From the NCBI GenBank assembly GCA_964594455.1, contig CAZQLY010000010.1, positions 1-51,853 of the forward strand: DNA of 51,853 bases, written 5' to 3'. Below are positions 1-51,853 of the stretch, piece after piece. This DNA comes from an uncultured Gammaproteobacteria bacterium. Its GTDB lineage: Bacteria > Patescibacteriota > Patescibacteriia > JAHIZJ01. A program made the translations under genes and the position numbers. The notes beneath the pieces were generated by a model. It was given only the letters and a program-made list of their open reading frames with translations, was not told where the DNA came from and did not search any database. How positions within the stretch are numbered: the first letter of the stretch is position 1; each line of letters starts with the position of its first letter.

Positions 1-2
1 CC

Positions 3-1223
3 GTGGTAAAAAACTTTATTCATTTTATGGAAGGCCATTCTACTGATGTGGTAAAAGATCTCAACCAACAGATGACAGAAGCTTCGAAGCAGCAAAACTA
101 TGAAAAAGCTGCTAGCTTGCGCGACCGGATCGAGGCAATCAACAAAGTGTTGGAAAAACAAAAAGTTATTCTGCCTACCAACGAAAGCCTGGACTTTATA
201 AGTGTGATTAAACAAAAAAACCTGGCTTGCATCAACCTATTTGTTTTCCAGGAAGGTAAGCTGATTGCCAAAAAAAATTTCATAATAAAAAACATCGAAA
301 ACCAATCTGATGCCGAGCTTCTAGCTAGCTTCATTGAACAATACTATACCCAATCAACTGACCATCCAAAAACTATCATTGTAAAACAATCGCCTGAACG
401 ATCCAATAAAATTCAAAAATTGCTCCAAATAAAAATCACTCCAGCTCAGCGTGGCAAAAAAAATCAGATACTCAAACTGGGTGAAGCCAACGCCCGTGAC
501 GCTTTAGTCAAAACCAAAGCTAGCTGGGAAACCGATTCAGTTAAGGCTAAAGAAGCTTTGGCTGAGTTTACGCAGGCGCTGCATTTGAAAAAACAGCCTC
601 GGCGTATTGAAACTTATGACATATCCAACATTCAGGGTACTAACGCTGTTGGCTCAATGGTGGTATTCCAAGACGGCCTGCCGGATAAATCACAATACCG
701 CAAATTTAAAATCAAAACTGTTGAGCAGTCCAACGATCCAGCTATGATGTCAGAAATACTCTTGCGCCGAATGAGACGTACACAAGCCAAAACCGATCAT
801 TGGGTTCAACCCGGTTTAATAATCCTAGACGGTGGCAAGAGCCAACTCAATGCGGTAACAAAGGCTTTAGCAGCTGAGGGGTTTGATGTTCCCATGGTGG
901 CTCTGGCTAAACGCCTAGAAGAGGTATTCTTTCCCAATATAAAATATCCCCTATTACTCAAGCCCGATTCACCAGCCTTATTCTTGCTTCAACGAATGAG
1001 AGACGAGGCCCATAGATTTGCCATCGGTTATTATCGAAAGGCTCATAGAAAAGATTCCATCAAATCCCAGTTGGATGAAGTACCAGGCGTCGGCCCAAAA
1101 ACTAAGAAGAAGCTTATCCAGAAATTCGGATCATTGGACGGTATTCAATCAGCCAGTGAAGAAGATTTAATTAAAGAAGTCGGCGAAAAGACTGCCAAAA
1201 ACTTAAAAGAATATTTGGGATAA
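3..1223 (+). CDS. uvrC: Excinuclease ABC subunit C (5'-truncated by window edge)
   Basis: UVR motif (NYEKAASLRDRI), RNase H-like endonuclease motifs (RIETYDISNIQG, IILDGGKSQL, RDEAHRFAI) and C-terminal HhH (VPGVGPKT). Confidence 0.97.
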   Translation: MVKNFIHFMEGHSTDVVKDLNQQMTEASKQQNYEKAASLRDRIEAINKVLEKQKVILPTNESLDFISVIKQKNLACINLFVFQEGKLIAKKNFIIKNIENQSDAELLASFIEQYYTQSTDHPKTIIVKQSPERSNKIQKLLQIKITPAQRGKKNQILKLGEANARDALVKTKASWETDSVKAKEALAEFTQALHLKKQPRRIETYDISNIQGTNAVGSMVVFQDGLPDKSQYRKFKIKTVEQSNDPAMMSEILLRRMRRTQAKTDHWVQPGLIILDGGKSQLNAVTKALAAEGFDVPMVALAKRLEEVFFPNIKYPLLLKPDSPALFLLQRMRDEAHRFAIGYYRKAHRKDSIKSQLDEVPGVGPKTKKKLIQKFGSLDGIQSASEEDLIKEVGEKTAKNLKEYLG

Positions 1224-1268
1224 CTGACAAAAAGTAGTAAAATTATATACTAATAATTAATACACTAT

Positions 1269-2111
1269 ATGGGTAGAGAAGGTCTTACTTCTAGCGCAAT
1301 AGCAGAAATGCCCGAAGCACAGATATCCGCACCCGAATCAAAAGAGTCGGTTGAATTACTTTGTCGTTTTGAGGGTCAAGTCGATAAATGGAAATCCGGT
1401 CAATCGGGCGTAGTGATTGAAAGTCAGGGTAATCTCTTACTTAACGGCTCAGAAAGCCTTCTACCCGAAGGTATAAAATATGAAGAATGGTATTTAACTC
1501 CCGAGGGGGTTATTTTGAGAAATGGTAAAGATTTTTCTATTAAAAGATTTGATACTCATTCGATTGAACCGATTTTTTCCGGAACGGAAGAATACCGGGG
1601 TTGTTACGAATTTCCCGACGGAGTGGCTATTCGCGATCATAATAAAACTTTTATCAATGGAGAAACCGAGATAAACACAAAAGACACCTGTAAAAGAACT
1701 GAGTATGTTCCTAACGGAGTCATTGGTGAATCAGCTAGTGGCATAAGGCTCTATGGACCAGAAGGAAAAAGAACCTGGCTGCATGAAGGAAAAATAGATC
1801 CAGATAAGTTAAGCTGGAGACCCCACCCCTATCAGAAAGGGGTAGTCCTGGAAAATAGGAAAAATTCCTCATTGAGCTTGGCAACCGATGCTAGTCATAA
1901 TCCACAAGAAATATGTACTGACGATTTTATGAGCTGGGAACCCTGCGTCCAGGGTATAGTTGGGATAAAAAACGAAGGCGGTTTATACTATTACGCCGTC
2001 GGTGGACACCATCAAAGGTTGGTTGAAGGCTACCCTGATTACCAAATCCACCCGGAAGGGGTAATCGTACGTAACGACACGGAATGGCAATTAATAAAAG
2101 TTGAAAAATAA
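1269..2111 (+). CDS. Hypothetical protein with about 7 degenerate beta-rich repeats (possible beta-propeller)
   Basis: 280-aa ORF after a promoter-like tgaca..tatact; recurring W/Y-x-x-x-P-x-G-V-hydrophobic units. Confidence 0.65.
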   Translation: MGREGLTSSAIAEMPEAQISAPESKESVELLCRFEGQVDKWKSGQSGVVIESQGNLLLNGSESLLPEGIKYEEWYLTPEGVILRNGKDFSIKRFDTHSIEPIFSGTEEYRGCYEFPDGVAIRDHNKTFINGETEINTKDTCKRTEYVPNGVIGESASGIRLYGPEGKRTWLHEGKIDPDKLSWRPHPYQKGVVLENRKNSSLSLATDASHNPQEICTDDFMSWEPCVQGIVGIKNEGGLYYYAVGGHHQRLVEGYPDYQIHPEGVIVRNDTEWQLIKVEK

Positions 2112-2150
2112 AAAAAGAGGGGCATCACCAAGTAATTGGCAACGCCCCGG
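2111..2150. terminator. Hairpin terminator between convergent genes
   Basis: A-tract followed by ggggc...gcccc stem with inner ccaa/ttgg. Confidence 0.5.
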
Positions 2151-2162
2151 GTGCCGAGAACC

Positions 2163-2666
2163 TTAGCGGTTCTGGGCGGGGGTTGAAACGAAGGAACAGA
2201 GTTGCGCATAGACAACAGCCGGAGGCTCGACCAGCGGTTCGACAGTCTGCGCTCGGATCCGCGCCTCGACTTTTCCGTCGAGATTGCGAACGAACGTGAC
2301 CGTCGAAGGCCCCGTGTCAATCGGAACAATCGTCTTGAGATCCTCGTAGGCCACCCGGACGTACGAAACCACATAGGGCTCATCTTGAACGGGTACCACC
2401 ATGTCCAGCAGGATCGCTCGACTGGCTTTCAGGGTCTCCGAACTCTTGGCCCGAATCACCTGAAAATCCTCGAGCAAGTATTCCTGCCCGATTGCCGGAG
2501 TGAACTCGCTGGCGCTGGCCAATACGACCTTGGTCTTCTCCTCAACCACTGTCCGTGGTAAGAAATGACGCAAGGCGCCCGCTCCTACAACCAGGACGAC
2601 GACCAGGATGGCCACGAACCAGTTGTACCAGTGCCCACGCGCATCACGCACCATTCCTAGAAACAT
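2163..2666 (-). CDS. Hypothetical single-pass membrane protein (GC-rich unit)
   Basis: N-terminal TM segment (WFVAILVVVLVVGAGAL); SD AAGGAGGGGTGAT directly before ATG at 2666. Confidence 0.7.
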   Translation of the reverse strand: MFLGMVRDARGHWYNWFVAILVVVLVVGAGALRHFLPRTVVEEKTKVVLASASEFTPAIGQEYLLEDFQVIRAKSSETLKASRAILLDMVVPVQDEPYVVSYVRVAYEDLKTIVPIDTGPSTVTFVRNLDGKVEARIRAQTVEPLVEPPAVVYAQLCSFVSTPAQNR

Positions 2667-2731
2667 ATCACCCCTCCTTGGGTAATGAGCTCCCTGCCTC
2701 AAGAGACTCCTCGGGTACTACACGAAGACCC

Positions 2732-2760
2732 ATACTATCATAGCTTAATAAATATGTCAA
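2732..2760 (-). promoter_or_regulatory. sigma70-type promoter
   Basis: TTGACA-N17-TAGTAT with TG extension on minus strand. Confidence 0.6.
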
Positions 2761-2765
2761 CCCCC

Positions 2766-2918
2766 ATGCAACACGAGGATGATATTGAAAAACAACTTGA
2801 AGAAAAAACCCGCCGCCGCCGTCACAAGAAAAAACCAAAAATGAAAGTGAGCGGCCGGAGTGTTTTACACTTAAAAAGGGTGATAGCTGAGAAGGGTTCC
2901 AAAAGTCCTAAAAAATGA
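2766..2918 (+). CDS. Small basic hypothetical protein
   Basis: Lys/Arg-rich 50-aa ORF (RRRRHKKKPKMKVSG); start uncertain. Confidence 0.5.
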   Translation: MQHEDDIEKQLEEKTRRRRHKKKPKMKVSGRSVLHLKRVIAEKGSKSPKK

Positions 2919-2927
2919 AACACTCCA

Positions 2928-2956
2928 TTGACAAAACAACCCTTATTTGATAGTTT
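2928..2956 (+). promoter_or_regulatory. sigma70-type promoter for secG
   Basis: TTGACA-N17-TAGTTT with TG extension. Confidence 0.55.
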
Positions 2957-2997
2957 ATATGACAGCCAGACTTGGCTTTTTTCAATAACAAAGAATT

Positions 2998-3216
2998 ATG
3001 CAATTCTACTTCAATATTGCCCTAATAGTACTAGGCGTCCTACTCACAGTCGCTATCTTATTCCAACAGCGCGGCTCTGGGCTGGGCGGAGTTTTTGGTG
3101 GTGAGGGAAACGTCTTTCAAACACGTCGAGGAGTCGAAAGATATCTTTTTATCTTTACCATAGTTGTAGCGGTACTCTTTTTAGGCACCGCTCTAGCTAA
3201 CTTATTGTTTGCCTAA
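2998..3216 (+). CDS. secG: Preprotein translocase subunit SecG
   Basis: Two TM helices flanking LFQQRGSGLGGVFGG...TRRGVER. Confidence 0.95.
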   Translation: MQFYFNIALIVLGVLLTVAILFQQRGSGLGGVFGGEGNVFQTRRGVERYLFIFTIVVAVLFLGTALANLLFA

Positions 3217-3242
3217 TTGAAACTAACGTTAACACTTTTTCA

Positions 3243-5027
3243 GTGGCAAGTCTTTTGAACTGGTTTAAAAACATCTTCCGAAAATCCCCTCAGGGCGGTT
3301 TTCGTCATTCGGCTAATCAACGGATGGGCGGTATTATTCCACGGAGACCACGACCCACATTGGCTCAATTGTGGCAATTGCCCAGAGTTTTAACATATAC
3401 CGAAAAAAGGATCCTTGGTCTGGCGGTTTTTTTGATATTAGCCTCGGCCATTACATTAGGTATCCGATATTATTTGAATCATACGACCCCAGTTCCGATC
3501 GTAGGAGGAGAATATACCGAGGGTTTAGTGGGTAATCCGTCATATATAAACCCAGTGCTGGCCCAGTCCAACGATGTAGATATGGATATTTCCAGACTGG
3601 TGTTCTCTGGTTTGTTTAAATACAACGAAGAGCGTGAGCTGGTTCCCGATTTGGCCGAAAGCTACGAATTAAGTGAAGACGAAAAAACCTACACCATTAA
3701 ACTACGACCAGATGTTCTCTGGCACGATGGCCAGAAATTCAGCGCCTTAGATGTCCAGACCACTATTGATTTAATTCAAACTTCAGAAATAAACAGCCCC
3801 TTGGGAAATAACTTAAAAGGGATTACTACTGAGGCTCCTGACGAACACACCATAATCCTGACTCTGAAAGAACCTTTTGCACCCTTCCTGAGTTCATTGA
3901 CTTTTGGTATTCTACCAACCCACGTCTGGAGTGAGATTCCTATCCTCTCTTTTCATTTAGCTGAGTTTAATGTTAAGCCGATTGGAACCGGTCCATTCAA
4001 ATTCAAATCTCTAAAAAAAGACCGCTCTGGCAACATTAAGTCTTATGAGCTTGAAAGAAATGCTAATTATTATGGCCAGCCACCTTATATAGAAAAGTTT
4101 AAATTCGTTTTCTACACCGATTTAGAAAGTTTGATTGAGGCCGGCCGTAAAAATAATGTTGAGGGTTTAGGTTATGTTCCCAAAGAATTGAAAGATAGCC
4201 TTTCAAAAAACGATAATATAAAAACCTATCTACTCCACCTGCCTCAATATACTGCAGTTTTCTTGAATCAGAAGAACGCTTTACTCAAAAATATAGATAT
4301 CAAGCAAGCTTTAGCCTATTCGATAAACAAACAGGAAATTATTGATACGGTTCTGAGCGGTGAGGGTGAGGCCATTCACGGTCCGATTCTACCTGGTTTT
4401 GTCGGCTATAATCCAGAACTCAAGCAATACGAGTTTAATCCAATCAAAGCTCAGGAAATATTGGATAACACCGGCTGGACTCTCGAAGAAGGCAATGAGA
4501 TGAGAACCAAAGACGGACAGGAATTACGCTTCACATTAACAACCATTGATCAACCAGACTTTGTGGCCAGTGCTAATTTATTAAAAGACTATTGGCAAAA
4601 AATTGGTTGTGGGGTTGAGCTGAGAATAATAGATTCAACTAGAATACAAAAATATGTTATCAAGCCTCGCGATTTTGAAGCGCTATTGGTAGGAGAAATT
4701 GTAGGCACTGATCCTGATCCTTATTCTTTCTGGCATTCCTCACAGGGGCGTGACCCAGGATTAAATCTTTCTGTCTATGTTAATAAAGACGTCGACCAGT
4801 TGCTGGAAGAAGCCCGTAAAACCACTGACCCAGAACAACGTCGTTTGAAGTATCTCCATTTTCAAAATATTCTAGCTGATGAACTACCGGCTCTGTTTCT
4901 CTACAATCCAACTTATACCTATGGTTTACATAAAAAGGTCAAGGGTTTTGAGCTTGATCGAATAAGCGTACCAGCTGATAGATTTACTGGCATTGAAAAC
5001 TGGTACATCAAGACGAAACGTCAATAA
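3243..5027 (+). CDS. Peptide ABC transporter substrate-binding protein (SBP family 5), membrane-anchored
   Basis: PDLAESYE, LRPDVLWHDG and PIGTGPFKF motifs; N-terminal TM. Confidence 0.92.
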   Translation: MASLLNWFKNIFRKSPQGGFRHSANQRMGGIIPRRPRPTLAQLWQLPRVLTYTEKRILGLAVFLILASAITLGIRYYLNHTTPVPIVGGEYTEGLVGNPSYINPVLAQSNDVDMDISRLVFSGLFKYNEERELVPDLAESYELSEDEKTYTIKLRPDVLWHDGQKFSALDVQTTIDLIQTSEINSPLGNNLKGITTEAPDEHTIILTLKEPFAPFLSSLTFGILPTHVWSEIPILSFHLAEFNVKPIGTGPFKFKSLKKDRSGNIKSYELERNANYYGQPPYIEKFKFVFYTDLESLIEAGRKNNVEGLGYVPKELKDSLSKNDNIKTYLLHLPQYTAVFLNQKNALLKNIDIKQALAYSINKQEIIDTVLSGEGEAIHGPILPGFVGYNPELKQYEFNPIKAQEILDNTGWTLEEGNEMRTKDGQELRFTLTTIDQPDFVASANLLKDYWQKIGCGVELRIIDSTRIQKYVIKPRDFEALLVGEIVGTDPDPYSFWHSSQGRDPGLNLSVYVNKDVDQLLEEARKTTDPEQRRLKYLHFQNILADELPALFLYNPTYTYGLHKKVKGFELDRISVPADRFTGIENWYIKTKRQ

Positions 5028-5032
5028 TCATT

Positions 5033-5100
5033 GGGGGTGTGGCGGAATTGACCCGCCTCGCTGAAGACAAGCTATCAGCGAGTCGAGGCGGGCAGACGCA
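5033..5100 (+). pseudogene. tRNA-Leu-like 5' half interrupted by a hairpin insertion
   Basis: GGGGGTGTGGCGGAATTG[insert with cccgcctcg/cgaggcggg stem]GCAGACGC matches the 5' end of the neighbouring tRNA-Leu. Confidence 0.7.
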
Positions 5101-5112
5101 CAGACTAAATAA

Positions 5113-5160
5113 GGGGATGTGGCGGAATTGGCAGACCTGCCTGCTGGCAAGCAGGCGCGT
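5113..5160 (+). pseudogene. Second tRNA-Leu-like 5' half with palindrome insertion
   Basis: GGGGATGTGGCGGAATTGGCAGAC followed by palindrome cctgcctgctggcaagcagg. Confidence 0.7.
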
Positions 5161-5180
5161 TAGTTCTGTGTACATTTTAC

Positions 5181-5267
5181 GGGCGAGTGGCGGAATTGGC
5201 AGACGCGCACGGTTCAGGGCCGTGTTGGAGCAATCCAGTGAGGGTTCAACTCCCTCCTCGCCCACCA
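5181..5267 (+). tRNA. tRNA-Leu (anticodon CAG)
   Basis: Acceptor GGGCGAG/CTCGCCC, anticodon arm CACGG-TTCAGGG-CCGTG, long variable arm, T arm GAGGG-TTCAACT-CCCTC, encoded CCA. Confidence 0.97.
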
Positions 5268-5285
5268 TATAATATAAAAATATTA

Positions 5286-5355
5286 GTGGGTTCCCCGCCA
5301 CATAAAGTAAAAAAGGCGGGTCCGCCGTAGGCGTAAACTCCCACCATCCCCACCA
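5286..5355 (+). pseudogene. tRNA 3' half (T arm, acceptor strand, CCA) interrupted by two hairpins
   Basis: GTGGGTTC[42-nt insert]AACTCCCAC-CATCCCC-ACCA; CATCCCC is complementary to GGGGATG at 5113. Confidence 0.75.
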
Positions 5356-5424
5356 TTATTAAATACTTTAAACAAATAAAATTCATAATTATTCATTTTT
5401 TATTCTTAACTTTTAATTAATTAT

Positions 5425-7146
5425 ATGGTTCCAAGAAAAGGAAAGAAAAACACGAAAAAAACTCATCCGACAATTAGTAGGGCGGATACTCTCAGAATTA
5501 TTCCGCTGGGAGGTATGGAAGAGGTGGGTCGCAATATGACTGTTATTGAATACAAACAGGACATAATTATTATCGACATGGGCCTGCAATTTCCTGAAGA
5601 GGATATGCCCGGCATTGATTATATTATTCCTAACTCAGCCTATCTGAGAGGCAAAGAAAAATATATTAAAGGTGTCATCATTACGCATGGCCACTATGAC
5701 CATATCGGGGCCATACCCCATCTGATACCTAAATTAGGCAAACCACCAGTCTATGCCACTCCTCTTACTTTGGGGATAATAGCTAAACGACAAGAAGATT
5801 ATAAGAACGGTGGTGGCAAATTAGACCTTCAGGCAATTGATATTGATACTAAACTAAGGCTGGGGGTTTTTGACATTGAGTTTTTTGGAGTTAGTCATAA
5901 TATACCCGGGTCTCTGGGTGTAATCATCAATACACCAGTGGGTACTGTAGTTCATACGGGAGACTTCAAACTTGATCTCCAGCCCTCAGGAGACACTCCC
6001 ACAGACATAGCTAAAATAGCCAGATTAAATGAACAAAACGTCCTAGCCCTGCTGTCAGATAGTACTAACGCCACTCAGCCAGGACACCAATTCACCGAGC
6101 AGGAAATTATGGGGAATATGGAAGACATCTTTCGTACTACCAAAGGGCGATTAATTATTGGAACCTTTGCCTCGTTGCTGGGCCGCATTCAACAAATAAT
6201 AAAGCTGGCTGAAAAATATGATCGTTACGTTATTCTAGATGGATATAGCCTGAGAACAAATGTCGAAATAGCTCAGCAGTTAGGCTATCTAAAAATCAAA
6301 TCTGGCACACTTGTCACTTATGGTGAAATGAAAAAAATCCCCAGTAAGAGACTACTTATTCTCTGTACTGGCGCTCAGGGTGAAGGTCGAGCTGTGTTAA
6401 TGCGACTGGCCAACCGTGAACATAAAAGGACTAGGATTGAAAGAGGTGATACTGTGGTATTTTCTTCTTCCGTGGTTCCGGGCAATGAACGTTCGGTGCA
6501 ATATCTAATCGATACTTTATATCGTGAAGGTGCGGAAGTGATCAATTACAAGATGATGGACATCCACGCCGGGGGACACGCTAAACAAGAAGATTTAAAA
6601 CTCATGCTTAGGCTGGTAAACCCACAATATCTTATTCCTATTGAAGGCAACCATTCTTTTTTACAGAATCATGCCAAAATAGCAATCGCTTCAGGATTTG
6701 ATCCTAAGAAGATTTTTATAGCCGACAACGGCCAGATTATAGAATTCACCAAACAGGGTGGAAAATTAACTAAAAAGAAAGTACCTTCCGAATACGTTAT
6801 GGTTGATGGATTAGGCGTTGGTGATGTTTCCAGTGTTGTTTTACGTGATCGTCAACAGTTGGCCGGAGATGGAATGGTTGTAGTGATCCTCACCATTGAA
6901 AAAAAGACTGGTAGGCTGGTTGAGAAAGCTGACATAATATCCCGTGGTTTTGTTTATATGAAGGGGAGTAAACAACTGATAGAACAAACTAGAACCAAAA
7001 TCAAAGATATACTAAAAGACAACGATCCAAAAGCTTCTCTCAATGAAACTTACATAAAGAATAAGATTAGAGATGATATTGGACAGTTTTTGTTTCAAAA
7101 GACTGAACGTCGTCCAATGATTCTGCCAGTGATAATCGCCGTATAA
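5425..7146 (+). CDS. rnj: Ribonuclease J
   Basis: IPLGGMEEVGRNM, THGHYDHIG, HTGDFKLD, HAGGHA and TERRPMILP motifs. Confidence 0.97.
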   Translation: MVPRKGKKNTKKTHPTISRADTLRIIPLGGMEEVGRNMTVIEYKQDIIIIDMGLQFPEEDMPGIDYIIPNSAYLRGKEKYIKGVIITHGHYDHIGAIPHLIPKLGKPPVYATPLTLGIIAKRQEDYKNGGGKLDLQAIDIDTKLRLGVFDIEFFGVSHNIPGSLGVIINTPVGTVVHTGDFKLDLQPSGDTPTDIAKIARLNEQNVLALLSDSTNATQPGHQFTEQEIMGNMEDIFRTTKGRLIIGTFASLLGRIQQIIKLAEKYDRYVILDGYSLRTNVEIAQQLGYLKIKSGTLVTYGEMKKIPSKRLLILCTGAQGEGRAVLMRLANREHKRTRIERGDTVVFSSSVVPGNERSVQYLIDTLYREGAEVINYKMMDIHAGGHAKQEDLKLMLRLVNPQYLIPIEGNHSFLQNHAKIAIASGFDPKKIFIADNGQIIEFTKQGGKLTKKKVPSEYVMVDGLGVGDVSSVVLRDRQQLAGDGMVVVILTIEKKTGRLVEKADIISRGFVYMKGSKQLIEQTRTKIKDILKDNDPKASLNETYIKNKIRDDIGQFLFQKTERRPMILPVIIAV

Positions 7147-7166
7147 TAAAGCCGCTTGCGATCATA

Positions 7167-7195
7167 TTGACAAAACGCTAAAATAACTGTATACT
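7167..7195 (+). promoter_or_regulatory. Strong sigma70 promoter for the large surface protein
   Basis: TTGACA-N17-TATACT. Confidence 0.75.
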
Positions 7196-7335
7196 AATAA
7201 GGTAAAGTGGTCTAATTAATTAGTCTTTTTGAGATTTTGGGGGAATCAAAAGTACTAATATTAAACAAAAACAAATACATTTTTTTGAGTCGGCGCTTTT
7301 CTGCCAAATAATACTGCCACCTATGTGGCTTTTTT

Positions 7336-7351
7336 TATATATATATATATA
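7336..7351. repeat. (TA)8 microsatellite
   Basis: tatatatatatatata directly after a T-run, about 24 nt upstream of ATG 7375. Confidence 0.8.
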
Positions 7352-7374
7352 AATAACTATTAAAAAGTAAACTA

Positions 7375-10300
7375 ATGAAAAAAACAGCAAAGATCAGTCT
7401 CTTCCTGGGAGTAGGCATTATCGCTCTAGTTATGGGACTTTCGCTGTCCAAAGACGCTGGGGCAGTAGTCCAAGTTGATCCGGATCCGCGCGTTTCTAGT
7501 CTAAGCGCTAGTCCGGCCAGCACCACGGCTGGGGCGACAACCACCTATACCCTTAGTTTTACTCTATCTGAAGCAATGGCTCAGGGTGGTAGAGTAATGA
7601 TCGTAGTCCAATCCAATGGAAATTGTGATGGTGATTGGAACTCATGTCAAGTTAATTTTGAAAATGTCACTGAAAATGACGTTTCCGGAATTAGCAACTT
7701 ACATGATTTTAATGCCTGGGATCAAGGCGTTGAGTTAGGCAAAAACTCATGGACAGCCGGTACTTATACCGTTACTCTATCTGGCGTTCAGAATCCTTCT
7801 CAAGTTGGTGGACATTATCGCGCCTATGCCGAGACTATGGCCACCGGAGAACAGCAGGAACCTTGTGAGCCAGGTGAAGAGTGTCCCCAAGGACCACGCA
7901 CCGCTTCGGCTCCTATTTTCTTTGGAACCGTAGGTGTTAAAGGCACAATCACCTTGCCTAACGGCGACCCAGCTTCAAACGTTAGCGTTGAAGTAAGAAG
8001 TGAGGACTTCTCTACCAACGAACATGCTAACACTGATGATTTGGGTTTTTATGCTGTAATGGCAAATCGCTTAACCAGCGGTACGGCTTATACGTTAGAA
8101 GTTTGGGTAGGTGGTAACGAAGATATGGAAAATTATGTGTCACCCGAACTTAAGCAATTCACCTATGCTGGCTCAACGTTAACAAAGAACGCTCAGCTAC
8201 GAACTGCTAGTAAAACCGTAACTGGTGTTCTGAAATATAATGATGGCACGGTTGTAAAAACCGGCGCCGAAGTTTGGGCCAACCCAATGGGTGGCGGTGG
8301 CGGTAAGAATGCTCAAGTAAGTGAAACGGATGGAACTTTCACCATAACCCTAGCGGGCGGCTCATATGATCTTGGTTTAAATGCAGGCTGGGTGTGTGAT
8401 GGCAATGGCTGTCACGAAAGAACGGTTAATTGGACCTACAATCAACCCTCGCAAATGGTTGAATTTGCTAACAACACCTCAACAGAGAACAAAACTGTTA
8501 ATTTTGTAGTCCAAAAAACCGATGCTATTGTAAAAGGTAAAATATTAAAGCCCAACGGTGATCCTATCGGCGGACACATCGAACTCAGCACTGGTGATGG
8601 TCCGGGCATGGGCGGGCACGTTGATCAATATAGCGGCGGCCGATTCAATATCAACGTCATGGCTGGAAAATATAAACTAATGTTTTGGCCTGACACTTGG
8701 GGTGATAACTCTGGTGATAATGCCCGTTACTACATGGACGAAATGGTAGTTAATGTATCCACGGATCAAACACTTAACCTTGGCACGATCACTTTGAAGA
8801 AAAAGACTTCAAAAATCACTGGTAGTGTTATAACAAAGGACGATGAACCAGTTGCTGACTTTAGAGTAAACTGCTGGGTACATGATGGATATGGTTGGGC
8901 TGAAGCTACAACCAACACCAGCGGGGTATATAACGTATGGATAGCTCCTGGTGAATGGGAATGCGGAGCCAGCCAAGGCCCAGATACAAATTACATACCC
9001 ATTAGTCAGGGTCCGCCAAAATTCTACCAAGTCAAAGCCAACCAGACCATAACAGCTGACGACATCGTTGTTCAGGAGGCAGATGCTCAACTGACCATTA
9101 AGGCGATTGATAAAGACGGTAATGCTATTGCTAGCCTCTGGGGTGGAGCTTATGCCCGCAAAAAAAGCGGTGGATTTGGACCAGGCAATGAGTTCCATAC
9201 CGGATTAGACCGTGGTGAGGGCACCCTTTCGCTGCTTGGTGGCAGTACTTATATGGTTGGTATACATATAGACAAACAAACCGACCTGCTAATGCAAGAT
9301 GAGATTGAAGTGGTTGTTCCAGAGGGCGCTCAAAAAACCGTTAAAGTAACATTAGTTGAGCCCGATGCGTTCGTTAGAATCATTCTAAAAGATCAATACG
9401 GAAAAAAATTAACTGATTTGGAAGCCGAGGTCGAGATTGGCTCAGAAGGATTTGGAATGTGGCGCCATGCCCGCACCCAAAATGGTGAGGCTACAATCGG
9501 CGTTCAGGGTGGAAACAAATACTTTGCCGGTTATTGGCTCAGAGACAATCCTGAATATGTCCAAACTCATCCTGAAGGAGCCCCATTCTTAGTAAAATCA
9601 GGACAAACTGTCACTCAAGTTATTACTGTATTCAGAGCAAATGCAGGAATTGAAATAACCCTTAAAGATCCTGATGGCAATTTAGTCGATTGGGGCCATG
9701 CCTGGTGCTCAAACCATAGGTATAAAGAGGATAAATTAAAAACCGATACCTTCAGCGGCACCGAAGGAAGCGGTCAGATAATCGATGCCGGCACTGAAAT
9801 ACGAGAAGGTCGTGGTCAAATCGCAGTAGTAGTAACTGATGATAATTATCAATACGAATGCGGTTCGGGCGGCGGTCCAGACATGATGGCAAATAACTGG
9901 CTACCACCTGATATGGTAGAAGTAAAAGCTAAAGAAGGCGAGACAACAAAAATAACCCTTCAGTTCAGTGAAGCAGATTCTACTATCACTGGCAGTGCAA
10001 AGCTGGATTCTGGCAGTGCAGTCAACTGGGGTTGGTGCTTTGCCTTCAGTCAAAATGGTCAGCACTCTGGAACAGAACTGATCGACGGTAAATTCAGCTT
10101 ACCTGTAAATTCAGGCACAACCTGGTTTGTTGGCTGTGATACAAATACTTCAGATGGCTTCTATCGATCAATAGAAAAAATGGTGTCTGTTCCTAAAGAA
10201 GGCACATATTCTACAAGTCTCATCCTGTCAAAAGAGCTCTGGGATCTGCCGGAAGGCTTAACCCTGCAGTTTGATGCCAGTCAACAACAGTCACTCACTC

Positions 10301-11766
10301 TTCCAGACGGAACAACCGTAACAATACCTTCTGGCGCCTTTGGCACCGAAGGAACTGTAACCCTGCTGGCCACTCCAAACATACAACTATATTCTACCGC
10401 TGATACTAAGCCAGTTACGTACTCGTGGAATCTAGAAGCCATGGATTCAAATAATCAGCTGATAGAATCATTCAATTCCAGTGTGACTGTTTGTATCCCC
10501 TGGGACGAAGAAATCTTAGCGGCTGATGATATTGATGAAGATCTGGTAAACACTAAGTATTACGACGACAATACTGGTAGTTGGAAGAGTACAACCGGAG
10601 GGACTAAGGACGATGATAATAATATGGCCTGCTTTGTCACAGACCACTTTACCAACTTCGCTCTAACCACTGGTACAGCCGGTATTCGTACTGCTGGAAC
10701 AACCGGTAATTATGACATTGCTGTCACTCCTCTCTCAGGTGGTGGACCGCAGGTCGTCTTGGCTGATGAAAATGGTAACGTGGTAGCCAACTTCTTCGCT
10801 TATTCATCCAGCTTACGCATCGGCGTCCAGGTAGCAACAGCGGACGTAGATGGCGACGGTGATAATGAAATAATCACCGCCCCAGGTGCCGGCGCAGGTC
10901 CCCAGGTCCGCGTCTTTGACCACCAGGGTCAAGTGGAAACCCAGTTCTTTGCCTACGGTGAGGGAGTCCGAACCGGTATCAATGTAACAGCCGCTGATGT
11001 TGATGGTGACGGCACTGCTGACATTATCACTTCGACAATGTCTGGAGCCGGTCCCCAGGTCCGCGTCTTCGACGCCAATGGCAATGTCAAAAGTCAGTTC
11101 TTCGCCTTTACCGAAACCTTCCGTGGCGGTGTAAATCTCACCACCGGAGATGTTGATGGTGACGGCACTAACGAAATAGTAGCTGTTCCTGCCAGTGAAG
11201 CCGGTCCCCAGGTCCGCGTCTTCAATTCTGACGGTTCGGTCGTTTCTCAATTCTTCGCTTATGCCGAAACGGTCCGTGGCGGCTACAACGTCAACGTCGG
11301 TGATATCGACGGCGATGGTACAGCCGATATCGTAGTCAGTCCTAAGGCCGGCAACGGTCCTCAGGTAGCTGTCTTCGACGGTAGCGGAAATGTCATGAAT
11401 CGCTTCTTCGCCTTTGCCGAAACCTTCCGCGGTGGAGTTAACGCCTCGGTTGGCGATGTAGATGGCGACGGTGATAATGACATAGTCGCTTCACCTGAGT
11501 CAGAAGCCGGTCCTCAAATCCGAGTCTTCGACGGCAACGGCAACGTTCTGTCGCAGTACTGGGCCTACTCCTCACACCTACGCGGTAATTTCACCTCTTT
11601 CGTAGCTGACCTAAACGGTGATGGCACGACTGAGATCGTTACTGCTCCGGGTGAAGGCATGGGTCCCCAAGTGAGAACTTTTGACCAAGACGGCAACGCC
11701 TTGTCTCAGTTCTTCTCACACCACACCGGATTCCGCGGTGGTATCTATATCACAAAAGCGCTCTAG
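7375..11766 (+). CDS. Large secreted surface protein: Ig-like/carboxypeptidase-regulatory-like domains, ZU5-like domain, C-terminal FG-GAP repeats
   Basis: Signal peptide; repeated G-x-V/I...DG/NG beta-sandwich units; LTLPDGTTVTIPSGAF; about 7 repeats with DVDGDG and GPQVRVFD. Confidence 0.88.
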   Translation: MKKTAKISLFLGVGIIALVMGLSLSKDAGAVVQVDPDPRVSSLSASPASTTAGATTTYTLSFTLSEAMAQGGRVMIVVQSNGNCDGDWNSCQVNFENVTENDVSGISNLHDFNAWDQGVELGKNSWTAGTYTVTLSGVQNPSQVGGHYRAYAETMATGEQQEPCEPGEECPQGPRTASAPIFFGTVGVKGTITLPNGDPASNVSVEVRSEDFSTNEHANTDDLGFYAVMANRLTSGTAYTLEVWVGGNEDMENYVSPELKQFTYAGSTLTKNAQLRTASKTVTGVLKYNDGTVVKTGAEVWANPMGGGGGKNAQVSETDGTFTITLAGGSYDLGLNAGWVCDGNGCHERTVNWTYNQPSQMVEFANNTSTENKTVNFVVQKTDAIVKGKILKPNGDPIGGHIELSTGDGPGMGGHVDQYSGGRFNINVMAGKYKLMFWPDTWGDNSGDNARYYMDEMVVNVSTDQTLNLGTITLKKKTSKITGSVITKDDEPVADFRVNCWVHDGYGWAEATTNTSGVYNVWIAPGEWECGASQGPDTNYIPISQGPPKFYQVKANQTITADDIVVQEADAQLTIKAIDKDGNAIASLWGGAYARKKSGGFGPGNEFHTGLDRGEGTLSLLGGSTYMVGIHIDKQTDLLMQDEIEVVVPEGAQKTVKVTLVEPDAFVRIILKDQYGKKLTDLEAEVEIGSEGFGMWRHARTQNGEATIGVQGGNKYFAGYWLRDNPEYVQTHPEGAPFLVKSGQTVTQVITVFRANAGIEITLKDPDGNLVDWGHAWCSNHRYKEDKLKTDTFSGTEGSGQIIDAGTEIREGRGQIAVVVTDDNYQYECGSGGGPDMMANNWLPPDMVEVKAKEGETTKITLQFSEADSTITGSAKLDSGSAVNWGWCFAFSQNGQHSGTELIDGKFSLPVNSGTTWFVGCDTNTSDGFYRSIEKMVSVPKEGTYSTSLILSKELWDLPEGLTLQFDASQQQSLTLPDGTTVTIPSGAFGTEGTVTLLATPNIQLYSTADTKPVTYSWNLEAMDSNNQLIESFNSSVTVCIPWDEEILAADDIDEDLVNTKYYDDNTGSWKSTTGGTKDDDNNMACFVTDHFTNFALTTGTAGIRTAGTTGNYDIAVTPLSGGGPQVVLADENGNVVANFFAYSSSLRIGVQVATADVDGDGDNEIITAPGAGAGPQVRVFDHQGQVETQFFAYGEGVRTGINVTAADVDGDGTADIITSTMSGAGPQVRVFDANGNVKSQFFAFTETFRGGVNLTTGDVDGDGTNEIVAVPASEAGPQVRVFNSDGSVVSQFFAYAETVRGGYNVNVGDIDGDGTADIVVSPKAGNGPQVAVFDGSGNVMNRFFAFAETFRGGVNASVGDVDGDGDNDIVASPESEAGPQIRVFDGNGNVLSQYWAYSSHLRGNFTSFVADLNGDGTTEIVTAPGEGMGPQVRTFDQDGNALSQFFSHHTGFRGGIYITKAL
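10711..11750 (+). repeat. Intragenic FG-GAP tandem repeats (about 150-bp period)
   Basis: ggtccccaggtccgcgtctt recurs near 10897, 11050 and 11203; protein repeats of about 50 aa. Confidence 0.85.
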
Positions 11767-11795
11767 TCCAAGCTAGACGCATCAGATAAACCATT

Positions 11796-11825
11796 AACCC
11801 CGTGCCAGCCAGGTACGGGGTTTTT
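11796..11825 (+). terminator. Rho-independent terminator
   Basis: aaccccgtgcc-agcca-ggtacggggtt followed by a T-run. Confidence 0.85.
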
Positions 11826-11858
11826 GGTTGTTTAAATATGTGGTAAAATAGATTCACT

Positions 11859-13016
11859 ATGGCAAATAAACAAAAGGTATTTTCAGGCATCCAACCAACC
11901 GGCGCTCTGCATATCGGAAATTACTTAGGCGCCATCAAACAATGGCTGGAACTGCAAAAAACTCATAACTGCGTTTTCTGCATTGTCGATTATCATGCAA
12001 TCACTGTCCCCTATGAGCCAAAAGAAATGCCAGACCGGATATTTGAAACCGCCTTGGATTATTTCGCGCTAGGCTTGGATCCGAAGAAATCAACCATTTT
12101 TATCCAATCACACGTGCCAGAACATACTGAGCTAGCTTGGCTTTTGAATACCATTACACCGATCAGTGAACTGGAGTTTATGACGCATTTTAAAGAAAAA
12201 GCCGGAATTAACCGTAACAAGTTAAAGAATACATTTAGAACTAAATTTGTAGAAAAATTTTATGAAAAGATAGTTGAATTAGATATAAAAGATGGTAAGT
12301 TAATCCAAGAAGCGTCTAACGATATAAAAAAATATTTGAACTCAAAAGAATTTGACGCGGAGATAAACAATCTGCTTTTAAGCTTTAGAGGCAGGGCAAA
12401 TGCCGCTTTACTTGATTATCCCGTGCTAATGGCTTCAGACATACTCCTTTACCACGCTAACCTAGTCCCAGTCGGTGAAGATCAAAAACAGCACGTGGAA
12501 TTAACCCGTACTATCGCCCGTAAATTTAATAACCAATTTGGCGAGACTTTGACCATTCCTGAAGTTAAATTATCTACTACCAAACGCATTATGTCTCTGG
12601 CTGACCCCACCAAGAAGATGAGCAAATCACTGGGACCCAAACATTACCTGGCTCTCAGCGATAGTCCGGAGACAATCCGAGAAAAAATATCCAAAGCTGT
12701 TACTGGCACCGGCACCGAAAAAGAGCTGCCAGACGGAACTATTAACCTGCTTGGTTTGTTGAAAGAATTTGGAACCGAAAGTGAGTTCAAGAAATTTGAA
12801 CAAGCAGCTAATAACGGATCAATCAAATATTCCGAGCTGAAAACTACTTTGGCCGAAGCCATTATCAAAAAACTAAAACCATTCCAGAAGAAACGAGCTG
12901 AACTAGCTAAGGACCCAAAGAAAATATGGAACACCCTGGAGGCGGGCGCTAAAAAAGCCCGACCCCTGGCTCAAAAAACTCTGACAGAGGCCAAGCAGAA
13001 GATGGGCTTGATTTAA
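11859..13016 (+). CDS. trpS: Tryptophan--tRNA ligase with an internal insertion of about 55-60 aa
   Basis: SGIQPTG, HIGN, YPVLMASDIL, VPVGEDQKQH and KMSKS motifs. Confidence 0.96.
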   Translation: MANKQKVFSGIQPTGALHIGNYLGAIKQWLELQKTHNCVFCIVDYHAITVPYEPKEMPDRIFETALDYFALGLDPKKSTIFIQSHVPEHTELAWLLNTITPISELEFMTHFKEKAGINRNKLKNTFRTKFVEKFYEKIVELDIKDGKLIQEASNDIKKYLNSKEFDAEINNLLLSFRGRANAALLDYPVLMASDILLYHANLVPVGEDQKQHVELTRTIARKFNNQFGETLTIPEVKLSTTKRIMSLADPTKKMSKSLGPKHYLALSDSPETIREKISKAVTGTGTEKELPDGTINLLGLLKEFGTESEFKKFEQAANNGSIKYSELKTTLAEAIIKKLKPFQKKRAELAKDPKKIWNTLEAGAKKARPLAQKTLTEAKQKMGLI

Positions 13017-13109
13017 TATAAATAGTGATATAAACTGAAAAATCTGGAAAATCCAGATTTTTTCGTTCCTTCTATCTAACCAACAGGGGGTGCCAATATA
13101 CAAGCCTTT

Positions 13110-13388
13110 GTGGAAGATCAGGAAGTGGATCAATCGCCCGTTACTGGCCCTTTTTTCAAACTTACTCGGTCACAGCAGATGCGCCGGATCTGGGGTTCGA
13201 TGGATCGTGCTTTCCGTCTGACTGTCCTTCTCAGAAACGGGCGAGATGTGGTTGGCGAGTACTGCGGCTTCTTGAGCTGTCTCAACGAACTCGATCTCTG
13301 GGACGAGGCTGGCGAAGTCTTCACTGTTTCTACCACAGACATCAGGGATGTCGATCTGCCACCCAAACCCAGGTTCAGCTACATTTGA
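13110..13388 (+). CDS. Hypothetical small protein, possible Sm/LSm-like fold
   Basis: LTVLLRNGRDVVGEYCGF..LNELDLWD resembles the Sm1 motif; followed by a terminator; start uncertain. Confidence 0.5.
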   Translation: MEDQEVDQSPVTGPFFKLTRSQQMRRIWGSMDRAFRLTVLLRNGRDVVGEYCGFLSCLNELDLWDEAGEVFTVSTTDIRDVDLPPKPRFSYI

Positions 13389-13390
13389 CA

Positions 13391-13416
13391 GCAACCTATT
13401 CTGGGTTGCTTTTTTT
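13391..13416 (+). terminator. Rho-independent terminator
   Basis: agcaacc-tattctg-ggttgct followed by a T-run. Confidence 0.75.
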
Positions 13417-13484
13417 ATAGATTGTTATAAGATATATGAACGCTCTTTTTTCAAACGTCCGCAACCAGAAAGGGGGGTGAAAAC

Positions 13485-14195
13485 ATGAAGCGGATTATAG
13501 AAGCGTTGTTGTCAGCGGTTGAATATCTGTTCCTGATGCTGTCGGCGTTGGTTAGTCTGTTCTTGTTCTTCGTCATGCAGCGAGCCCGGGTATTCGGAAA
13601 GAAGAACATGGTCTACCGAACCAACGTGGTAATCGCCTCAAACCACCAGACGTTTATCGACAGCTTTTTGGTCGGCACGGCCCTTTGCTTTCCGCACATG
13701 CTCTTCCACCCCAAGGTTGTCCCTTGGCATTTGGCCGCCTCTGAGAATTTCTTCAAGACCTGGGGTTATCGCTTAGCGGGCAGGTTCTGGCGCGCTATTC
13801 CAGTCAAACCGGGCCGCAAAGATCCAGAGCTCCTGAGACGGTTGAAACGTGAACTGGGAACCAAGGTGATCCATGTCTTTCCTGAGGGCGGACGTAGCCG
13901 AACCGGAGCCATAGGCAACGGCCATCCGAGCGTGGGGTTGTGGATTCATCATTGCCGTCCGGTGGTTATTCCAGTCAGAATCATTGGCATGGACAGGGTC
14001 CAGCCGGTCGGTCACCGCATGCTGCGCGGCCAGATCTTTGCAGTCAAAAGGCTGTTTCAGAAGATAGCTGTGATAGTTGGCCAACCGGTGGAGTTGTCAG
14101 ATCTGTACAGCCAATTACCGTCAACGGAGACGGCTTGCCTTATCACTGAGCGCATCATGGCAGCGATTCGTTCACTGGATCCATCGCAACGTTAA
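13485..14195 (+). CDS. 1-acyl-sn-glycerol-3-phosphate acyltransferase (PlsC-like)
   Basis: NHQTFID (HxxxxD) and FPEGGRS motifs; SD AAGGGGGGTGA. Confidence 0.88.
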   Translation: MKRIIEALLSAVEYLFLMLSALVSLFLFFVMQRARVFGKKNMVYRTNVVIASNHQTFIDSFLVGTALCFPHMLFHPKVVPWHLAASENFFKTWGYRLAGRFWRAIPVKPGRKDPELLRRLKRELGTKVIHVFPEGGRSRTGAIGNGHPSVGLWIHHCRPVVIPVRIIGMDRVQPVGHRMLRGQIFAVKRLFQKIAVIVGQPVELSDLYSQLPSTETACLITERIMAAIRSLDPSQR

Positions 14196-14229
14196 AAAAC
14201 ACCTGAGCTGGGTTCGGGTGTATTTTTTT
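14194..14229 (+). terminator. Rho-independent terminator
   Basis: acacctgagc...gttcgggtgt stem plus T-run. Confidence 0.7.
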
Positions 14230-14233
14230 AGTA

Positions 14234-14262
14234 TTGACTTTTTTCACCTTGACTAGTAAGGT
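14234..14262 (+). promoter_or_regulatory. sigma70-type promoter
   Basis: TTGACT-N17-TAAGGT. Confidence 0.55.
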
Positions 14263-14314
14263 ATTAAGTTAGCTCATTTCACCAACCATGAACTTGCAGG
14301 TATAAGGGGGTTGT

Positions 14315-14896
14315 ATGAACCTAAAAGCTTCCCTGAAGGGGTTCTGTTTGGGTGTCATTACCAAACTGCCTGCTGGTGATGAACCAGGAGAGATCACGAA
14401 CCGGGCAACGCAAGAACTCCATGCCTTTGTGCTTTCTGCTGGCCGCATCTTCATCATGTCAGAAGATGCCCCGGTATTGTCTGACCAACCGTTCGTCGGG
14501 ACACTGGGCCTTGGAATCGAACTGCTGTACCGAACTGATGCCAGCAGCCAAGCCGCTGTCTGGGGTGTTTACACCAACTTTGAGCAACTGGTACTAGACG
14601 CCCTTGATCTTCACATTGGTTCCATTACCATGCGCCCAAACGACTGCGGGGACATGGGATACGTGGAATCGGAGGGCACCGAATGCCTCCTGCTTCACGA
14701 GGACGGCTCACTTCTCCGATTGACCGACAACGGTCAGCTGGAGTTTGTGGAAGACGAGGTCGAGATGCCTCAAGCTGGAGAACGTCTGATCTTCCGGTTG
14801 GGCACAGAAGTCCCGGATCTAGCGTCCCCTTGGGCCGTCTATCGACAGTTCCGTGATCTCCTCTTTTCGTCTGTCCAATCACAAAAAGAGCACTGA
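14315..14896 (+). CDS. Hypothetical protein (GC-rich unit)
   Basis: 193-aa ORF with SD AAGGGGG, own promoter and downstream terminator. Confidence 0.65.
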   Translation: MNLKASLKGFCLGVITKLPAGDEPGEITNRATQELHAFVLSAGRIFIMSEDAPVLSDQPFVGTLGLGIELLYRTDASSQAAVWGVYTNFEQLVLDALDLHIGSITMRPNDCGDMGYVESEGTECLLLHEDGSLLRLTDNGQLEFVEDEVEMPQAGERLIFRLGTEVPDLASPWAVYRQFRDLLFSSVQSQKEH

Positions 14897-14922
14897 TTTT
14901 CTTTCAAGTGCTCTCTTTTTTT
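14883..14922. terminator. Bidirectional terminator
   Basis: aaaaagagcact...agtgctctctttttt between convergent genes. Confidence 0.75.
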
Positions 14923-15709
14923 ATTCAATGGCGTGTTTTATTAAATTGATCGGCTGCTTCAGCCAATCTTGCACAATAAATCTGGTCTTATCCGTGATAT
15001 CACTCAAATAAAACTTGTGATCGTGATTGCGGAACAGTTGCTGCTCCAATTCAGGCTGTTCTTTCAAATATCTTTTAACTTCCTCAACTACCTCCAGAGC
15101 TGGATCAATCAGCTGAATTTTCTTTCCTATCTTTTGCTGAATCACATCCTTAATGAGAGGATAATGAGTACAGGCCAATATGAGAGAATCAATGCTTTTT
15201 GACTTCAGGCTGGCTAAATAACGTTTGGTAATCATCTTAGTCTCGGGCTTATCGGTCCAGCCCTCTTCCACTAACGGAACAAATAACGGACAAGGCTGGG
15301 TAATTAATTCTAATCCGCTCTCTGGCGTCTGCAAACGTTTCTGGTAGATCTCGCTCCGAATCGTGGCCGTGGTGCCGATAATGCCAATTCTCCTGTTGCG
15401 AGTCATTTGTTTGACCTTTTTAATAGCTGGGCTGACTACTTCGAAAATCGGGACCGGAATATTCTTCCTCAGTTCATCCGCTGCTACTGAAGAGGCGGTA
15501 TGACAAGCAACTATGATCAGCTTAGCACCTTGTTCCACCAGGAACTGGGCATCTTGCAGGGCAAATTTAATAATTGTCTCGGGACTTTTGGTTCCATAGG
15601 GCGTCCGAGCCGTGTCACCAAAATATACAATTTGATATTCAGGCAGTTGTTTCAGAACTTCTTTGACAACGGTTAGTCCTCCAATGCCCGAATCAAAAAT
15701 CCCGATCAT
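14921..15709 (-). CDS. murI: Glutamate racemase
   Basis: IGIFDSGIGGLTV, PYGTKS, ACHTAS and LACTHYP motifs. Confidence 0.96.
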   Translation of the reverse strand: MIGIFDSGIGGLTVVKEVLKQLPEYQIVYFGDTARTPYGTKSPETIIKFALQDAQFLVEQGAKLIIVACHTASSVAADELRKNIPVPIFEVVSPAIKKVKQMTRNRRIGIIGTTATIRSEIYQKRLQTPESGLELITQPCPLFVPLVEEGWTDKPETKMITKRYLASLKSKSIDSLILACTHYPLIKDVIQQKIGKKIQLIDPALEVVEEVKRYLKEQPELEQQLFRNHDHKFYLSDITDKTRFIVQDWLKQPINLIKHAIE

Positions 15710-17136
15710 TTATCCAAGGCCTCAAAGTTTACGTTAATTTTTGCCGACCAATCTATTTCATCAAAAGTATGCAATAACTTCTTGATATATTCACGTAGAT
15801 ATTCATATTGTTTTTTATTGTTGGCTTCAAATTTTACCGTCAGATATGGGCCGTTCTGAGAATATCTAACCACAAACATGCTGTCTGGCAAATCCAGCCT
15901 AACTCCGTCACCCGCTCGTTCATCATCAATTACTTCAGCCTTGGGAAAATCTTTTTTGAGAATCGGACTCAGCTTATCCATCAGAGCTACTTTTTTATTG
16001 TCAGCGCAGTAAAGTTTAATCTCTGGACTGGATTGATATTTTGGCAAAGCCGCTAAGGCTTCGTTCAGGGTCTGGTCAGTCCGTGCCAAATAGTGAAGTA
16101 AGCGCATGGTGGAATACAGTCCATCATCATGGTTGTAAAAGTCAGCTGAGAAGAAAAAGTGTCCGGATAGTTCACCAATCATAGCAGCCTTTACTTCCTG
16201 GTTTTTCTTTTTCAAGAAAGAATGTCCAGTGCGCCACATAAACGGCTCCCCGCCGTATTTAGTAATAGTCTCCGGAACGACCTTGGAACACAAGGTATTA
16301 AACATAATCTTGGCACCCGGATGCTCGTTTAGCACGTCGATAGCAAATAAAGCTACTAAAACATCATTCCAGATTATTGTGCCTTTTTCATCAACTATCC
16401 CAATGCGGTCACCATCCGGGTCATAAGTGAATCCGATATCAGCTTTGTTTTCTAATACCGCATCACGCAATCTTTCGGCTACTTCATTTTCGGTCGGGTC
16501 GGGCGCCCCTAAAGGAAAGGTGGGGATAACGTCAGTATAACGCTCAATCACTTCGCAACCGGCTTGACGTAATAATTCCGGAGCGCTATCGCCTGACGTA
16601 GCATGGCCCGAGTCAATCACAACCTTGAATTTCTTTTCTAGAGGTAATCGTTTGATAATATCATCAAAATAAGCCTGTTTGACATCTTGGTGAGTCACTG
16701 CACCGGGTTTTTCGCCTTGCTCAAAATCATCTTCTTCCACCATTTTTCTGAGGTTTTGCATACCTTCAGTCACTAATGTTTCTGAATAATCGATGGCAAA
16801 TTTAAAGCCATTGAATTCCGCTGGGTTATGTGACGCTGTCACCATTACCCCGCCTTTGCGTTTCAGATAATATTGAGACCAATAAAAAGTGCCGACCAAG
16901 CACATGCCAATATCAACGGTGTCTATGCCAGCCCAGCTCAAACCACGGATAATTGCCCGGCTGTATTCCGGACTGGTTTCTCGTGAATCGCGTGCTACAA
17001 CAGCCTCGGTAATGCCGTGGCGTTTCAAATACGTGCCGTGCGCCTTACCCAAACACTCGACTATTTCTGGATTGAGGTCTTTATTAACTACTCCGCGCAA
17101 ATCATAGGCACGAAACATCTCGGGATTAATTTTCAT
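15706..17136 (-). CDS. Phosphomannomutase/phosphoglucomutase
   Basis: FRAYDLRG, TASHNP, DPDGDR and GELSGH motifs. Confidence 0.95.
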   Translation of the reverse strand: MKINPEMFRAYDLRGVVNKDLNPEIVECLGKAHGTYLKRHGITEAVVARDSRETSPEYSRAIIRGLSWAGIDTVDIGMCLVGTFYWSQYYLKRKGGVMVTASHNPAEFNGFKFAIDYSETLVTEGMQNLRKMVEEDDFEQGEKPGAVTHQDVKQAYFDDIIKRLPLEKKFKVVIDSGHATSGDSAPELLRQAGCEVIERYTDVIPTFPLGAPDPTENEVAERLRDAVLENKADIGFTYDPDGDRIGIVDEKGTIIWNDVLVALFAIDVLNEHPGAKIMFNTLCSKVVPETITKYGGEPFMWRTGHSFLKKKNQEVKAAMIGELSGHFFFSADFYNHDDGLYSTMRLLHYLARTDQTLNEALAALPKYQSSPEIKLYCADNKKVALMDKLSPILKKDFPKAEVIDDERAGDGVRLDLPDSMFVVRYSQNGPYLTVKFEANNKKQYEYLREYIKKLLHTFDEIDWSAKINVNFEALDK

Positions 17137-18479
17137 AAGTTTTCAATTATTTTAGTTATTTCGTTTATTTTTTCATCCAAAAGTTTCTCATTTTCCGCCT
17201 CAGCTGTCAATCTTAAAAGAGGCTCGGTATTCGAAGGCCGAGCGTTAAACCACCAGTCTGGATATTCTACCGTTAAACCGTCCATTTCATCTTGTTGGCC
17301 ATCAGAATAGCGTTCTTTTAATTCTGCCAGCATTTCAGTTACTTTATCACTCTCGAAATATACTTCTTTGCGGATATATTTTTGGAAATCTTTCATTACC
17401 TCAGAAAGTTTGGCGTCAGAATCAGAAATAATGCCCAAAAGTAACATCAAAGCAATCATGCCTGAATCAGCATAATAATTATCACGAAAACAATAGTGAG
17501 CTGAGGTTTCCCCACCCATGATTCCTCGGTTTTTCCTTAAACTCCCGGAAACATTAACGAAGCCAACTGGTGTTTTAATGGGTTGACCACCCCATTCATT
17601 AATTTTCTCCGAAACAATACGACTACAAATCAGCGTAAAAGAAAAACTGGCACCCGGCTCCTGCTTTAATAGATATTTGGCCATAAGGGCTAATGAGATA
17701 TCACCCTTGAGAAACTCGCCTCGTTCTGTCATTAATAATACTCGATCTGAATCACCATCAAAAATAACTCCTGCATCTGCTCCTTCTTTCAACACAGCGC
17801 TTCGTAGCTTTTCTTGTGATTCGGGTAGTAGCGGGTTTGAGGGACGGTTGGGAAATGTGCCATCTGGTTCAAAAAACAAAGGTATGTAATCAAACGGTAG
17901 ATTTTTAAATAACTCAGGTATAACGAGACCAGCTGTTCCGTTACCAGCATCAATAACCAACTTCAAGGGCTTTAATCTATCTAGGTCAACAAAGCCCAAT
18001 ACATGATCAACAAAATTCCGTATCACCTTCTTACGCTTCAAGCTGCCCTCTTTTTTAGCATCTGAGAATGCTTTTTGCTCCTTGATAAATCCGTACAGTC
18101 TTTTCCCAGAAATCATTTCAACACCTTTGTCTACTATACGAATACCATTATACTCGGGCGGATTATGCGAAGCTGTGATTACAGCCCCTCCATCAAATTT
18201 GTATTTTCCAACAGCAAAATACATTACCTCTGATGGTATCATGCCCAGAACAATAACATCGGCTCCTTGTTGACAAGCTCCTTTTATAAACGCTTCCGCT
18301 AACTTTGGTGATGTTGGTCTGGAATCCCAACCAACACAAATCTGCTTTCCGTTAAGATAATTAACAAAAGCCTGACCCACCTGAAATGCCATTTCTTCAT
18401 TTACCTGACTGGGGTATAAACCCCTCACATCGTAGGACCGAAAAGCTTCTGGTCTAATATCCTTAATATGTTTTGTCAT
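17133..18479 (-). CDS. Phosphomannomutase/phosphoglucomutase (second paralog)
   Basis: FRSYDVRG, TASHNP, DGDSDR, GETSAH and RPSNTEP motifs. Confidence 0.95.
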   Translation of the reverse strand: MTKHIKDIRPEAFRSYDVRGLYPSQVNEEMAFQVGQAFVNYLNGKQICVGWDSRPTSPKLAEAFIKGACQQGADVIVLGMIPSEVMYFAVGKYKFDGGAVITASHNPPEYNGIRIVDKGVEMISGKRLYGFIKEQKAFSDAKKEGSLKRKKVIRNFVDHVLGFVDLDRLKPLKLVIDAGNGTAGLVIPELFKNLPFDYIPLFFEPDGTFPNRPSNPLLPESQEKLRSAVLKEGADAGVIFDGDSDRVLLMTERGEFLKGDISLALMAKYLLKQEPGASFSFTLICSRIVSEKINEWGGQPIKTPVGFVNVSGSLRKNRGIMGGETSAHYCFRDNYYADSGMIALMLLLGIISDSDAKLSEVMKDFQKYIRKEVYFESDKVTEMLAELKERYSDGQQDEMDGLTVEYPDWWFNARPSNTEPLLRLTAEAENEKLLDEKINEITKIIENL

Positions 18480-18524
18480 ACGCTAAGAAATAGAAAACAA
18501 GTACTTTATCACTGACCGTTTTCT

Positions 18525-19685
18525 TTAATTCTTTTTATCCGTAGTGGAAAAATTATATTGCTTTATATCTTTATAACCAATCCGGACTATACTGCCCAAC
18601 GACCAGACGATACCAGCCAAGCTGATAAATATACCGATGAATGGCAACCAGGTTAAAATAACGAATACTAAGACTCCTAAAACCATGGGTACAAGGGGCG
18701 TTATGGTTCTGTCTTTCAAAAATAATCCCAGAATTTTCTGACCGATCAAAAGGCCTACGTAAATCCTACTAAGATATAAGAGCAAAGAATACAATACCAG
18801 CACGATGACAGCCAAAGGAAAACCTATCAATGACACGAACAGTATTATTGTTGCCAATGGGATGCCTATTAAATATACTATCCCCCAAGAGATTTTTGAT
18901 AACGGATTGCTGTTCATGTCATCAATAATCTTCTTTGTTTTCCTAGGAAAAAATGAAATAATAACCAAGCCAACCAATAATAATCCTAGCAGTGAGGCTA
19001 TACGCAGAAAGATAACACTACCAACAAAAATTTCCCGGATATCTGTCAAACTTTCTGAGGGCTGTTTGTGCTCGACTATCCCGGTTATTTGACCGCTTTC
19101 TATTTCAACTGCTTCATTACTGACATACATGAGGTTTCCCCCGATGGTTGCATCATCAGTTAGTTGAAAGTTCTTGCCTGTCACCCTGACCCGAACATTA
19201 CTACCCACACTACTACCAAGTCTGAAGCCTAGAGCGTAGCCTGTAATGTTTCCGTAGACTGGGCCCATCACTTCAACATTGCCTCCCACAAAACTAAAGC
19301 TCCAACCAATTGATCCTCGGTCAGTAACAGTTAGGTTGTCGGCAACAATTGTGGCATTCTTACCTATCTGTCCGCGAATAGTAACACTGGAACCAATTAT
19401 TCTAGCATTGCCAAGAACATTGCCGCTGATTACTATGGAGCCTCCGGCAATAATTGCATCACCAGCTACTGTACCGTCTATTGTTACCTGACCGCCGCCA
19501 ACTATTGCGTCGCCCTCTACCCGACCTTCAATAGTTATGTTATCGGCGTACCGGACAAAATTGTCGCTTATTATTTCATCAGAGCCAACGACTACAGACT
19601 CGTCCATTTCAGCAAAAGCCGCTATTGGCACGCCAACAATAACCACTAACATTGTTAAAAGGATTGTGATTTTCTTTTTTGTCAT
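18525..19685 (-). CDS. Membrane protein with beta-helical (polymer-forming/bactofilin-like) repeats and C-terminal TM bundle
   Basis: Signal peptide; repeated I-x-G-x-V-x-GD/GN units; several C-terminal TM helices. Confidence 0.8.
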   Translation of the reverse strand: MTKKKITILLTMLVVIVGVPIAAFAEMDESVVVGSDEIISDNFVRYADNITIEGRVEGDAIVGGGQVTIDGTVAGDAIIAGGSIVISGNVLGNARIIGSSVTIRGQIGKNATIVADNLTVTDRGSIGWSFSFVGGNVEVMGPVYGNITGYALGFRLGSSVGSNVRVRVTGKNFQLTDDATIGGNLMYVSNEAVEIESGQITGIVEHKQPSESLTDIREIFVGSVIFLRIASLLGLLLVGLVIISFFPRKTKKIIDDMNSNPLSKISWGIVYLIGIPLATIILFVSLIGFPLAVIVLVLYSLLLYLSRIYVGLLIGQKILGLFLKDRTITPLVPMVLGVLVFVILTWLPFIGIFISLAGIVWSLGSIVRIGYKDIKQYNFSTTDKKN

Positions 19686-19752
19686 AAAAAAATATTAATA
19701 TTACCGTTATATTTTAGCAAATCTTAAGAAAAAACTCCAGTTTGAATTACAG

Positions 19753-20463
19753 CTATTCCGGTTTTTGGGCAACTACTATTATGTTGTTAAAAAACCTCTT
19801 CTTACCAGTCTTAAATTCTTTAGCAAGCTGCATACTTTCTATTTTAAAACCAGCTTCTTCCAATAAACCTTTTAATTCTTCCTGAGTAAAAGCGTGATAA
19901 TACTGCTCTATGCCAGAATCACGCCAAGGGATCAGCAAATCGTTTTTATCCAACGGGGTGAAACCGAACAAATGTTTCCAATTGGTCTTTTTTATTTTAG
20001 CCTGATATTTGGGCCGCCAAAGATTCCAGACAGTTAATATCAGCCTTCCTCCAGGATTAATTACTCGAAAAAGCTGACTAACAGCCCTCTGGCGCAATTC
20101 AACTGATGGAATTTGATGCAGTACTAGGATATTGAACACCAGATCAAATTCGTTGTCAGGAAATGGTAAATTTAATATATCGCCTTCTTGGAAATGAAAA
20201 TCTGGAAATAATTTACTAGCCTGTTCCAATAACCGAGGGCTGATATCAACTCCGTAATAATCTACCTTTACACTATCAAATATTTTAGCTAATCTACCAT
20301 TACCGCAACCGACATCGGCAATTTTCATTTCCGGCTGAACATACTTCTTGAACTCATTAAACTCCGGCCAGATATCTTCTCGGCTAGCTGAATATTTCTC
20401 AGCCAAAATCTGATAGTCGCTGCGGACCTTTCTCAGCAAGGTTTGAGCAAAATCGCTTTTCAT
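19753..20463 (-). CDS. SAM-dependent methyltransferase, Trm9/ALKBH8-like
   Basis: Y..LAEKYSASR..IWP, ADVGCGNGR, LHQIPS..LRQRA, PGGRLILTVW, DLLIPW and YYHAFTQEEL match the Trm9/ALKBH8 motif order. Confidence 0.8.
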   Translation of the reverse strand: MKSDFAQTLLRKVRSDYQILAEKYSASREDIWPEFNEFKKYVQPEMKIADVGCGNGRLAKIFDSVKVDYYGVDISPRLLEQASKLFPDFHFQEGDILNLPFPDNEFDLVFNILVLHQIPSVELRQRAVSQLFRVINPGGRLILTVWNLWRPKYQAKIKKTNWKHLFGFTPLDKNDLLIPWRDSGIEQYYHAFTQEELKGLLEEAGFKIESMQLAKEFKTGKKRFFNNIIVVAQKPE

Positions 20464-22026
20464 ATGAATTTAACTCCTGTCGTAAAAAAATTGATTCAAG
20501 CCAATATCCAGACGTCTGACGACCTGGTGCGTTGGAAAAGGAAGGTGGCTAAGGATTTGAAACTCACCGTCCTTCCTAATCATACCTTGTTACAAGCATA
20601 TCGGCAATTCCAAAAAAGGCACTCTCGACCAATTAATTTTGTAATTACTAGTTTACTGCGACGTCGAAAAATACGCACTCTTTCTGGTGTGGCTGTTATT
20701 ACCGTACTGACCAAACCCCACCCTTGCCCTGGCCATTGTATCTATTGTCCGGCTGAAGCCAAGATGCCAAAGAGCTACCTAGCCTCAGAACCAGCCGCCC
20801 AACGAGCCTTGCTCAATAAATTTGACCCCTATCGCCAGACCCAGACTCGACTCAAGACTTTGCAAAATAATGGCCACCCTACAGACAAAATCGAATTAAT
20901 CATATTGGGCGGCACCTGGTCAGCTTATCCGAAAAAATATCAAACTTGGTTCATTAAACGCTGTTTCGATGCCGCTAATGGTAAGACGTCTAAGACGCTG
21001 GCTGCAGCTCAAAAGATAAATGAAAAAACGGCCAATCGAATCATCGGCCTAACCATCGAAACCCGCCCTGACTACGTTAATCCAGATGAGATCAAAAACT
21101 TGCGTGAATTTGGTGTCACCCGCGTTCAGATAGGCGTTCAAACTGTTGATGATAAAATTCTAAAACTAGTTAAACGAGGTCATGATGCAGCCACTGTGGC
21201 AAAAGCAACTCAACTCATGAAAGACGCTGGTTTAAAAATCAATTATCACATAATGCCTGGTCTGCCTGGCAGCACGCCAAAAAAAGACAAAGAGGTCTTT
21301 CATACCATTTTTAATGATGAACGATTTAAGCCAGACTACATCAAATTATACCCGACCCTTGTGTTGAAAAGCTCAGTACTTTATCGTTGGTGGCAGCAGG
21401 GAAAATACCAGCCCTATAGTGAAAAACGATTATTAAATTTAATTCCTGAGTTAAAAAAACTGGTTCCCTACTGGGTACGGATTGAACGCTTAATTCGAGA
21501 TATTCCGGGTCCGGATATTGCGGCCGGAAACAAGGCCACAAACCTCCGCCAGATGCTGGAACAAAAAGGTGTGGTTTGTCACTGTATCCGTTGTCGCGAA
21601 GCCAGAGCCAAAAAGATAAAACGATCTCAAGTTAAACTCTTCATTGAAAAGTATCAGGCCTCATCAGGAACAGAATATTTTATTTCTCACGAAAATAAAT
21701 CCCGGACTGAACTTTACGCCTTTGTGCGTTTGAGGCTACCTAGCAAAAAAGTTGCAAGAGATGATGTCCATTATCTCTTACCCGTTTTAAAAAAATCAGC
21801 CCTGATCCGCGAACTCCACACCTACGGCCAACTGGTACCCTTGAAAAAGAAAGGCCAAGCAGTCCAGCATATAGGGTTTGGCAAAAAACTCATGTCTCAA
21901 GCAGAAAAGATCGCCAGACAAAATGGTTATAAAAAAATCACTGTTATATCGGGTATTGGCGTACGTGAGTATTATCGAAAAATAGGGTACCAGCTGCAAG
22001 ACACCTACATGGTCAAAAATATTTAA
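20464..22026 (+). CDS. elp3: tRNA uridine(34) acetyltransferase/carboxymethyltransferase Elp3 (radical SAM plus KAT)
   Basis: RTLSGVA, CPGHCIYCP, ETRPD, KLYPTLV, RELHTYG, QHIGFG and VISGIGVREYY motifs. Confidence 0.95.
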   Translation: MNLTPVVKKLIQANIQTSDDLVRWKRKVAKDLKLTVLPNHTLLQAYRQFQKRHSRPINFVITSLLRRRKIRTLSGVAVITVLTKPHPCPGHCIYCPAEAKMPKSYLASEPAAQRALLNKFDPYRQTQTRLKTLQNNGHPTDKIELIILGGTWSAYPKKYQTWFIKRCFDAANGKTSKTLAAAQKINEKTANRIIGLTIETRPDYVNPDEIKNLREFGVTRVQIGVQTVDDKILKLVKRGHDAATVAKATQLMKDAGLKINYHIMPGLPGSTPKKDKEVFHTIFNDERFKPDYIKLYPTLVLKSSVLYRWWQQGKYQPYSEKRLLNLIPELKKLVPYWVRIERLIRDIPGPDIAAGNKATNLRQMLEQKGVVCHCIRCREARAKKIKRSQVKLFIEKYQASSGTEYFISHENKSRTELYAFVRLRLPSKKVARDDVHYLLPVLKKSALIRELHTYGQLVPLKKKGQAVQHIGFGKKLMSQAEKIARQNGYKKITVISGIGVREYYRKIGYQLQDTYMVKNI

Positions 22027-22095
22027 AAAAAGGCGGGTGGCTGTGCGCGTCTGCGAACAAGTGTCCACTCAGGCGTGCTCAAGCCACCCTGTCTC
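22025..22095. terminator. Long imperfect hairpin/terminator
   Basis: A-tract plus gggtggct...agccaccc stem with extended inner pairing. Confidence 0.6.
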
Positions 22096-22160
22096 ATGTG
22101 AAGGAAGGTCGACGAAGACCCTCCGTCTCTATATTATACATATATGAATTGTTGTCAAAT

Positions 22161-22210
22161 AAAAAAGAGGTGGTTGATACCCGCCTCTGGTGAGGGTGGT
22201 ACAACCACCT
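22161..22210 (-). terminator. Terminator of small GC-rich unit
   Basis: aggtggttg...caaccacct stem adjacent to an A-tract (T-run on minus strand). Confidence 0.65.
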
Positions 22211-22261
22211 AGCTTCAGTTCCGGGCGACTGTGCGCGCGTTACCGGCCGCCTTGTCTTGGG

Positions 22262-22411
22262 TCAGGAATTGCGCCGAGTCGCCCGCGTCGCGTCGTTCTT
22301 CGAGTTGGCCGTGCTCTCCGTGCTCTTCTTGCGGAAGCGGGTCGCCTGCGAGGTCGTCTCGTCGATCGCGTTCCATCGATTGAAAGGGGCCAGACACATC
22401 GTCTCGAACAT
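22262..22411 (-). CDS. Putative 49-aa peptide (MFETMCLAPFNRW...)
   Basis: SD GGAGGTG just before ATG; upstream TTGACT-N16-TATAAT (22513-22540); downstream terminator. Confidence 0.45.
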   Translation of the reverse strand: MFETMCLAPFNRWNAIDETTSQATRFRKKSTESTANSKNDATRATRRNS

Positions 22412-22543
22412 CGTACACCTCCATCGTTGAGGTTTACCGGGAAGGACTCTCCGTGCACCATTCATGATGCTGAACACAGTTACTCCACTCAACGAATAGT
22501 ACACCACTTTTTATTATACACATTTTTCACAAATAGTCAAAAT

Positions 22544-23293
22544 CTACTTGGAACAGCCTGGGCCCCAACACTTACCTCTTACTTCATTTGGGATTTTATT
22601 TAAATTAAATGGTCCGCCTCGGGGCGGTTCCCCATGTCGGATAGCTTCGGCCACAAACTGATCATCTTCAATGCAACCGATTACCCTGATTATCTCACCG
22701 GCCCTAACTTCGACAGGCGGATTTATCGTTGTTTCTTTATCCAAGGTAATCAGCATTCGAATACCATCGGGCTGGACTACGATCATTTCATTGTTTCCGA
22801 CTTCTTCCACCAAGCCCACTACCCAAGTATCACCATAAAATTCTTTTTGAAAAAATGACTCAAACGGTTCAACGTCTTGTATCTTTTCGGGCAATCCTGC
22901 CACATCTAATATCAGTCCAAAAATGGTTAACGTTAGCACAAATCCAATCGCTACGCCAATAAAAACGTGCCGATATCCAATATTAAATCGTTTAATCATA
23001 TAAAGGCCAGCCACTATTCCAACTATGGATATCAAGAAGGGCGCCCAGGGCAGATTATGAAAGAATGGCGTCAATCCACCGGATCCAAACCTGAGATATT
23101 CAAACGGAGCGTGAACTCGAAATCGGAAAACCAGTACCCCGATGAAAAACAATGCAATAGTAATAACTCCGGCCAGCCCAATACCCAAGATTAAAGAACC
23201 AGCCACAAAATAACCCCTTGGCTTCATCTTTAGTTTATTCGATTTTATCTGCTCGCTGATTTGATCAGCTAGCGGTTTGTTGTCCTGATTCAT
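22544..23293 (-). CDS. Membrane protein, probable anti-sigma/ECF partner with DUF5666-like C-terminus
   Basis: Overlaps the ECF sigma stop; 3 TM helices then an OB-like domain; ATG at 23293 preferred over the ORF-track start. Confidence 0.7.
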   Translation of the reverse strand: MNQDNKPLADQISEQIKSNKLKMKPRGYFVAGSLILGIGLAGVITIALFFIGVLVFRFRVHAPFEYLRFGSGGLTPFFHNLPWAPFLISIVGIVAGLYMIKRFNIGYRHVFIGVAIGFVLTLTIFGLILDVAGLPEKIQDVEPFESFFQKEFYGDTWVVGLVEEVGNNEMIVVQPDGIRMLITLDKETTINPPVEVRAGEIIRVIGCIEDDQFVAEAIRHGEPPRGGPFNLNKIPNEVRGKCWGPGCSK

Positions 23294-23846
23294 ATTCCTT
23301 CTTAATAGTTTTTTTGAGTAAGCTTTTTCCCCTATTGATTCGCGTCCCCACCGTTCCAATCGGCATGCGCAAGATATCACTGATTTCTTCATAAGATCTT
23401 TCTTCCATATAAAAAAGCATCAGTGGCTCGCTGTATTTCAAAGGCAGCTTATCAATTTTACTCAACAGCATATTCTTCATCTCTCGCGCTTCTAACTCGT
23501 CAATCGGGCTGTCATTTTCTGAAGCCATGTCCTGGATCTCTGGCGCCTCATCAATCGATACTTCTTTTTTATGCTTCTTGATGTAATTTATCGCTTCATT
23601 GTGCAAGATACGATAAATCCAGCTAGAAAACTTCTTTTTAGTATTGAAGCTTTTTAAATTAATAAAGGCCTTCAAGAAAGTATTTTGTAAAACATCGTCT
23701 GCTTTGTCCGTATCATGCACAAAAACCAACGCATAGCGGCGCAGTTTTTCCTCATATCTTTTAACAATCTCCGTATATAGTTCCTGGTCTTTTTCGCGAA
23801 CAATTACTACTAATTCTTCGTCGCGAATCTGCTGGATATCAGCCAT
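23265..23846 (-). CDS. ECF RNA polymerase sigma factor
   Basis: Region 2 (DDVLQNTFLKAF, FSSWIYRI) and region 4 (SYEEISDILRMPIGTVGTRINRGK). Confidence 0.95.
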   Translation of the reverse strand: MADIQQIRDEELVVIVREKDQELYTEIVKRYEEKLRRYALVFVHDTDKADDVLQNTFLKAFINLKSFNTKKKFSSWIYRILHNEAINYIKKHKKEVSIDEAPEIQDMASENDSPIDELEAREMKNMLLSKIDKLPLKYSEPLMLFYMEERSYEEISDILRMPIGTVGTRINRGKSLLKKTIKKEYESGQQTAS

Positions 23847-23949
23847 AGGTCTTTGGTTATACTACAACAGTTTTTACATTTTTATTTCGTTTTGTCAATA
23901 TTTTCACAAATAAAAAACCTCTCGTCGGCAAAACGAAAGGCATGTTACC

Positions 23950-24948
23950 CTAGATAAAGGGCGAAAGAGCTAGATAGATCAAGGCGGCAATCACACCGGC
24001 ACCAGGAATAGTCACTACCCAGGCAAAAATGATCTGCTTGACCACTGTCCAGTTGAGATTGGACAGTCGACGAGCCGCTCCCGTGCCTAGGATGGCCGAA
24101 GAGATTACGTGGGTAGTAGATATCGGCGCACCTACCAGAGAAGCAGTAAAGATCACCGCTCCGCCAGCCGTTTCCGCGGCACAACCATCCATGGGCTCGT
24201 GTAGTTTGACCATCTTAGTGCCCATAGTGCGGATGATCCGCCAGCCGCCAACAGAGGTTCCTAGACCGATAGCCAGAGCGGAAGCAGCCCGCACCCAAAT
24301 CGGCACGTAGAATTCATGGAGTAATCCGCACGACACCATGGCGATTGTAATGATGCCCATCGCGTTCTGCGCGTCATTCATCCCATGGGTGAATGAAACG
24401 GCTGAGGCAGACAGTATCTGGAGTCGCTTGAAGAACTTAGCTGACTTGAGATATGGAGTCCGCCAGGAAACCCAAGCGAAAACGGTTAGAACAATCCCTC
24501 CTATCACTACACCGGCTATCGGCGATACGATCATGGCGATCAGTATTTTTTTCAAACCGGCGAAGATCAGCACCGAGAAATCCAATCGTGACCTGAGAAG
24601 CGCGACGCCGACTAACCCGCCCACTAGAGCGTGAGTGGAGCTGGATGGAAGTCCGAAGTACCATGTCAGATAGCCCCAGCCGATTGCTCCCAGGAGCGCA
24701 GCCAGTAGCATGGGTAGAGTGATCACTTCGCCCGAGACAACCCCCTTACCAACGGTGTAGGCCACTGCTGTGTGCGAGAGCGCCCCGACAAAGTTCAATG
24801 TCCGGGCCAGAATGATGGCTTGTCGGGCCGAAAGAGCCCTGGTCGAAACGGTGGTAGCAATGGCGTTGGCCGCATCATGAAAGCCATTGACGAAGTCATA
24901 CCACAATGCGCCGCCGATGATTAGTATGAGCAACAAGCTGTCAGACAT
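23950..24948 (-). CDS. Inorganic phosphate transporter, PiT family
   Basis: NGFHDAANAIAT, GLPSSSTHAL, HGMNDAQ and PISTTH motifs. Confidence 0.96.
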   Translation of the reverse strand: MSDSLLLILIIGGALWYDFVNGFHDAANAIATTVSTRALSARQAIILARTLNFVGALSHTAVAYTVGKGVVSGEVITLPMLLAALLGAIGWGYLTWYFGLPSSSTHALVGGLVGVALLRSRLDFSVLIFAGLKKILIAMIVSPIAGVVIGGIVLTVFAWVSWRTPYLKSAKFFKRLQILSASAVSFTHGMNDAQNAMGIITIAMVSCGLLHEFYVPIWVRAASALAIGLGTSVGGWRIIRTMGTKMVKLHEPMDGCAAETAGGAVIFTASLVGAPISTTHVISSAILGTGAARRLSNLNWTVVKQIIFAWVVTIPGAGVIAALIYLALSPFI

Positions 24949-25738
24949 TCTTCATCACCATCCTTTTCAGGGTGGTAGCAACCGTGTCACAGGCATCACT
25001 TGCCCGCTCCAATGCCTTCATAACCTCACGCTGCAGGAAAAAGTGAAACACCCTGATACACAACTCCCTGTTATCACGAGTCACCCCGACTATCCGTGAC
25101 AGAAATCCGTGAGCCTCTACTTGGCTAAGGTGATCGCTTCCCGACAGCTCCTGTTCAATTCTAGCCAGCTCAGCCATACCGGCGATGACCCCGGATATGC
25201 TAGCGATTCCTTCAGCTAGAGCCCGGTGATGAATTTCGTCAGCCTGCGCTTCAAATTCGTGAATTGACTTACAGCCCGCATCAATGTGATGCCGTTTACG
25301 CAGATTACTGATGACTCCACGTACCTGTTGGCAAGATGCCTGCACCACGTCAGCCAACTTCCCCACCTCAGCAAGGCCTGCGATCTCTCTGACGTGAAGA
25401 CGATAGATGACATAACGCGAGGCAAATTGTTCCATCCAATCCATGATGTCATCCAGGGAGCCGATCAGATGAGTGATATCATCCCGGTCAAACGGTGGCT
25501 GGGGCGCAACGTCTAGCAGGTTGATAGTCCGAGCCACCAGGCCGTCACACTCCGTCTCCATTCGCTTCAGTCTCTCCGCAATTATGCTCTGGCCGTCGCT
25601 CTCCTTAGCCGCGACCAAATCAACCACCAGGCCACTAGCCTCAACTAGCTTACCGGCCATGGCATCAAAGATCTCGTAGAATTCCTTGTCTGATGGCGGT
25701 AGCAAACGCAACCCGCGCAACCATCCAAATCCCTTCAT
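24941..25738 (-). CDS. DUF47/PhoU-like phosphate transport regulator
   Basis: ETECD, PFDRDDI, EAQADE and LERASDAC motifs; directly upstream of PiT; SD AAGGAGGGGG. Confidence 0.88.
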   Translation of the reverse strand: MKGFGWLRGLRLLPPSDKEFYEIFDAMAGKLVEASGLVVDLVAAKESDGQSIIAERLKRMETECDGLVARTINLLDVAPQPPFDRDDITHLIGSLDDIMDWMEQFASRYVIYRLHVREIAGLAEVGKLADVVQASCQQVRGVISNLRKRHHIDAGCKSIHEFEAQADEIHHRALAEGIASISGVIAGMAELARIEQELSGSDHLSQVEAHGFLSRIVGVTRDNRELCIRVFHFFLQREVMKALERASDACDTVATTLKRMVMKNV

Positions 25739-25796
25739 TTACCCCCTCCTTTTTGTCAAACAGCAAATGCGCTTTCTAGCGTTGAGAAATCATATT

Positions 25797-25825
25797 AACT
25801 TATCAATTAATACACCTACTGTCAA
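25797..25825 (-). promoter_or_regulatory. sigma70-type promoter for the DUF47-PiT operon
   Basis: TTGACA-N17-TAAGTT; boxA-like TGCTGTTTGACAA at 25753-25765. Confidence 0.6.
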
Positions 25826-25827
25826 TT

Positions 25828-25890
25828 AAAAAAAGGCGGCTTCTCATCTTGCTGGCGCAGGGGCACGAGCAAACAAGATGATTAGCCGCC
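25828..25890 (-). terminator. Long interrupted hairpin terminator
   Basis: ggcggct/agccgcc and tcatcttg/caagatga stems next to an A-tract. Confidence 0.6.
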
Positions 25891-25984
25891 ATCTGGCGAA
25901 ACTGGGAACGCGTTTAGCCCGATCTATTCGGGCAATAGCGTCACGGAGGAATGTACAGTCGGTAGATCACAGCAGACCTCCTGG

Positions 25985-26074
25985 TCAGTCGGTGAACGAC
26001 CTCGGCGCGAAACCCCACGTGGTATCTCCGCAGCATGGGGGCCGAGCCATGACCACCAAACGTCTTCTCACCAT
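25985..26074 (-). CDS. Putative 29-aa peptide (MVRRRLVVMARPPCCGDTTWGFAPRSFTD)
   Basis: SD GGAGG 7 nt before ATG; upstream TTGCAG-N17-TATGTT. Confidence 0.4.
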   Translation of the reverse strand: MVRRRLVVMARPPCCGDTTWGFAPRSFTD

Positions 26075-26191
26075 ACTGACGCCTCCATCGTACCTATGGT
26101 TACGCTGAATTTGCGCCCCCACTGCTTCTGCCCATCCACACAAGCGCAAACAGCAAGGCAAACATAGCATATCGTGGATTTTTCTGCAAAT

Positions 26192-26220
26192 AAAAAAGAG
26201 GTTCGGCTCAACCGAACCTC
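26192..26220 (-). terminator. Enolase terminator
   Basis: gaggttcgg/ccgaacctc perfect stem plus T-run on minus strand. Confidence 0.85.
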
Positions 26221-26244
26221 GTAGATTCAATTGGTAGCGTACCG

Positions 26245-27561
26245 CTACTTAATGCCTCGGGCGTAAAGCTCGGGCACGCTAGTGAACGCCCTCCATCCCG
26301 GGTAAACCGCACGGCTTCCCAGTAACCGTTCAATCCAGATCAAGCGATTGTACTTGCTTCCCCGATCCGAACGTGCCACAGCCCCAGGCTTGATGAAACC
26401 GGAGCCCAAGGCCACAGCAATATCGGCGTAATCTGGGAATTCGGTATCACCGCTCCTCTGACTGACGCAAGTGGTCATCCCGTGGGAATGGGCAATCTGG
26501 CCAGCCCTCATGGCTCGAGAAACGCAGCCGATCTGATTGGTCTTGACCAGTAGACTGTTGGCAAAACGCTCCTTGGGCGGTAGGCTCTCGGCCAACAAAA
26601 CCGGGTTGGTGCAGAAGCAGTCGTCCCCGATCAGCTGGATCCGCTGTCCCAACCGCCTATACATCAGGCGCCAGGCAGCGTAGCCCTTCTCGGCCGCACC
26701 GTCTTCGATACTGACGATCGGGAACTCACCCACCAGCTTACACCAGTAGTCAACCAAGCCAGCGTCATCAAGATGCTCACCATCCGGCTCGACCTGGTAG
26801 CCATGCTCGGAAAAGAAGGCAGAGGCAGCCGGATCGAGAGCAAAGCAGATGTCCTCGCCTGGCTTACGACCGGTCTTCTCGATCGCTTGCTGACCAAAGA
26901 TCAGAGCTTCGCGGTTCGACTCGAGGTTCGGAGCAAAGCCGCCCTCGTCTCCAACCGTGGTCGGATGACCGGCTTCCCTGAGCAGATCGGCCATGGCATG
27001 CTGGCATTCAACTAACCAGCGGACTGCTTCGGCAAACGTCGGAGCCCCAACCGGAGCCCACATGAATTCCTGCACCTGAAGATTGTTGCCAGCATGCTGT
27101 CCGCCGTCAAAGAACTTGCACAGCGGAACCGGCAGTTGACAGACCGTCGGACCGCCCAGGAACTCATACAGCTCCTGTCTCCGACTCATGGCAGCCGCTT
27201 TGGCCACAGCATAGGAAACTGCTGTGACTGAATTGGCTCCGATCCTGCTGAGGTTCCCGGTTGTATCGAGACCACACATTGCCTCATCAACCGCCACAAG
27301 GTCAAAGGGTGACATCCCAACAATCCTTGAAGTGATCTCATTGTTGACCGCTTGGACGGCTTCTTGAACACCCTTGCCCCTGTAACGACTCCTGTCACCG
27401 TCTCGCTTCTCGTGTTGCTCTTTCTCTCCGGTTGAAGCACCGGAAGGAGACATGGCATAGGCTCGAGTACCATCAGTCAGTTCGACCATTGCCATGACAT
27501 TGGGGTTGGGGCGTGAATCAATGCCCTCCACGCCGACAACCGACTGGATTTCGATACCCAT
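26245..27561 (-). CDS. eno: Enolase (divergent)
   Basis: PSGASTG, RYRGKGV, QEFM, GDEGGFAP, SIEDG, GDD and KxNQIG motifs; SD AAGGAGG before ATG 27561. Confidence 0.9.
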   Translation of the reverse strand: MGIEIQSVVGVEGIDSRPNPNVMAMVELTDGTRAYAMSPSGASTGEKEQHEKRDGDRSRYRGKGVQEAVQAVNNEITSRIVGMSPFDLVAVDEAMCGLDTTGNLSRIGANSVTAVSYAVAKAAAMSRRQELYEFLGGPTVCQLPVPLCKFFDGGQHAGNNLQVQEFMWAPVGAPTFAEAVRWLVECQHAMADLLREAGHPTTVGDEGGFAPNLESNREALIFGQQAIEKTGRKPGEDICFALDPAASAFFSEHGYQVEPDGEHLDDAGLVDYWCKLVGEFPIVSIEDGAAEKGYAAWRLMYRRLGQRIQLIGDDCFCTNPVLLAESLPPKERFANSLLVKTNQIGCVSRAMRAGQIAHSHGMTTCVSQRSGDTEFPDYADIAVALGSGFIKPGAVARSDRGSKYNRLIWIERLLGSRAVYPGWRAFTSVPELYARGIK

Positions 27562-27667
27562 CGGCAGATTCCTCCTTGCTGTAACTGGGTTGGCAGTGAA
27601 CAAAAAAGAACCCCCTAACCTTAAAAGAGTTGAGGGGTTGTGTCAAGATAATATTTTGTTTCTTTGT

Positions 27668-28003
27668 CTAGTTGTTATAACAACAGCACACTTCCCAAGC
27701 CGCAAAAGCTTCAAAATCACAGTCAGACAACTCAAGCTTCCGATCACTTAGGTCTGTCCAACCCTTGTTGGCGCACACGTTTTGAAATTCTAAGCTTGAA
27801 TCACCTTTGATGCACTGCCCATTGTAATAGCCTTTTTCCACACAAGCGCTGCGACAGCTTGGGGTAATATTTTCAAAACCGTCGTCACTTCCATTGTTAT
27901 TAGACAACCAGCCAGTCAGGTCCCCATCGTTCATAAAATAAAAGACGACCAGAAACACCATGGCCGCGATAATAAATACTGTAATTGTGCCTCGTAAACT
28001 CAT
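27668..28003 (-). CDS. Small membrane-anchored cysteine-rich protein
   Basis: N-terminal TM; 8 Cys including CRSAC, GYYNGQC and CCC. Confidence 0.7.
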   Translation of the reverse strand: MSLRGTITVFIIAAMVFLVVFYFMNDGDLTGWLSNNNGSDDGFENITPSCRSACVEKGYYNGQCIKGDSSLEFQNVCANKGWTDLSDRKLELSDCDFEAFAAWEVCCCYNN

Positions 28004-28009
28004 AATGTG

Positions 28010-28585
28010 TTATTTTAATAACCCTTTTTTCTGCATTAATAAATAAGGATAGCCGCGCTTTTCCGCCTCTTTGGCTTCAATACCTAATTTGTCTGCCAGA
28101 GCAAAAAGCTTGTCTCTGGTTTTCTTTACCCCGCCCAAATCCTTCATAGCCTCTATCTCGACAAATTTACCCAGTTCGCTAACGTCATCCAGGGCAATCT
28201 CAAACTCATCATCCAGTCGATAAACCCAGCGTTCTTTTTTTACTACGACTAATATTAGGAAATCAAGGATCTGAAACAATTTATTAAACCTTTCCAAGTC
28301 AGTAATCTCAATATTATACTCATCACAGTGCGTTTTAACATCAGCTTCTTCTGGGTAAAAATGTTTGTAGTTTAATATCACCCTGTTATCACGTTCTCTA
28401 ACACTTAACCACTCGTAGGGATATTTTGGTTCTAAATAATTTTTGTGAGCCGGAGTATAGTAAGTATCTTTCTGGCCAGATATCTTTTTAAATTTAGCTA
28501 ACTCTTTAACTTTATCATGAACATTATTAAACCGTTCTTCAGTTAATTCAAACTTGAGTTCTATTTCAGTATCGTTATGCGCCAT
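28010..28585 (-). CDS. CYTH domain protein (class IV adenylate cyclase-like)
   Basis: EIELKF, QKDTYY, WLSVR, KKERW and GKFVEIE motifs. Confidence 0.9.
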   Translation of the reverse strand: MAHNDTEIELKFELTEERFNNVHDKVKELAKFKKISGQKDTYYTPAHKNYLEPKYPYEWLSVRERDNRVILNYKHFYPEEADVKTHCDEYNIEITDLERFNKLFQILDFLILVVVKKERWVYRLDDEFEIALDDVSELGKFVEIEAMKDLGGVKKTRDKLFALADKLGIEAKEAEKRGYPYLLMQKKGLLK

Positions 28586-29249
28586 CTTTTTCAACTAATT
28601 TATTTAAAATACCCACATCTAATTCTTTTAAAGAATCTGCAATAGAATCAGCTTGGATTAAATCCTGGTCTGGTGTATAGGGGCTAGGCACAGCAATACA
28701 ATAACATCCGGCTGCTTTGGCTGCGGTTACTCCATTGCTGGCGTCTTCCAGAACTACACATTCACTAGGACTTAATCCTATAAGTTGGGCTGCTTTAGTG
28801 TATGTTTCCGGGTCTGGCTTGCCCCTCTCAACGTCCTCGCCCGAAACTACAACATCAAAATCAGACTGCAAGTTGAACTTAGTCATAACTAAATCAATAT
28901 ACTTTCTTGTCGCCGAAGTTGCCAAAGCTAGCTTCAAGCCTTTTTTCTTCAATCTGCTAATTGATTCATGCACGCCAGGCATCAATTGCAGTCTTTCGTG
29001 CGCTATATGTAAAAAAATACTTTCTACCTCAGAAAGCAATTTTACTTTATCCTGTTTTAGTTTGAACATTCCAATAACTTCGTCAATGACATCAATTACT
29101 CTCCGACCAATAAATTTATTTCTTAGATCGGCTGGAATGTCCTTAAGCTTAACCTTATATTGCATTAATACTTCATCAATTGCTTGAGCATGCAAGCTCT
29201 CTGAATTAACCACCAAATTATCTAAATCGTATATAACGGCTTTAATCAT
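28575..29249 (-). CDS. HAD-IA family phosphatase
   Basis: YDLDNLV, LATS, GKPDPE and LEDASNGV motifs. Confidence 0.92.
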   Translation of the reverse strand: MIKAVIYDLDNLVVNSESLHAQAIDEVLMQYKVKLKDIPADLRNKFIGRRVIDVIDEVIGMFKLKQDKVKLLSEVESIFLHIAHERLQLMPGVHESISRLKKKGLKLALATSATRKYIDLVMTKFNLQSDFDVVVSGEDVERGKPDPETYTKAAQLIGLSPSECVVLEDASNGVTAAKAAGCYCIAVPSPYTPDQDLIQADSIADSLKELDVGILNKLVEKDGA

Positions 29250-29586
29250 TCAGCTTATCTAGGGCTTTTAAATCATCTTTTCTCACTTTAACCAACTCTG
29301 CCTCCAGATCAATGTTATAGTGATCGGCTATTCTAACAATCATGAGGAATAGGTCGGTTAGTTCATCGGCTAATTCTGTTTTGGTGGTTTTGTAATTCTC
29401 GGCTGATTCTCGATCTTTGAGATAATACTTTTCCTGAACCATGACATGCTTGGCCAGATCGCCTACCTGTTTGGCTAGTTCAATCATTGAACCCTCAATT
29501 CCCCAAGGTTTTTGTTCTACTTCCTCGAATTTTTTTATTACTTTGCGGTTTAATTCAACCATTTCTTGAAACGTAAGTTTTTCCAT
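29242..29586 (-). CDS. MazG-like NTP pyrophosphohydrolase
   Basis: ELAKQVGDLAK...LADELTDL. Confidence 0.75.
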   Translation of the reverse strand: MEKLTFQEMVELNRKVIKKFEEVEQKPWGIEGSMIELAKQVGDLAKHVMVQEKYYLKDRESAENYKTTKTELADELTDLFLMIVRIADHYNIDLEAELVKVRKDDLKALDKLND

Positions 29587-29598
29587 TGTTTTCTTTTA

Positions 29599-30039
29599 TT
29601 ATAATTTATCTTCTGGGATGCACTTTATGCCGTTCTGCTTCAAGAGAGCGGTAGTAACCCCGTCCCCTTTAATTAATTTATCGGAAAAAGTGCCGTCATA
29701 TATTTTACCACATCCGCAGGAAGGGCTTTTGCTTTTACAAATCATTTCCTTGGCTTCGAAGATTTTCACTGCCTGCAGCACTTGGCGTGCGCCTTGGATA
29801 AACTGCTCAGTCACATCCTGCCCGCTTTTGGTAATAACCTTCCCTTGGCCAGTTAAAACAGCATAGCCGTCACCAATGGTTTCGGCTGGCTCGCGTGGAG
29901 TGGGTAATCCGCCCAGCTGCTCCGGACAAATTGGAACTAATTCCTCTTTCTTGTCCAGGGCTAAAACTTTCTTGTTGGCTTTGGCTTGACCGTCATATCG
30001 GCATTTGACGCCCAAAAGACAGGCGCTGCATAACTTCAT
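29599..30039 (-). CDS. DUF523 / thiouracil desulfurase (TudS-like)
   Basis: SACLLGVKCRYDG, CPEQLGGLPTPR and KSPSCG motifs. Confidence 0.93.
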   Translation of the reverse strand: MKLCSACLLGVKCRYDGQAKANKKVLALDKKEELVPICPEQLGGLPTPREPAETIGDGYAVLTGQGKVITKSGQDVTEQFIQGARQVLQAVKIFEAKEMICKSKSPSCGCGKIYDGTFSDKLIKGDGVTTALLKQNGIKCIPEDKL

Positions 30040-30626
30040 TTGTTTCCGTCTAATTCGAACTCAAATAGCACTTTCTGACAGGTACAACTTTTCCCAATAT
30101 GGCAGATGGCAATACGAGCGGCTGTAAATTCAAACGGAATTTCTACTCCTTCCGGCATCCCATAACCTAAAGTTATGTGAGGCCAATAGTTATCATAACT
30201 CACCCTAGCTTTGAAGTTTGTTACATAATCCAGGTGTATTTCTTCTACTGGAGAAAGGAACATGTCTTGTGTAATGTTGCGCTTAGCAAAACGCTCCAGC
30301 ACTTTCATGATTGTCCGATGCAACAAATGTATTTCGTTGTTACTGTCTACTTCTAAGGCTGAATATCCGCCTTTGAGATCTATTCGGCTAGCTGTTAATT
30401 TTATTGGTTGGAAATGTTTAGTCACACTTTTTACGGCTTCCACAACTTCCATTAATTTATCAGATTCAATACCAGCCATAGCCAGGGTGATGTGTGGTAG
30501 ATATTTTTTCTTACCCAAAGCTATTTTCTGTTCATGACGTTTGAGCAGGTGTTTATTTATGTCTATTACCTTCTTCATAACATCCTCTGGCGGTATCAGA
30601 GCGATGTTTATTGCCATCCTAGCCAT
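30036..30626 (-). CDS. 2H phosphoesterase (2'-5' RNA ligase family)
   Basis: Two HxT motifs: PHITL (x2). Confidence 0.85.
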   Translation of the reverse strand: MARMAINIALIPPEDVMKKVIDINKHLLKRHEQKIALGKKKYLPHITLAMAGIESDKLMEVVEAVKSVTKHFQPIKLTASRIDLKGGYSALEVDSNNEIHLLHRTIMKVLERFAKRNITQDMFLSPVEEIHLDYVTNFKARVSYDNYWPHITLGYGMPEGVEIPFEFTAARIAICHIGKSCTCQKVLFEFELDGNK

Positions 30627-30630
30627 ATTT

Positions 30631-31041
30631 TTATTCGTTAAAATATTCGTCGATCGCCTCTTGAGCGTCTTTCAGCTTATCATAACGGCAAATGTCTAAG
30701 TTCTTATTGCCGTCAATCATAGCTGATAATGTTTTTTGTGTTCCATTGCGGAATAAACAAAGAATGTCTTTATCCAGGCTTTCAGCTAAGCCGATTTCAT
30801 ATCCGACTCCCAATGATGGAGTGGTGACTTCAGCTACCAATACGTCAGCCTGCTTCAAATATTCAACTAAAGTGTTATAAATGCTAGCCGTGTTCATTCG
30901 AGACTCCACGTGCAATATGTCCTCGTCTCCTAATTTAGATGTCAGAACCTCACCATAGCTTTGCAAGTGCTCAATTATGTCTCTATACCAAACTTGATCA
31001 TGCCGGCCGCCCTGGACCGCTCCGGCGAAATAGATCTTCAT
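30631..31041 (-). CDS. Nucleoside 2-deoxyribosyltransferase / DNPH1-like N-glycosidase
   Basis: KIYFAG..GGR, AEVTTPSLGVGYEIG and LSAMI motifs. Confidence 0.9.
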   Translation of the reverse strand: MKIYFAGAVQGGRHDQVWYRDIIEHLQSYGEVLTSKLGDEDILHVESRMNTASIYNTLVEYLKQADVLVAEVTTPSLGVGYEIGLAESLDKDILCLFRNGTQKTLSAMIDGNKNLDICRYDKLKDAQEAIDEYFNE

Positions 31042-31601
31042 TGTTTTGCTGCCTTTATTATTTCCTTTAATATTCTATAATTATTTTCTAACATATCTTT
31101 ACATATCTCTAGTGTAACTATTTTATGTTTTTCTTCTAATTTTATTTCGAATAGGTCTATTATTTCTTCGATTGATCTATCACCTACACGTTCGTAAAAA
31201 CGATGCAAAAATAATCTAGGCATTAAAAATCTGTGCGTATCGGCATTTGCACATATCTCAGCCTCCAGACACATATACTTTTCTGTAGCATGATGTGCTT
31301 CTACACAATTTATAACTTTATCCATCATTTTCTTATCAACTTTGTTTTTGCTTAAAAACCTCTTGGCTACATCAGATGACATTTTTATATGATCTTCACG
31401 CCGCCCCAGCTTCCGTGCCTCACCTAACTTTACATCCATTAAACGTGTCCCCAATTCAACTATAACAACATCGGCTTTTAACTTTTGAGCTAAATCAACT
31501 CCAATTTTATTTATTTCATTATATTCAAACAGTGGGGGTATACCATACTTAAGCAATTCCCTTTTGCAATAATTATCAACCTCTTGGAGTAACTTATTCA
31601 T
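31038..31601 (-). CDS. HD-domain-like protein
   Basis: Helical HD-type pattern (LMD, EDH, EAHH, CANAD); canonical HD appears as MD. Confidence 0.65.
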   Translation of the reverse strand: MNKLLQEVDNYCKRELLKYGIPPLFEYNEINKIGVDLAQKLKADVVIVELGTRLMDVKLGEARKLGRREDHIKMSSDVAKRFLSKNKVDKKMMDKVINCVEAHHATEKYMCLEAEICANADTHRFLMPRLFLHRFYERVGDRSIEEIIDLFEIKLEEKHKIVTLEICKDMLENNYRILKEIIKAAKQ

Positions 31602-31698
31602 GATGTTAATTTTAACTTATCATACTAATTTTATAAAATATTAGGCAATTTAGCAATTTTTTTTGCATAAAGCTTTAAACCGAATTAATATTAACTAT

Positions 31699-32226
31699 AT
31701 GAAAGCCACAACTAAGACTAAACAATTTATTCTCCGACCGATTAAAGGCTCAGATGCCTCCGATCTTCAACGTAATATTAACGACCGAACAATTTACCGC
31801 AATACTCTGCATATTCCGTATCCATACACACTTAAAGACGCCCGGGAATGGATCAGAAAGAGTCAGCAAAGACAAAAACAAAAGCGTCCTGATGCTGTTT
31901 CTTTTGCAATTGTAATAAACAATAGGTTGGTTGGCGGAACAGGATTACACAATATTGTTTGGGGGCATAAGGCAGAATTGGGTTATTGGCTGGGCCGGAA
32001 ATATTGGGGCCAGGGTTTAATGACCAAAATAGTCCGGGAGGTGCTTAAATATGGATTTCAGGAATTAAAACTGAAACGTATCTACGCCTTTACTTTTCCG
32101 CACAACAAGGCTTCAGCCCGAGTGCTCATAAAAAACGGCTTCAAACAAGAAGGCTATCTTAAAAAAAATGTTAAGAAAGCCGGTCGGATAATAGACGAGT
32201 ACATATTTGCCAAAACGCTGAAATAA
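31699..32226 (+). CDS. GNAT N-acetyltransferase, RimJ/RimL family
   Basis: AELGYWLGRKYWGQG and NKASARVLIKNGF motifs. Confidence 0.92.
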   Translation: MKATTKTKQFILRPIKGSDASDLQRNINDRTIYRNTLHIPYPYTLKDAREWIRKSQQRQKQKRPDAVSFAIVINNRLVGGTGLHNIVWGHKAELGYWLGRKYWGQGLMTKIVREVLKYGFQELKLKRIYAFTFPHNKASARVLIKNGFKQEGYLKKNVKKAGRIIDEYIFAKTLK

Positions 32227-32258
32227 AAAACAGAGGTGGAAAAAGATCCACCTCTTTC
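32225..32258. terminator. Bidirectional terminator
   Basis: agaggtgga/tccacctct stem between convergent genes. Confidence 0.75.
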
Positions 32259-32268
32259 AAGGTCGTGA

Positions 32269-32910
32269 CTAACCGGCGTGACGCCGCTTGCCAACGCTGA
32301 GAATGAAGCCCAGCGCGATCGCCAGCATGGCCGCCATAAAGACTTGCCACTCCGGCGGCAACGAGAAGGTGATCGTGTGAGCCAGAACCCAGAAGAACCA
32401 CATCGTCTTGGGAATGAACCGGAAGGCGAATTGCCGGTCAATGTCCTTGGCGAACCAGTAAAGACTAAACAGACCGAGTCGTTCCTTGATAAGGAAGTTG
32501 AAGTACTCGTGCGTCATCATCATGGACCAGGCGTAGCCACTCAGCAGGTTAATCCACAGACTCTTGGAAAAGGCTGGAAACCAGCTCCACCAAAGCCCCT
32601 TGCTGATCAGGAAATCAACACCTCCCGAGATCAGCGGAAAGGCGAAAACGAACCAGATACCGAAGAAGCCCCAGACGATCGCTCGACCAAACGCCCAGTC
32701 AACCGCCCAGCGCCTGCGGGCAATGCCGCATTTGATGATCTCACCGGTCGTACCCAAGAAGAAGAGCTTGATGAAGCCCATCGCGATCGGGCTCGCCTTC
32801 ACGGAGCTGGTGAAACTGTCCGTGAAGAACAGGGCCCAGCCAATCACGAAAAGCGCGCCGGCGAACATCACCACTGTCCAGAATACAGACCCTCTGTTTT
32901 CTTCCGCCAC
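32269..32910 (-). CDS. Multi-pass membrane protein (Mpv17/PMP22-like)
   Basis: 5-6 TM segments; FW.LAHTITFSLPPEWQV; SD AAGGAGGT before GTG. Confidence 0.7.
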   Translation of the reverse strand: MAEENRGSVFWTVVMFAGALFVIGWALFFTDSFTSSVKASPIAMGFIKLFFLGTTGEIIKCGIARRRWAVDWAFGRAIVWGFFGIWFVFAFPLISGGVDFLISKGLWWSWFPAFSKSLWINLLSGYAWSMMMTHEYFNFLIKERLGLFSLYWFAKDIDRQFAFRFIPKTMWFFWVLAHTITFSLPPEWQVFMAAMLAIALGFILSVGKRRHAG

Positions 32911-33053
32911 TTGCGACCTCCTTTTACCGAAACCCTCCTCTTACCGCCAAGCAAAGCCAGATTCTCATGCCAAAGAACGTACTCCCTAATTCTTCGGAGC
33001 CTTTATTCTTACCATATCAAAAATCCTCGTGTCAAATAAAAAAACGAGTCGTG

Positions 33054-33245
33054 TTACTTGGACTCGCTTTTTGGCTTTGGCCAGTTGCTCTGAGGAAGCT
33101 GCGTCATCCTCAGAGGACGTCCTTGGCCTCCCATTCTCTCGAAAGTGGACTTGGTCATATTGCACCCACCTCCCAAACCCTGGCAGATAGGCGACGTAGG
33201 CGGATTACCGTGTCCGCATTGTGGACAACACCAAAGAATAGCCAT
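33054..33245 (-). CDS. Small zinc-ribbon protein
   Basis: WCCPQCGHGN...ICQ...C; SD AAGGGGG before ATG 33245; terminator at 33036-33073. Confidence 0.55.
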   Translation of the reverse strand: MAILWCCPQCGHGNPPTSPICQGLGGGCNMTKSTFERMGGQGRPLRMTQLPQSNWPKPKSESK

Positions 33246-33330
33246 TAGCTCTATCCCCCTTCTTAAAAAGAACAACTCTGTACTTTACAGAGTCTTTTAT
33301 TTCTAACAAATATTAATCTAAATGTAAATA

Positions 33331-34137
33331 CTAAACCGTCTTGATGTCCTTCTTCATGAAAAAATAGGCACCGGCTACAGCACAGACCACGATAGTAATG
33401 ACAAATACCCAATAAGCCGAAGCATCAATGGTGTTTCTTATCAAGGCGTCGTTGGAATTGAAGTAATAGAAAAATGAAAAGTATTTAAGGTCAGCCAAGG
33501 ATTCTTTTAATGCTGAAACAAGATTGAGTACATACATGCCCACCACCAATCCGCCAGTGACCATATAGACCTTGCTGCGCTCAGAAAAAACCGCTGACAG
33601 CATCATAGCAATACTGAATACGGCTAGACCAAATAATGTGGCCGCTAACCCGAGAGTTAGGTGGTTTTCGGTTATATATTCCACGTTGTGTATCTCGGAC
33701 AATGGAAAAACCGAGAACACTGAAATTATTAAGAACGCTATAAACATCAACGCTCCTGACAAATACCTGCTCCAATACAGCTTTAATCGCGATACCGGCT
33801 GGGACAGCATTATTTCTGCCGTACCGCGTTCTATCTCACCGGCAATGCCTGATCCGGCTAGTGATATCACAAAAAACAAAGCTAGGATCGGCCAGACAAA
33901 ACTATATTGCTCAGTGGCTAGAAATCTTTCAATCGTGGACATGTCAAAATCCTCTAACCCAAAAGCCTTCATAAATCCTTCTGGGAAAGATTCCATATAC
34001 TCTCTCATGTTGTCTGCTTGGGCTGAAAAAGAAGGGAAAAGTGCTATATACATCCACAGCAAAAGAATACCGGAAATGCTGTATACGATTAATCCGACTT
34101 TGCGGTCTTTAATTGTTCGTCTTATGATTGCCCACAT
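33331..34137 (-). CDS. ABC-2 type transporter permease
   Basis: 6 TM; IAGEIERGTAEIMLSQPVSR motif. Confidence 0.9.
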   Translation of the reverse strand: MWAIIRRTIKDRKVGLIVYSISGILLLWMYIALFPSFSAQADNMREYMESFPEGFMKAFGLEDFDMSTIERFLATEQYSFVWPILALFFVISLAGSGIAGEIERGTAEIMLSQPVSRLKLYWSRYLSGALMFIAFLIISVFSVFPLSEIHNVEYITENHLTLGLAATLFGLAVFSIAMMLSAVFSERSKVYMVTGGLVVGMYVLNLVSALKESLADLKYFSFFYYFNSNDALIRNTIDASAYWVFVITIVVCAVAGAYFFMKKDIKTV

Positions 34138-35017
34138 AGTTGGTTGCGATACCGTAGAATTCTAAAAATATATCCTCGAGGGATGCTTGTTGAATAGTTA
34201 AGTTCTTGATATTGTGCTTGCTTAAAGCTTTAATCAAAAAATCTAAATCACCGGTAACATTCAAAGTCAGGCTGTCCGGTTGTCTATCCACGATTGTAAT
34301 ACCTTCCATCTTAAATTCATTAACATCGTAAGAATCATCAAAATATATCTCGACTGAATGCATTCTCTTCTCTTTTAGGGTTCTAATGCTTTCTATTGCC
34401 ACCATCTTGCCATTTTTGATGATGCCGACCCGATCGCACATTTTATCCACTTCAGCCAAATTGTGGGATGACACAAACACAGTAGTCCCCTGGCGAGTTG
34501 CTTCCCGCAACAAATCATAAACTGAATTCTGAAGCAAAGGATCTAAACCTGTTCTCGGTTCGTCCATTATAATAAGTTTCGGCTCGAACATTAAAGACAG
34601 TATTATTCCAAGCTTCTGTCGATTGCCGCTTGATAGCTGTCTGGCCTTCATGGAAGTGTTTAAATTCAACCGTTCGATAAGCTGATCGGCAACATCTTTC
34701 TTTTTATTCAGTCTGCGTAAAAATGTAATGTGCTCTTTGCCCGTCCACTTGCTGTATAATCTTACATCACCAGACAAATAGCCAATACTTTCCTTTAACT
34801 CCACCGCATTTTCAACGCTGTCTTTGCCTAAAATCGATATACTGCCCTCAGTCGGGCGCATGAAGTCCATCATGGTACGAATGGTAGTAGTCTTGCCTGC
34901 GCCGTTTGGACCCAAGAACCCGAAAACTTCGCCTTTTTCAACGTTAAAAGATATGCCGTCAACAGCCTTTACTTTGCCGTAGTATTTCTTGAAATTCTTT
35001 ACTTCTATTGCGCTCAT
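34109..35017 (-). CDS. ABC transporter ATP-binding protein
   Basis: GPNGAGKTT, LSSGN, IMDEP and SSH motifs. Confidence 0.95.
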   Translation of the reverse strand: MSAIEVKNFKKYYGKVKAVDGISFNVEKGEVFGFLGPNGAGKTTTIRTMMDFMRPTEGSISILGKDSVENAVELKESIGYLSGDVRLYSKWTGKEHITFLRRLNKKKDVADQLIERLNLNTSMKARQLSSGNRQKLGIILSLMFEPKLIIMDEPRTGLDPLLQNSVYDLLREATRQGTTVFVSSHNLAEVDKMCDRVGIIKNGKMVAIESIRTLKEKRMHSVEIYFDDSYDVNEFKMEGITIVDRQPDSLTLNVTGDLDFLIKALSKHNIKNLTIQQASLEDIFLEFYGIATNYVGNHKTNN

Positions 35018-35137
35018 AGTTGTTTATTATAAACCCAAAAAGTGTAAATGTAAATGTTGACTTTATGCGCAATAATGGTAAACTGGCTGTCTGCAAGTAG
35101 GGATGGTTTTTGTCCTTTCAAGGAGGGAGGGTTACCA

Positions 35138-35530
35138 ATGAAGGATCTTGTGATTGACGATCTTCGTCTGTTGACCAGTGAGGCTGGGCTCAGAATTGCT
35201 GAGCATCTAGGTGTAGCTGGCGAGAAGCGTGATGAGGTGGCGGCTCAGGTTATCATTCAGCAGTTGCCAGTTGTCCTGTCCGCCTATGGTGAGATGGGGT
35301 TCGAAACTGGCCCGGTTATGTATCTGGCCGGGGACGACTACGAGATCGAGGATCCAACGCTGGGCGAAGAGTTCTGCAGTCCTGATTGGCTCAAGGGGCG
35401 GGCTTTACTGGTCTATTCCCACTGCCTGGCTGTTGGTCTGGCGCCCTCAATCGTCTTCATCCGCAACATCGAGCGGAACCGAACCAGGTTCGCCATCGTG
35501 GCCGACTGGGATCCTACACCGTCTGCTTAA
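35138..35530 (+). CDS. Hypothetical protein (GC-rich unit)
   Basis: SD AAGGAGGGAGG before ATG 35138; promoter TTGACT-N16-TAAACT at 35057; terminator at 35519-35548. Confidence 0.65.
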   Translation: MKDLVIDDLRLLTSEAGLRIAEHLGVAGEKRDEVAAQVIIQQLPVVLSAYGEMGFETGPVMYLAGDDYEIEDPTLGEEFCSPDWLKGRALLVYSHCLAVGLAPSIVFIRNIERNRTRFAIVADWDPTPSA

Positions 35531-35545
35531 CAAGCGACGGTTTTT

Positions 35546-35875
35546 TTATAGCAAACAATCACACTTCTTGCGCGTTAGGATTTCTTTCTGAGCCGAAGGT
35601 TTATCAATATAGTAAATCTGTCTTTTGGCTCCTCTAGCCAGTTTCTTATCTAAAGGCGAATTGTGATTATAGCCTCGGCGCCTCATTTCTTTAACCAAAA
35701 GATTGTGCCGAAAATAAAGCGCTTTTAACCGTCCTTTCCAGCGCAATGTTTCTGGGTGCCGGCTATAGCCCTTTTTGTTTTTAGTTAAAACCGTCCAGAC
35801 AGCATGCACTTCTCTGTGTTCGCCCAACAGATGTTTGTAGCATAATCTTATGGGTGATATGTCCCAGACTCTCAT
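35546..35875 (-). CDS. Pyrimidine dimer DNA glycosylase / endonuclease V-like
   Basis: MRVWD..LC..HLLGEHRE, GYSRHPET.RW and EMRRRGYNH motifs. Confidence 0.85.
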   Translation of the reverse strand: MRVWDISPIRLCYKHLLGEHREVHAVWTVLTKNKKGYSRHPETLRWKGRLKALYFRHNLLVKEMRRRGYNHNSPLDKKLARGAKRQIYYIDKPSAQKEILTRKKCDCLL

Positions 35876-36714
35876 AGCCTAATACTTTTTATGTACTCTT
35901 CAAAACTTTTTTGATTTTTAATAAACTTGGCAGCACTGCTTTTTATTTTTGCCGGCCAACCTGTACCACCATAGATTAATTTAACTTCTTGACTTAAGTT
36001 TTTAGCTAAGTCTTTTATATATGTGGCTGCGATTGGTTTGTTATATATTTTGGAAACCCCAACCAGGTTAGCTCTTGTGTCATTGACGGCTTTAATAACT
36101 TCTTCTACTGGGGTGTTTATTCCAAGTATTATAGGCTCCCAACCTGAACTCTTTAAAACCAGTGCCAGCATCTGAAGTGGAATCTCGTGCTGTTCTCCGG
36201 GAGCGCAGGCTAATATCGCTTTTGGTTTAATCCTGGCCTTGGTTTCAGGAACCAATTTTTCCAATCTAACTAGCTGTAGACGTATCAGGAAGCTCATGCG
36301 ATGCTCTTCATAGATAGAAATATTACCCCTGGCCCACTCTTCACCAATATGTCTCAAAGCACGACCGATAATTTCATCGAGCAGTCCGGGGAGGTTTAGA
36401 TTCTTTAAATATAACCTTTCAATTAATTGCTCAGCTTGATTTATCCTATTGTTTTTTAACAAACTGTAGAACTCCTTCCACTTTCTTGGTAGTGGAGAGG
36501 GTTTTGATACGTAACGATTAACTATATAAGAATTATTCTTGTATTTGGGAAATTTATTTAAAAATTTCTCAAGCTGATTTTGAGTTATTCGTCGATGCCC
36601 GCCCGGAGTCAACTCTGCTTCCAAGAAACCTTTATCGACCCAACGTTTAATGGTTGAGACATTTACCCCGAACATTTGAGCTATTTGAGGTGGACTGAAA
36701 TGCACGTTTTGCAT
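35872..36714 (-). CDS. CarH/LitR-like cobalamin-binding transcriptional regulator
   Basis: MerR/Xis-type HTH (TPGGHRR), W-x9-EH (WARGNISIYEEH) and ExH (GEQHEIP) B12-binding motifs. Confidence 0.88.
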   Translation of the reverse strand: MQNVHFSPPQIAQMFGVNVSTIKRWVDKGFLEAELTPGGHRRITQNQLEKFLNKFPKYKNNSYIVNRYVSKPSPLPRKWKEFYSLLKNNRINQAEQLIERLYLKNLNLPGLLDEIIGRALRHIGEEWARGNISIYEEHRMSFLIRLQLVRLEKLVPETKARIKPKAILACAPGEQHEIPLQMLALVLKSSGWEPIILGINTPVEEVIKAVNDTRANLVGVSKIYNKPIAATYIKDLAKNLSQEVKLIYGGTGWPAKIKSSAAKFIKNQKSFEEYIKSIRL

Positions 36715-36799
36715 GTTTTTATAGTATCACCTATTCTTAGAGTAGGCAATAGGCCAATTGTGCAGAAACAATAAGATCATTAAAAAAGGAGAAAATAAC

Positions 36800-37342
36800 A
36801 TGAAATACGGTATCTTAGCCCTCGTGGCTGTTACGGCTCTAGGCGGATTCACCGTCCTAGCAGCTACCGGAGACAACTCAAACAAAGAGACAGTCTCCCT
36901 AGAAGTATCTAATAAAGTAACCTCTGAGGAGAAACCTATGAAGAATATCGTAGAAACAGCCATTGAAGCTGGTAACTTTGAAACCCTAGTCACAGCCGTT
37001 CAGACCGCTGGTTTGGTCGAAACTTTATCAAGTGAGGGGCCTTTCACGGTCTTTGCACCAACTGATGAAGCTTTTGAAAAGCTCGGCGCTGACACAATCA
37101 AGTCACTCTTAGAAGATAAGGAAAAACTAACCGATATCCTTATTTATCACGTAGTGTCCGGCAAAGTAATGGCAGAAGATGTTACCCAGTTGAAGTTTGC
37201 CAAGACCGTTCAGGGTAGCGATCTGGCTATCTCAACCGATCACGGTGTTATGGTCAACAAATCAAACGTTGTTAAAACTGACATCGAAACCAGTAACGGG
37301 GTAATCCATGTCATTGACAGCGTGCTCATTCCAACTAACTAA
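36800..37342 (+). CDS. Secreted fasciclin (FAS1) domain protein
   Basis: Signal peptide; [17 protein letters not shown] and [11 protein letters not shown] motifs; SD AAGGAG. Confidence 0.95.
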
Positions 37343-37372
37343 CTATTAAACCTTTAACGAGGAGACGACAAA

Positions 37373-37594
37373 ATGAAATCAATTAACACATTGGATTGGA
37401 TTTTCATCGTTCTACTTGTTGTCGGTGGTTTAAATTGGGGCTTGGTCGGATTATTTGACTTCGACCTCGTCGCCTCAATATTTGGTGAAGGCTCCGCATT
37501 AGCCCGAATAGTATATTCGCTAGTCGGTGTTTCATCGGTCTACGCCATTGTTAGCCTTCCGATGAAGGCTGGCCAAGCACCAAGTAGGTCGTAA
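37373..37594 (+). CDS. DUF378 family membrane protein
   Basis: VGGLNWGLVGLFDFDLVASIFG...RIVYSLVG. Confidence 0.92.
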   Translation: MKSINTLDWIFIVLLVVGGLNWGLVGLFDFDLVASIFGEGSALARIVYSLVGVSSVYAIVSLPMKAGQAPSRS

Positions 37595-37603
37595 GACCAA
37601 CGC

Positions 37604-37631
37604 AAAAAAGGAGTTTGACCGCTCCTTTTTT
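37604..37631. terminator. Bidirectional terminator
   Basis: aaaaaaggag...ctcctttttt. Confidence 0.85.
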
Positions 37632-37632
37632 G

Positions 37633-38388
37633 TTATTCTGGAAAAAATGAAAGTAACCCTAAATATACGATGGCACTTCCGATCATTCCAATAACAAATT
37701 GATAAGCGTGCTTGTATATCTTCACTAAAGGCAATAATTCATGAATGGCAACATAAATCATTGCTCCTCCAGCAAAAGCTAATGAAAGATGGTTGGCGCT
37801 ACTAGATATATTCGCTGTTAATAATCCAAGAATTGCCCCGGCTGGTTCAGCTAAGGCTGATATAAGGGCTAGCTTGATTAAAAACTTCATTTTTTTTCCA
37901 GCCATAATAAATGGCACAGCCATGGCATACTCTTCGGGAATATTGTGTAACGCTATGGAAATAGCAATGAATATACCAAAAGTGGGCGAGACTAAAAACG
38001 AATTAGTTAGAGCAAAGCCTTCGGGAAAATCATGCAATATTAATCCGGCAGCTACTAAAAAAGCTACCCGGTGTAAATGACTGCTGACTGCCCCCTCCTC
38101 TTCGGTTAAGTGTTTATGCGGTATTAAGTAGTTCAATAACGCGATAAAAATCATGCCGCATAAAACAAAGACTGATACTTTGGTTACGCTAACGGCCTTA
38201 AGGGCTTCGGGAAACAATTCCAGAAAAGATATCAGCAACATTATACCCACTGAGAAGCCTATACCAAAAGAAGTCCATTTCCTTCTATTTTTTAACAAAT
38301 AGGCCAAAGCCACTCCGATGACAGTGGTTATTCCAGAAAGTAGGGCCAATCCCAATATGGCAACAGTAGTGGTAAATGAAATATCCAT
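37633..38388 (-). CDS. ZIP family metal transporter (ZupT-like)
   Basis: LHDFPEG, LHNIPEE, AEPAGA and HELLP motifs. Confidence 0.93.
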   Translation of the reverse strand: MDISFTTTVAILGLALLSGITTVIGVALAYLLKNRRKWTSFGIGFSVGIMLLISFLELFPEALKAVSVTKVSVFVLCGMIFIALLNYLIPHKHLTEEEGAVSSHLHRVAFLVAAGLILHDFPEGFALTNSFLVSPTFGIFIAISIALHNIPEEYAMAVPFIMAGKKMKFLIKLALISALAEPAGAILGLLTANISSSANHLSLAFAGGAMIYVAIHELLPLVKIYKHAYQFVIGMIGSAIVYLGLLSFFPE

Positions 38389-38396
38389 AACCAATC

Positions 38397-38879
38397 TTAC
38401 AAAAGATTATCTACAATAAATTTCAGCTCAGGATGAAACTTTTCTCCAGCCTCGATCATTTCTTTGATCTTGTCTATTGAAAAAAACTCCACCTTTTCCA
38501 CCTCCTCTTTGTTAACATTAAACTTTCCGGAATAAATTACTTTGTAGGTAGTCAAAAACTTTTTATTACCTCTAGTATCTTTATATATGTCCTTTGAGAA
38601 ATATTCAAAAGGCATTTTCAAACCTAGCTCTTCATACAACTCTCGTTGAGCTGCCTCTTCATATGTTTCACCAGCATGGACATGTCCGCCGGCAGTCGTG
38701 CTCCAGTAGCCCGGGGCAAAGGCCAGGTTTTTGTTTCTCAGCTGCAAGCCCAATCTACCCGCTTCATCAAATACCAAAACATGGACTATCCGGTGAGTAG
38801 GAAACTCATCATAAATAGCCTCGCGTTCTCTCTGACCGATTACTTCATCATTGTCGTTAACAATATCTAGCAGTTCCAT
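38397..38879 (-). CDS. NUDIX hydrolase (Idi/YfcD-like)
   Basis: GGHVHAGETYEEAAQRELYEELG Nudix box. Confidence 0.92.
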   Translation of the reverse strand: MELLDIVNDNDEVIGQREREAIYDEFPTHRIVHVLVFDEAGRLGLQLRNKNLAFAPGYWSTTAGGHVHAGETYEEAAQRELYEELGLKMPFEYFSKDIYKDTRGNKKFLTTYKVIYSGKFNVNKEEVEKVEFFSIDKIKEMIEAGEKFHPELKFIVDNLL

Positions 38880-40696
38880 TATTGGTAGATATTATTTTCT
38901 ATTGTCTTAATCAAAGCCATTAGGGCGTGCTGGGTATAATCTATGCGTTGATCATTCGCTGTTAGGGAAAACTTAAATCCGCCTACTGTTCTTTTTGAAT
39001 TAACCACATAAAACGCGCTTTCTTCGGTGAATTGCGTGTTGAGTATGAACGGCACGCTAAGTTGGATGGCCTCTAAATATTTTTTCTCATGTTTTTTGTC
39101 ACCGATCAGCCGAGCTAATAGATAAGCATCATTAATCCCTTCTGTTTGCGTGGAGGTGTTTAATCTGGGATCTTTTTTGGGAAATCCTCCTATCTGGTCG
39201 GGATATCGACTCTTGGTAATAAAGTGGTGATCTAATATCCAATCAATCATTTCAAAAACAAAATCAGCTACTTCGGTCTTGCCTGTTTCCTGAAACAAAA
39301 GATAATTAGCCTGCGTATGCCAAGGAATAAATGATGTGTTTTTATTGTCCCTCCAATAATCACGATAGTATTCAAAACCCTTCTCTACCGACTTCAAATA
39401 CTTTTCTTCACCGGTAGCTTGGTAAACTTTCATCAGGGCTAACATAGCTTCGCCCGGATAATAATCGACTCCAGTATTCTTTGAAGAATTGAAATAAGTT
39501 TGATAGGAACCATCTCCGTTCTGCTGAGCTAATATTCCATCAGCCAGTTTTTGAATCCATTTTTCCGTATCAGGAAACTTATCAAACTCCAATAAAGTCA
39601 TCAGGATAAAAGCATTATAACACAGCTTGGATTCTCCTTCTTCCCAGATGTAGCAGTAGTCATCATTACAACGACTGAGATCAATATAATAATCTAGGGT
39701 TGATTTAATTATTGAATCGAGAGAATCAATACCTAAAAAATCCTGCAGTCTGGATATAGCCCAAGCAGTCGCTAGTTGACGGGTGTGATTTTGGTCTGTG
39801 GAATAGCTATTGTCATTAGGGAAGTATCGATATTCCAACATGCCCGTGCTAAGCTTAACATTATTCAGGAGCCAATCTGGGATTAATTCCAATCTTGCTT
39901 GTATTAGTTCATTATCAATTTCAGCTGGATCAATTAAAACATTATACCGATATAGGTTAACCGGTTTCTGGTCTCGGATAGCCAGAAATTGTAAATCATC
40001 AAATTGATATATTTCAGCCCGCGGGTCAGAATAACAGTTTTCATCAAGATCACCCTTTTTGCATAATTGCTCCAATGTTTTTTCCAAAGTATAGCGTTTA
40101 GTAATAGGCACTGAGGCCTTGAAAAAAGCTTCTCGCTGACCATCTAAATATAGTTCTAAGGAATGAATGCCTAACTCGATTTCATCTTCCAAGTCTTTGA
40201 ACGAAGTGGGAGCTAGTTTTTTGTTATACGAAACATCAAAGACTATTTTAATATCATCCAGTTCTGTTTTGCTGATTACACCACCAAATCTTTTGTCGTT
40301 AACGCAGCGTTCAACCGCTTCTTCAAGATCCTTGCGAGTACGCTCTGGCTCACTGATGTCAAACCAGCCTTTTTGCGAGCAACGAACAGATCCATTATTT
40401 AAAAAAGTGAGATAGATAGAATCATACCCTTCTAATTCCGGCACGTTGAAATACTTATCATCAGCCTTATCAAACATTCTATCCAGATACCAATAAACGT
40501 ATTGAACGTAGATTTCTTTATCTGATTCGAGAATTTCTAAATCACCTTTTTTTGACTCAAACATTTGAGACAATACGTTCGGTTCTCCATCATTGGACAG
40601 CTCTATCGGGTTAATAACGGTAAAATAACCGATTCCACCAATAAGAATCAGCAATGTTAGAAATGAGGGTAAAAAATGTCTGGCTAAAAAATTCAT
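38879..40696 (-). CDS. Membrane-anchored protein, AMMECR1-like N-domain plus alpha/alpha-barrel C-domain
   Basis: N-terminal TM; DKRFG, LGIHSL and LCKK AMMECR1-like motifs; YYPGEAMLAL and RIDYTQHAL helical-barrel motifs. Confidence 0.65.
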   Translation of the reverse strand: MNFLARHFLPSFLTLLILIGGIGYFTVINPIELSNDGEPNVLSQMFESKKGDLEILESDKEIYVQYVYWYLDRMFDKADDKYFNVPELEGYDSIYLTFLNNGSVRCSQKGWFDISEPERTRKDLEEAVERCVNDKRFGGVISKTELDDIKIVFDVSYNKKLAPTSFKDLEDEIELGIHSLELYLDGQREAFFKASVPITKRYTLEKTLEQLCKKGDLDENCYSDPRAEIYQFDDLQFLAIRDQKPVNLYRYNVLIDPAEIDNELIQARLELIPDWLLNNVKLSTGMLEYRYFPNDNSYSTDQNHTRQLATAWAISRLQDFLGIDSLDSIIKSTLDYYIDLSRCNDDYCYIWEEGESKLCYNAFILMTLLEFDKFPDTEKWIQKLADGILAQQNGDGSYQTYFNSSKNTGVDYYPGEAMLALMKVYQATGEEKYLKSVEKGFEYYRDYWRDNKNTSFIPWHTQANYLLFQETGKTEVADFVFEMIDWILDHHFITKSRYPDQIGGFPKKDPRLNTSTQTEGINDAYLLARLIGDKKHEKKYLEAIQLSVPFILNTQFTEESAFYVVNSKRTVGGFKFSLTANDQRIDYTQHALMALIKTIENNIYQ

Positions 40697-40775
40697 ATTT
40701 CTGTCTAATTATAGCAGAAACGAAATAATAAAAAAACGGCGTCCTCAATTAAGAGATCCGCCGGTTTTGAGCTGT

Positions 40776-42128
40776 TCACGCCTTGGCTGCGGGCGCAAAC
40801 TGCTCCAGTTCGCTCTCCAGTGTCTGGTCGCCCACGACCTTCAGGCTGTAGGTAACCCGGGTATTGTCACCTGGGATCTCAACCACCCGCCGCAGATCGA
40901 TCGGAGTGCCGATCACTACTGTGTCGACTTCGCCGGAATCAACTGCGGCCTGGATCGTGTCCCGGAGATCAGCCATCTGTTGTTCTCCATAGCCCATAGC
41001 TGGCAAAAGCACGCCGATCCCAGGATAGGTTTCGAAAGTGCCCTTGAGTGACCCTTGGAGGTAAGGACGAGGATCAACGATACTGGCTGCGCCATACTTC
41101 TTGGCGGCCACGGTGCCGGCACCCGTCTTCATACCGCCGTGCGTACAGGTCGGTCCGTCTTCGACCACCAGTACACGCTTGCCGTTGATCAGTAGAGGAT
41201 TATCGGCAACCACCGGGGACTTAGCCGTGATGATGGTGGCACTCGGATTGTGGTCCTTGATAACTCCCTCCATCTGGCGAATGTCCGCCTGTGCGGCTGA
41301 ATCAACCTTGTTGATGATTACCACGTTGGCCATCAGTAGATTGATGAAGCCGGGATAGTACTCGGTCTCATGACCCAGCCTCAGCGGATCAACTACCACG
41401 ATCAGCAGATCCGGCCGGTAGAACGAGGTGTCGTTGTTACCGCCGTCCCAGACGATCACATCGGCTTCCTTCTCGGCCTCGGCTAAGATATCACCGAAAT
41501 CAACTCCGGCAAAGATCGGACGACCTTCAGCGATATGAGGCTCGTATTCCTCCATCTCTTCGATCGTACACCGCTGCTCCGTGAGATCCTCAATCATACC
41601 AAACCGCTGACAACGCTGGAAATTGAGGTCGCCGTCATAGGGCATCGGGTGCCTGATCGGAACCACTCGATGTCCCTGGCTTTGGAGAATCCGACACACC
41701 TCGCGGGATGTCTGACTCTTGCCGCAGCCGGTCCGGACCGCACACACCGCCACCACCGGTTTTGATGACCGAATCATAGTCTCGATTGGAGAGAGAAGAG
41801 TGAATCTCGCTCCAGCCGCATTGACTCTCGACCCGATCTGCATCACCCGATTATGTGGCAGATCTGAGTAGGAAAAGACCGCTTCATCCACGCCCCTCTC
41901 ATGGATAAGCTGGGACAAGCCAGCCTCGTCCACGATAGGAATCCCGTCGGGATAAAGCCGACCAGCTAGCTCGGATGGATAGACACGTCCCTCAATCCCC
42001 GGAATCTGGGCAGCGGTGAAGGCAACAACTTCCACAAACGGATCGCCCCGAAAGACGACATTGAAGTTGTGGAAATCGCGTCCTGCCGCACCAATGATAA
42101 CTACCCTGCGTCGACCACTCATGGACAT
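40776..42128 (-). CDS. Arginine synthetase ArcE-like / cDPG synthetase-related P-loop protein
   Basis: IGAAGRDFHNFN, AVRTGCGKSQT, RHPMPY, CTIEEMEEYEPH, WDGGNND and EDGPTCTHGGM motifs. Confidence 0.85.
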   Translation of the reverse strand: MSMSGRRRVVIIGAAGRDFHNFNVVFRGDPFVEVVAFTAAQIPGIEGRVYPSELAGRLYPDGIPIVDEAGLSQLIHERGVDEAVFSYSDLPHNRVMQIGSRVNAAGARFTLLSPIETMIRSSKPVVAVCAVRTGCGKSQTSREVCRILQSQGHRVVPIRHPMPYDGDLNFQRCQRFGMIEDLTEQRCTIEEMEEYEPHIAEGRPIFAGVDFGDILAEAEKEADVIVWDGGNNDTSFYRPDLLIVVVDPLRLGHETEYYPGFINLLMANVVIINKVDSAAQADIRQMEGVIKDHNPSATIITAKSPVVADNPLLINGKRVLVVEDGPTCTHGGMKTGAGTVAAKKYGAASIVDPRPYLQGSLKGTFETYPGIGVLLPAMGYGEQQMADLRDTIQAAVDSGEVDTVVIGTPIDLRRVVEIPGDNTRVTYSLKVVGDQTLESELEQFAPAAKA

Positions 42129-42210
42129 TCCTCCCTAGGTTTTTCAGCCCTACTATCCCTAGTATTTGGGACAGTCTGTTTCGCGAACACAAAAAAAGAG
42201 CAAGTAGATA

Positions 42211-42239
42211 AACTTACTAAGTATTTTGGCTATTGTCAA
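42211..42239 (-). promoter_or_regulatory. sigma70-type promoter
   Basis: TTGACA-N17-TAAGTT followed by TGCTCTTTT. Confidence 0.55.
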
Positions 42240-42325
42240 CCCGGATTTATTACTTTCTAATCTATCTCAAAATATTTCTTTTTATGGACGCAAAATACTT
42301 GATCAGCGTTCTTCCCGCTATTTTT

Positions 42326-42872
42326 TTATTCAAACAAATTATGCACTTTGTCCCAATCAAAATATTGATATGGTGATTTGTGATATTTATCTGGCAAGCC
42401 GGCTTTGATCGGATTCTGCTTTATATAATTGACAATGGCTTCAATATATTCATCGGTGTTAACAATCCGAGCATAAAAACGTTGTTGCCATACCGAGTAT
42501 GGGATACCATGTTTATTTCTCAGTTCATTTATGAAATATGATTTAATGGTATTATATTAATTGTGAAATGTTGTATCCTGCCGATTTTTCCAGCGCAGGC
42601 GCAGAGACCGGCGCTGGGTTTGATATTATATTACTCCGAGCGCAACTCTCTGTGGTTGCGCTCATGTTTTTAATCGAATTAACCAACAAATGCACGTGAT
42701 CAGGCATTATTTGGAACGAGAGAATGTTATATTGTTTTAAATTACCTGATTTGAAAATGATACAAGATAATAAATTTGCGTATTCGGTTTTTTCAAATAT
42801 TGAAACATTTTCTTTTGCCTTAAACGTCACGAAATATGGGTATTTGTCTTGGTATATTCTGCGTTGAGTCAT
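42326..42872 (-). pseudogene. REP-associated tyrosine transposase (RAYT/Y1), frameshifted
   Basis: YFVTF and IMPDHVHLL in the first frame; after a 1-nt shift at about 42551 it continues WQQRFYARI...NYIKQNPIKAGL to a stop at 42326. Confidence 0.85.
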
Positions 42873-42946
42873 AAAAAAACGGGAATGTTTTATTGCCCGC
42901 CATCTTCAAAATATCAATTTTTTATTATTTTATCAAGTGATTTTAA

Positions 42947-43333
42947 TTACTCTCTATTATTATAATATTTCTTTCTATGAACGCAATATATTTGACCATC
43001 CTTCTTCCAGCGCTTCTGCTCACGTTTAACAAACTTCCTGACCCCATTTTCCCGGATAAACTCCAAATTTTCAAGCATACTCATGCCATACTTTGTCCGA
43101 TATCTTTTATCAAGATTCTTTAGCCTCCGGCAAGGATAATTTTCACACCCATCAGAACAAAACCTCATATTCTTTTTTTTCAATATCTGACAACTTCTGA
43201 TAATACATTTCCTCCCATAACTGGACTCGTAGGCATCCATTTTTCTGCAACCAGAACATCTATTGTTTTCCCTGAGATAACCCAGACAAATTCCACAATT
43301 CATTCCACAGGGAGCTATCAATTCTTGTTTCAT
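42947..43333 (-). CDS. DUF3795-type cysteine-rich protein
   Basis: APCGMNCGIC, CSGC, CIIRSC, FC..C..YPC motifs. Confidence 0.8.
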   Translation of the reverse strand: MKQELIAPCGMNCGICLGYLRENNRCSGCRKMDAYESSYGRKCIIRSCQILKKKNMRFCSDGCENYPCRRLKNLDKRYRTKYGMSMLENLEFIRENGVRKFVKREQKRWKKDGQIYCVHRKKYYNNRE

Positions 43334-43336
43334 GTA

Positions 43337-44191
43337 CTATTGAACTACACCCTGTATTAAATCAACAACATATTCCATTGACCCATCGTTTAAGATCAAA
43401 ACATCATAGAGTTTCTCATACTCTGTTAATCGTTCGTTAACTTCCTCGTTTAAAAATCCAACTTTTATCAAATTGTCATAATCAAAACCTGTGATCATTC
43501 CCACGTCCCCAATACTGTCTCCTAATAAAATAACATTAGTGCGCTTCCTAACCTGGTCATAGAAGGGTAAGTTTCTGACTACGGTTTCATCCTTGTTCAG
43601 AGTGTGTACGATCGGCTGTTCTACCTTGACTGCTTTCCTGTTTTCGTCCCATTCAAAAGCATTACCCACGATATAAATGTTGGGGTAGAGTCGACCCTGT
43701 CTCTTTAAATACAATTTGATCGCATCATTGCCCAAGCCACTCGAGGATAATATGATAATCGGAATCTTGCTCTCGGCTAATAAATCTAGCAGCTCAGGCG
43801 AATCCGTTCTAAATTCTATCAGACCTGACTCAACGACACTTTCTATATCCTTCCGGGAAAGTCCGGATTCAATCAGTAATTTGAAATGAGTAGTCCACCA
43901 TTCCTTCATGGCTCGCCTCTTCTCATCAAGGGAAATGGTCGGATCGTGTTCAATCTTGTTATATTTTTCGTACAGAGCTTTGGCCTTAGCTGGATAATCA
44001 GGCGTTAAATAGTTATGATCACGCAGAACCGAAATGAGTGAAGGCACTTTTTTCCCTTTGACAAACGCCTTGGTCAAAGTCCGATCAAAATCAGCCAGGA
44101 CATGGATTTTTTCTGGCCCATCTTTAATCATGGATGCTCTGACCGTTTCAATCAGTTCTGGGTTCACTTCGATTATTTTTTGTGAAGCCAT
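43337..44191 (-). CDS. Pyrimidine 5'-nucleotidase (cN-III/NT5C3-like HAD)
   Basis: ADFDRTLT, MKEWW, LLGDSIGDVGM and KVGFLN motifs. Confidence 0.88.
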   Translation of the reverse strand: MASQKIIEVNPELIETVRASMIKDGPEKIHVLADFDRTLTKAFVKGKKVPSLISVLRDHNYLTPDYPAKAKALYEKYNKIEHDPTISLDEKRRAMKEWWTTHFKLLIESGLSRKDIESVVESGLIEFRTDSPELLDLLAESKIPIIILSSSGLGNDAIKLYLKRQGRLYPNIYIVGNAFEWDENRKAVKVEQPIVHTLNKDETVVRNLPFYDQVRKRTNVILLGDSIGDVGMITGFDYDNLIKVGFLNEEVNERLTEYEKLYDVLILNDGSMEYVVDLIQGVVQ

Positions 44192-44192
44192 A

Positions 44193-44513
44193 TTAACCTT
44201 CCTTAGTTCTCTTTAAAACCCCGCTGATCCTCTTATACTCCCGTCTTTTATTCTTGGCCATTTTTTTCTCAATCTCTGTACCCAAATCAATACCCAATAT
44301 TTCAGCCAAACTCAACAGATAAATCACCACGTCAGCGATCTCTTCTCCCAGATCGGGCAATTTCTTGCGATAAGCCTCATAGGCTTCGGCTAATTCCCCG
44401 TAGATATAGCAAAACTCACGTTCAATATCTTTAACATTAAAGCCTTGCTTGATTTTGTGCTGATAAATTTCTTTTTGGAGTTTTTTTAGATTGTTTAACA
44501 TATCATTTGTCAA
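44193..44513 (-). CDS. MazG-like nucleotide pyrophosphohydrolase
   Basis: GELAEAYEA...GEEIADVVIYL. Confidence 0.85.
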   Translation of the reverse strand: MTNDMLNNLKKLQKEIYQHKIKQGFNVKDIEREFCYIYGELAEAYEAYRKKLPDLGEEIADVVIYLLSLAEILGIDLGTEIEKKMAKNKRREYKRISGVLKRTKEG

Positions 44514-44563
44514 TTATTTTACAATTATAACATTATCCAGACAATATCGAAATGAGCGCATAG

Positions 44564-44797
44564 CTACTTACGCATCAACACCCTCGCGACGATATCTTGT
44601 CTTTCTGAAAACTGCTTTAATATTTCCTCAAGCGGCAGTTCTTTTTTTAATAACACGTATGCCTTATACCGCAAACCCAATTCTTCCAGTTCGGTTTCGG
44701 ACAATATATAAAATAAAAGGTGAAGGACTAGCTCCGGTTTTTTTAAATCGGCCAGTTTTTCGGCAAATTTATTCAAATTATTTTGATTATTGGCCAT
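44564..44797 (-). CDS. TrpR/YerC-like small HTH protein
   Basis: ILSETELEELGLR...LLKK..PLEEI...IVARV pattern; ATG at 44797. Confidence 0.55.
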   Translation of the reverse strand: MANNQNNLNKFAEKLADLKKPELVLHLLFYILSETELEELGLRYKAYVLLKKELPLEEILKQFSERQDIVARVLMRK

Positions 44798-44798
44798 A

Positions 44799-44865
44799 TG
44801 TTGCCTAATTAGGTAACACTTAACCAAGCATAATATAAATTTCCATGTTACCTGTCAAGGTAACT
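44799..44865. promoter_or_regulatory. Two palindromic operator-like sites
   Basis: TGTTGCCT-aatt-AGGTAACA (44799-44818) and TGTTACCT-gtca-AGGTAACT (44846-44865); the second overlaps a minus-strand TTGACA-N17-TATTAT promoter. Confidence 0.7.
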
Positions 44866-44919
44866 TATCCACAAGATCTTTTACAATAAAATGGTATAAT
44901 TAGATCTGAAGAATTATAA

Positions 44920-45267
44920 ATGATAGGAAAATTAATCAACATCTTCAGAGTTAATAATAGAATCGGGGTGGTGGACCTGGCAAACAAGCTTCAGATCAGC
45001 CGTGTGTCTCTTTTTCGCATTGAAAACGGCCTGCGTCAGCCATCGGAAAAAACCGCTATTCGAGCATTCAAAATTCTGGGCTTGAACGAAGAAGAAATTT
45101 ACCATGTTTTTGTCTTTAACGATCTGCTGGCCCGGGGCGAAATATCAGCCGGCGCCAGAAATAGAGAAGCCTCGGCGTTTCTGGACAGATTGATTAAAAA
45201 AGACAAAAATAGTAAAATTATCTATAGTTACTTCAAACGCGCTCTTAATGCCAAAAGAAATGCCTAA
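44920..45267 (+). CDS. XRE-family HTH regulator
   Basis: DLANKLQISRVSLFRIENGLRQPS. Confidence 0.85.
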   Translation: MIGKLINIFRVNNRIGVVDLANKLQISRVSLFRIENGLRQPSEKTAIRAFKILGLNEEEIYHVFVFNDLLARGEISAGARNREASAFLDRLIKKDKNSKIIYSYFKRALNAKRNA

Positions 45268-45706
45268 ATCCGCAAAAAACAAAAAGAAGCCCAAAAAAGG
45301 CAAAATCCTATTTGTTGAAGACGATAGGTTTCTCGCGGAAATGTTCCGGCAGAAACTGACGATTGACGGCTACCAGCCTGTTATCGCTCACACGGCCGTT
45401 TCAGCAGTTTTGGCTTTGCGCGATGAAAGCCCAGACGCCGTGGTACTGGACGTGGTCCTGCCCGATTCTGAATGCTGGATGATCGTGGAATATCTGCGCC
45501 GTAAGAAAGGCACCCGGCCCATGCCAATACTAATACTTACCAATTGGGATAATCCGGAATACCGGCGCAAAGCCCGTGATTTGAAAGCCGACGCTTTCGT
45601 GGTCAAAGCCAACACCGATCCCCAACAGCTGGTTGAAATGATGGAAAAGCTGATAGCCGAATACAAAAAACGGCAAAAAGCCGCCGGATACAAAACGCGG
45701 TCCTGA
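45248..45706 (+). CDS. Stand-alone response regulator receiver
   Basis: VEDD, VLDVVLP, ILTN and VVK motifs; start may be 45260. Confidence 0.88.
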   Translation: MPKEMPKSAKNKKKPKKGKILFVEDDRFLAEMFRQKLTIDGYQPVIAHTAVSAVLALRDESPDAVVLDVVLPDSECWMIVEYLRRKKGTRPMPILILTNWDNPEYRRKARDLKADAFVVKANTDPQQLVEMMEKLIAEYKKRQKAAGYKTRS

Positions 45707-45729
45707 GATCCGCGCCTTTCTGCGCTTGC

Positions 45730-46107
45730 TTATTGAACTATTTTTTTAATCCTTTCCATCATTTCCCGCAAGGGAATTTTTGATTTGACAATGAAATCCA
45801 GAGCGCCCAAATCCATGGCCTTTTTTGCCAAATCATGCTTGTCCAGATTTGTAACGATAACAGCCGGAATCTGTTTTGTTTTCGGATTCCCTTTCAATTT
45901 TTCTAAAACCTCAATGCCTCCCATACCAGTCATTAAGAGATCAATTAGGACTATATCGGGCTGGCTTTTTTCGGCCAGCTTCAGCCCCTTCTGGCCATTA
46001 TCCGCTGAAATAAAATCATACCCATCAAGCTCGAATTTCGTCTTGTAGAGCAGTATCTGGTCTTTATCGTCTTCAATGAGAAGTATTTTAACCATAATCA
46101 GCTTCAT
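45730..46107 (-). CDS. Stand-alone response regulator receiver
   Basis: IEDD, LIDLLM, VTN and IVK motifs. Confidence 0.92.
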   Translation of the reverse strand: MKLIMVKILLIEDDKDQILLYKTKFELDGYDFISADNGQKGLKLAEKSQPDIVLIDLLMTGMGGIEVLEKLKGNPKTKQIPAVIVTNLDKHDLAKKAMDLGALDFIVKSKIPLREMMERIKKIVQ

Positions 46108-46146
46108 TATACACCTTATGGCGCTGAATATCCAGGTTTGGTCAAT

Positions 46147-46536
46147 CTACCTCTTATATAACAGCCGTTTGACCTTTTCTACCAATTCTGACGGCGTTAA
46201 ATCAGCTTTTATGATGTAGCCAGCTGATCCCAGATTTCTGGCTTGTTCCATAGCCTCGTTTTTTACCAGATTGGTAAGCACCAATACGGGTATCGCTTTA
46301 ATTCCCGCGTCTTTTTTTAATTCCTTTAATATATCCATGCCGTTTTCTCCTACCAGAATCAAGTCCAACAATATCAGGTCGGGCCGGTACGTATTGGCGG
46401 ATTTTATTCCCTCGCTGCCGGTTCTAACGGCGATGAAATTAAAACCTTCCAGTTCGAACTTGGCTTTGTACATGGCGATCTGGTCGGGATCGTCTTCGAT
46501 CAGGAGAATTTTAGGTTCATGATTATGCATAATCAT
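46147..46536 (-). CDS. Stand-alone response regulator receiver
   Basis: IEDD, LLDLIL, LTN and IIK motifs; ATGA overlap with the kinase stop. Confidence 0.92.
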   Translation of the reverse strand: MIMHNHEPKILLIEDDPDQIAMYKAKFELEGFNFIAVRTGSEGIKSANTYRPDLILLDLILVGENGMDILKELKKDAGIKAIPVLVLTNLVKNEAMEQARNLGSAGYIIKADLTPSELVEKVKRLLYKR

Positions 46537-48761
46537 TTTGTAATCGGCAAGCTTAAATAAAACTTCGATCCTTTCCCCTCTTCGCTTTCCACCCACGCTT
46601 TGCCGCGATGCCCCTCTATGATTTCTCTGACGATGAACAGCCCCAGCCCGCTCCCGTCCGTGTACATGGCCGTGGCGTTTGACGCGCGGGAGAATTTCTG
46701 AAACAGTTTTTTTACCTCGTCTTTCGGAATGCCGATACCGTCATCCGAGACGCTGACAACAAGATCGTTTTTAACTTTTCGTATATCAACTTTCACCCGG
46801 CCCTTCGTCTTCCTCTTAGCTCTGGCTTCTTTGACCATTTCCGTGGACGGAGTGTATTTCAGCGCGTTCGAGATGAAGTTAGAAACCGCCTGTTCCAGGA
46901 ATTCAGCGTTGCCGACTATCTGCGGAAGGGATGCGGCTGGTTTCTGCCACACCAAATCGATCTTCCTTTGCTCCGCTTCCAGCTTGAACCCCTTAACCGC
47001 TCTGTCCACTACTTCCTCAAGCTGGATTTTGGGTGTTTTGGCATCAATGTCGAATTTACGGCTGTCCAGCTCGGAGGCGGCCAGGATGTCATTGATAATT
47101 TGATCGAGTTTCGCTCCTTTCTGGCTGGCTGATTCGATGAATTCGGCCTGTTTTTCCTTGGGCAATTTGGCCATATCCCCGTCCTGGAACATGGAGATGA
47201 TCCCCCGAATTACTGAAACCGGAGTGCGGAGCTGGTGGGAGGCGATATCAAGGAATTCCGACTGAGCCTTGAGGAGCTTTTCTAGCTGGACGTTTTTGGC
47301 TTTGATGTTGTGGGTTTGGGCGCTGACTTTCTGTTGGAGGGTGCGGTTAAATTGCCTAATCTCATCGTACAGCCGCGCGTTTTCCACGGCAATTGATGCC
47401 TGGTTAGTCACGGCTTCAAGTAGACGCATGTCTTCCTTTGTGTAGGCGTCCCGGCTGACTTTTTGTCCCAGCACGATTATGCCAATCAGCTTGTCCTTAA
47501 CTAGCAGGGGCAGGCAGATATGCGCTTCTATGCGACGCATATTAGTTTGCAGTTTGGCGATTTCCGCTTTTTCGCCGTTGCCGTTATTCTGCAGGCTCTC
47601 CAGCTCCTGATAAAGAACTGGCATCCTGTTTTTTATCAGATAACCGGTTAAAAAATTGTTTCTTACCAGGGAAATGCCGTTTGATTCAGTAAAACCCTCA
47701 GTGCGGTATATTTTGAAATTGGAAGATGGGTTGTCATAAAGCAGGACTCCTGATCTGTCCAAACGCATGGTGTTTTTTATGGTTTTGATGATGGAATCTA
47801 TAATATCGGACAGGTCAATCGTGAATGTCAGTTTTTTGCCCAGCTCTTCGAGAGTATTCTGATAAGTATACAGGCTGGCGAAAAAGTATTTATTGGCAAT
47901 TCTTTCAAAGCTTCTTTTTATAGGATCAAATAATATTATGCCCGCAAGGAGTACGATCGGACCCCATGTCCCAGGGGGTATTATTTCTTTAAAATAAGCA
48001 ATTTCCAGCCGGTAAAGACCAAGGGCAATAAGCAAAACCGCTACAATGCTGCTGACATATACCGAGGTTCGTTTAACGATGAGGCGGATGTCCATCAAGC
48101 GATGCTTAACAATCGCATATCCTACAGTACCAATAAAAATTAATGGCGCTATATTCGTCAATGTAATAAGGCTGGAATTTTTAAAGATCAGCGTCATCAC
48201 CACATTGAAAAACAAAATGAAAGTAAAACTAATTGCAAGCCCAGCTAAAATATATCGTAGCTGTGCTTTTTGTACGCCAGTTGTTTGTCGAATTTTTTTA
48301 ACCAACAAAATAATCGAGCTCACTAAGTAATAAAGAAATATAGCAAAGAAATAGAAAATGCCTGGCCCTTGGCTAGGGACGATATTCCCGTCAACAATCT
48401 CAACATTAGTAAACATCCAAGGACTAATTGCCAACAACATACTGAACAGCGTCAATGCCACAATAAGCGCTACTTCTTTATGGGAAACTACTAGCTTGCG
48501 TTCCGGAAAATTCTTAATAAACAAGTAAAATGAAGGTGTTAGTATAGATGCAAAAAACATGGTCATGCGGATCCATAACAGTACTTGGTTTGCCTCAGTA
48601 AAATATGAGGTTAAATAATTTGATCCAATAGCACCGGCGAACCCCAATGAGAATATAAATAAACTAATGTGAATAACAGATTTTCTGTTGTTCAATAACA
48701 CTATGGCCGCTAAGGCAATGGTGCTGACAACAGATAGAATTGTAAAAATTAATCCCGCCAT
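46533..48761 (-). CDS. Sensor histidine kinase: multi-TM (7TM-type) N-terminus, GAF, HisKA, HATPase
   Basis: Multiple TM helices; GAF (LPLLVKDKLIGIIVLG...AVENARLY); H-box ASHQLRTP; NALKY, DDGIGI and GSGLGL motifs. Confidence 0.95.
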   Translation of the reverse strand: MAGLIFTILSVVSTIALAAIVLLNNRKSVIHISLFIFSLGFAGAIGSNYLTSYFTEANQVLLWIRMTMFFASILTPSFYLFIKNFPERKLVVSHKEVALIVALTLFSMLLAISPWMFTNVEIVDGNIVPSQGPGIFYFFAIFLYYLVSSIILLVKKIRQTTGVQKAQLRYILAGLAISFTFILFFNVVMTLIFKNSSLITLTNIAPLIFIGTVGYAIVKHRLMDIRLIVKRTSVYVSSIVAVLLIALGLYRLEIAYFKEIIPPGTWGPIVLLAGIILFDPIKRSFERIANKYFFASLYTYQNTLEELGKKLTFTIDLSDIIDSIIKTIKNTMRLDRSGVLLYDNPSSNFKIYRTEGFTESNGISLVRNNFLTGYLIKNRMPVLYQELESLQNNGNGEKAEIAKLQTNMRRIEAHICLPLLVKDKLIGIIVLGQKVSRDAYTKEDMRLLEAVTNQASIAVENARLYDEIRQFNRTLQQKVSAQTHNIKAKNVQLEKLLKAQSEFLDIASHQLRTPVSVIRGIISMFQDGDMAKLPKEKQAEFIESASQKGAKLDQIINDILAASELDSRKFDIDAKTPKIQLEEVVDRAVKGFKLEAEQRKIDLVWQKPAASLPQIVGNAEFLEQAVSNFISNALKYTPSTEMVKEARAKRKTKGRVKVDIRKVKNDLVVSVSDDGIGIPKDEVKKLFQKFSRASNATAMYTDGSGLGLFIVREIIEGHRGKAWVESEEGKGSKFYLSLPITK
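46882..47042. repeat. Direct repeat copy 1 (161 bp, inside the kinase)
   Basis: 158/161 identical to 51591-51751. Confidence 0.95.
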
Positions 48762-48766
48762 AACGC

Positions 48767-49864
48767 TTATAGTAGTTTTTCAAATTGAATATAAAGACGT
48801 TCCGATGATAATTCTTTACCCAGCGCGATTCGTTTTATGGTGTAGGCCATAATCGCCCCGCCAAGGAAAGAAGCAAGAGCCAGCTGGGGATGACCCGCTA
48901 ACTCTTTACCCACCAGTTTAAGAGACTCAATCATGCGTGGCGGCACATTTTCCGGACCTATTATCTTCATGGCAATTTGGGCTATATCTTCATACTTCAT
49001 CTCAGGAGGTAAATTTTCTATTATTTTTCCATCAACCCGACCATTAAAAATGGGAGTTGTTTTGTCGATATCATATCGCTCAATATCAATAATCGCTCCA
49101 TCACCAAGGTCGGTTGCCATGATAACTGGGATGCCACATTCACGTGCTTTGAGACGTAATTTAATTTTCATCTTGATATCATCAAATGCATCAATAATAG
49201 CATCAACTGCAAAAGGTTGTTTTAAAAACGATTCAAGGTTGTCATCAGCTAATGGTTTGGTGTAGAGATCGAGTTGTGCAAAGGGGTTTAGATCATAAAT
49301 TTTCTGGGCAGCATAGGTGGTTTTATACATGCCAACAGCATCAAGTGACGCGTGGATACGGTTCATATTGCTTGCTTCAATGATATCGGGGTCCATGAGC
49401 TTCATCTGATCACACATACCACTAATAGCCAGCGTTAACGCGGATGCCTGGCCAACACTTAATCCAATAATACCAACTTTAAAATGACGTAGTTTTTCTT
49501 GCTCTTCCTTGGTAACGAGATTATGATTTCGTGCGGTGCGAATTGTATAATATTCTTCTTCTGTCAGGCTATGAACAAGGCTATTTTTCCAAGGATAATA
49601 CACCCAAACTCCTTCACGGGTTAGGTCTTCTGATCTATCTTTGCGCTTTTCAATATATTCCTTGACTGCTTGCCTACGCTGTGTGGGATTCTCTTTGAAC
49701 TCAGGGTGCTCTATTACATATAATTCTTCAAGTAGTGATGCAAACGCGTCAATAATGTGCGGATCGCGCTCCTTTTTTAATGTCTCCAGTGATGCAGCAT
49801 CTTCCGCGCGGCTCGTTATAAATAGTCTCGGTGTCACCTCCTCAAATTTTGCGCGGTTAGTCAT
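48767..49864 (-). CDS. ThiF/E1-like adenylyltransferase, Rv1355c/MoeY-type
   Basis: WVYYPW..SLVH, RN.NL.T.EEQ, IIGLSVG, DPD..EASNMNR, IPVIMATD and DIERYD motifs. Confidence 0.88.
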   Translation of the reverse strand: MTNRAKFEEVTPRLFITSRAEDAASLETLKKERDPHIIDAFASLLEELYVIEHPEFKENPTQRRQAVKEYIEKRKDRSEDLTREGVWVYYPWKNSLVHSLTEEEYYTIRTARNHNLVTKEEQEKLRHFKVGIIGLSVGQASALTLAISGMCDQMKLMDPDIIEASNMNRIHASLDAVGMYKTTYAAQKIYDLNPFAQLDLYTKPLADDNLESFLKQPFAVDAIIDAFDDIKMKIKLRLKARECGIPVIMATDLGDGAIIDIERYDIDKTTPIFNGRVDGKIIENLPPEMKYEDIAQIAMKIIGPENVPPRMIESLKLVGKELAGHPQLALASFLGGAIMAYTIKRIALGKELSSERLYIQFEKLL

Positions 49865-49875
49865 TAGTTTGTCGT

Positions 49876-51402
49876 TTATTTTATTTTCGGATTAAGTACA
49901 TACTTCTGTTTATCCGATGAAAAGTAATCCCGATCCTGAAATGGCCTTAGGATTACTTTTACGAGATCTTCACGTGTGACTGTCTCGGTTAGCTTATTAA
50001 ATTCACTATTTACATTTTTTATGTTTTTTACAATCAGCTCTTGAACCTGCCTCAATAATTCGTCACTTTCTTGTTTCCCACGAGAGAGTTCAACATAGAT
50101 TTCAAGCTGCTGATCTGTTTTTTTATTTTCAGCTGTTTTCATGGCAAACCGACTGGTCACTTGTCCTTTTAATTTTTCATCAAGTAAAACTGGTTTTATA
50201 TTTTCCGGATAGACATTAACCGCATAAATAGTGGCCATTACATTGCTACGACCAAATAAATAGGCAAACGGAAATGTCCAGATAGATGGGTTACCCAGCT
50301 CCTTGGTAATGACCTCATTAGCTATGCCCTGCTTATTTAGCACTTCCATCACTTGATCAAAAGTCATAACACCACCAACGTCTTTCGTGTTATAGCGTAC
50401 CAGTGGTAGTCCCCCAAGATTAGTTAATACGAGCTCATCATCAACCGCTTCGATAAATCGGCCGACCGGATTAAACTGCACGACCGAGGGGATGTGGTCA
50501 GAGTTGAATAAGGATTTGTTAAGCTCAATATTATCAAATATCTGTTTTCGAATATACGAACTGAGCGGCGTTTCCATACCCACAATTCCTCCTTCTGAAG
50601 AACCTAGAACCGACGTAATATCTTTATATCGGTTTGTCATCTTTCCATTAGTATACACATAATCGCGCCAGTGCTCGGTAAATATTTCACCACCGACAAG
50701 TGCTTTTAATTTAAGTGCCTCTAGGTCAATTCCCTCATTGTTGGCCGAATCAATAATGTCTTTTACAAACGCGGGATAACCAACAATAAAGGTTTGATCA
50801 TAGAGATGTGCCACCGTTTTCAGGATTTTCAGTATTTCTTCCAAGTGGATCCCTGGTGCCATCACTGTCATGGGGTGTCCTTTTTGAGCCATGAGTTTCC
50901 CGGAGCCATACATCATCTCGCCAGCAGTCCACACACCCATACCGAGAGAAATGAGGAGTAATGTTGATTTTAATTGAATCGAAAAATTATTTACATATAA
51001 GATTTCAAGGGCCTTTGCAATATTCAAATCTTGCTCAAGCAGTCGTGGCCAATAAAATGGATTGCCGGTTGATCCAGAGCTTGAGGAAATAACATTTGAT
51101 TTTGACAGATCTCCATTGAGGCACAGGTCATGTAAAGAATATTTCATTAAATAGCCTTCTTTATCTGTAGTAGGTACCTGCACAAAATCCTCAAAGGTTT
51201 TAATCTTCGAGTGTTCTATTTTATGTTTTTTCAAAAAATCTTGATATGCAGGAACGGTCTCTGCAACTATATGAAAAGTCTTAATCGCATTCTCCTGCCC
51301 CTTACCCATCCACATACCTCCAGGAGCTTTTGAGAGAGCGATATTATCCTGTTCCGCGTTCGCATTGAAAAACTCTTGAAATTGTTCATTGGGAGTAGGC
51401 AT
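49876..51402 (-). CDS. Phenylacetate--CoA ligase-like (PaaK/F390) adenylate-forming enzyme
   Basis: SSSSGSTGNPFYW, GYP, GGE, GSSEGG, PLVRYNTKD, GRS and NVYPE motifs. Confidence 0.9.
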   Translation of the reverse strand: MPTPNEQFQEFFNANAEQDNIALSKAPGGMWMGKGQENAIKTFHIVAETVPAYQDFLKKHKIEHSKIKTFEDFVQVPTTDKEGYLMKYSLHDLCLNGDLSKSNVISSSSGSTGNPFYWPRLLEQDLNIAKALEILYVNNFSIQLKSTLLLISLGMGVWTAGEMMYGSGKLMAQKGHPMTVMAPGIHLEEILKILKTVAHLYDQTFIVGYPAFVKDIIDSANNEGIDLEALKLKALVGGEIFTEHWRDYVYTNGKMTNRYKDITSVLGSSEGGIVGMETPLSSYIRKQIFDNIELNKSLFNSDHIPSVVQFNPVGRFIEAVDDELVLTNLGGLPLVRYNTKDVGGVMTFDQVMEVLNKQGIANEVITKELGNPSIWTFPFAYLFGRSNVMATIYAVNVYPENIKPVLLDEKLKGQVTSRFAMKTAENKKTDQQLEIYVELSRGKQESDELLRQVQELIVKNIKNVNSEFNKLTETVTREDLVKVILRPFQDRDYFSSDKQKYVLNPKIK

Positions 51403-51590
51403 GCTTGTATTTTTTGGCTAATTATATATATATCAAACAATTAAACAATACCATAAATAGGGGATGTTTTAAAGCAAAACCCATTAAAATACGCCAAGAA
51501 ACACTAAAGAGTATTGGAGTGAAAATTGTAATTATTTAATTTATTGTACTGTGAAACGTTCCTGTCAACCGCACATATTGCTACAAGCAG

Positions 51591-51751
51591 GAAACCGCCT
51601 GTTCCAGGAATTCGGCATTGCCGACTATTTGCGGAAGGGATGCGGCTGGTTTCTGCCACACCAAATCGATCTTCCTTTGCTCCGCTTCCAGCTTGAACCC
51701 CTTAACCGCTCTGTCCACTACTTCCTCAAGCTGGATTTTGGGTGTTTTGGC
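51591..51751. repeat. Direct repeat copy 2: intergenic copy of a kinase segment
   Basis: 158/161 identical to 46882-47042; no ATG start in the kinase frame. Confidence 0.95.
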
Positions 51752-51853
51752 GCCTTGAAAAATATACTCGCTTTAATCTTCGTGGGTTTATCCAACGTTT
51801 TAAACCTTTTAGTTAAAAGGTTTATTGCTAACAATCTAAACAACCACTACCCT

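What the first reader, a model, noticed from the sequence alone, without database searches (positions are those of the whole stretch)
2163..42240. Two gene classes: GC-rich units with promoter, boxA-like leader, strong SD and terminator inside an SD-poor, AT-rich chromosome
Seen: units at 2163, 13485, 14315, 22262, 23950-25738, 25985, 26245, 32269, 33054, 35138 and 40776 look GC-rich (one sampled line 57% versus 37% in a flanking gene). All have strong SD sites (AAGGAGG/AAGGGGG), most have their own TTGAC-N16/17-TAnnnT promoter, and they end in hairpins. Most leaders carry a similar motif shortly after the -10: GCTCTTTT (13442), GCTCATTTC (14272), TGCTGTTTGACAA (25765-25753), TGCTGTTTG (26155), GTTCTTTT (27611), GTTCTTTGGCA (32978), TGTTCTTTT (33274), TGTCCTTTCAA (35111), TGCTCTTTT (42202). 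AT-rich genes such as secG, rnj, trpS and elp3 have A/T-rich starts with no SD. Known: boxA (TGCTCTTTAACA; GTTCTTTG in Firmicutes) binds NusB/NusE. Inference: a separate expression programme or life-stage regulon with Nus-type leader control and SD-dependent translation. It includes metabolic genes (eno, PiT, PlsC, ArcE), which argues against random horizontal transfer.
Basis: partly seen in the sequence, partly recalled or inferred. Interest (0 to 1): 0.8.

Follow-up and report, generated by a model that had tools for sequence, protein, structure and literature searches.

The report
Two gene-expression classes in a Patescibacterium
This tiny-genome bacterium runs about a tenth of its genes as G+C-rich, self-contained units with classic ribosome-binding sites, while its core genes have none; related genomes show the same split, which no paper I found describes.

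Summary
In this 1.34-Mb Patescibacteria genome, 960 of 1140 called genes (GC about 0.41) have no Shine-Dalgarno (SD) signal above an internal control. Another 119 genes (GC about 0.53; 87 units, 67 of them single genes) have strong SDs (97/119). They also have TTGACA-type promoters (51/102), their own terminators (74/119) and, in 37-49 of 105 leaders, a sense-strand GYTCTTT motif (9-16 of 436 in AT-rich genes).

This is not recent gene transfer. Class membership is conserved with a sister genus (hi-hi 15, lo-lo 183, 5 discordant among the 203 hi/lo pairs). All six relatives sampled show the same link between GC and SD. The three GC-rich genes I searched have their nearest non-family homologs in different non-CPR phyla, and the class is almost missing from an outgroup family. 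So these are old acquisitions kept as a separate, SD-dependent class.

The Nus/boxA reading of the motif is possible but unproven. The motif sits at the predicted transcript start, Rho was not found, and two sister genera lack it. The bS21 gene carries a conserved extended SD, as in Bacteroidia, which hints at gated SD use.

The scan noted similar GC-rich SD-led cassettes in other Patescibacteria before. I found no paper describing them.

The parts
2100..2790 (-). GC-rich unit: TTGACA-17-TAGTAT promoter (about 2760), SD AAGGAGGGGTGAT, ORF 2163-2666 (167 aa, no Pfam match), terminator below 2163
   Evidence: GC 0.575, GC3 0.685
13110..13388 (+). GC-rich ORF (92 aa) with no SD or promoter found; class uncertain
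   Evidence: GC 0.53, SD 0
13400..14240 (+). PlsC-type acyltransferase unit: -10 TAAGAT, GCTCTTT at 13442-13448, SD AAAGGGGGGT, ORF 13485-14195, terminator
14234..14930 (+). Unit of unknown function: TTGACT-17-TAAGGT, GCTCATT at 14272, SD AAGGGGG, ORF 14315-14896, T-rich terminator
22160..22540 (-). Small-protein unit: TTGACT-16-TATAAT (22540-22513), SD GGAGGTG, 49-codon ORF 22262-22411 (GC3 0.86), long hairpin terminator
   Evidence: no Rfam match
23917..25830 (-). Two-gene GC-rich operon: TTGACA-17-TAAGTT promoter, SD AAAAAGGAGGGGG, PhoU_div/DUF47 gene 24941-25738, overlapping PiT phosphate transporter 23950-24948, terminator 23941-23917
25840..26190 (-).
   Evidence: no convincing Rfam match
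26198..27650 (-). Second (xenolog) enolase unit: TTGACA-17-TAAGGT, GTTCTTT at 27605-27611, SD AAGGAGG, ORF 26245-27561, terminator 26220-26198
32232..33040 (-). Unit of unknown function: TTGACA at about 33036, GTTCTTT at 32972-32978, SD AAAAGGAGGT, ORF 32269-32910 (GTG start), terminator 32255-32232
33040..33294 (-). Small Cys-rich ORF 33054-33245 with SD AAGGGGGA. The GTTCTTT at 33267-33273 is also the T-tract of the terminator hairpin 33294-33274 of the upstream ABC-2 gene
35057..35560 (+). Unit of unknown function: TTGACT-16-TAAACT (35057-35084), SD AAGGAGGGAGGG, ORF 35138-35530, terminator
40700..42245 (-). P-loop NTPase-like unit (weak CobW/CbiA matches): TTGACA-17-TAAGTT, GCTCTTT at 42195-42201, SD GGGAGG, ORF 40776-42122, terminator

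Best explanation
The genome belongs to a Patescibacteria (CPR) lineage that expresses genes in two ways.

Core genes make up about 84% of the genes called here (GC about 0.41). They sit in tightly packed operons. Their promoters are mostly TATAAT or extended -10 types. Their leaders are short and A/T-rich, or in some cases absent, and they have no Shine-Dalgarno sequence.

About 10% of genes (119 genes in 87 units) are insulated, mostly single-gene transcription units. Each typically has a TTGACA-17-TAAGNT/TAAAAT promoter, a 40-80-nt leader, a strong SD complementary to the canonical anti-SD that the family's 16S rRNA keeps, an ORF about 0.10-0.12 richer in G+C than the genome, and its own intrinsic terminator.

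The second class consists mainly of genes taken long ago from diverse non-CPR donors and since fixed in the family. They cover nucleotide synthesis, a second enolase, PiT, HisRS, cell-wall precursor enzymes, peptidases and many orphans. They are translated through SD:anti-SD pairing because structured, G+C-rich mRNAs cannot use the lineage's SD-independent start mechanism.

In this genus most such leaders begin, at or next to the predicted transcription start, with GYTC(T/A/G)TT. My leading reading of this element, at about 0.35-0.4, is a BoxA-like NusB/NusE site that gives these structured mRNAs rRNA-like elongation.

Shown: the two architectures, their conservation, and the foreign affinity of three tested genes. 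Inferred: how translation starts, what the motif does, and why the G+C surplus persists.
For: Two classes:
- Gene GC is bimodal.
- SD of 5 nt or more at any of the first candidate starts: 97/119 GC-rich against 176/960 AT-rich genes. The internal start-codon control is 4.6% and 5.8% per site, so the AT-rich class is at chance.
- 87 units, 67 of them single genes.
- Median upstream gap is 143 nt against 24 nt.
- Promoter pattern: 51/102 against 66/391.
- Terminators: 74/119 against 116/960.
- The unbiased top 7-mers in GC-rich leaders are AAGGAGG, GTTCTTT, GCTCTTT and TTGACAA.
- The ribosomal-protein operon is entirely AT-rich and SD-less.

Conservation:
- In sister genus G005, reciprocal best hits are hi-hi 15, hi-lo 1, lo-hi 4, lo-lo 183 and syntenic.
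- GC3 of AT-rich orthologs is 0.404 against 0.522. GC3 of GC-rich orthologs is 0.605 against 0.625.
- Genes more than 0.08 above the median GC carry SDs in 53-100% of cases, against 12-25% for the bins up to the median. This holds in the five relatives binned this way: G001, G002, G018, G027 and G037 (only 2 such genes in G018). G005 shows the same by absolute bins.
- The enolase orthologs in G004 and L060 are also GC-rich islands with promoter, SD and terminator.

Foreign origin:
- There are two enolases.
- Nearest non-family hits are Chloroflexota, Acidithrix and alphaproteobacteria for eno; Zixibacteria for PiT; Acidobacteria, Bacteroidota and Ignavibacteria for HisRS.
- Reciprocal best hits in outgroup G018: 2/119 against 122/960.

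Anti-SD: canonical in 5 family relatives.

Motif:
- 37/105 against 9/436, or 49/105 against 16/436 with T/A/G at position 5.
- Sense-specific: only 4/105 antisense.
- A full boxA-like CGCTCTTTAACAACAA precedes an SD-led unit next to the rRNA operon.
- NusB, S10, NusA and NusG are encoded.
- The core equals the first 7 nt of the published consensus GYTCTTTAANA (PMC5725501, passages read).
Against: - My gene calls are crude (longest or best-scoring ORFs). Some small GC-rich ORFs may be false, and start sites are inferred.
- Only three GC-rich genes were searched for outside relatives, and no trees were built.
- The G+C surplus tracks each genome's background: second modes near 0.53, 0.60 and 0.59 on backgrounds of 0.41, 0.515 and 0.50. 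It also survives saturating divergence (44.7% mean amino-acid identity). Foreign origin alone does not explain this, and I have no tested mechanism for it.

Against BoxA:
- Only the 7-nt core is conserved. A reaches 0.48 at best in the tail.
- 21 of 34 motifs with a recognisable promoter start 5-10 nt after the -10, which fits a promoter or initial-transcript feature.
- Rho was not found in this genome or in 5 relatives that are 98-100% complete.
- The family's rRNA-leader element reads GYTCGTT, not GYTCTTT.
- Sister genera G001 and G002 have the two classes without the motif: 3/28 against 5/139, and 1/36 against 10/145.
- Some hits are T-tracts of upstream terminators.
Confidence: 0.7

Rival explanations
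1. Recent, piecemeal horizontal transfer of self-contained, moron-like cassettes. Each GC-rich gene arrived lately with its donor's promoter, SD and terminator, and simply has not yet drifted to the host's base composition.
For: - The units are single genes with their own promoter and terminator.
- Amino-acid usage is shifted as in a GC-richer organism: Lys 0.035 against 0.075, Arg 1.5-fold higher.
- The GC-rich enolase is found at 72-73% identity in G004, while the other five family genomes searched matched only at 36-39%.
- Earlier notes of this scan read similar cassettes this way.
- Published work attributes up to 13% of Patescibacteria genome length to transfer (PMC12455944, abstract and passages read).
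Against: - Class membership and synteny are conserved with a sister genus whose core proteins are only 60% identical.
- GC-rich orthologs are 44.7% identical yet keep GC3 near 0.6 in both genomes.
- Donors are diverse, yet the leaders share a recipient-specific motif and promoter type, which the rRNA promoter TTGACA-17-TAAGAT also uses.
- The G+C offset follows the recipient's background.
Confidence: 0.12
2. A co-regulated translational regulon gated by ribosome composition. As in Bacteroidia, bS21 (with bS18 and bS6) hides the anti-SD, so most ribosomes are blind to SDs. Ribosomes lacking bS21 translate the roughly 100 SD-led GC-rich genes, so the class switches as a block with growth state.
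For: - The bulk of genes lack SDs although the anti-SD is intact.
- rpsU carries a conserved extended SD (GGGAGGTGA plus a GTG start) in this genome and 4 family relatives, and GAGGTGA in an outgroup family. This is the hallmark of rpsU autoregulation in Flavobacteriales (PMC9976891 and the PMC7797042 abstract, passages read).
Against: - In Flavobacterium johnsoniae only rpsU has an obvious SD (PMC9976891), so there is no precedent for a 100-gene regulon.
- The pocket-forming residues of bS21, bS18 and bS6 were not examined.
- No expression or ribosome data exist.
- A constitutively free anti-SD explains the same sequences.
Confidence: 0.2
3. The GYTCTTT motif is not an RNA element. It is part of the core promoter: a purine start site in a Y-R-Y start element followed by a T-rich initially transcribed region, which tunes start-site choice, promoter escape, or nucleotide-sensitive initiation.
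For: - The motif begins 5-10 nt after the -10 hexamer in 21 of 34 cases.
- Anchored on the -10, GC-rich-class promoters show G at +6 (0.51) and then T-richness to +16. AT-rich-class promoters are A-rich there.
- Start elements and 5' T-tracts in initial transcribed regions are described as lineage-specific promoter features (PMC12641261, passages read).
- The motif is lineage-specific.
- The class includes pyrimidine genes.
Against: - 13 of 34 motifs lie 13-30 nt after the -10.
- The invariant GYTC core is more specific than a T-tract.
- The strong rRNA promoter lacks it at the start site.
- A full 12-nt boxA match lies 68 nt after its promoter at C12:30337.
Confidence: 0.3
4. The motif is an anti-SD mimic. 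UCUUU pairs with AAGGA of the SD and hides the ribosome-binding site until melted or displaced, as in fourU-type or leader-RNA translational switches.
For: - In minimum-free-energy folds, the motif pairs with the SD region in 15 of 52 leaders. For enolase this is a 15-bp helix.
- An earlier scan note describes SD-hiding leaders in another Patescibacterium.
Against: - 37 of 52 leaders do not pair this way.
- Spacing to the SD is very variable: the motif lies 23-100 nt from the start codon.
- No covariation test was possible.
- Any pyrimidine tract pairs with a purine-rich SD.
Confidence: 0.1
5. Artefact: a chimeric metagenome assembly, or gene-calling bias in GC-rich stretches.
For: - The bin holds small foreign-looking contigs of 58-69% GC.
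- My ORF caller can pick wrong frames in GC-rich DNA. An example is 32278-33039(+) against 32269-32910(-).
Against: - The islands are embedded in long contigs, and the same gene order is seen in independently assembled relatives.
- A contig of another run spans the AT-rich/GC-rich junction at 23604-24317.
- Pfam domains confirm many GC-rich ORFs.
- SD enrichment is measured against class-matched internal controls.
Confidence: 0.02

Closest known systems
SD-blind translation with an intact anti-SD in Bacteroidia, and rpsU autoregulation through an extended SD (Jha et al. 2021, PMC7797042; McNutt et al. 2023, PMC9976891)
   Same: - Most genes lack SDs.
- 16S rRNA keeps the canonical anti-SD.
- rpsU has a conserved, extended SD.
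   Different: Here about 100 further genes carry strong SDs and form a compositionally distinct class. The lineage is Patescibacteria. Sequestration of the 3' tail is not shown.
BoxA / Nus-factor regulation of protein-coding genes (Baniulyte et al. 2017, PMC5725501)
   Same: - A GYTCTTT core lies on the sense strand in 5' leaders.
- Nus factors are encoded.
   Different: - That study found 0-7 full matches per gammaproteobacterial genome. Here about 40-50 leaders share only the 7-nt core.
- The element sits at the transcript start.
- Rho was not found.
- Sister genera lack it.
Compositionally atypical, horizontally acquired regions in Patescibacteria (Gios et al. 2025, PMC12455944)
   Same: - About 10% of genes are compositionally atypical.
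- They have foreign affinities and include metabolic functions.
   Different: - In the text search, the terms 'Shine', 'ribosome binding' and 'promoter' did not occur in that paper.
- It also states that ancient transfers lose their compositional signature.
- Here the signature persists across genera and follows the host's background.
Phage morons: a single gene flanked by its own promoter and terminator (definition recalled; named in earlier scan notes)
   Same: Autonomous promoter-gene-terminator units inserted between resident genes.
   Different: The units are not in prophages. They are conserved in position across genera and include housekeeping-type enzymes such as HisRS.

Membership tests
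BoxA (NusB/NusE-binding leader element) | Sequence matches the consensus GYTCTTTAANA (PMC5725501) | tested here: inconclusive
   The 7-nt core is strongly enriched. The tail is weak: position 8 is T 0.53, and A reaches at most 0.48. A subset has GYTCTTTGAAAAC-like tails, and one full match lies at C12:30337.
BoxA (NusB/NusE-binding leader element) | Lies on the transcribed strand downstream of a promoter | tested here: met
   Sense 37/105 against antisense 4/105. 34 of 73 hits have a strict promoter within 60 nt upstream. Transcription itself is not shown.
BoxA (NusB/NusE-binding leader element) | The same element stands in the organism's rRNA leader | tested here: inconclusive
   The rRNA leader of G000 has GCTCGTTAAAT about 215 nt before the 16S gene. 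G002, G005 and G006 have GTTCGTT at -227 to -229. These differ from the mRNA motif at position 5.
BoxA (NusB/NusE-binding leader element) | NusB, NusE (S10), NusA and NusG are encoded | tested here: met
BoxA (NusB/NusE-binding leader element) | Bound by NusB/NusE and alters elongation or termination | not testable with these tools
   Needs biochemistry. The classical target, Rho, was not found in G000 or in 5 relatives.
Recently acquired genomic island | Atypical base composition and codon usage | tested here: met
Recently acquired genomic island | Nearest homologs lie outside the host lineage | tested here: met
   3 of 3 genes searched: eno, PiT and HisRS. No trees were built.
Recently acquired genomic island | Absent from close relatives or patchy (recent gain) | tested here: not met
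   16/119 GC-rich against 187/960 AT-rich genes have a reciprocal best hit in one third of the G005 genome, with class and synteny conserved. The class is rare only in another family.
Bacteroidia-type anti-SD sequestration system | The bulk of genes are SD-less although the anti-SD is canonical | tested here: met
   The 3' end of G000's own 16S is not assembled, so the anti-SD was read in 5 family relatives.
Bacteroidia-type anti-SD sequestration system | rpsU carries an extended SD | tested here: met
   6 of 6 genomes examined
Bacteroidia-type anti-SD sequestration system | A platform pocket of bS21, bS18 and bS6 holds the 16S 3' tail | not tested
   No residue or structure comparison was made.
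Bacteroidia-type anti-SD sequestration system | Virtually no other gene has a strong SD | tested here: not met
   73/119 GC-rich genes have an SD of 6 nt or more.

The most novel reading that the evidence does not exclude
This class of Patescibacteria keeps a permanent second gene-expression system. Genes captured from other phyla are not assimilated. They are held as G+C-rich, structured, insulated mRNAs. In some genera these are transcribed rRNA-style from BoxA-like leaders. They are translated only through SD:anti-SD pairing, whose availability is gated by bS21. Roughly a tenth of the proteome can then be switched as a block. A class-specific force (selection on mRNA structure or stability, or biased repair) holds their G+C about 0.1 above the drifting genome background.
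Probability: 0.2. Interest if true: 0.9.

Novelty: new variant of a known kind. Interest (0 to 1): 0.72.

Why it matters
- It would show that a bacterium can run two translation-initiation modes side by side for evolutionary time, sorted by gene origin.
- A compositional signature of foreignness can be kept rather than lost. That challenges the use of base composition as a clock for gene transfer.
- It gives a concrete, testable handle on how ultra-small symbionts plug borrowed metabolism into a minimal expression machinery. The parts to test are the SD-led class, the extended SD of rpsU, and the GYTCTTT leader.
- Practically, gene callers trained on one start model will misplace starts for one of the two classes in these genomes.

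Tried and rejected
- Expression data: no RNA holder is listed for window 22001-32000. Laying contigs of 4 DNA runs showed only related strains that cover both AT-rich and GC-rich parts. A weak joint skipping 23911-29028 has just 21 letters on one side.
- Rfam: only tRNA-Leu at gathering score. Nothing convincing in 21900-26400 at E up to 1.
- Generic consensus scan of 22000-41999: promoter-like sites are not above shuffles (36 against 33.7 +/- 5.9). Terminator-like sites are slightly above (25 against 18.2 +/- 3.9). Only the stricter pattern and the class comparison are informative.
- Window-wide motif count is at chance.
- Leaderless starts for AT-rich genes: only a modest peak. 13 extended -10 boxes end 6 nt before the start codon among 436 genes. 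This is not a general mechanism.
- Within the GC-rich class, the motif shows no association with gene length (p = 0.23) or with promoter presence (p = 0.33).
- The genome-contig scan with the GC-rich enolase gave a single locus.
- Look-alikes of this window in earlier scan notes: none.
- "Highly expressed genes" as the explanation for the GC-rich class is rejected. The ribosomal-protein operon is AT-rich and SD-less.
- An alternative sigma factor is unlikely. Only two sigma-70-family genes were found, one of them ECF-like.
- Literature searches that found no description of the two classes or of boxA-type mRNA leaders in CPR.

Full report
**What the window is.**
- The window is the whole contig C10 of a 1.34-Mb, 58-contig genome (GC 0.426, completeness 91.6%, contamination 3.8%).
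- Source names attached to close homologs place it in the Patescibacteria group.
- Pfam annotation of 59 window ORFs shows ordinary core genes: UvrC, RNase J, TrpRS, an Elp3-like radical-SAM protein, two phosphomutases, an ECF-type sigma factor and ABC transporter parts.

**Checking the observation in the window.**
- All flagged units are G+C-rich. ORF GC is 0.53-0.62 and GC3 is 0.55-0.86, against GC 0.35-0.44 for 15 flanking genes.
- Several starts had to be moved to the SD-preceded ATG: 2666, 22411, 27561, 33245, 35138 and 42122.
- 9 of the 13 units I scored have an SD match of 5 nt or more.
- 7 of 13 have a strict TTGACN-16/17-TANNNT promoter.
- The units end in hairpins followed by T-runs.
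- Strict GYTCTTT lies in four leaders (13442, 27605, 32972, 42195). It also lies at 33267, where it is at the same time the T-tract of an upstream terminator.
- Counted over the whole window, the motif is at chance (27 against 20.5 +/- 5.0). The window alone could not settle the matter.

**Genome-wide test.**
- I called genes crudely with a two-model codon score, giving 1249 genes, 1140 of them on the 18 main contigs.
- Gene GC is bimodal, with modes near 0.41 and 0.53. I set three classes: lo (GC below 0.46, n = 960), mid (n = 61) and hi (GC 0.49 or more, n = 119).
- I used in-frame start codons deep inside genes as a composition-matched control. An SD of 5 nt or more precedes 5.8% (lo, 9847 sites) and 4.6% (hi, 1058 sites) of them.

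| SD measure | lo class | hi class |
|---|---|---|
| 5 nt or more at the 5'-most start | 71/960 | 57/119 |
| 5 nt or more at any of about 4 candidate starts | 176/960 (what chance predicts) | 97/119 |
| 6 nt or more | 61/960 | 73/119 |

- The hi genes form 87 units, 67 of them single genes, scattered over all large contigs.
- Median upstream gap is 143 nt for hi genes against 24 nt for lo genes.
- TTGACN-N16-18-TANNNT stands upstream of 51/102 hi, 10/37 mid and 66/391 lo genes (shuffle means 0.9, 0.5 and 4.6).
- The -10 hexamers differ. Hi genes use TAAGNT/TAAAAT. Lo genes use TATAAT and TGCTATAAT-type extended -10.
- A terminator-like hairpin plus T-run follows 74/119 hi, 26/61 mid and 116/960 lo genes.
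- The ribosomal-protein operon on C5 is entirely lo class and SD-less. So the hi class is not simply the highly expressed genes.

**The leader motif.**
- GYTCTTT occurs on the sense strand in 37/105 hi, 8/42 mid and 9/436 lo upstream regions. Mononucleotide shuffles give 1.9 (maximum 6), 0.7 and 7.1. Antisense counts are 4, 0 and 20.
- Allowing T, A or G at position 5 gives 49/105 against 16/436.
- An unbiased 7-mer comparison ranks AAGGAGG, GTTCTTT, GCTCTTT and TTGACAA as the best discriminators.
- Beyond the core the conservation is weak. The next base is T in 0.53 of cases, and A reaches 0.48 two positions further on.
- Among 34 hits with a strict promoter within 60 nt, 21 begin 5-10 nt after the -10, which is at the expected transcription start.
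- Anchored on the -10, hi promoters show G at +6 (0.51) and then a T-rich stretch. Lo promoters are A-rich there.
- The motif lies 23-100 nt before the start codon.
- It pairs with the SD in the minimum-free-energy fold of 15/52 leaders.

**Is it a BoxA?**

For:
- The core equals the first seven letters of the published consensus GYTCTTTAANA (PMC5725501, passages read).
- It is strand-specific and lies in leaders.
- NusB, S10, NusA and NusG are encoded.
- A full CGCTCTTTAACAACAA lies 68 nt after a TTGACA promoter, before an SD-led GC-rich ORF right beside the rRNA operon.
- Orthologous leaders in G005 keep a GYWCNTT element while the rest diverges.

Against:
- The rRNA leader of this genome and of three family relatives carries GYTCGTT, not GYTCTTT.
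- Rho_RNA_bind was not found in this genome or in five relatives that are 98-100% complete, so the classical anti-Rho role has no target.
- Two other genera of the family have the same two classes with no enrichment of the motif: 3/28 against 5/139 in G001, and 1/36 against 10/145 in G002.
- The fixed position at the start site fits equally well a core-promoter start element plus T-rich initial transcribed region, as described for other bacteria (PMC12641261, passages read).

I put BoxA-type function at about 0.35-0.4, a promoter or initial-transcript function at about 0.3, and an SD-masking role at about 0.1.

**Origin and age of the GC-rich class.**
- Pfam on 107 further hi genes shows nucleotide metabolism: a PyrB-PyrI fusion, PyrF, PurF-, PurN- and PurB-like proteins, PRPP synthase, phosphoribosyltransferases and PNP.
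- It also shows HutH and HutU, HisRS, GlmS, a GlmU-like protein, a MurA-type enzyme, FBPase, ACP, an OPT transporter, a DEAD helicase, several peptidases and a retroelement RT with bAvd. Most of the rest have no Pfam match at E <= 1e-5.
- The genome has two enolases. The GC-rich one is 34% identical to the lo-class copy on C1. Five of six family relatives match it only at 36-39%, and G004 holds 72-73% copies.
- Nearest non-family homologs of the three hi genes searched:

| Gene | Identity | Labels on the nearest non-family hits |
|---|---|---|
| eno | about 50% | Chloroflexota/Anaerolineae, Acidithrix, alphaproteobacteria |
| PiT | 65-67% | Zixibacteria |
| HisRS | 48-54% | Acidobacteria, Bacteroidota, Ignavibacteria |

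- So all three hi genes that I searched point to different non-CPR donors.
- The acquisitions are nevertheless old. Against 400 kb of sister genus G005, 213 reciprocal best hits sort as hi-hi 15, hi-lo 1, lo-hi 4, lo-lo 183 and 10 mid, with conserved neighbourhoods.
- Hi orthologs are 44.7% identical on average and lo orthologs 60.1% (Mann-Whitney p = 9e-5).
- Against 400 kb of an outgroup family (G018), only 2/119 hi genes but 122/960 lo genes have a reciprocal best hit.
- The enolase orthologs in G004 and in locus L060 are again GC-rich islands (0.55 and 0.53, in flanks of about 0.40) with promoter, SD and terminator.

**The composition does not decay.**
- Between G000 and G005, the GC3 of lo orthologs moved from 0.404 to 0.522. 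The GC3 of hi orthologs stayed at 0.605 and 0.625.
- In relatives G001, G002, G018, G027 and G037 (median gene GC 0.41-0.515), genes more than 0.08 above the median carry an SD of 5 nt or more in 53-100% of cases. The bins up to the median stay at 12-25% (G018 has only 2 such genes). G005, by absolute bins, gives 78-86% above GC 0.52 and 17-25% below.
- The second mode sits near 0.53, 0.60 and 0.59 on backgrounds of 0.41, 0.515 and 0.50.
- A surplus that follows the host background, and that survives saturating divergence, is not what un-ameliorated foreign DNA should look like. Some class-specific selection or bias must hold it. I have no test for what that is.
- The simplest link to the SD is biophysical. 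G+C-rich, structured mRNAs may be unable to use the lineage's SD-independent start mechanism and so need an SD. That is inference.

**The ribosome side.**
- The 3' end of this genome's own 16S is not assembled.
- Five family relatives end in GGATCACCTCCTTTCTA, the canonical anti-SD. Among the 14 loci read in the class, 11 are canonical, 2 are variant and 1 was unreadable.
- The bS21 gene rpsU has an extended SD (GGGAGGTGA) and a GTG start in this genome and in G001, G002, G003 and G005, and GAGGTGA in G018.
- In Bacteroidia exactly this feature serves autoregulation by ribosomes whose anti-SD is otherwise sequestered by bS21, bS18 and bS6 (PMC9976891, passages read; PMC7797042, abstract).
- This makes a bS21-gated, class-wide translational switch a real possibility here. 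There is no evidence yet that the 3' tail is sequestered.

**Prior knowledge.**
- Published work notes that some Parcubacteria lack the anti-SD motif (PMC9297842, passages read).
- It also reports that up to 13% of Patescibacteria genome length is attributable to transfer (PMC12455944, abstract and passages).
- My four full-text searches found no description of SD-led GC-rich units, of their conservation, or of boxA-type mRNA leaders in CPR. Supplementary files could not be opened.
- Earlier notes of this scan describe similar GC-rich SD-led cassettes in other Patescibacteria genomes and mostly read them as recently acquired, moron-like cassettes. The ortholog and background-tracking results here argue against recency as the general explanation.

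**Verdict.**
- It is partly wrong: the class is of foreign origin, though ancient.
- The Nus-factor role and any regulon behaviour remain open.

Noticed in passing
G000 contig C3:103748-104011 (outside the window); L162-L166: The bS21 gene (rpsU) has a conserved extended SD (GGGAGGTGA) and a GTG start behind a TGgTATATT-type promoter in 5 family genomes, and GAGGTGA in an outgroup family. This mirrors rpsU of Flavobacteriales.
   Followed up: partly
G000 contig C1:17794-19062 and window 26245-27561: There are two enolases: a native-type AT-rich copy and the GC-rich xenolog (34% identical). G004 shows four enolase matches.
   Followed up: partly
G000 contig C12:30269-31340: A full boxA-like CGCTCTTTAACAACAA lies 68 nt after a TTGACA promoter. 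It precedes SD-led GC-rich ORFs that sit directly upstream of the rRNA promoter (TTGACA-17-TAAGAT at 31362).
   Followed up: partly
window 25840-26190 (-): A GC-rich stretch between two terminators holds only tiny SD-led ORFs (about 29 and 9 codons). The first contains Arg-Pro-Pro and the second ends in Ile-Pro-Pro. They could be regulatory or arrest-type peptides, or an unrecognised RNA.
   Followed up: no
G000 contig C4:80679-82089: A diversity-generating-retroelement pair (reverse transcriptase plus bAvd) and neighbouring orphan genes belong to the GC-rich class. The leader of the neighbour at C4:79071 is conserved in G005.
   Followed up: no
window 42552-42872 (-): An IS200-like Y1 transposase fragment (106 aa, weak Pfam match) lies about 300 nt beyond the promoter of the 40776-42122 unit. 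It is the only mobility-related gene seen next to a GC-rich unit in the window.
   Followed up: no
G000 contig C11:30350-30587: The presumed primary sigma factor matches Sigma70_r2 in two pieces with different open frames (204 and 223 aa). This could be a frameshift or an assembly error.
   Followed up: no
G000 contigs C15, C18, C21, C27, C36 and others: Small contigs of 58-69% GC in the bin look like contamination from other organisms. I left them out of all class counts.
   Followed up: no
L106 (G019) and L112 (G009): Two class relatives have altered 16S 3' tails (CCATCTCC and TTATCTCC in place of CACCTCC). This fits the published loss of the anti-SD motif in some Parcubacteria.
   Followed up: no
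window 23911-29028: One contig of run X3 joins 23910 to 29029 with 20 other letters between. That would be a variant lacking the PiT-eno island and two neighbouring genes. Only 21 letters lie on one side, so the joint is weak.
   Followed up: no
G000 contig C1:186300-186500 and G005 C3 about 6900-7100: Upstream of the GC-rich PyrB-PyrI fusion gene, both genomes keep a short SD-led stretch followed by a hairpin and a T-run. This could be a transcription attenuator.
   Followed up: no

Follow-up and report, generated by a model that had tools for sequence, protein, structure and literature searches.

A PaaK-fold ligase, a ThiF-like cyclase, and a 7TM histidine kinase in one operon: a candidate small-molecule signalling module of Patescibacteria

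Two bodies of published work come closest to the operon described here. The ThiF-like enzymes TrzS, TyzB, and OxzB use ATP to cyclise N-acyl tryptophan, tyrosine, or phenylalanine to oxazolones (PMC12856293; PMC10404671; de Rond preprint), while for most ThiF-like enzymes characterised so far the substrate is a polypeptide or a tRNA (de Rond preprint; PMC12596934). In the passages of PMC12856293 and the de Rond preprint that discuss them, oxazolones are labile and resemble signalling molecules, and no role is assigned to them. The term “histidine kinase” is absent from the available text of the oxazolone papers (de Rond preprint, PMC12856293, PMC10404671), as is “two-component” from that of the de Rond preprint. 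Separately, Bernard et al. 2020 (PMC7567580) report pairs of CqsA, LuxI, and PpyS homologues with sensor kinases in CPR bacteria; the accessible text of that paper does not contain “ThiF.” An earlier sequence-only reading of the present locus had called the system undescribed. That stands for the module of ligase, ThiF, and 7TM kinase, of which our literature searches found no description, but not for its ThiF chemistry or for synthase-kinase pairs in CPR, both of which are published (PMC7567580 for the latter, within the text available).

The window (the whole stretch of DNA analysed, 51,853 nucleotides) is an entire contig, with 451 bp between the start of the ligase gene and the contig end. 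The operon is one minus-strand run that encodes a PaaK-like ligase, an Rv1355c-type ThiF, a 7TM-GAF histidine kinase, and two receivers, all at the positions given in Table 1. This run, its tiny gaps, and its gene content had been described from sequence, and they are borne out on re-reading: the spacings are 11 bp, 5 bp, an ATGA stop/start overlap, and 39 bp. Profile searches likewise agree with the family names proposed for the ligase, the ThiF, and the kinase. The reported lack of paa, sulfur-carrier, and Moco genes also holds: a search of the genome (91.6% complete) for ThiS/MoaD-type carriers (PF02597) came back empty, and the neighbours scanned include neither paa nor Moco genes. One adjustment is needed: a third, facing receiver had been counted with the unit, yet neither it nor its HTH_3 partner is seen beside the second copy of the cassette or in the related loci mapped, and both therefore probably lie outside.

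Table 1. Features of the operon and its surroundings (positions in the window)
Feature	Coordinates	Strand	Evidence
PaaK-fold (ANL superfamily) ligase, 508 aa	49876..51402	-	Sub-threshold PaaK and FlxY matches, AlphaFold model, Foldseek, alignment
TrzS/OxzB-type ThiF-like cyclase, stand-alone, 365 aa	48767..49864	-	NF005901, Pfam ThiF
Sensor histidine kinase, 742 aa	46533..48761	-	HisKA_7TM, GAF, HisKA, HATPase_c, each over Pfam cut-off
Receiver RR1, single-domain	46147..46536	-	Pfam Response_reg 6.7e-18; start overlaps kinase stop (ATGA)
Receiver RR2, single-domain	45730..46107	-	Pfam Response_reg 1.4e-21; 69% identity to C6-cassette receiver (BLASTP)
Third receiver	45248..45706	+	Pfam; convergent with operon, co-transcribed with HTH_3 gene 44920-45267
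Conserved upstream block	51405..51476	-	blastn-short of upstream regions and direct reading
161-nt copy of internal kinase-gene segment (46882-47042), 98% identity	51591..51751	-	Repeat search

The second copy, complete, lies on contig C6 of the same genome. It shares the conserved upstream block with the window and with one related locus, L007, and the block carries an extended -10-like element (TGGTATTGT in the window, TGGTATAAT in C6 and L007); judged from these letters, it is likely to be the promoter and leader of the operon. The 161-nt kinase-gene copy, which sits close to the end of the contig, on the upstream side of the ligase gene and between flanks that are not kinase-like, may be a recombination relic or an assembly effect. 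The same genome also has a CqsA-like synthase adjoining a third HisKA_7TM kinase.

The ligase scores below threshold against NCBIfam PaaK (1.2e-16; 60 bits, cut-off 700), Pfam AMP-binding_C_2 (18.5 bits, cut-off 25), and, weakly, FlxY, and nearly all database members of its family lack any Pfam domain. Its AlphaFold model (pLDDT 89.7) finds BT_0428 (4r1l, 1.9e-21) and PaaK2 (2y4o) as best Foldseek matches, followed by AjiA1, NatL2, and ClxA. The ANL motifs are conserved and the catalytic motifs intact; an alignment of 37 sequences shows no variation at S109, G110, G113, E277, D341, R385, or K498, and at least 90% of the sequences keep E239. From fold, motifs, and context, we predict that the enzyme activates an aromatic carboxylate and makes an N-acyl amino acid. 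PaaK-family enzymes are classically CoA ligases; direct amide formation is presumed here.

By sequence, the ThiF belongs to the TrzS/OxzB family. It corresponds to the N-terminal half of Rv1355c-family proteins (NF005901, 1.4e-86, model positions 5-339 of 722; Pfam ThiF, 1.3e-23) and aligns over 77-100% of its length with the ThiF halves of 74 ThiF-nitroreductase fusions at 31-40% identity, whereas its matches to the sulfur-carrier (ThiF/MoeB) and E1 families are 1e-20 or worse. G131, G134, G138, D158, N166, N168, R169, K181, and D228 are invariant in the alignment, which holds no invariant Cys. The “small acylated or amide” product guessed at earlier fits the nearest characterised relatives, TrzS and OxzB, described as making oxazolones from N-acyl aromatic amino acids (PMC12856293, de Rond preprint).

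That the two enzymes cooperate is argued by their linkage: outside the Bacteroidota, a ligase gene lies less than 3 kb from the ThiF gene in 46 of 54 loci (a ligase is also present in L006 and L065), four protein clusters contain ThiF-ligase fusions of 879-889 aa, and a single ORF of 1252 aa encodes an ELFV dehydrogenase fused to both enzymes. Among 80 related loci, the ligase adjoins a FlxA-like tyrosine ammonia-lyase in 10 and a ScyB-like tryptophan dehydrogenase in 8, with a PLP aminotransferase in four loci of the locus map; these neighbours indicate inputs derived from aromatic amino acids. In 36 of the 54 loci, the counterpart of the C-terminal half of TrzS, a nitroreductase-superfamily desaturase (FDO), is either encoded next door or present as a fusion. 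Searching the window's genome with two FDO representatives gave no match at 1e-3 (tblastn), and seven other GAF-type loci lack the desaturase too; two PF00881 matches in the genome are unrelated proteins and were ruled out as the partner. No linked enzyme supplying an aromatic acid was found in this genome either. With both missing, the chemistry here may depart from the TrzS/OxzB model.

The kinase consists of HisKA_7TM (about residues 1-230), GAF (316-461), HisKA, and HATPase_c, and its H, N, and G boxes are readable. In a tree of the 7TM domains of 80 kinases (“quick” LG+G4, as for the core tree; the L111 row was relabelled as linked after inspection of its neighbours), 44 of the 48 enzyme-linked kinases, including the window's, fall on one side of a branch (SH-aLRT 99) and all 32 unlinked ones on the other, and the subfamily occurs only beside the enzymes. 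Four linked kinases, those of L085, L086, and L087 and the second one at L038, sit outside the clade. When the kinase cores are compared instead, the 44 clade members, a group defined from the 7TM tree itself, are polyphyletic: they require 12 changes, and the AU test rejects their monophyly (p = 4e-24). The sensor thus travels with the enzymes, and the sensor-enzyme co-evolution that the sequence-only reading had asked about is found at the level of the domain. Across 33 loci, ThiF distances correlate more closely with 7TM distances (rho 0.60) than with core distances (0.27); for ligase and 7TM distances the correlation is weak (rho 0.20). Against locus L005, the window is 67% identical in the 7TM domain, 62% in the ligase, 56% in the ThiF, and 26% in the GAF domain. 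Against its C6 paralogue, the 7TM (55%), ligase (54%), and ThiF (46%) have diverged, with the GAF (84%) and HisKA (83%) nearly identical, which looks like two inputs into one output. It is important to remember that co-segregation is likewise to be expected if the kinase reads another cue and controls the pathway, and that the 7TM-coding part is the portion of the kinase gene physically nearest to the enzyme genes, so recombination within the kinase gene would by itself keep the two linked.

The association is not confined to this genome, a restriction that would have refuted the earlier reading. In a sample of 200 Patescibacteria genomes, 21 carry the ligase, and 16 of these also carry the long ThiF, which is found in no other genome of the sample; 19 of the 21 encode a HisKA_7TM kinase, a domain matched in 92 of the 200, on the strand of the ligase and about 5 kb or less away from it. 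The linkage spans many lineages of the phylum and gene order varies (ligase-ThiF-FDO-HK; ThiF-ligase-HK; ThiF, 6.5 kb, ligase-HK). Together with the complete paralogous cassette, this puts the arrangement far beyond chance. No such kinase is present in L009, L054, or L072, three loci whose downstream DNA extends for 5.5 kb or more. Sister HisKA_7TM kinases directly follow LuxI/FeeM-like N-acyl amino acid synthases, BioF/CqsA-like acyltransferases, and amino-acid decarboxylases. In the Bacteroidota, the gene order in 23 of 26 loci (the other three are interrupted by contig ends) is ThiF, with or without fused FDO, next a 237-aa protein, and after it a 7TMR-DISM kinase, RR-HK hybrid, and receivers. 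For the 237-aa protein, the closest structural matches to an AF2 model (pLDDT 89.9) are FeeM and BjaI. These loci are an independent recurrence in which the same ThiF is combined with an acyltransferase resembling FeeM and with another kind of 7TM kinase.

We tentatively propose, at somewhat less than even confidence, that the operon is a self-contained small-molecule signalling module in which two enzymes make a signal and the kinase senses it. The ligase would adenylate an aromatic carboxylic acid and attach it to an amino acid at the amino group, standing in for the FeeM/LuxI-like N-acyltransferase of known pathways and giving an N-(aryl)acyl amino acid. The ThiF, to go by its family, would then adenylate the carboxylate of this product and cyclise it to a 5(4H)-oxazolone (azlactone). 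Since the genome lacks the partner flavin desaturase, the product would be a saturated, labile oxazolone or a derivative rather than the arylidene form; saturated azlactones are unstable. Linkage and domain-level co-inheritance suggest that the 7TM domain of the neighbouring kinase would bind this hydrophobic product, or the N-acyl amino acid, within the membrane, and that the kinase would then phosphorylate the two single-domain receivers in the manner of CqsA/CqsS or LuxM/LuxN. The two diverged copies could be two channels.

This signal-synthase-plus-sensor reading is unproven but is the best explanation, ahead of a strong rival. It is favoured by the identity of the two enzymes, their partnership, the aromatic feedstock neighbours, the adjacent or fused FDO, the kinase linkage, the co-inheritance of the sensor, the divergence patterns, the sister kinases beside small-molecule enzymes, the Bacteroidota recurrence, and the published likeness of oxazolones to signalling molecules, and weakened by the four linked kinases outside the clade, the three loci without a kinase, the weak ligase-7TM correlation, the missing desaturase and aromatic-acid supplier, and receivers that have no output domain. 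The rival, which we rate as less likely than not, is regulated secondary metabolism: the oxazolone or N-acyl amino acid would have a role other than signalling (antimicrobial, antioxidant or stress-protective, as a pigment or in membrane lipids, for example), and the kinase would switch the pathway on or off in response to a host or environmental aromatic, a pathway substrate, or envelope stress. Operons with their own two-component regulator are common, a module-specific sensor would co-segregate with its enzymes too, and no exporter was seen in the cassette. In the parts of PMC12856293 and the de Rond preprint that bear on this, oxazolone output in proteobacteria is induced by sub-inhibitory antibiotics and the tyz locus is tied to oxidative stress. 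However, no receiver in the cassettes or in the Bacteroidota operons has a DNA-binding output domain, all being single-domain or fused to a kinase, so a simple transcriptional loop is not evident; two diverged cassettes with near-identical cytoplasmic GAF and HisKA parts look like two inputs to one output; and related HisKA_7TM kinases adjoin CqsA-like and LuxI/FeeM-like homologues of bona fide autoinducer synthases (compare PMC7567580), which by analogy favours product sensing.

The remaining alternatives carry far less weight. The enzymes might provide the 7TM or GAF domain with a ligand that stays bound there as prosthetic group, much as photoactive yellow protein obtains its chromophore through TAL and a ligase; the kinase would then be a light or redox sensor. 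The 7TM subfamily found only beside the enzymes would suit this, as would the FlxA-like lyase, which would extend conjugation, and the absorption of arylidene oxazolones near 360 nm (de Rond preprint, Figure 5 legend). We nevertheless think it improbable: the clade-specific 7TM positions are S28, F69, and F117, with no clade-specific conserved Lys or Cys for covalent attachment, the desaturase needed for a conjugated chromophore is missing here and in the seven other loci, and the short kinases have no GAF. Just as improbable is that the ThiF works like MccB, PaaA, or an E1 on a C-terminus that the ligase acylates, the target being a RiPP, the kinase, or the receivers. The polypeptide and tRNA substrates of most characterised ThiF-like enzymes and the profile matches to the MccB and PaaA structures speak for it, but the cassette gaps (5-39 bp) contain no small ORF, no ThiS/MoaD-like protein was found in the genome, the ThiF lacks an invariant Cys, and its best match by far is the small-molecule TrzS family. 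That these are chance neighbours with housekeeping roles in phenylacetate catabolism, thiamin/Moco sulfur transfer, and an unrelated two-component system is suggested by the automatic database names (“phenylacetate-CoA ligase,” “molybdopterin/thiamine biosynthesis adenylyltransferase”) but is contradicted by equivalog scores far under cut-off, the missing paa, carrier, and Moco genes, the conserved linkage, the fusions, and the duplicated cassette, and we give it almost no credence. With a sensing domain confined to the neighbourhood of these enzymes, the operon of this ultra-small, uncultured bacterium makes a good candidate for a chemical signalling system of a new kind, and if the reading is true, natural oxazolones could gain their first physiological role.

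How, then, does the module compare with what is known? With the PaaK-family ligases that work outside phenylacetate catabolism (FlxY of flexirubin synthesis; the benzoxazole enzymes NatL2, AjiA1, and ClxA), the ligase has the fold in common and, as regards flexirubin, the FlxY match and the paired FlxA-like lyase, but it is only 14-20% identical to solved members and about 70 residues longer. In NatL2-type enzymes, an aryl adenylate is condensed with a second molecule, CoA-free. TcdA, the tRNA t6A dehydratase, is the closest solved relative of the ThiF by profile (3.6e-14) and also performs an ATP-dependent cyclisation giving an oxazolone-type ring, as described in PMC12596934; its substrate, however, is tRNA, and it lacks the N-terminal extension of about 110 residues common to the Rv1355c family. 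The oxazolone pathways (OxzAB of Pseudoalteromonas rubra; TyzACB and TrzAS of Actinomycetota) share the cyclase family, the matching desaturase of most related loci, and the aromatic inputs that neighbouring genes indicate, but here a PaaK-fold adenylating ligase takes the place of the FeeM-like N-acyltransferase, the ThiF stands alone in a genome without the desaturase, and the module is joined to a 7TM histidine kinase. As in CqsA/CqsS, LuxM/LuxN, and the CPR pairs covered by PMC7567580, synthase genes lie immediately upstream of a multi-pass kinase and receivers, and the HisKA_7TM family also adjoins CqsA-like and LuxI/FeeM-like genes in the window's genome and its relatives. The synthase, in contrast, would be a distinct two-enzyme, ATP-driven system, and the predicted signal class, an N-aroyl amino acid or oxazolone, is not among the known autoinducers.

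The host genome comprises 1.34 Mb in 58 contigs and is 91.6% complete; the window is the entire contig C10 (51,853 bp), and the sequencing runs containing its DNA are labelled microbial mat metagenome. Five head-to-tail minus-strand genes span 45730-51402, and the run of ligase, ThiF protein, 7TM-GAF kinase and receivers described in the sequence-only reading is present gene for gene (see the table). The kinase has the architecture of a HisKA_7TM histidine kinase, with an N-terminal 7TM domain, HisKA and HATPase_c (Pfam: PF16927, 43.5 bits against a cut-off of 28.6; HisKA, 51.2; HATPase_c, 100.3; GAF, 46-50), and direct reading of its sequence finds the H, N and G boxes all present. By the same direct reading, each of the region's three receivers retains an acidic pocket and a phospho-acceptor Asp, together with the conserved Thr and Lys residues; an output domain is absent from all three.

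A complete second copy of this cassette lies on contig C6 of the same genome (loci L002 and L004) and keeps the window's gene order. Neither the third receiver nor the HTH gene occurs there, and for this reason we do not count them in the unit, of which the third receiver had earlier been taken as a member. A generic promoter and terminator scan was uninformative, with 28 promoter-like sites against 16.4 expected; what stands out instead is an upstream block conserved between the two cassettes.

Features of the window, of its genome and of related loci (window coordinates unless a contig or locus is named)
Feature	Location	Strand	Size	Remark
PaaK-like ligase	49876-51402	(-)	508 aa	first gene of the run
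ThiF	48767-49864	(-)	365 aa	11 bp after ligase
Kinase (HisKA_7TM + GAF + HisKA + HATPase_c)	46533-48761	(-)	742 aa	5 bp after ThiF
Receiver 1		(-)	129 aa	ATGA overlap with kinase
Receiver 2		(-)	125 aa	39 bp after receiver 1
Third receiver	45248-45706	(+)		convergent with run; co-transcribed with HTH_3 gene
Downstream neighbours unrelated to the module	42552-44513			106-aa ORF, DUF3795 protein, UMPH-1-type pyrimidine 5'-nucleotidase, MazG-like protein
Direct repeat, 98% identical	51591-51751 and 46882-47042		161 nt	internal piece of kinase gene copied upstream of ligase gene
Tryptophan-tRNA ligase homologue	11877-13010			34 kb from cassette
C6 cassette, complete	C6:2434-7747			
C6 ligase	C6:6227-7747	(-)		54% identical to window ligase
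C6 ThiF	C6:5107-6234	(-)		46% identical to window ThiF
C6 kinase	C6:2854-5103	(-)		67% identical to window kinase
C6 receiver (sole one)	C6:2434-2805	(-)		69% identical to window receiver 2
Tyrosine-recombinase-like ORF	C6:8058-8876	(+)		just upstream of C6 cassette
Three tandem stand-alone HisKA_7TM-like ORFs	C1:2999-8955 (whole of L135)		207-222 aa	first in L135
BioF/Kbl/CqsA-like PLP acyltransferase	C1:5003-6193 (L135)			after the 7TM ORFs; with kinase, C1:5003-8955
HisKA_7TM kinase	L135		918 aa	after CqsA-like gene
Triple fusion: ScyB-like dehydrogenase, ligase, ThiF	L065:7340-11098		1252 aa	single ORF
Split kinase gene	L006:9938-13266			in 2-3 ORFs
Split kinase gene	L007:11090-13289			in 2-3 ORFs
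Bacteroidota operon (subset of L031-L084)	e.g. L078:9299-15393			receiver (opposite strand); ThiF or ThiF-FDO; 237-aa protein; ~720-aa 7TMR-DISM kinase; receiver-kinase hybrid; often a further receiver

Two local observations can be added. The upstream copy of the direct repeat sits about 100 nt from the contig end and could be a relic of recombination between kinase genes, or an assembly effect. The recombinase-like label beside the C6 cassette comes from reading the sequence alone.

The ThiF protein matches the NF005901 model ("Rv1355c family") over its whole length, at model positions 5-339 of 722 (1.4e-86, 291 bits), and scores under the full-length cut-off of 476 because just half of the model is present; sulfur-carrier and E1 families match at 1e-20 or worse. 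A search for longer ThiF forms returned 74 proteins in which ThiF is fused to a nitroreductase-superfamily flavin desaturase (FDO), to whose ThiF halves the window protein is 31-40% identical, and no ThiF-kinase fusion. The ThiF-like cyclase domain and the N-terminal extension typical of the family are both present in the window protein, which corresponds to the cyclase half only of a TrzS-type protein. G131, G134, G138, D158, N166, N168, R169, K181 and D228 are invariant among 13 diverse members, and there is no invariant cysteine among them; we take these to be the family's nucleotide-binding (the glycines) and adenylation residues, kept intact, with D228 presumably equivalent to TrzS D217 (the alignment comprises proteins other than TrzS). 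The closest solved relative by profile comparison is TcdA, likewise an ATP-dependent ring-closing ThiF.

According to the characterisation paper (PMC12856293), TrzS makes N-acyl tryptazolone from N-acyl-tryptophan in two steps, an ATP-dependent cyclisation followed by a desaturation that depends on O2, and TyzB/TyzC and OxzB are described as acting likewise on N-acyl Tyr/Phe (PMC12856293; PMC10404671; de Rond preprint, 10.1101/2020.06.11.147165). The same three sources name a FeeM/AHL-synthase-like N-acyltransferase (TrzA, TyzA or OxzA) as the maker of the substrate. A ThiS/MoaD family protein was not found in the 91.6% complete genome, and there are no paa or Moco genes among the cassette neighbours scanned; the earlier statement that paa catabolic, sulfur-carrier and Moco genes are absent nearby therefore holds, and housekeeping roles of ThiF and ligase are excluded.

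The ligase was also considered as an equivalog PaaK phenylacetate-CoA ligase and rejected, since its scores fall far under the cut-offs (NF041878, 60.3 bits against 700; TIGR02155, 51.4 against 646.3) and there is no paa context among the neighbours scanned. Nearly all of its database relatives carry no Pfam domain. Its AlphaFold model (pLDDT 89.7) is that of a PaaK-type ANL enzyme, for which Foldseek returns BT_0428 (4r1l; 1.9e-21, TM 0.65/0.75) and PaaK2 (2y4o; 1.4e-20), followed by HCL, AjiA1, NatL2 and ClxA. Across the ligase family S109, G110, G113, D341, R385 and K498 are invariant, which takes in the P-loop, the Asp that binds ribose, the Arg of the hinge and the catalytic Lys towards the C-terminus. 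Some PaaK-family enzymes (NatL2 type) condense without CoA. We infer that the ligase activates an aromatic acid and makes an N-acyl amino acid for ThiF cyclisation, the role held elsewhere by OxzA, TyzA and TrzA.

The partnership of the two enzymes extends well beyond the window. A scan of one genome per species gave 561 ThiF relatives, and the best 80 of these 561 loci were taken with 10-kb flanks, their ORFs clustered, and the clusters named by Pfam and NCBIfam on one representative each. These 80 loci divide into 26 from Bacteroidota and 54 others, most of the latter titled CPR, five Gammaproteobacteria and one Dormiibacterota (titles unchecked). Among the 54, the ligase lies within 3 kb of ThiF in 46, and L006 and L065 likewise hold a ligase, the ThiF ORF there running into its neighbour. 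An FDO (the 350-aa FDO-half protein matches Rv1355c model positions 374-711 at 2.5e-50) is adjacent or fused in 36 of the same 54 loci. ThiF-ligase fusions of 879-889 aa form four protein clusters (P0199 and P0214-P0216 are among the proteins), and the single triple-fusion ORF needs caution because it is one metagenome-assembled record.

The gene next to the ligase in these best 80 of 561 loci gives some idea of the feedstock. Directly upstream we found a FlxA-like tyrosine ammonia-lyase (8e-185) in 10 loci and a ScyB-like tryptophan dehydrogenase (2e-83) in 8, with a PLP aminotransferase mapped upstream on the opposite strand in 4; the chemistry common to the three converts aromatic amino acids to aromatic carboxylic acids. 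As side observations, a tryptophan-tRNA ligase gene (cluster c11, 9 loci) stands slightly downstream of the kinase in L008, L010, L016, L022, L033, L035 and others, which probably reflects lineage synteny and may reflect a tryptophan link, and DnaK and DnaJ lie upstream in several related loci. In the window's two closest relatives, L006 and L007, the kinase gene is split, that of L006 being additionally run together with ThiF; either assembly frameshifts or real decay would account for this.

The linkage of the enzymes to a 7TM kinase was followed in 200 evenly drawn Patescibacteria genomes together with the window's own. Long ThiF (E <= 1e-30) occurs in 16 sampled genomes and the ligase (E <= 1e-10) in 21, all 16 included; a shorter, diverged ThiF lies beside the ligase in two of the five ligase genomes without long ThiF. 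HisKA_7TM matches are spread over 92 sampled genomes, and 19 of the 21 ligase genomes have a HisKA_7TM kinase on the strand of the ligase at a distance of no more than about 5 kb. Of the two exceptions, the contig of G047 stops 1.5 kb beyond ThiF, and G086 has its sole PF16927 match on a different contig; the G086 locus holds a 566-aa kinase ORF, matching the GAF-type kinase cluster by BLAST, which is encoded on the strand opposite to the ligase gene, roughly 3 kb away, and adjoins a receiver gene. Among the best 80 of 561 loci, 40 of the 54 outside Bacteroidota have a HisKA_7TM kinase. Three (L009, L054 and L072) have at least 5.5 kb of downstream DNA, yet no such kinase, and the other 11 end with their contigs in less than 3.4 kb of downstream DNA. 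The survey thus finds that the association recurs.

A further 40 HisKA_7TM kinase loci were taken from ligase-free genomes, and quick LG+G4 trees were built from 80 full-length kinases, 48 of them linked (beside the enzymes) and 32 unlinked, all related sequences. The trees exclude kinase ORFs shorter than 500 aa (truncated or split, among them the two L007 halves, as well as 7TM ORFs that stand alone) and the L006 ORF, which is fused or frameshifted. One row, L111, received its label of linked once its kinase was seen to have an FDO and a 435-aa ThiF for neighbours. A combined tree of 7TM domain and core showed 8 label changes, and the domains were therefore treated separately. In the 7TM-only tree (251 columns) one branch with SH-aLRT 99 has 44 of the 48 linked kinases on one side and all 32 unlinked ones on the other. 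The 44 span both the ~545-aa type without GAF and the ~730-aa GAF type; the four outside are the second kinase of L038 and those of L085, L086 and L087, where the ligase is accompanied by a short ThiF or by none. In the tree of the kinase core (last 240 residues) the same 44, a group defined from the 7TM tree, are polyphyletic, needing 12 changes, and a constraint that groups them lowers the log-likelihood by 562 units (AU p = 4e-24). The proposed check on co-evolution of sensor domain and enzymes thus came out in favour.

Pairwise comparisons point the same way. The window and C6 cassettes are 55% identical in 7TM domain, 54% in ligase and 46% in ThiF, against 84% in GAF and 83% in HisKA; between the window and L005 the respective values are 67%, 62% and 56%, against 26% and 35%. 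Across 33 loci, rho for ThiF distances is 0.60 against those of the 7TM domain and 0.27 against those of the core; ligase and 7TM distances correlate weakly (rho 0.20, a value reached by 36 of 2000 permutations). A caveat is that, of the whole kinase gene, the 7TM-coding stretch lies closest to the enzyme genes, and physical proximity by itself therefore helps to hold the two together. We conclude that the sensor domain appears to co-diversify with the synthase, physical linkage and shared descent also contributing. The occurrence of a sensor subfamily solely beside the enzymes, carried by two or more kinds of transmitter, nonetheless shows a functional tie between membrane domain and pathway.

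Unlinked HisKA_7TM kinases of other Patescibacteria (loci L093-L132) are often directly preceded by small-molecule enzymes of their own, named from a Pfam search with a single member of each cluster: LuxI/FeeM-like N-acyl amino acid synthases, PLP-dependent Orn/Arg/DAP decarboxylases and pyruvoyl histidine decarboxylases (3 loci each), short ThiF proteins (4 loci), BioF/CqsA-like acyltransferases (2 loci) and three unknown families (u3, 338 aa; u4, 234-237 aa; u10, 263 aa). The window's genome adds a case on contig C1, where a BioF/Kbl/CqsA-like gene (NF005526 at 4e-61, under cut-off) lies directly upstream of a third HisKA_7TM kinase; the layout in G175 (L112) is similar, with a LuxI/FeeM-like gene replacing the CqsA-like one. 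A small-molecule enzyme followed by a 7TM kinase may be a general rule in CPR. According to Bernard et al. (PMC7567580), 51 CPR homologues of CqsA adjoin CqsS-like kinases, and homologues of LuxI and PpyS likewise lie beside sensory kinases.

A counterpart exists in Bacteroidota, with conserved operon order in 23 of the 26 loci among the best 80 of 561, the remaining 3 being cut by contig ends. Carriers include the cultured genera Pedobacter, Sphingobacterium, Algoriphagus, Chitinophaga and Niabella. A 754-aa ThiF-FDO fusion from this group matches NF005901 at 8e-221; many of the loci (e.g. in Pedobacter) have no visible FDO. The 237-aa protein has no sequence-level match in Pfam (E up to 5), NCBIfam or PDB, and a protein atlas gives a weak GNAT lead alone. 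Its model (pLDDT 89.9) has FeeM and BjaI as best fold matches, the structures also named as nearest to TyzA in PMC10404671; comparison by hhalign with the u4 family beside unlinked kinases finds no relation. In two phyla, then, oxazolone-type genes and 7TM kinases share an operon, and the phyla differ in both the acylating enzyme and the 7TM domain.

We give not quite an even chance to the following reading of the cassette: a two-enzyme pathway leads to an aromatic N-acyl amino acid or oxazolone, and the product is sensed by the cassette's own 7TM kinase. The PaaK-fold ligase would activate an aromatic acid and yield an N-acyl amino acid, which ThiF would cyclise to an azlactone (saturated and labile where no FDO acts) for the kinase to sense. 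The sequence-only reading had proposed, in quorum-sensing-like fashion, that the two enzymes build a small signal sensed by the adjacent kinase; the conserved enzyme-kinase linkage and the co-segregation of the sensor bear out part of this, and the product-sensing pathway as a whole stays at the tentative level just given. Its main rival, in which the kinase responds to another cue and regulates the pathway, we consider rather unlikely, the context of the sister kinases favouring, by analogy, the sensing of a product. Enzymes that supply a bound cofactor or chromophore are a very improbable explanation: the 7TM domain has no clade-specific Lys or Cys for covalent attachment, which argues against a covalently attached ligand there, and the clade-specific conserved positions S28, F69 and F117 fit a non-covalent aromatic ligand better. 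Modification of a peptide by ThiF and ligase seems equally far-fetched. Chance adjacency is scarcely credible, and gene-order variation from lineage to lineage argues for selection on the linkage.

The least certain step of the product-sensing reading is the chemistry in the window's own genome. An FDO is absent from both cassettes, and tblastn of the 91.6% complete genome with two FDO representatives at 1e-3 returned none. Two PF00881 matches were set aside as unrelated, one a 151-aa ORF (154-aa open frame) with a nitroreductase-domain match, the other a pyruvyl-transferase fusion that belongs to a glycan cluster on C15. Neither cassette has a linked feedstock enzyme; an aminotransferase on C2 adjoins glutamate dehydrogenase, a histidine ammonia-lyase on C1 adjoins hisS, and both were rejected as housekeeping. 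An FDO is in the locus for 26 of 31 short-kinase rows, as well as beside L111, and for 5 of 13 GAF-type rows; loss of the FDO accompanies the long GAF-containing kinase type, which, the rows being related, is a description and not a test. Since TrzS cyclises first and desaturates second according to PMC12856293, a system without FDO could still make a saturated, labile azlactone.

More broadly, it is possible, though on balance doubtful, that bacteria signal with a new class of compounds, oxazolones (azlactones) or the N-aroyl amino acids that precede them; dedicated 7TM kinases would sense these, and the module would have arisen in, or spread to, at least two phyla (Patescibacteria and Bacteroidota). 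If so, this would be the first physiological role for natural oxazolones, which the pathway's characterisers call a major unresolved question (PMC12856293), and the operon-level link to 7TM kinases in two phyla would offer a concrete, testable answer to what oxazolones do. A test is possible in culturable Bacteroidota (Pedobacter, Sphingobacterium, Algoriphagus, Chitinophaga) and needs no CPR culture. The window's 1.3-Mb genome would then run two orthogonal oxazolone-type channels and one CqsA-like channel, which is much to spend on chemical communication for an ultra-small cell that probably depends on a host; as CPR genomes are tiny and presumed host-dependent, the signalling genes they retain are informative on lifestyle. 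The ThiF cyclase and PaaK-fold ligase, sometimes fused, may make N-acyl amino acids and azlactones by a new enzymatic route, possibly of interest for biocatalysis. With a sensor domain kept beside the enzymes and a transmitter that is exchanged, these kinases also illustrate cleanly how two-component systems are rewired module by module in nature.

We did not find the module in the literature on Rv1355c, oxazolone synthetase, CPR quorum sensing or HisKA_7TM; the supplements of Bernard 2020 (Table S4), Kleetz 2025 (Figure S1) and de Rond (Table S1) may list neighbourhoods relevant here. The terms "histidine kinase" and "two-component" do not occur in the text of the de Rond preprint (10.1101/2020.06.11.147165), nor was "histidine kinase" found in PMC12856293, PMC10404671 or the ThiF review PMC12596934. 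That review's text also does not contain "ligase", "signal" or "Patescibacteria", and "ThiF" is absent from the text of PMC7567580.

Set beside known systems, the window's cassette would add a fourth, chemically new synthase type to the CPR synthase-kinase pairs. It differs from PaaK in its company, the conserved neighbours of the ligase elsewhere being ThiF, FDO, a tyrosine ammonia-lyase or dehydrogenase, and the kinase, rather than paa genes. Unlike the TrzS and OxzB systems, it has neither a fused or adjacent FDO nor an adjacent N-acyl amino acid synthase of FeeM/LuxI fold, and carries a PaaK-fold ligase in place of the latter. The Bacteroidota operon, in contrast to the Patescibacteria module with its PaaK-fold ligase and HisKA_7TM domain, combines a FeeM-like protein with a 7TMR-DISM kinase.
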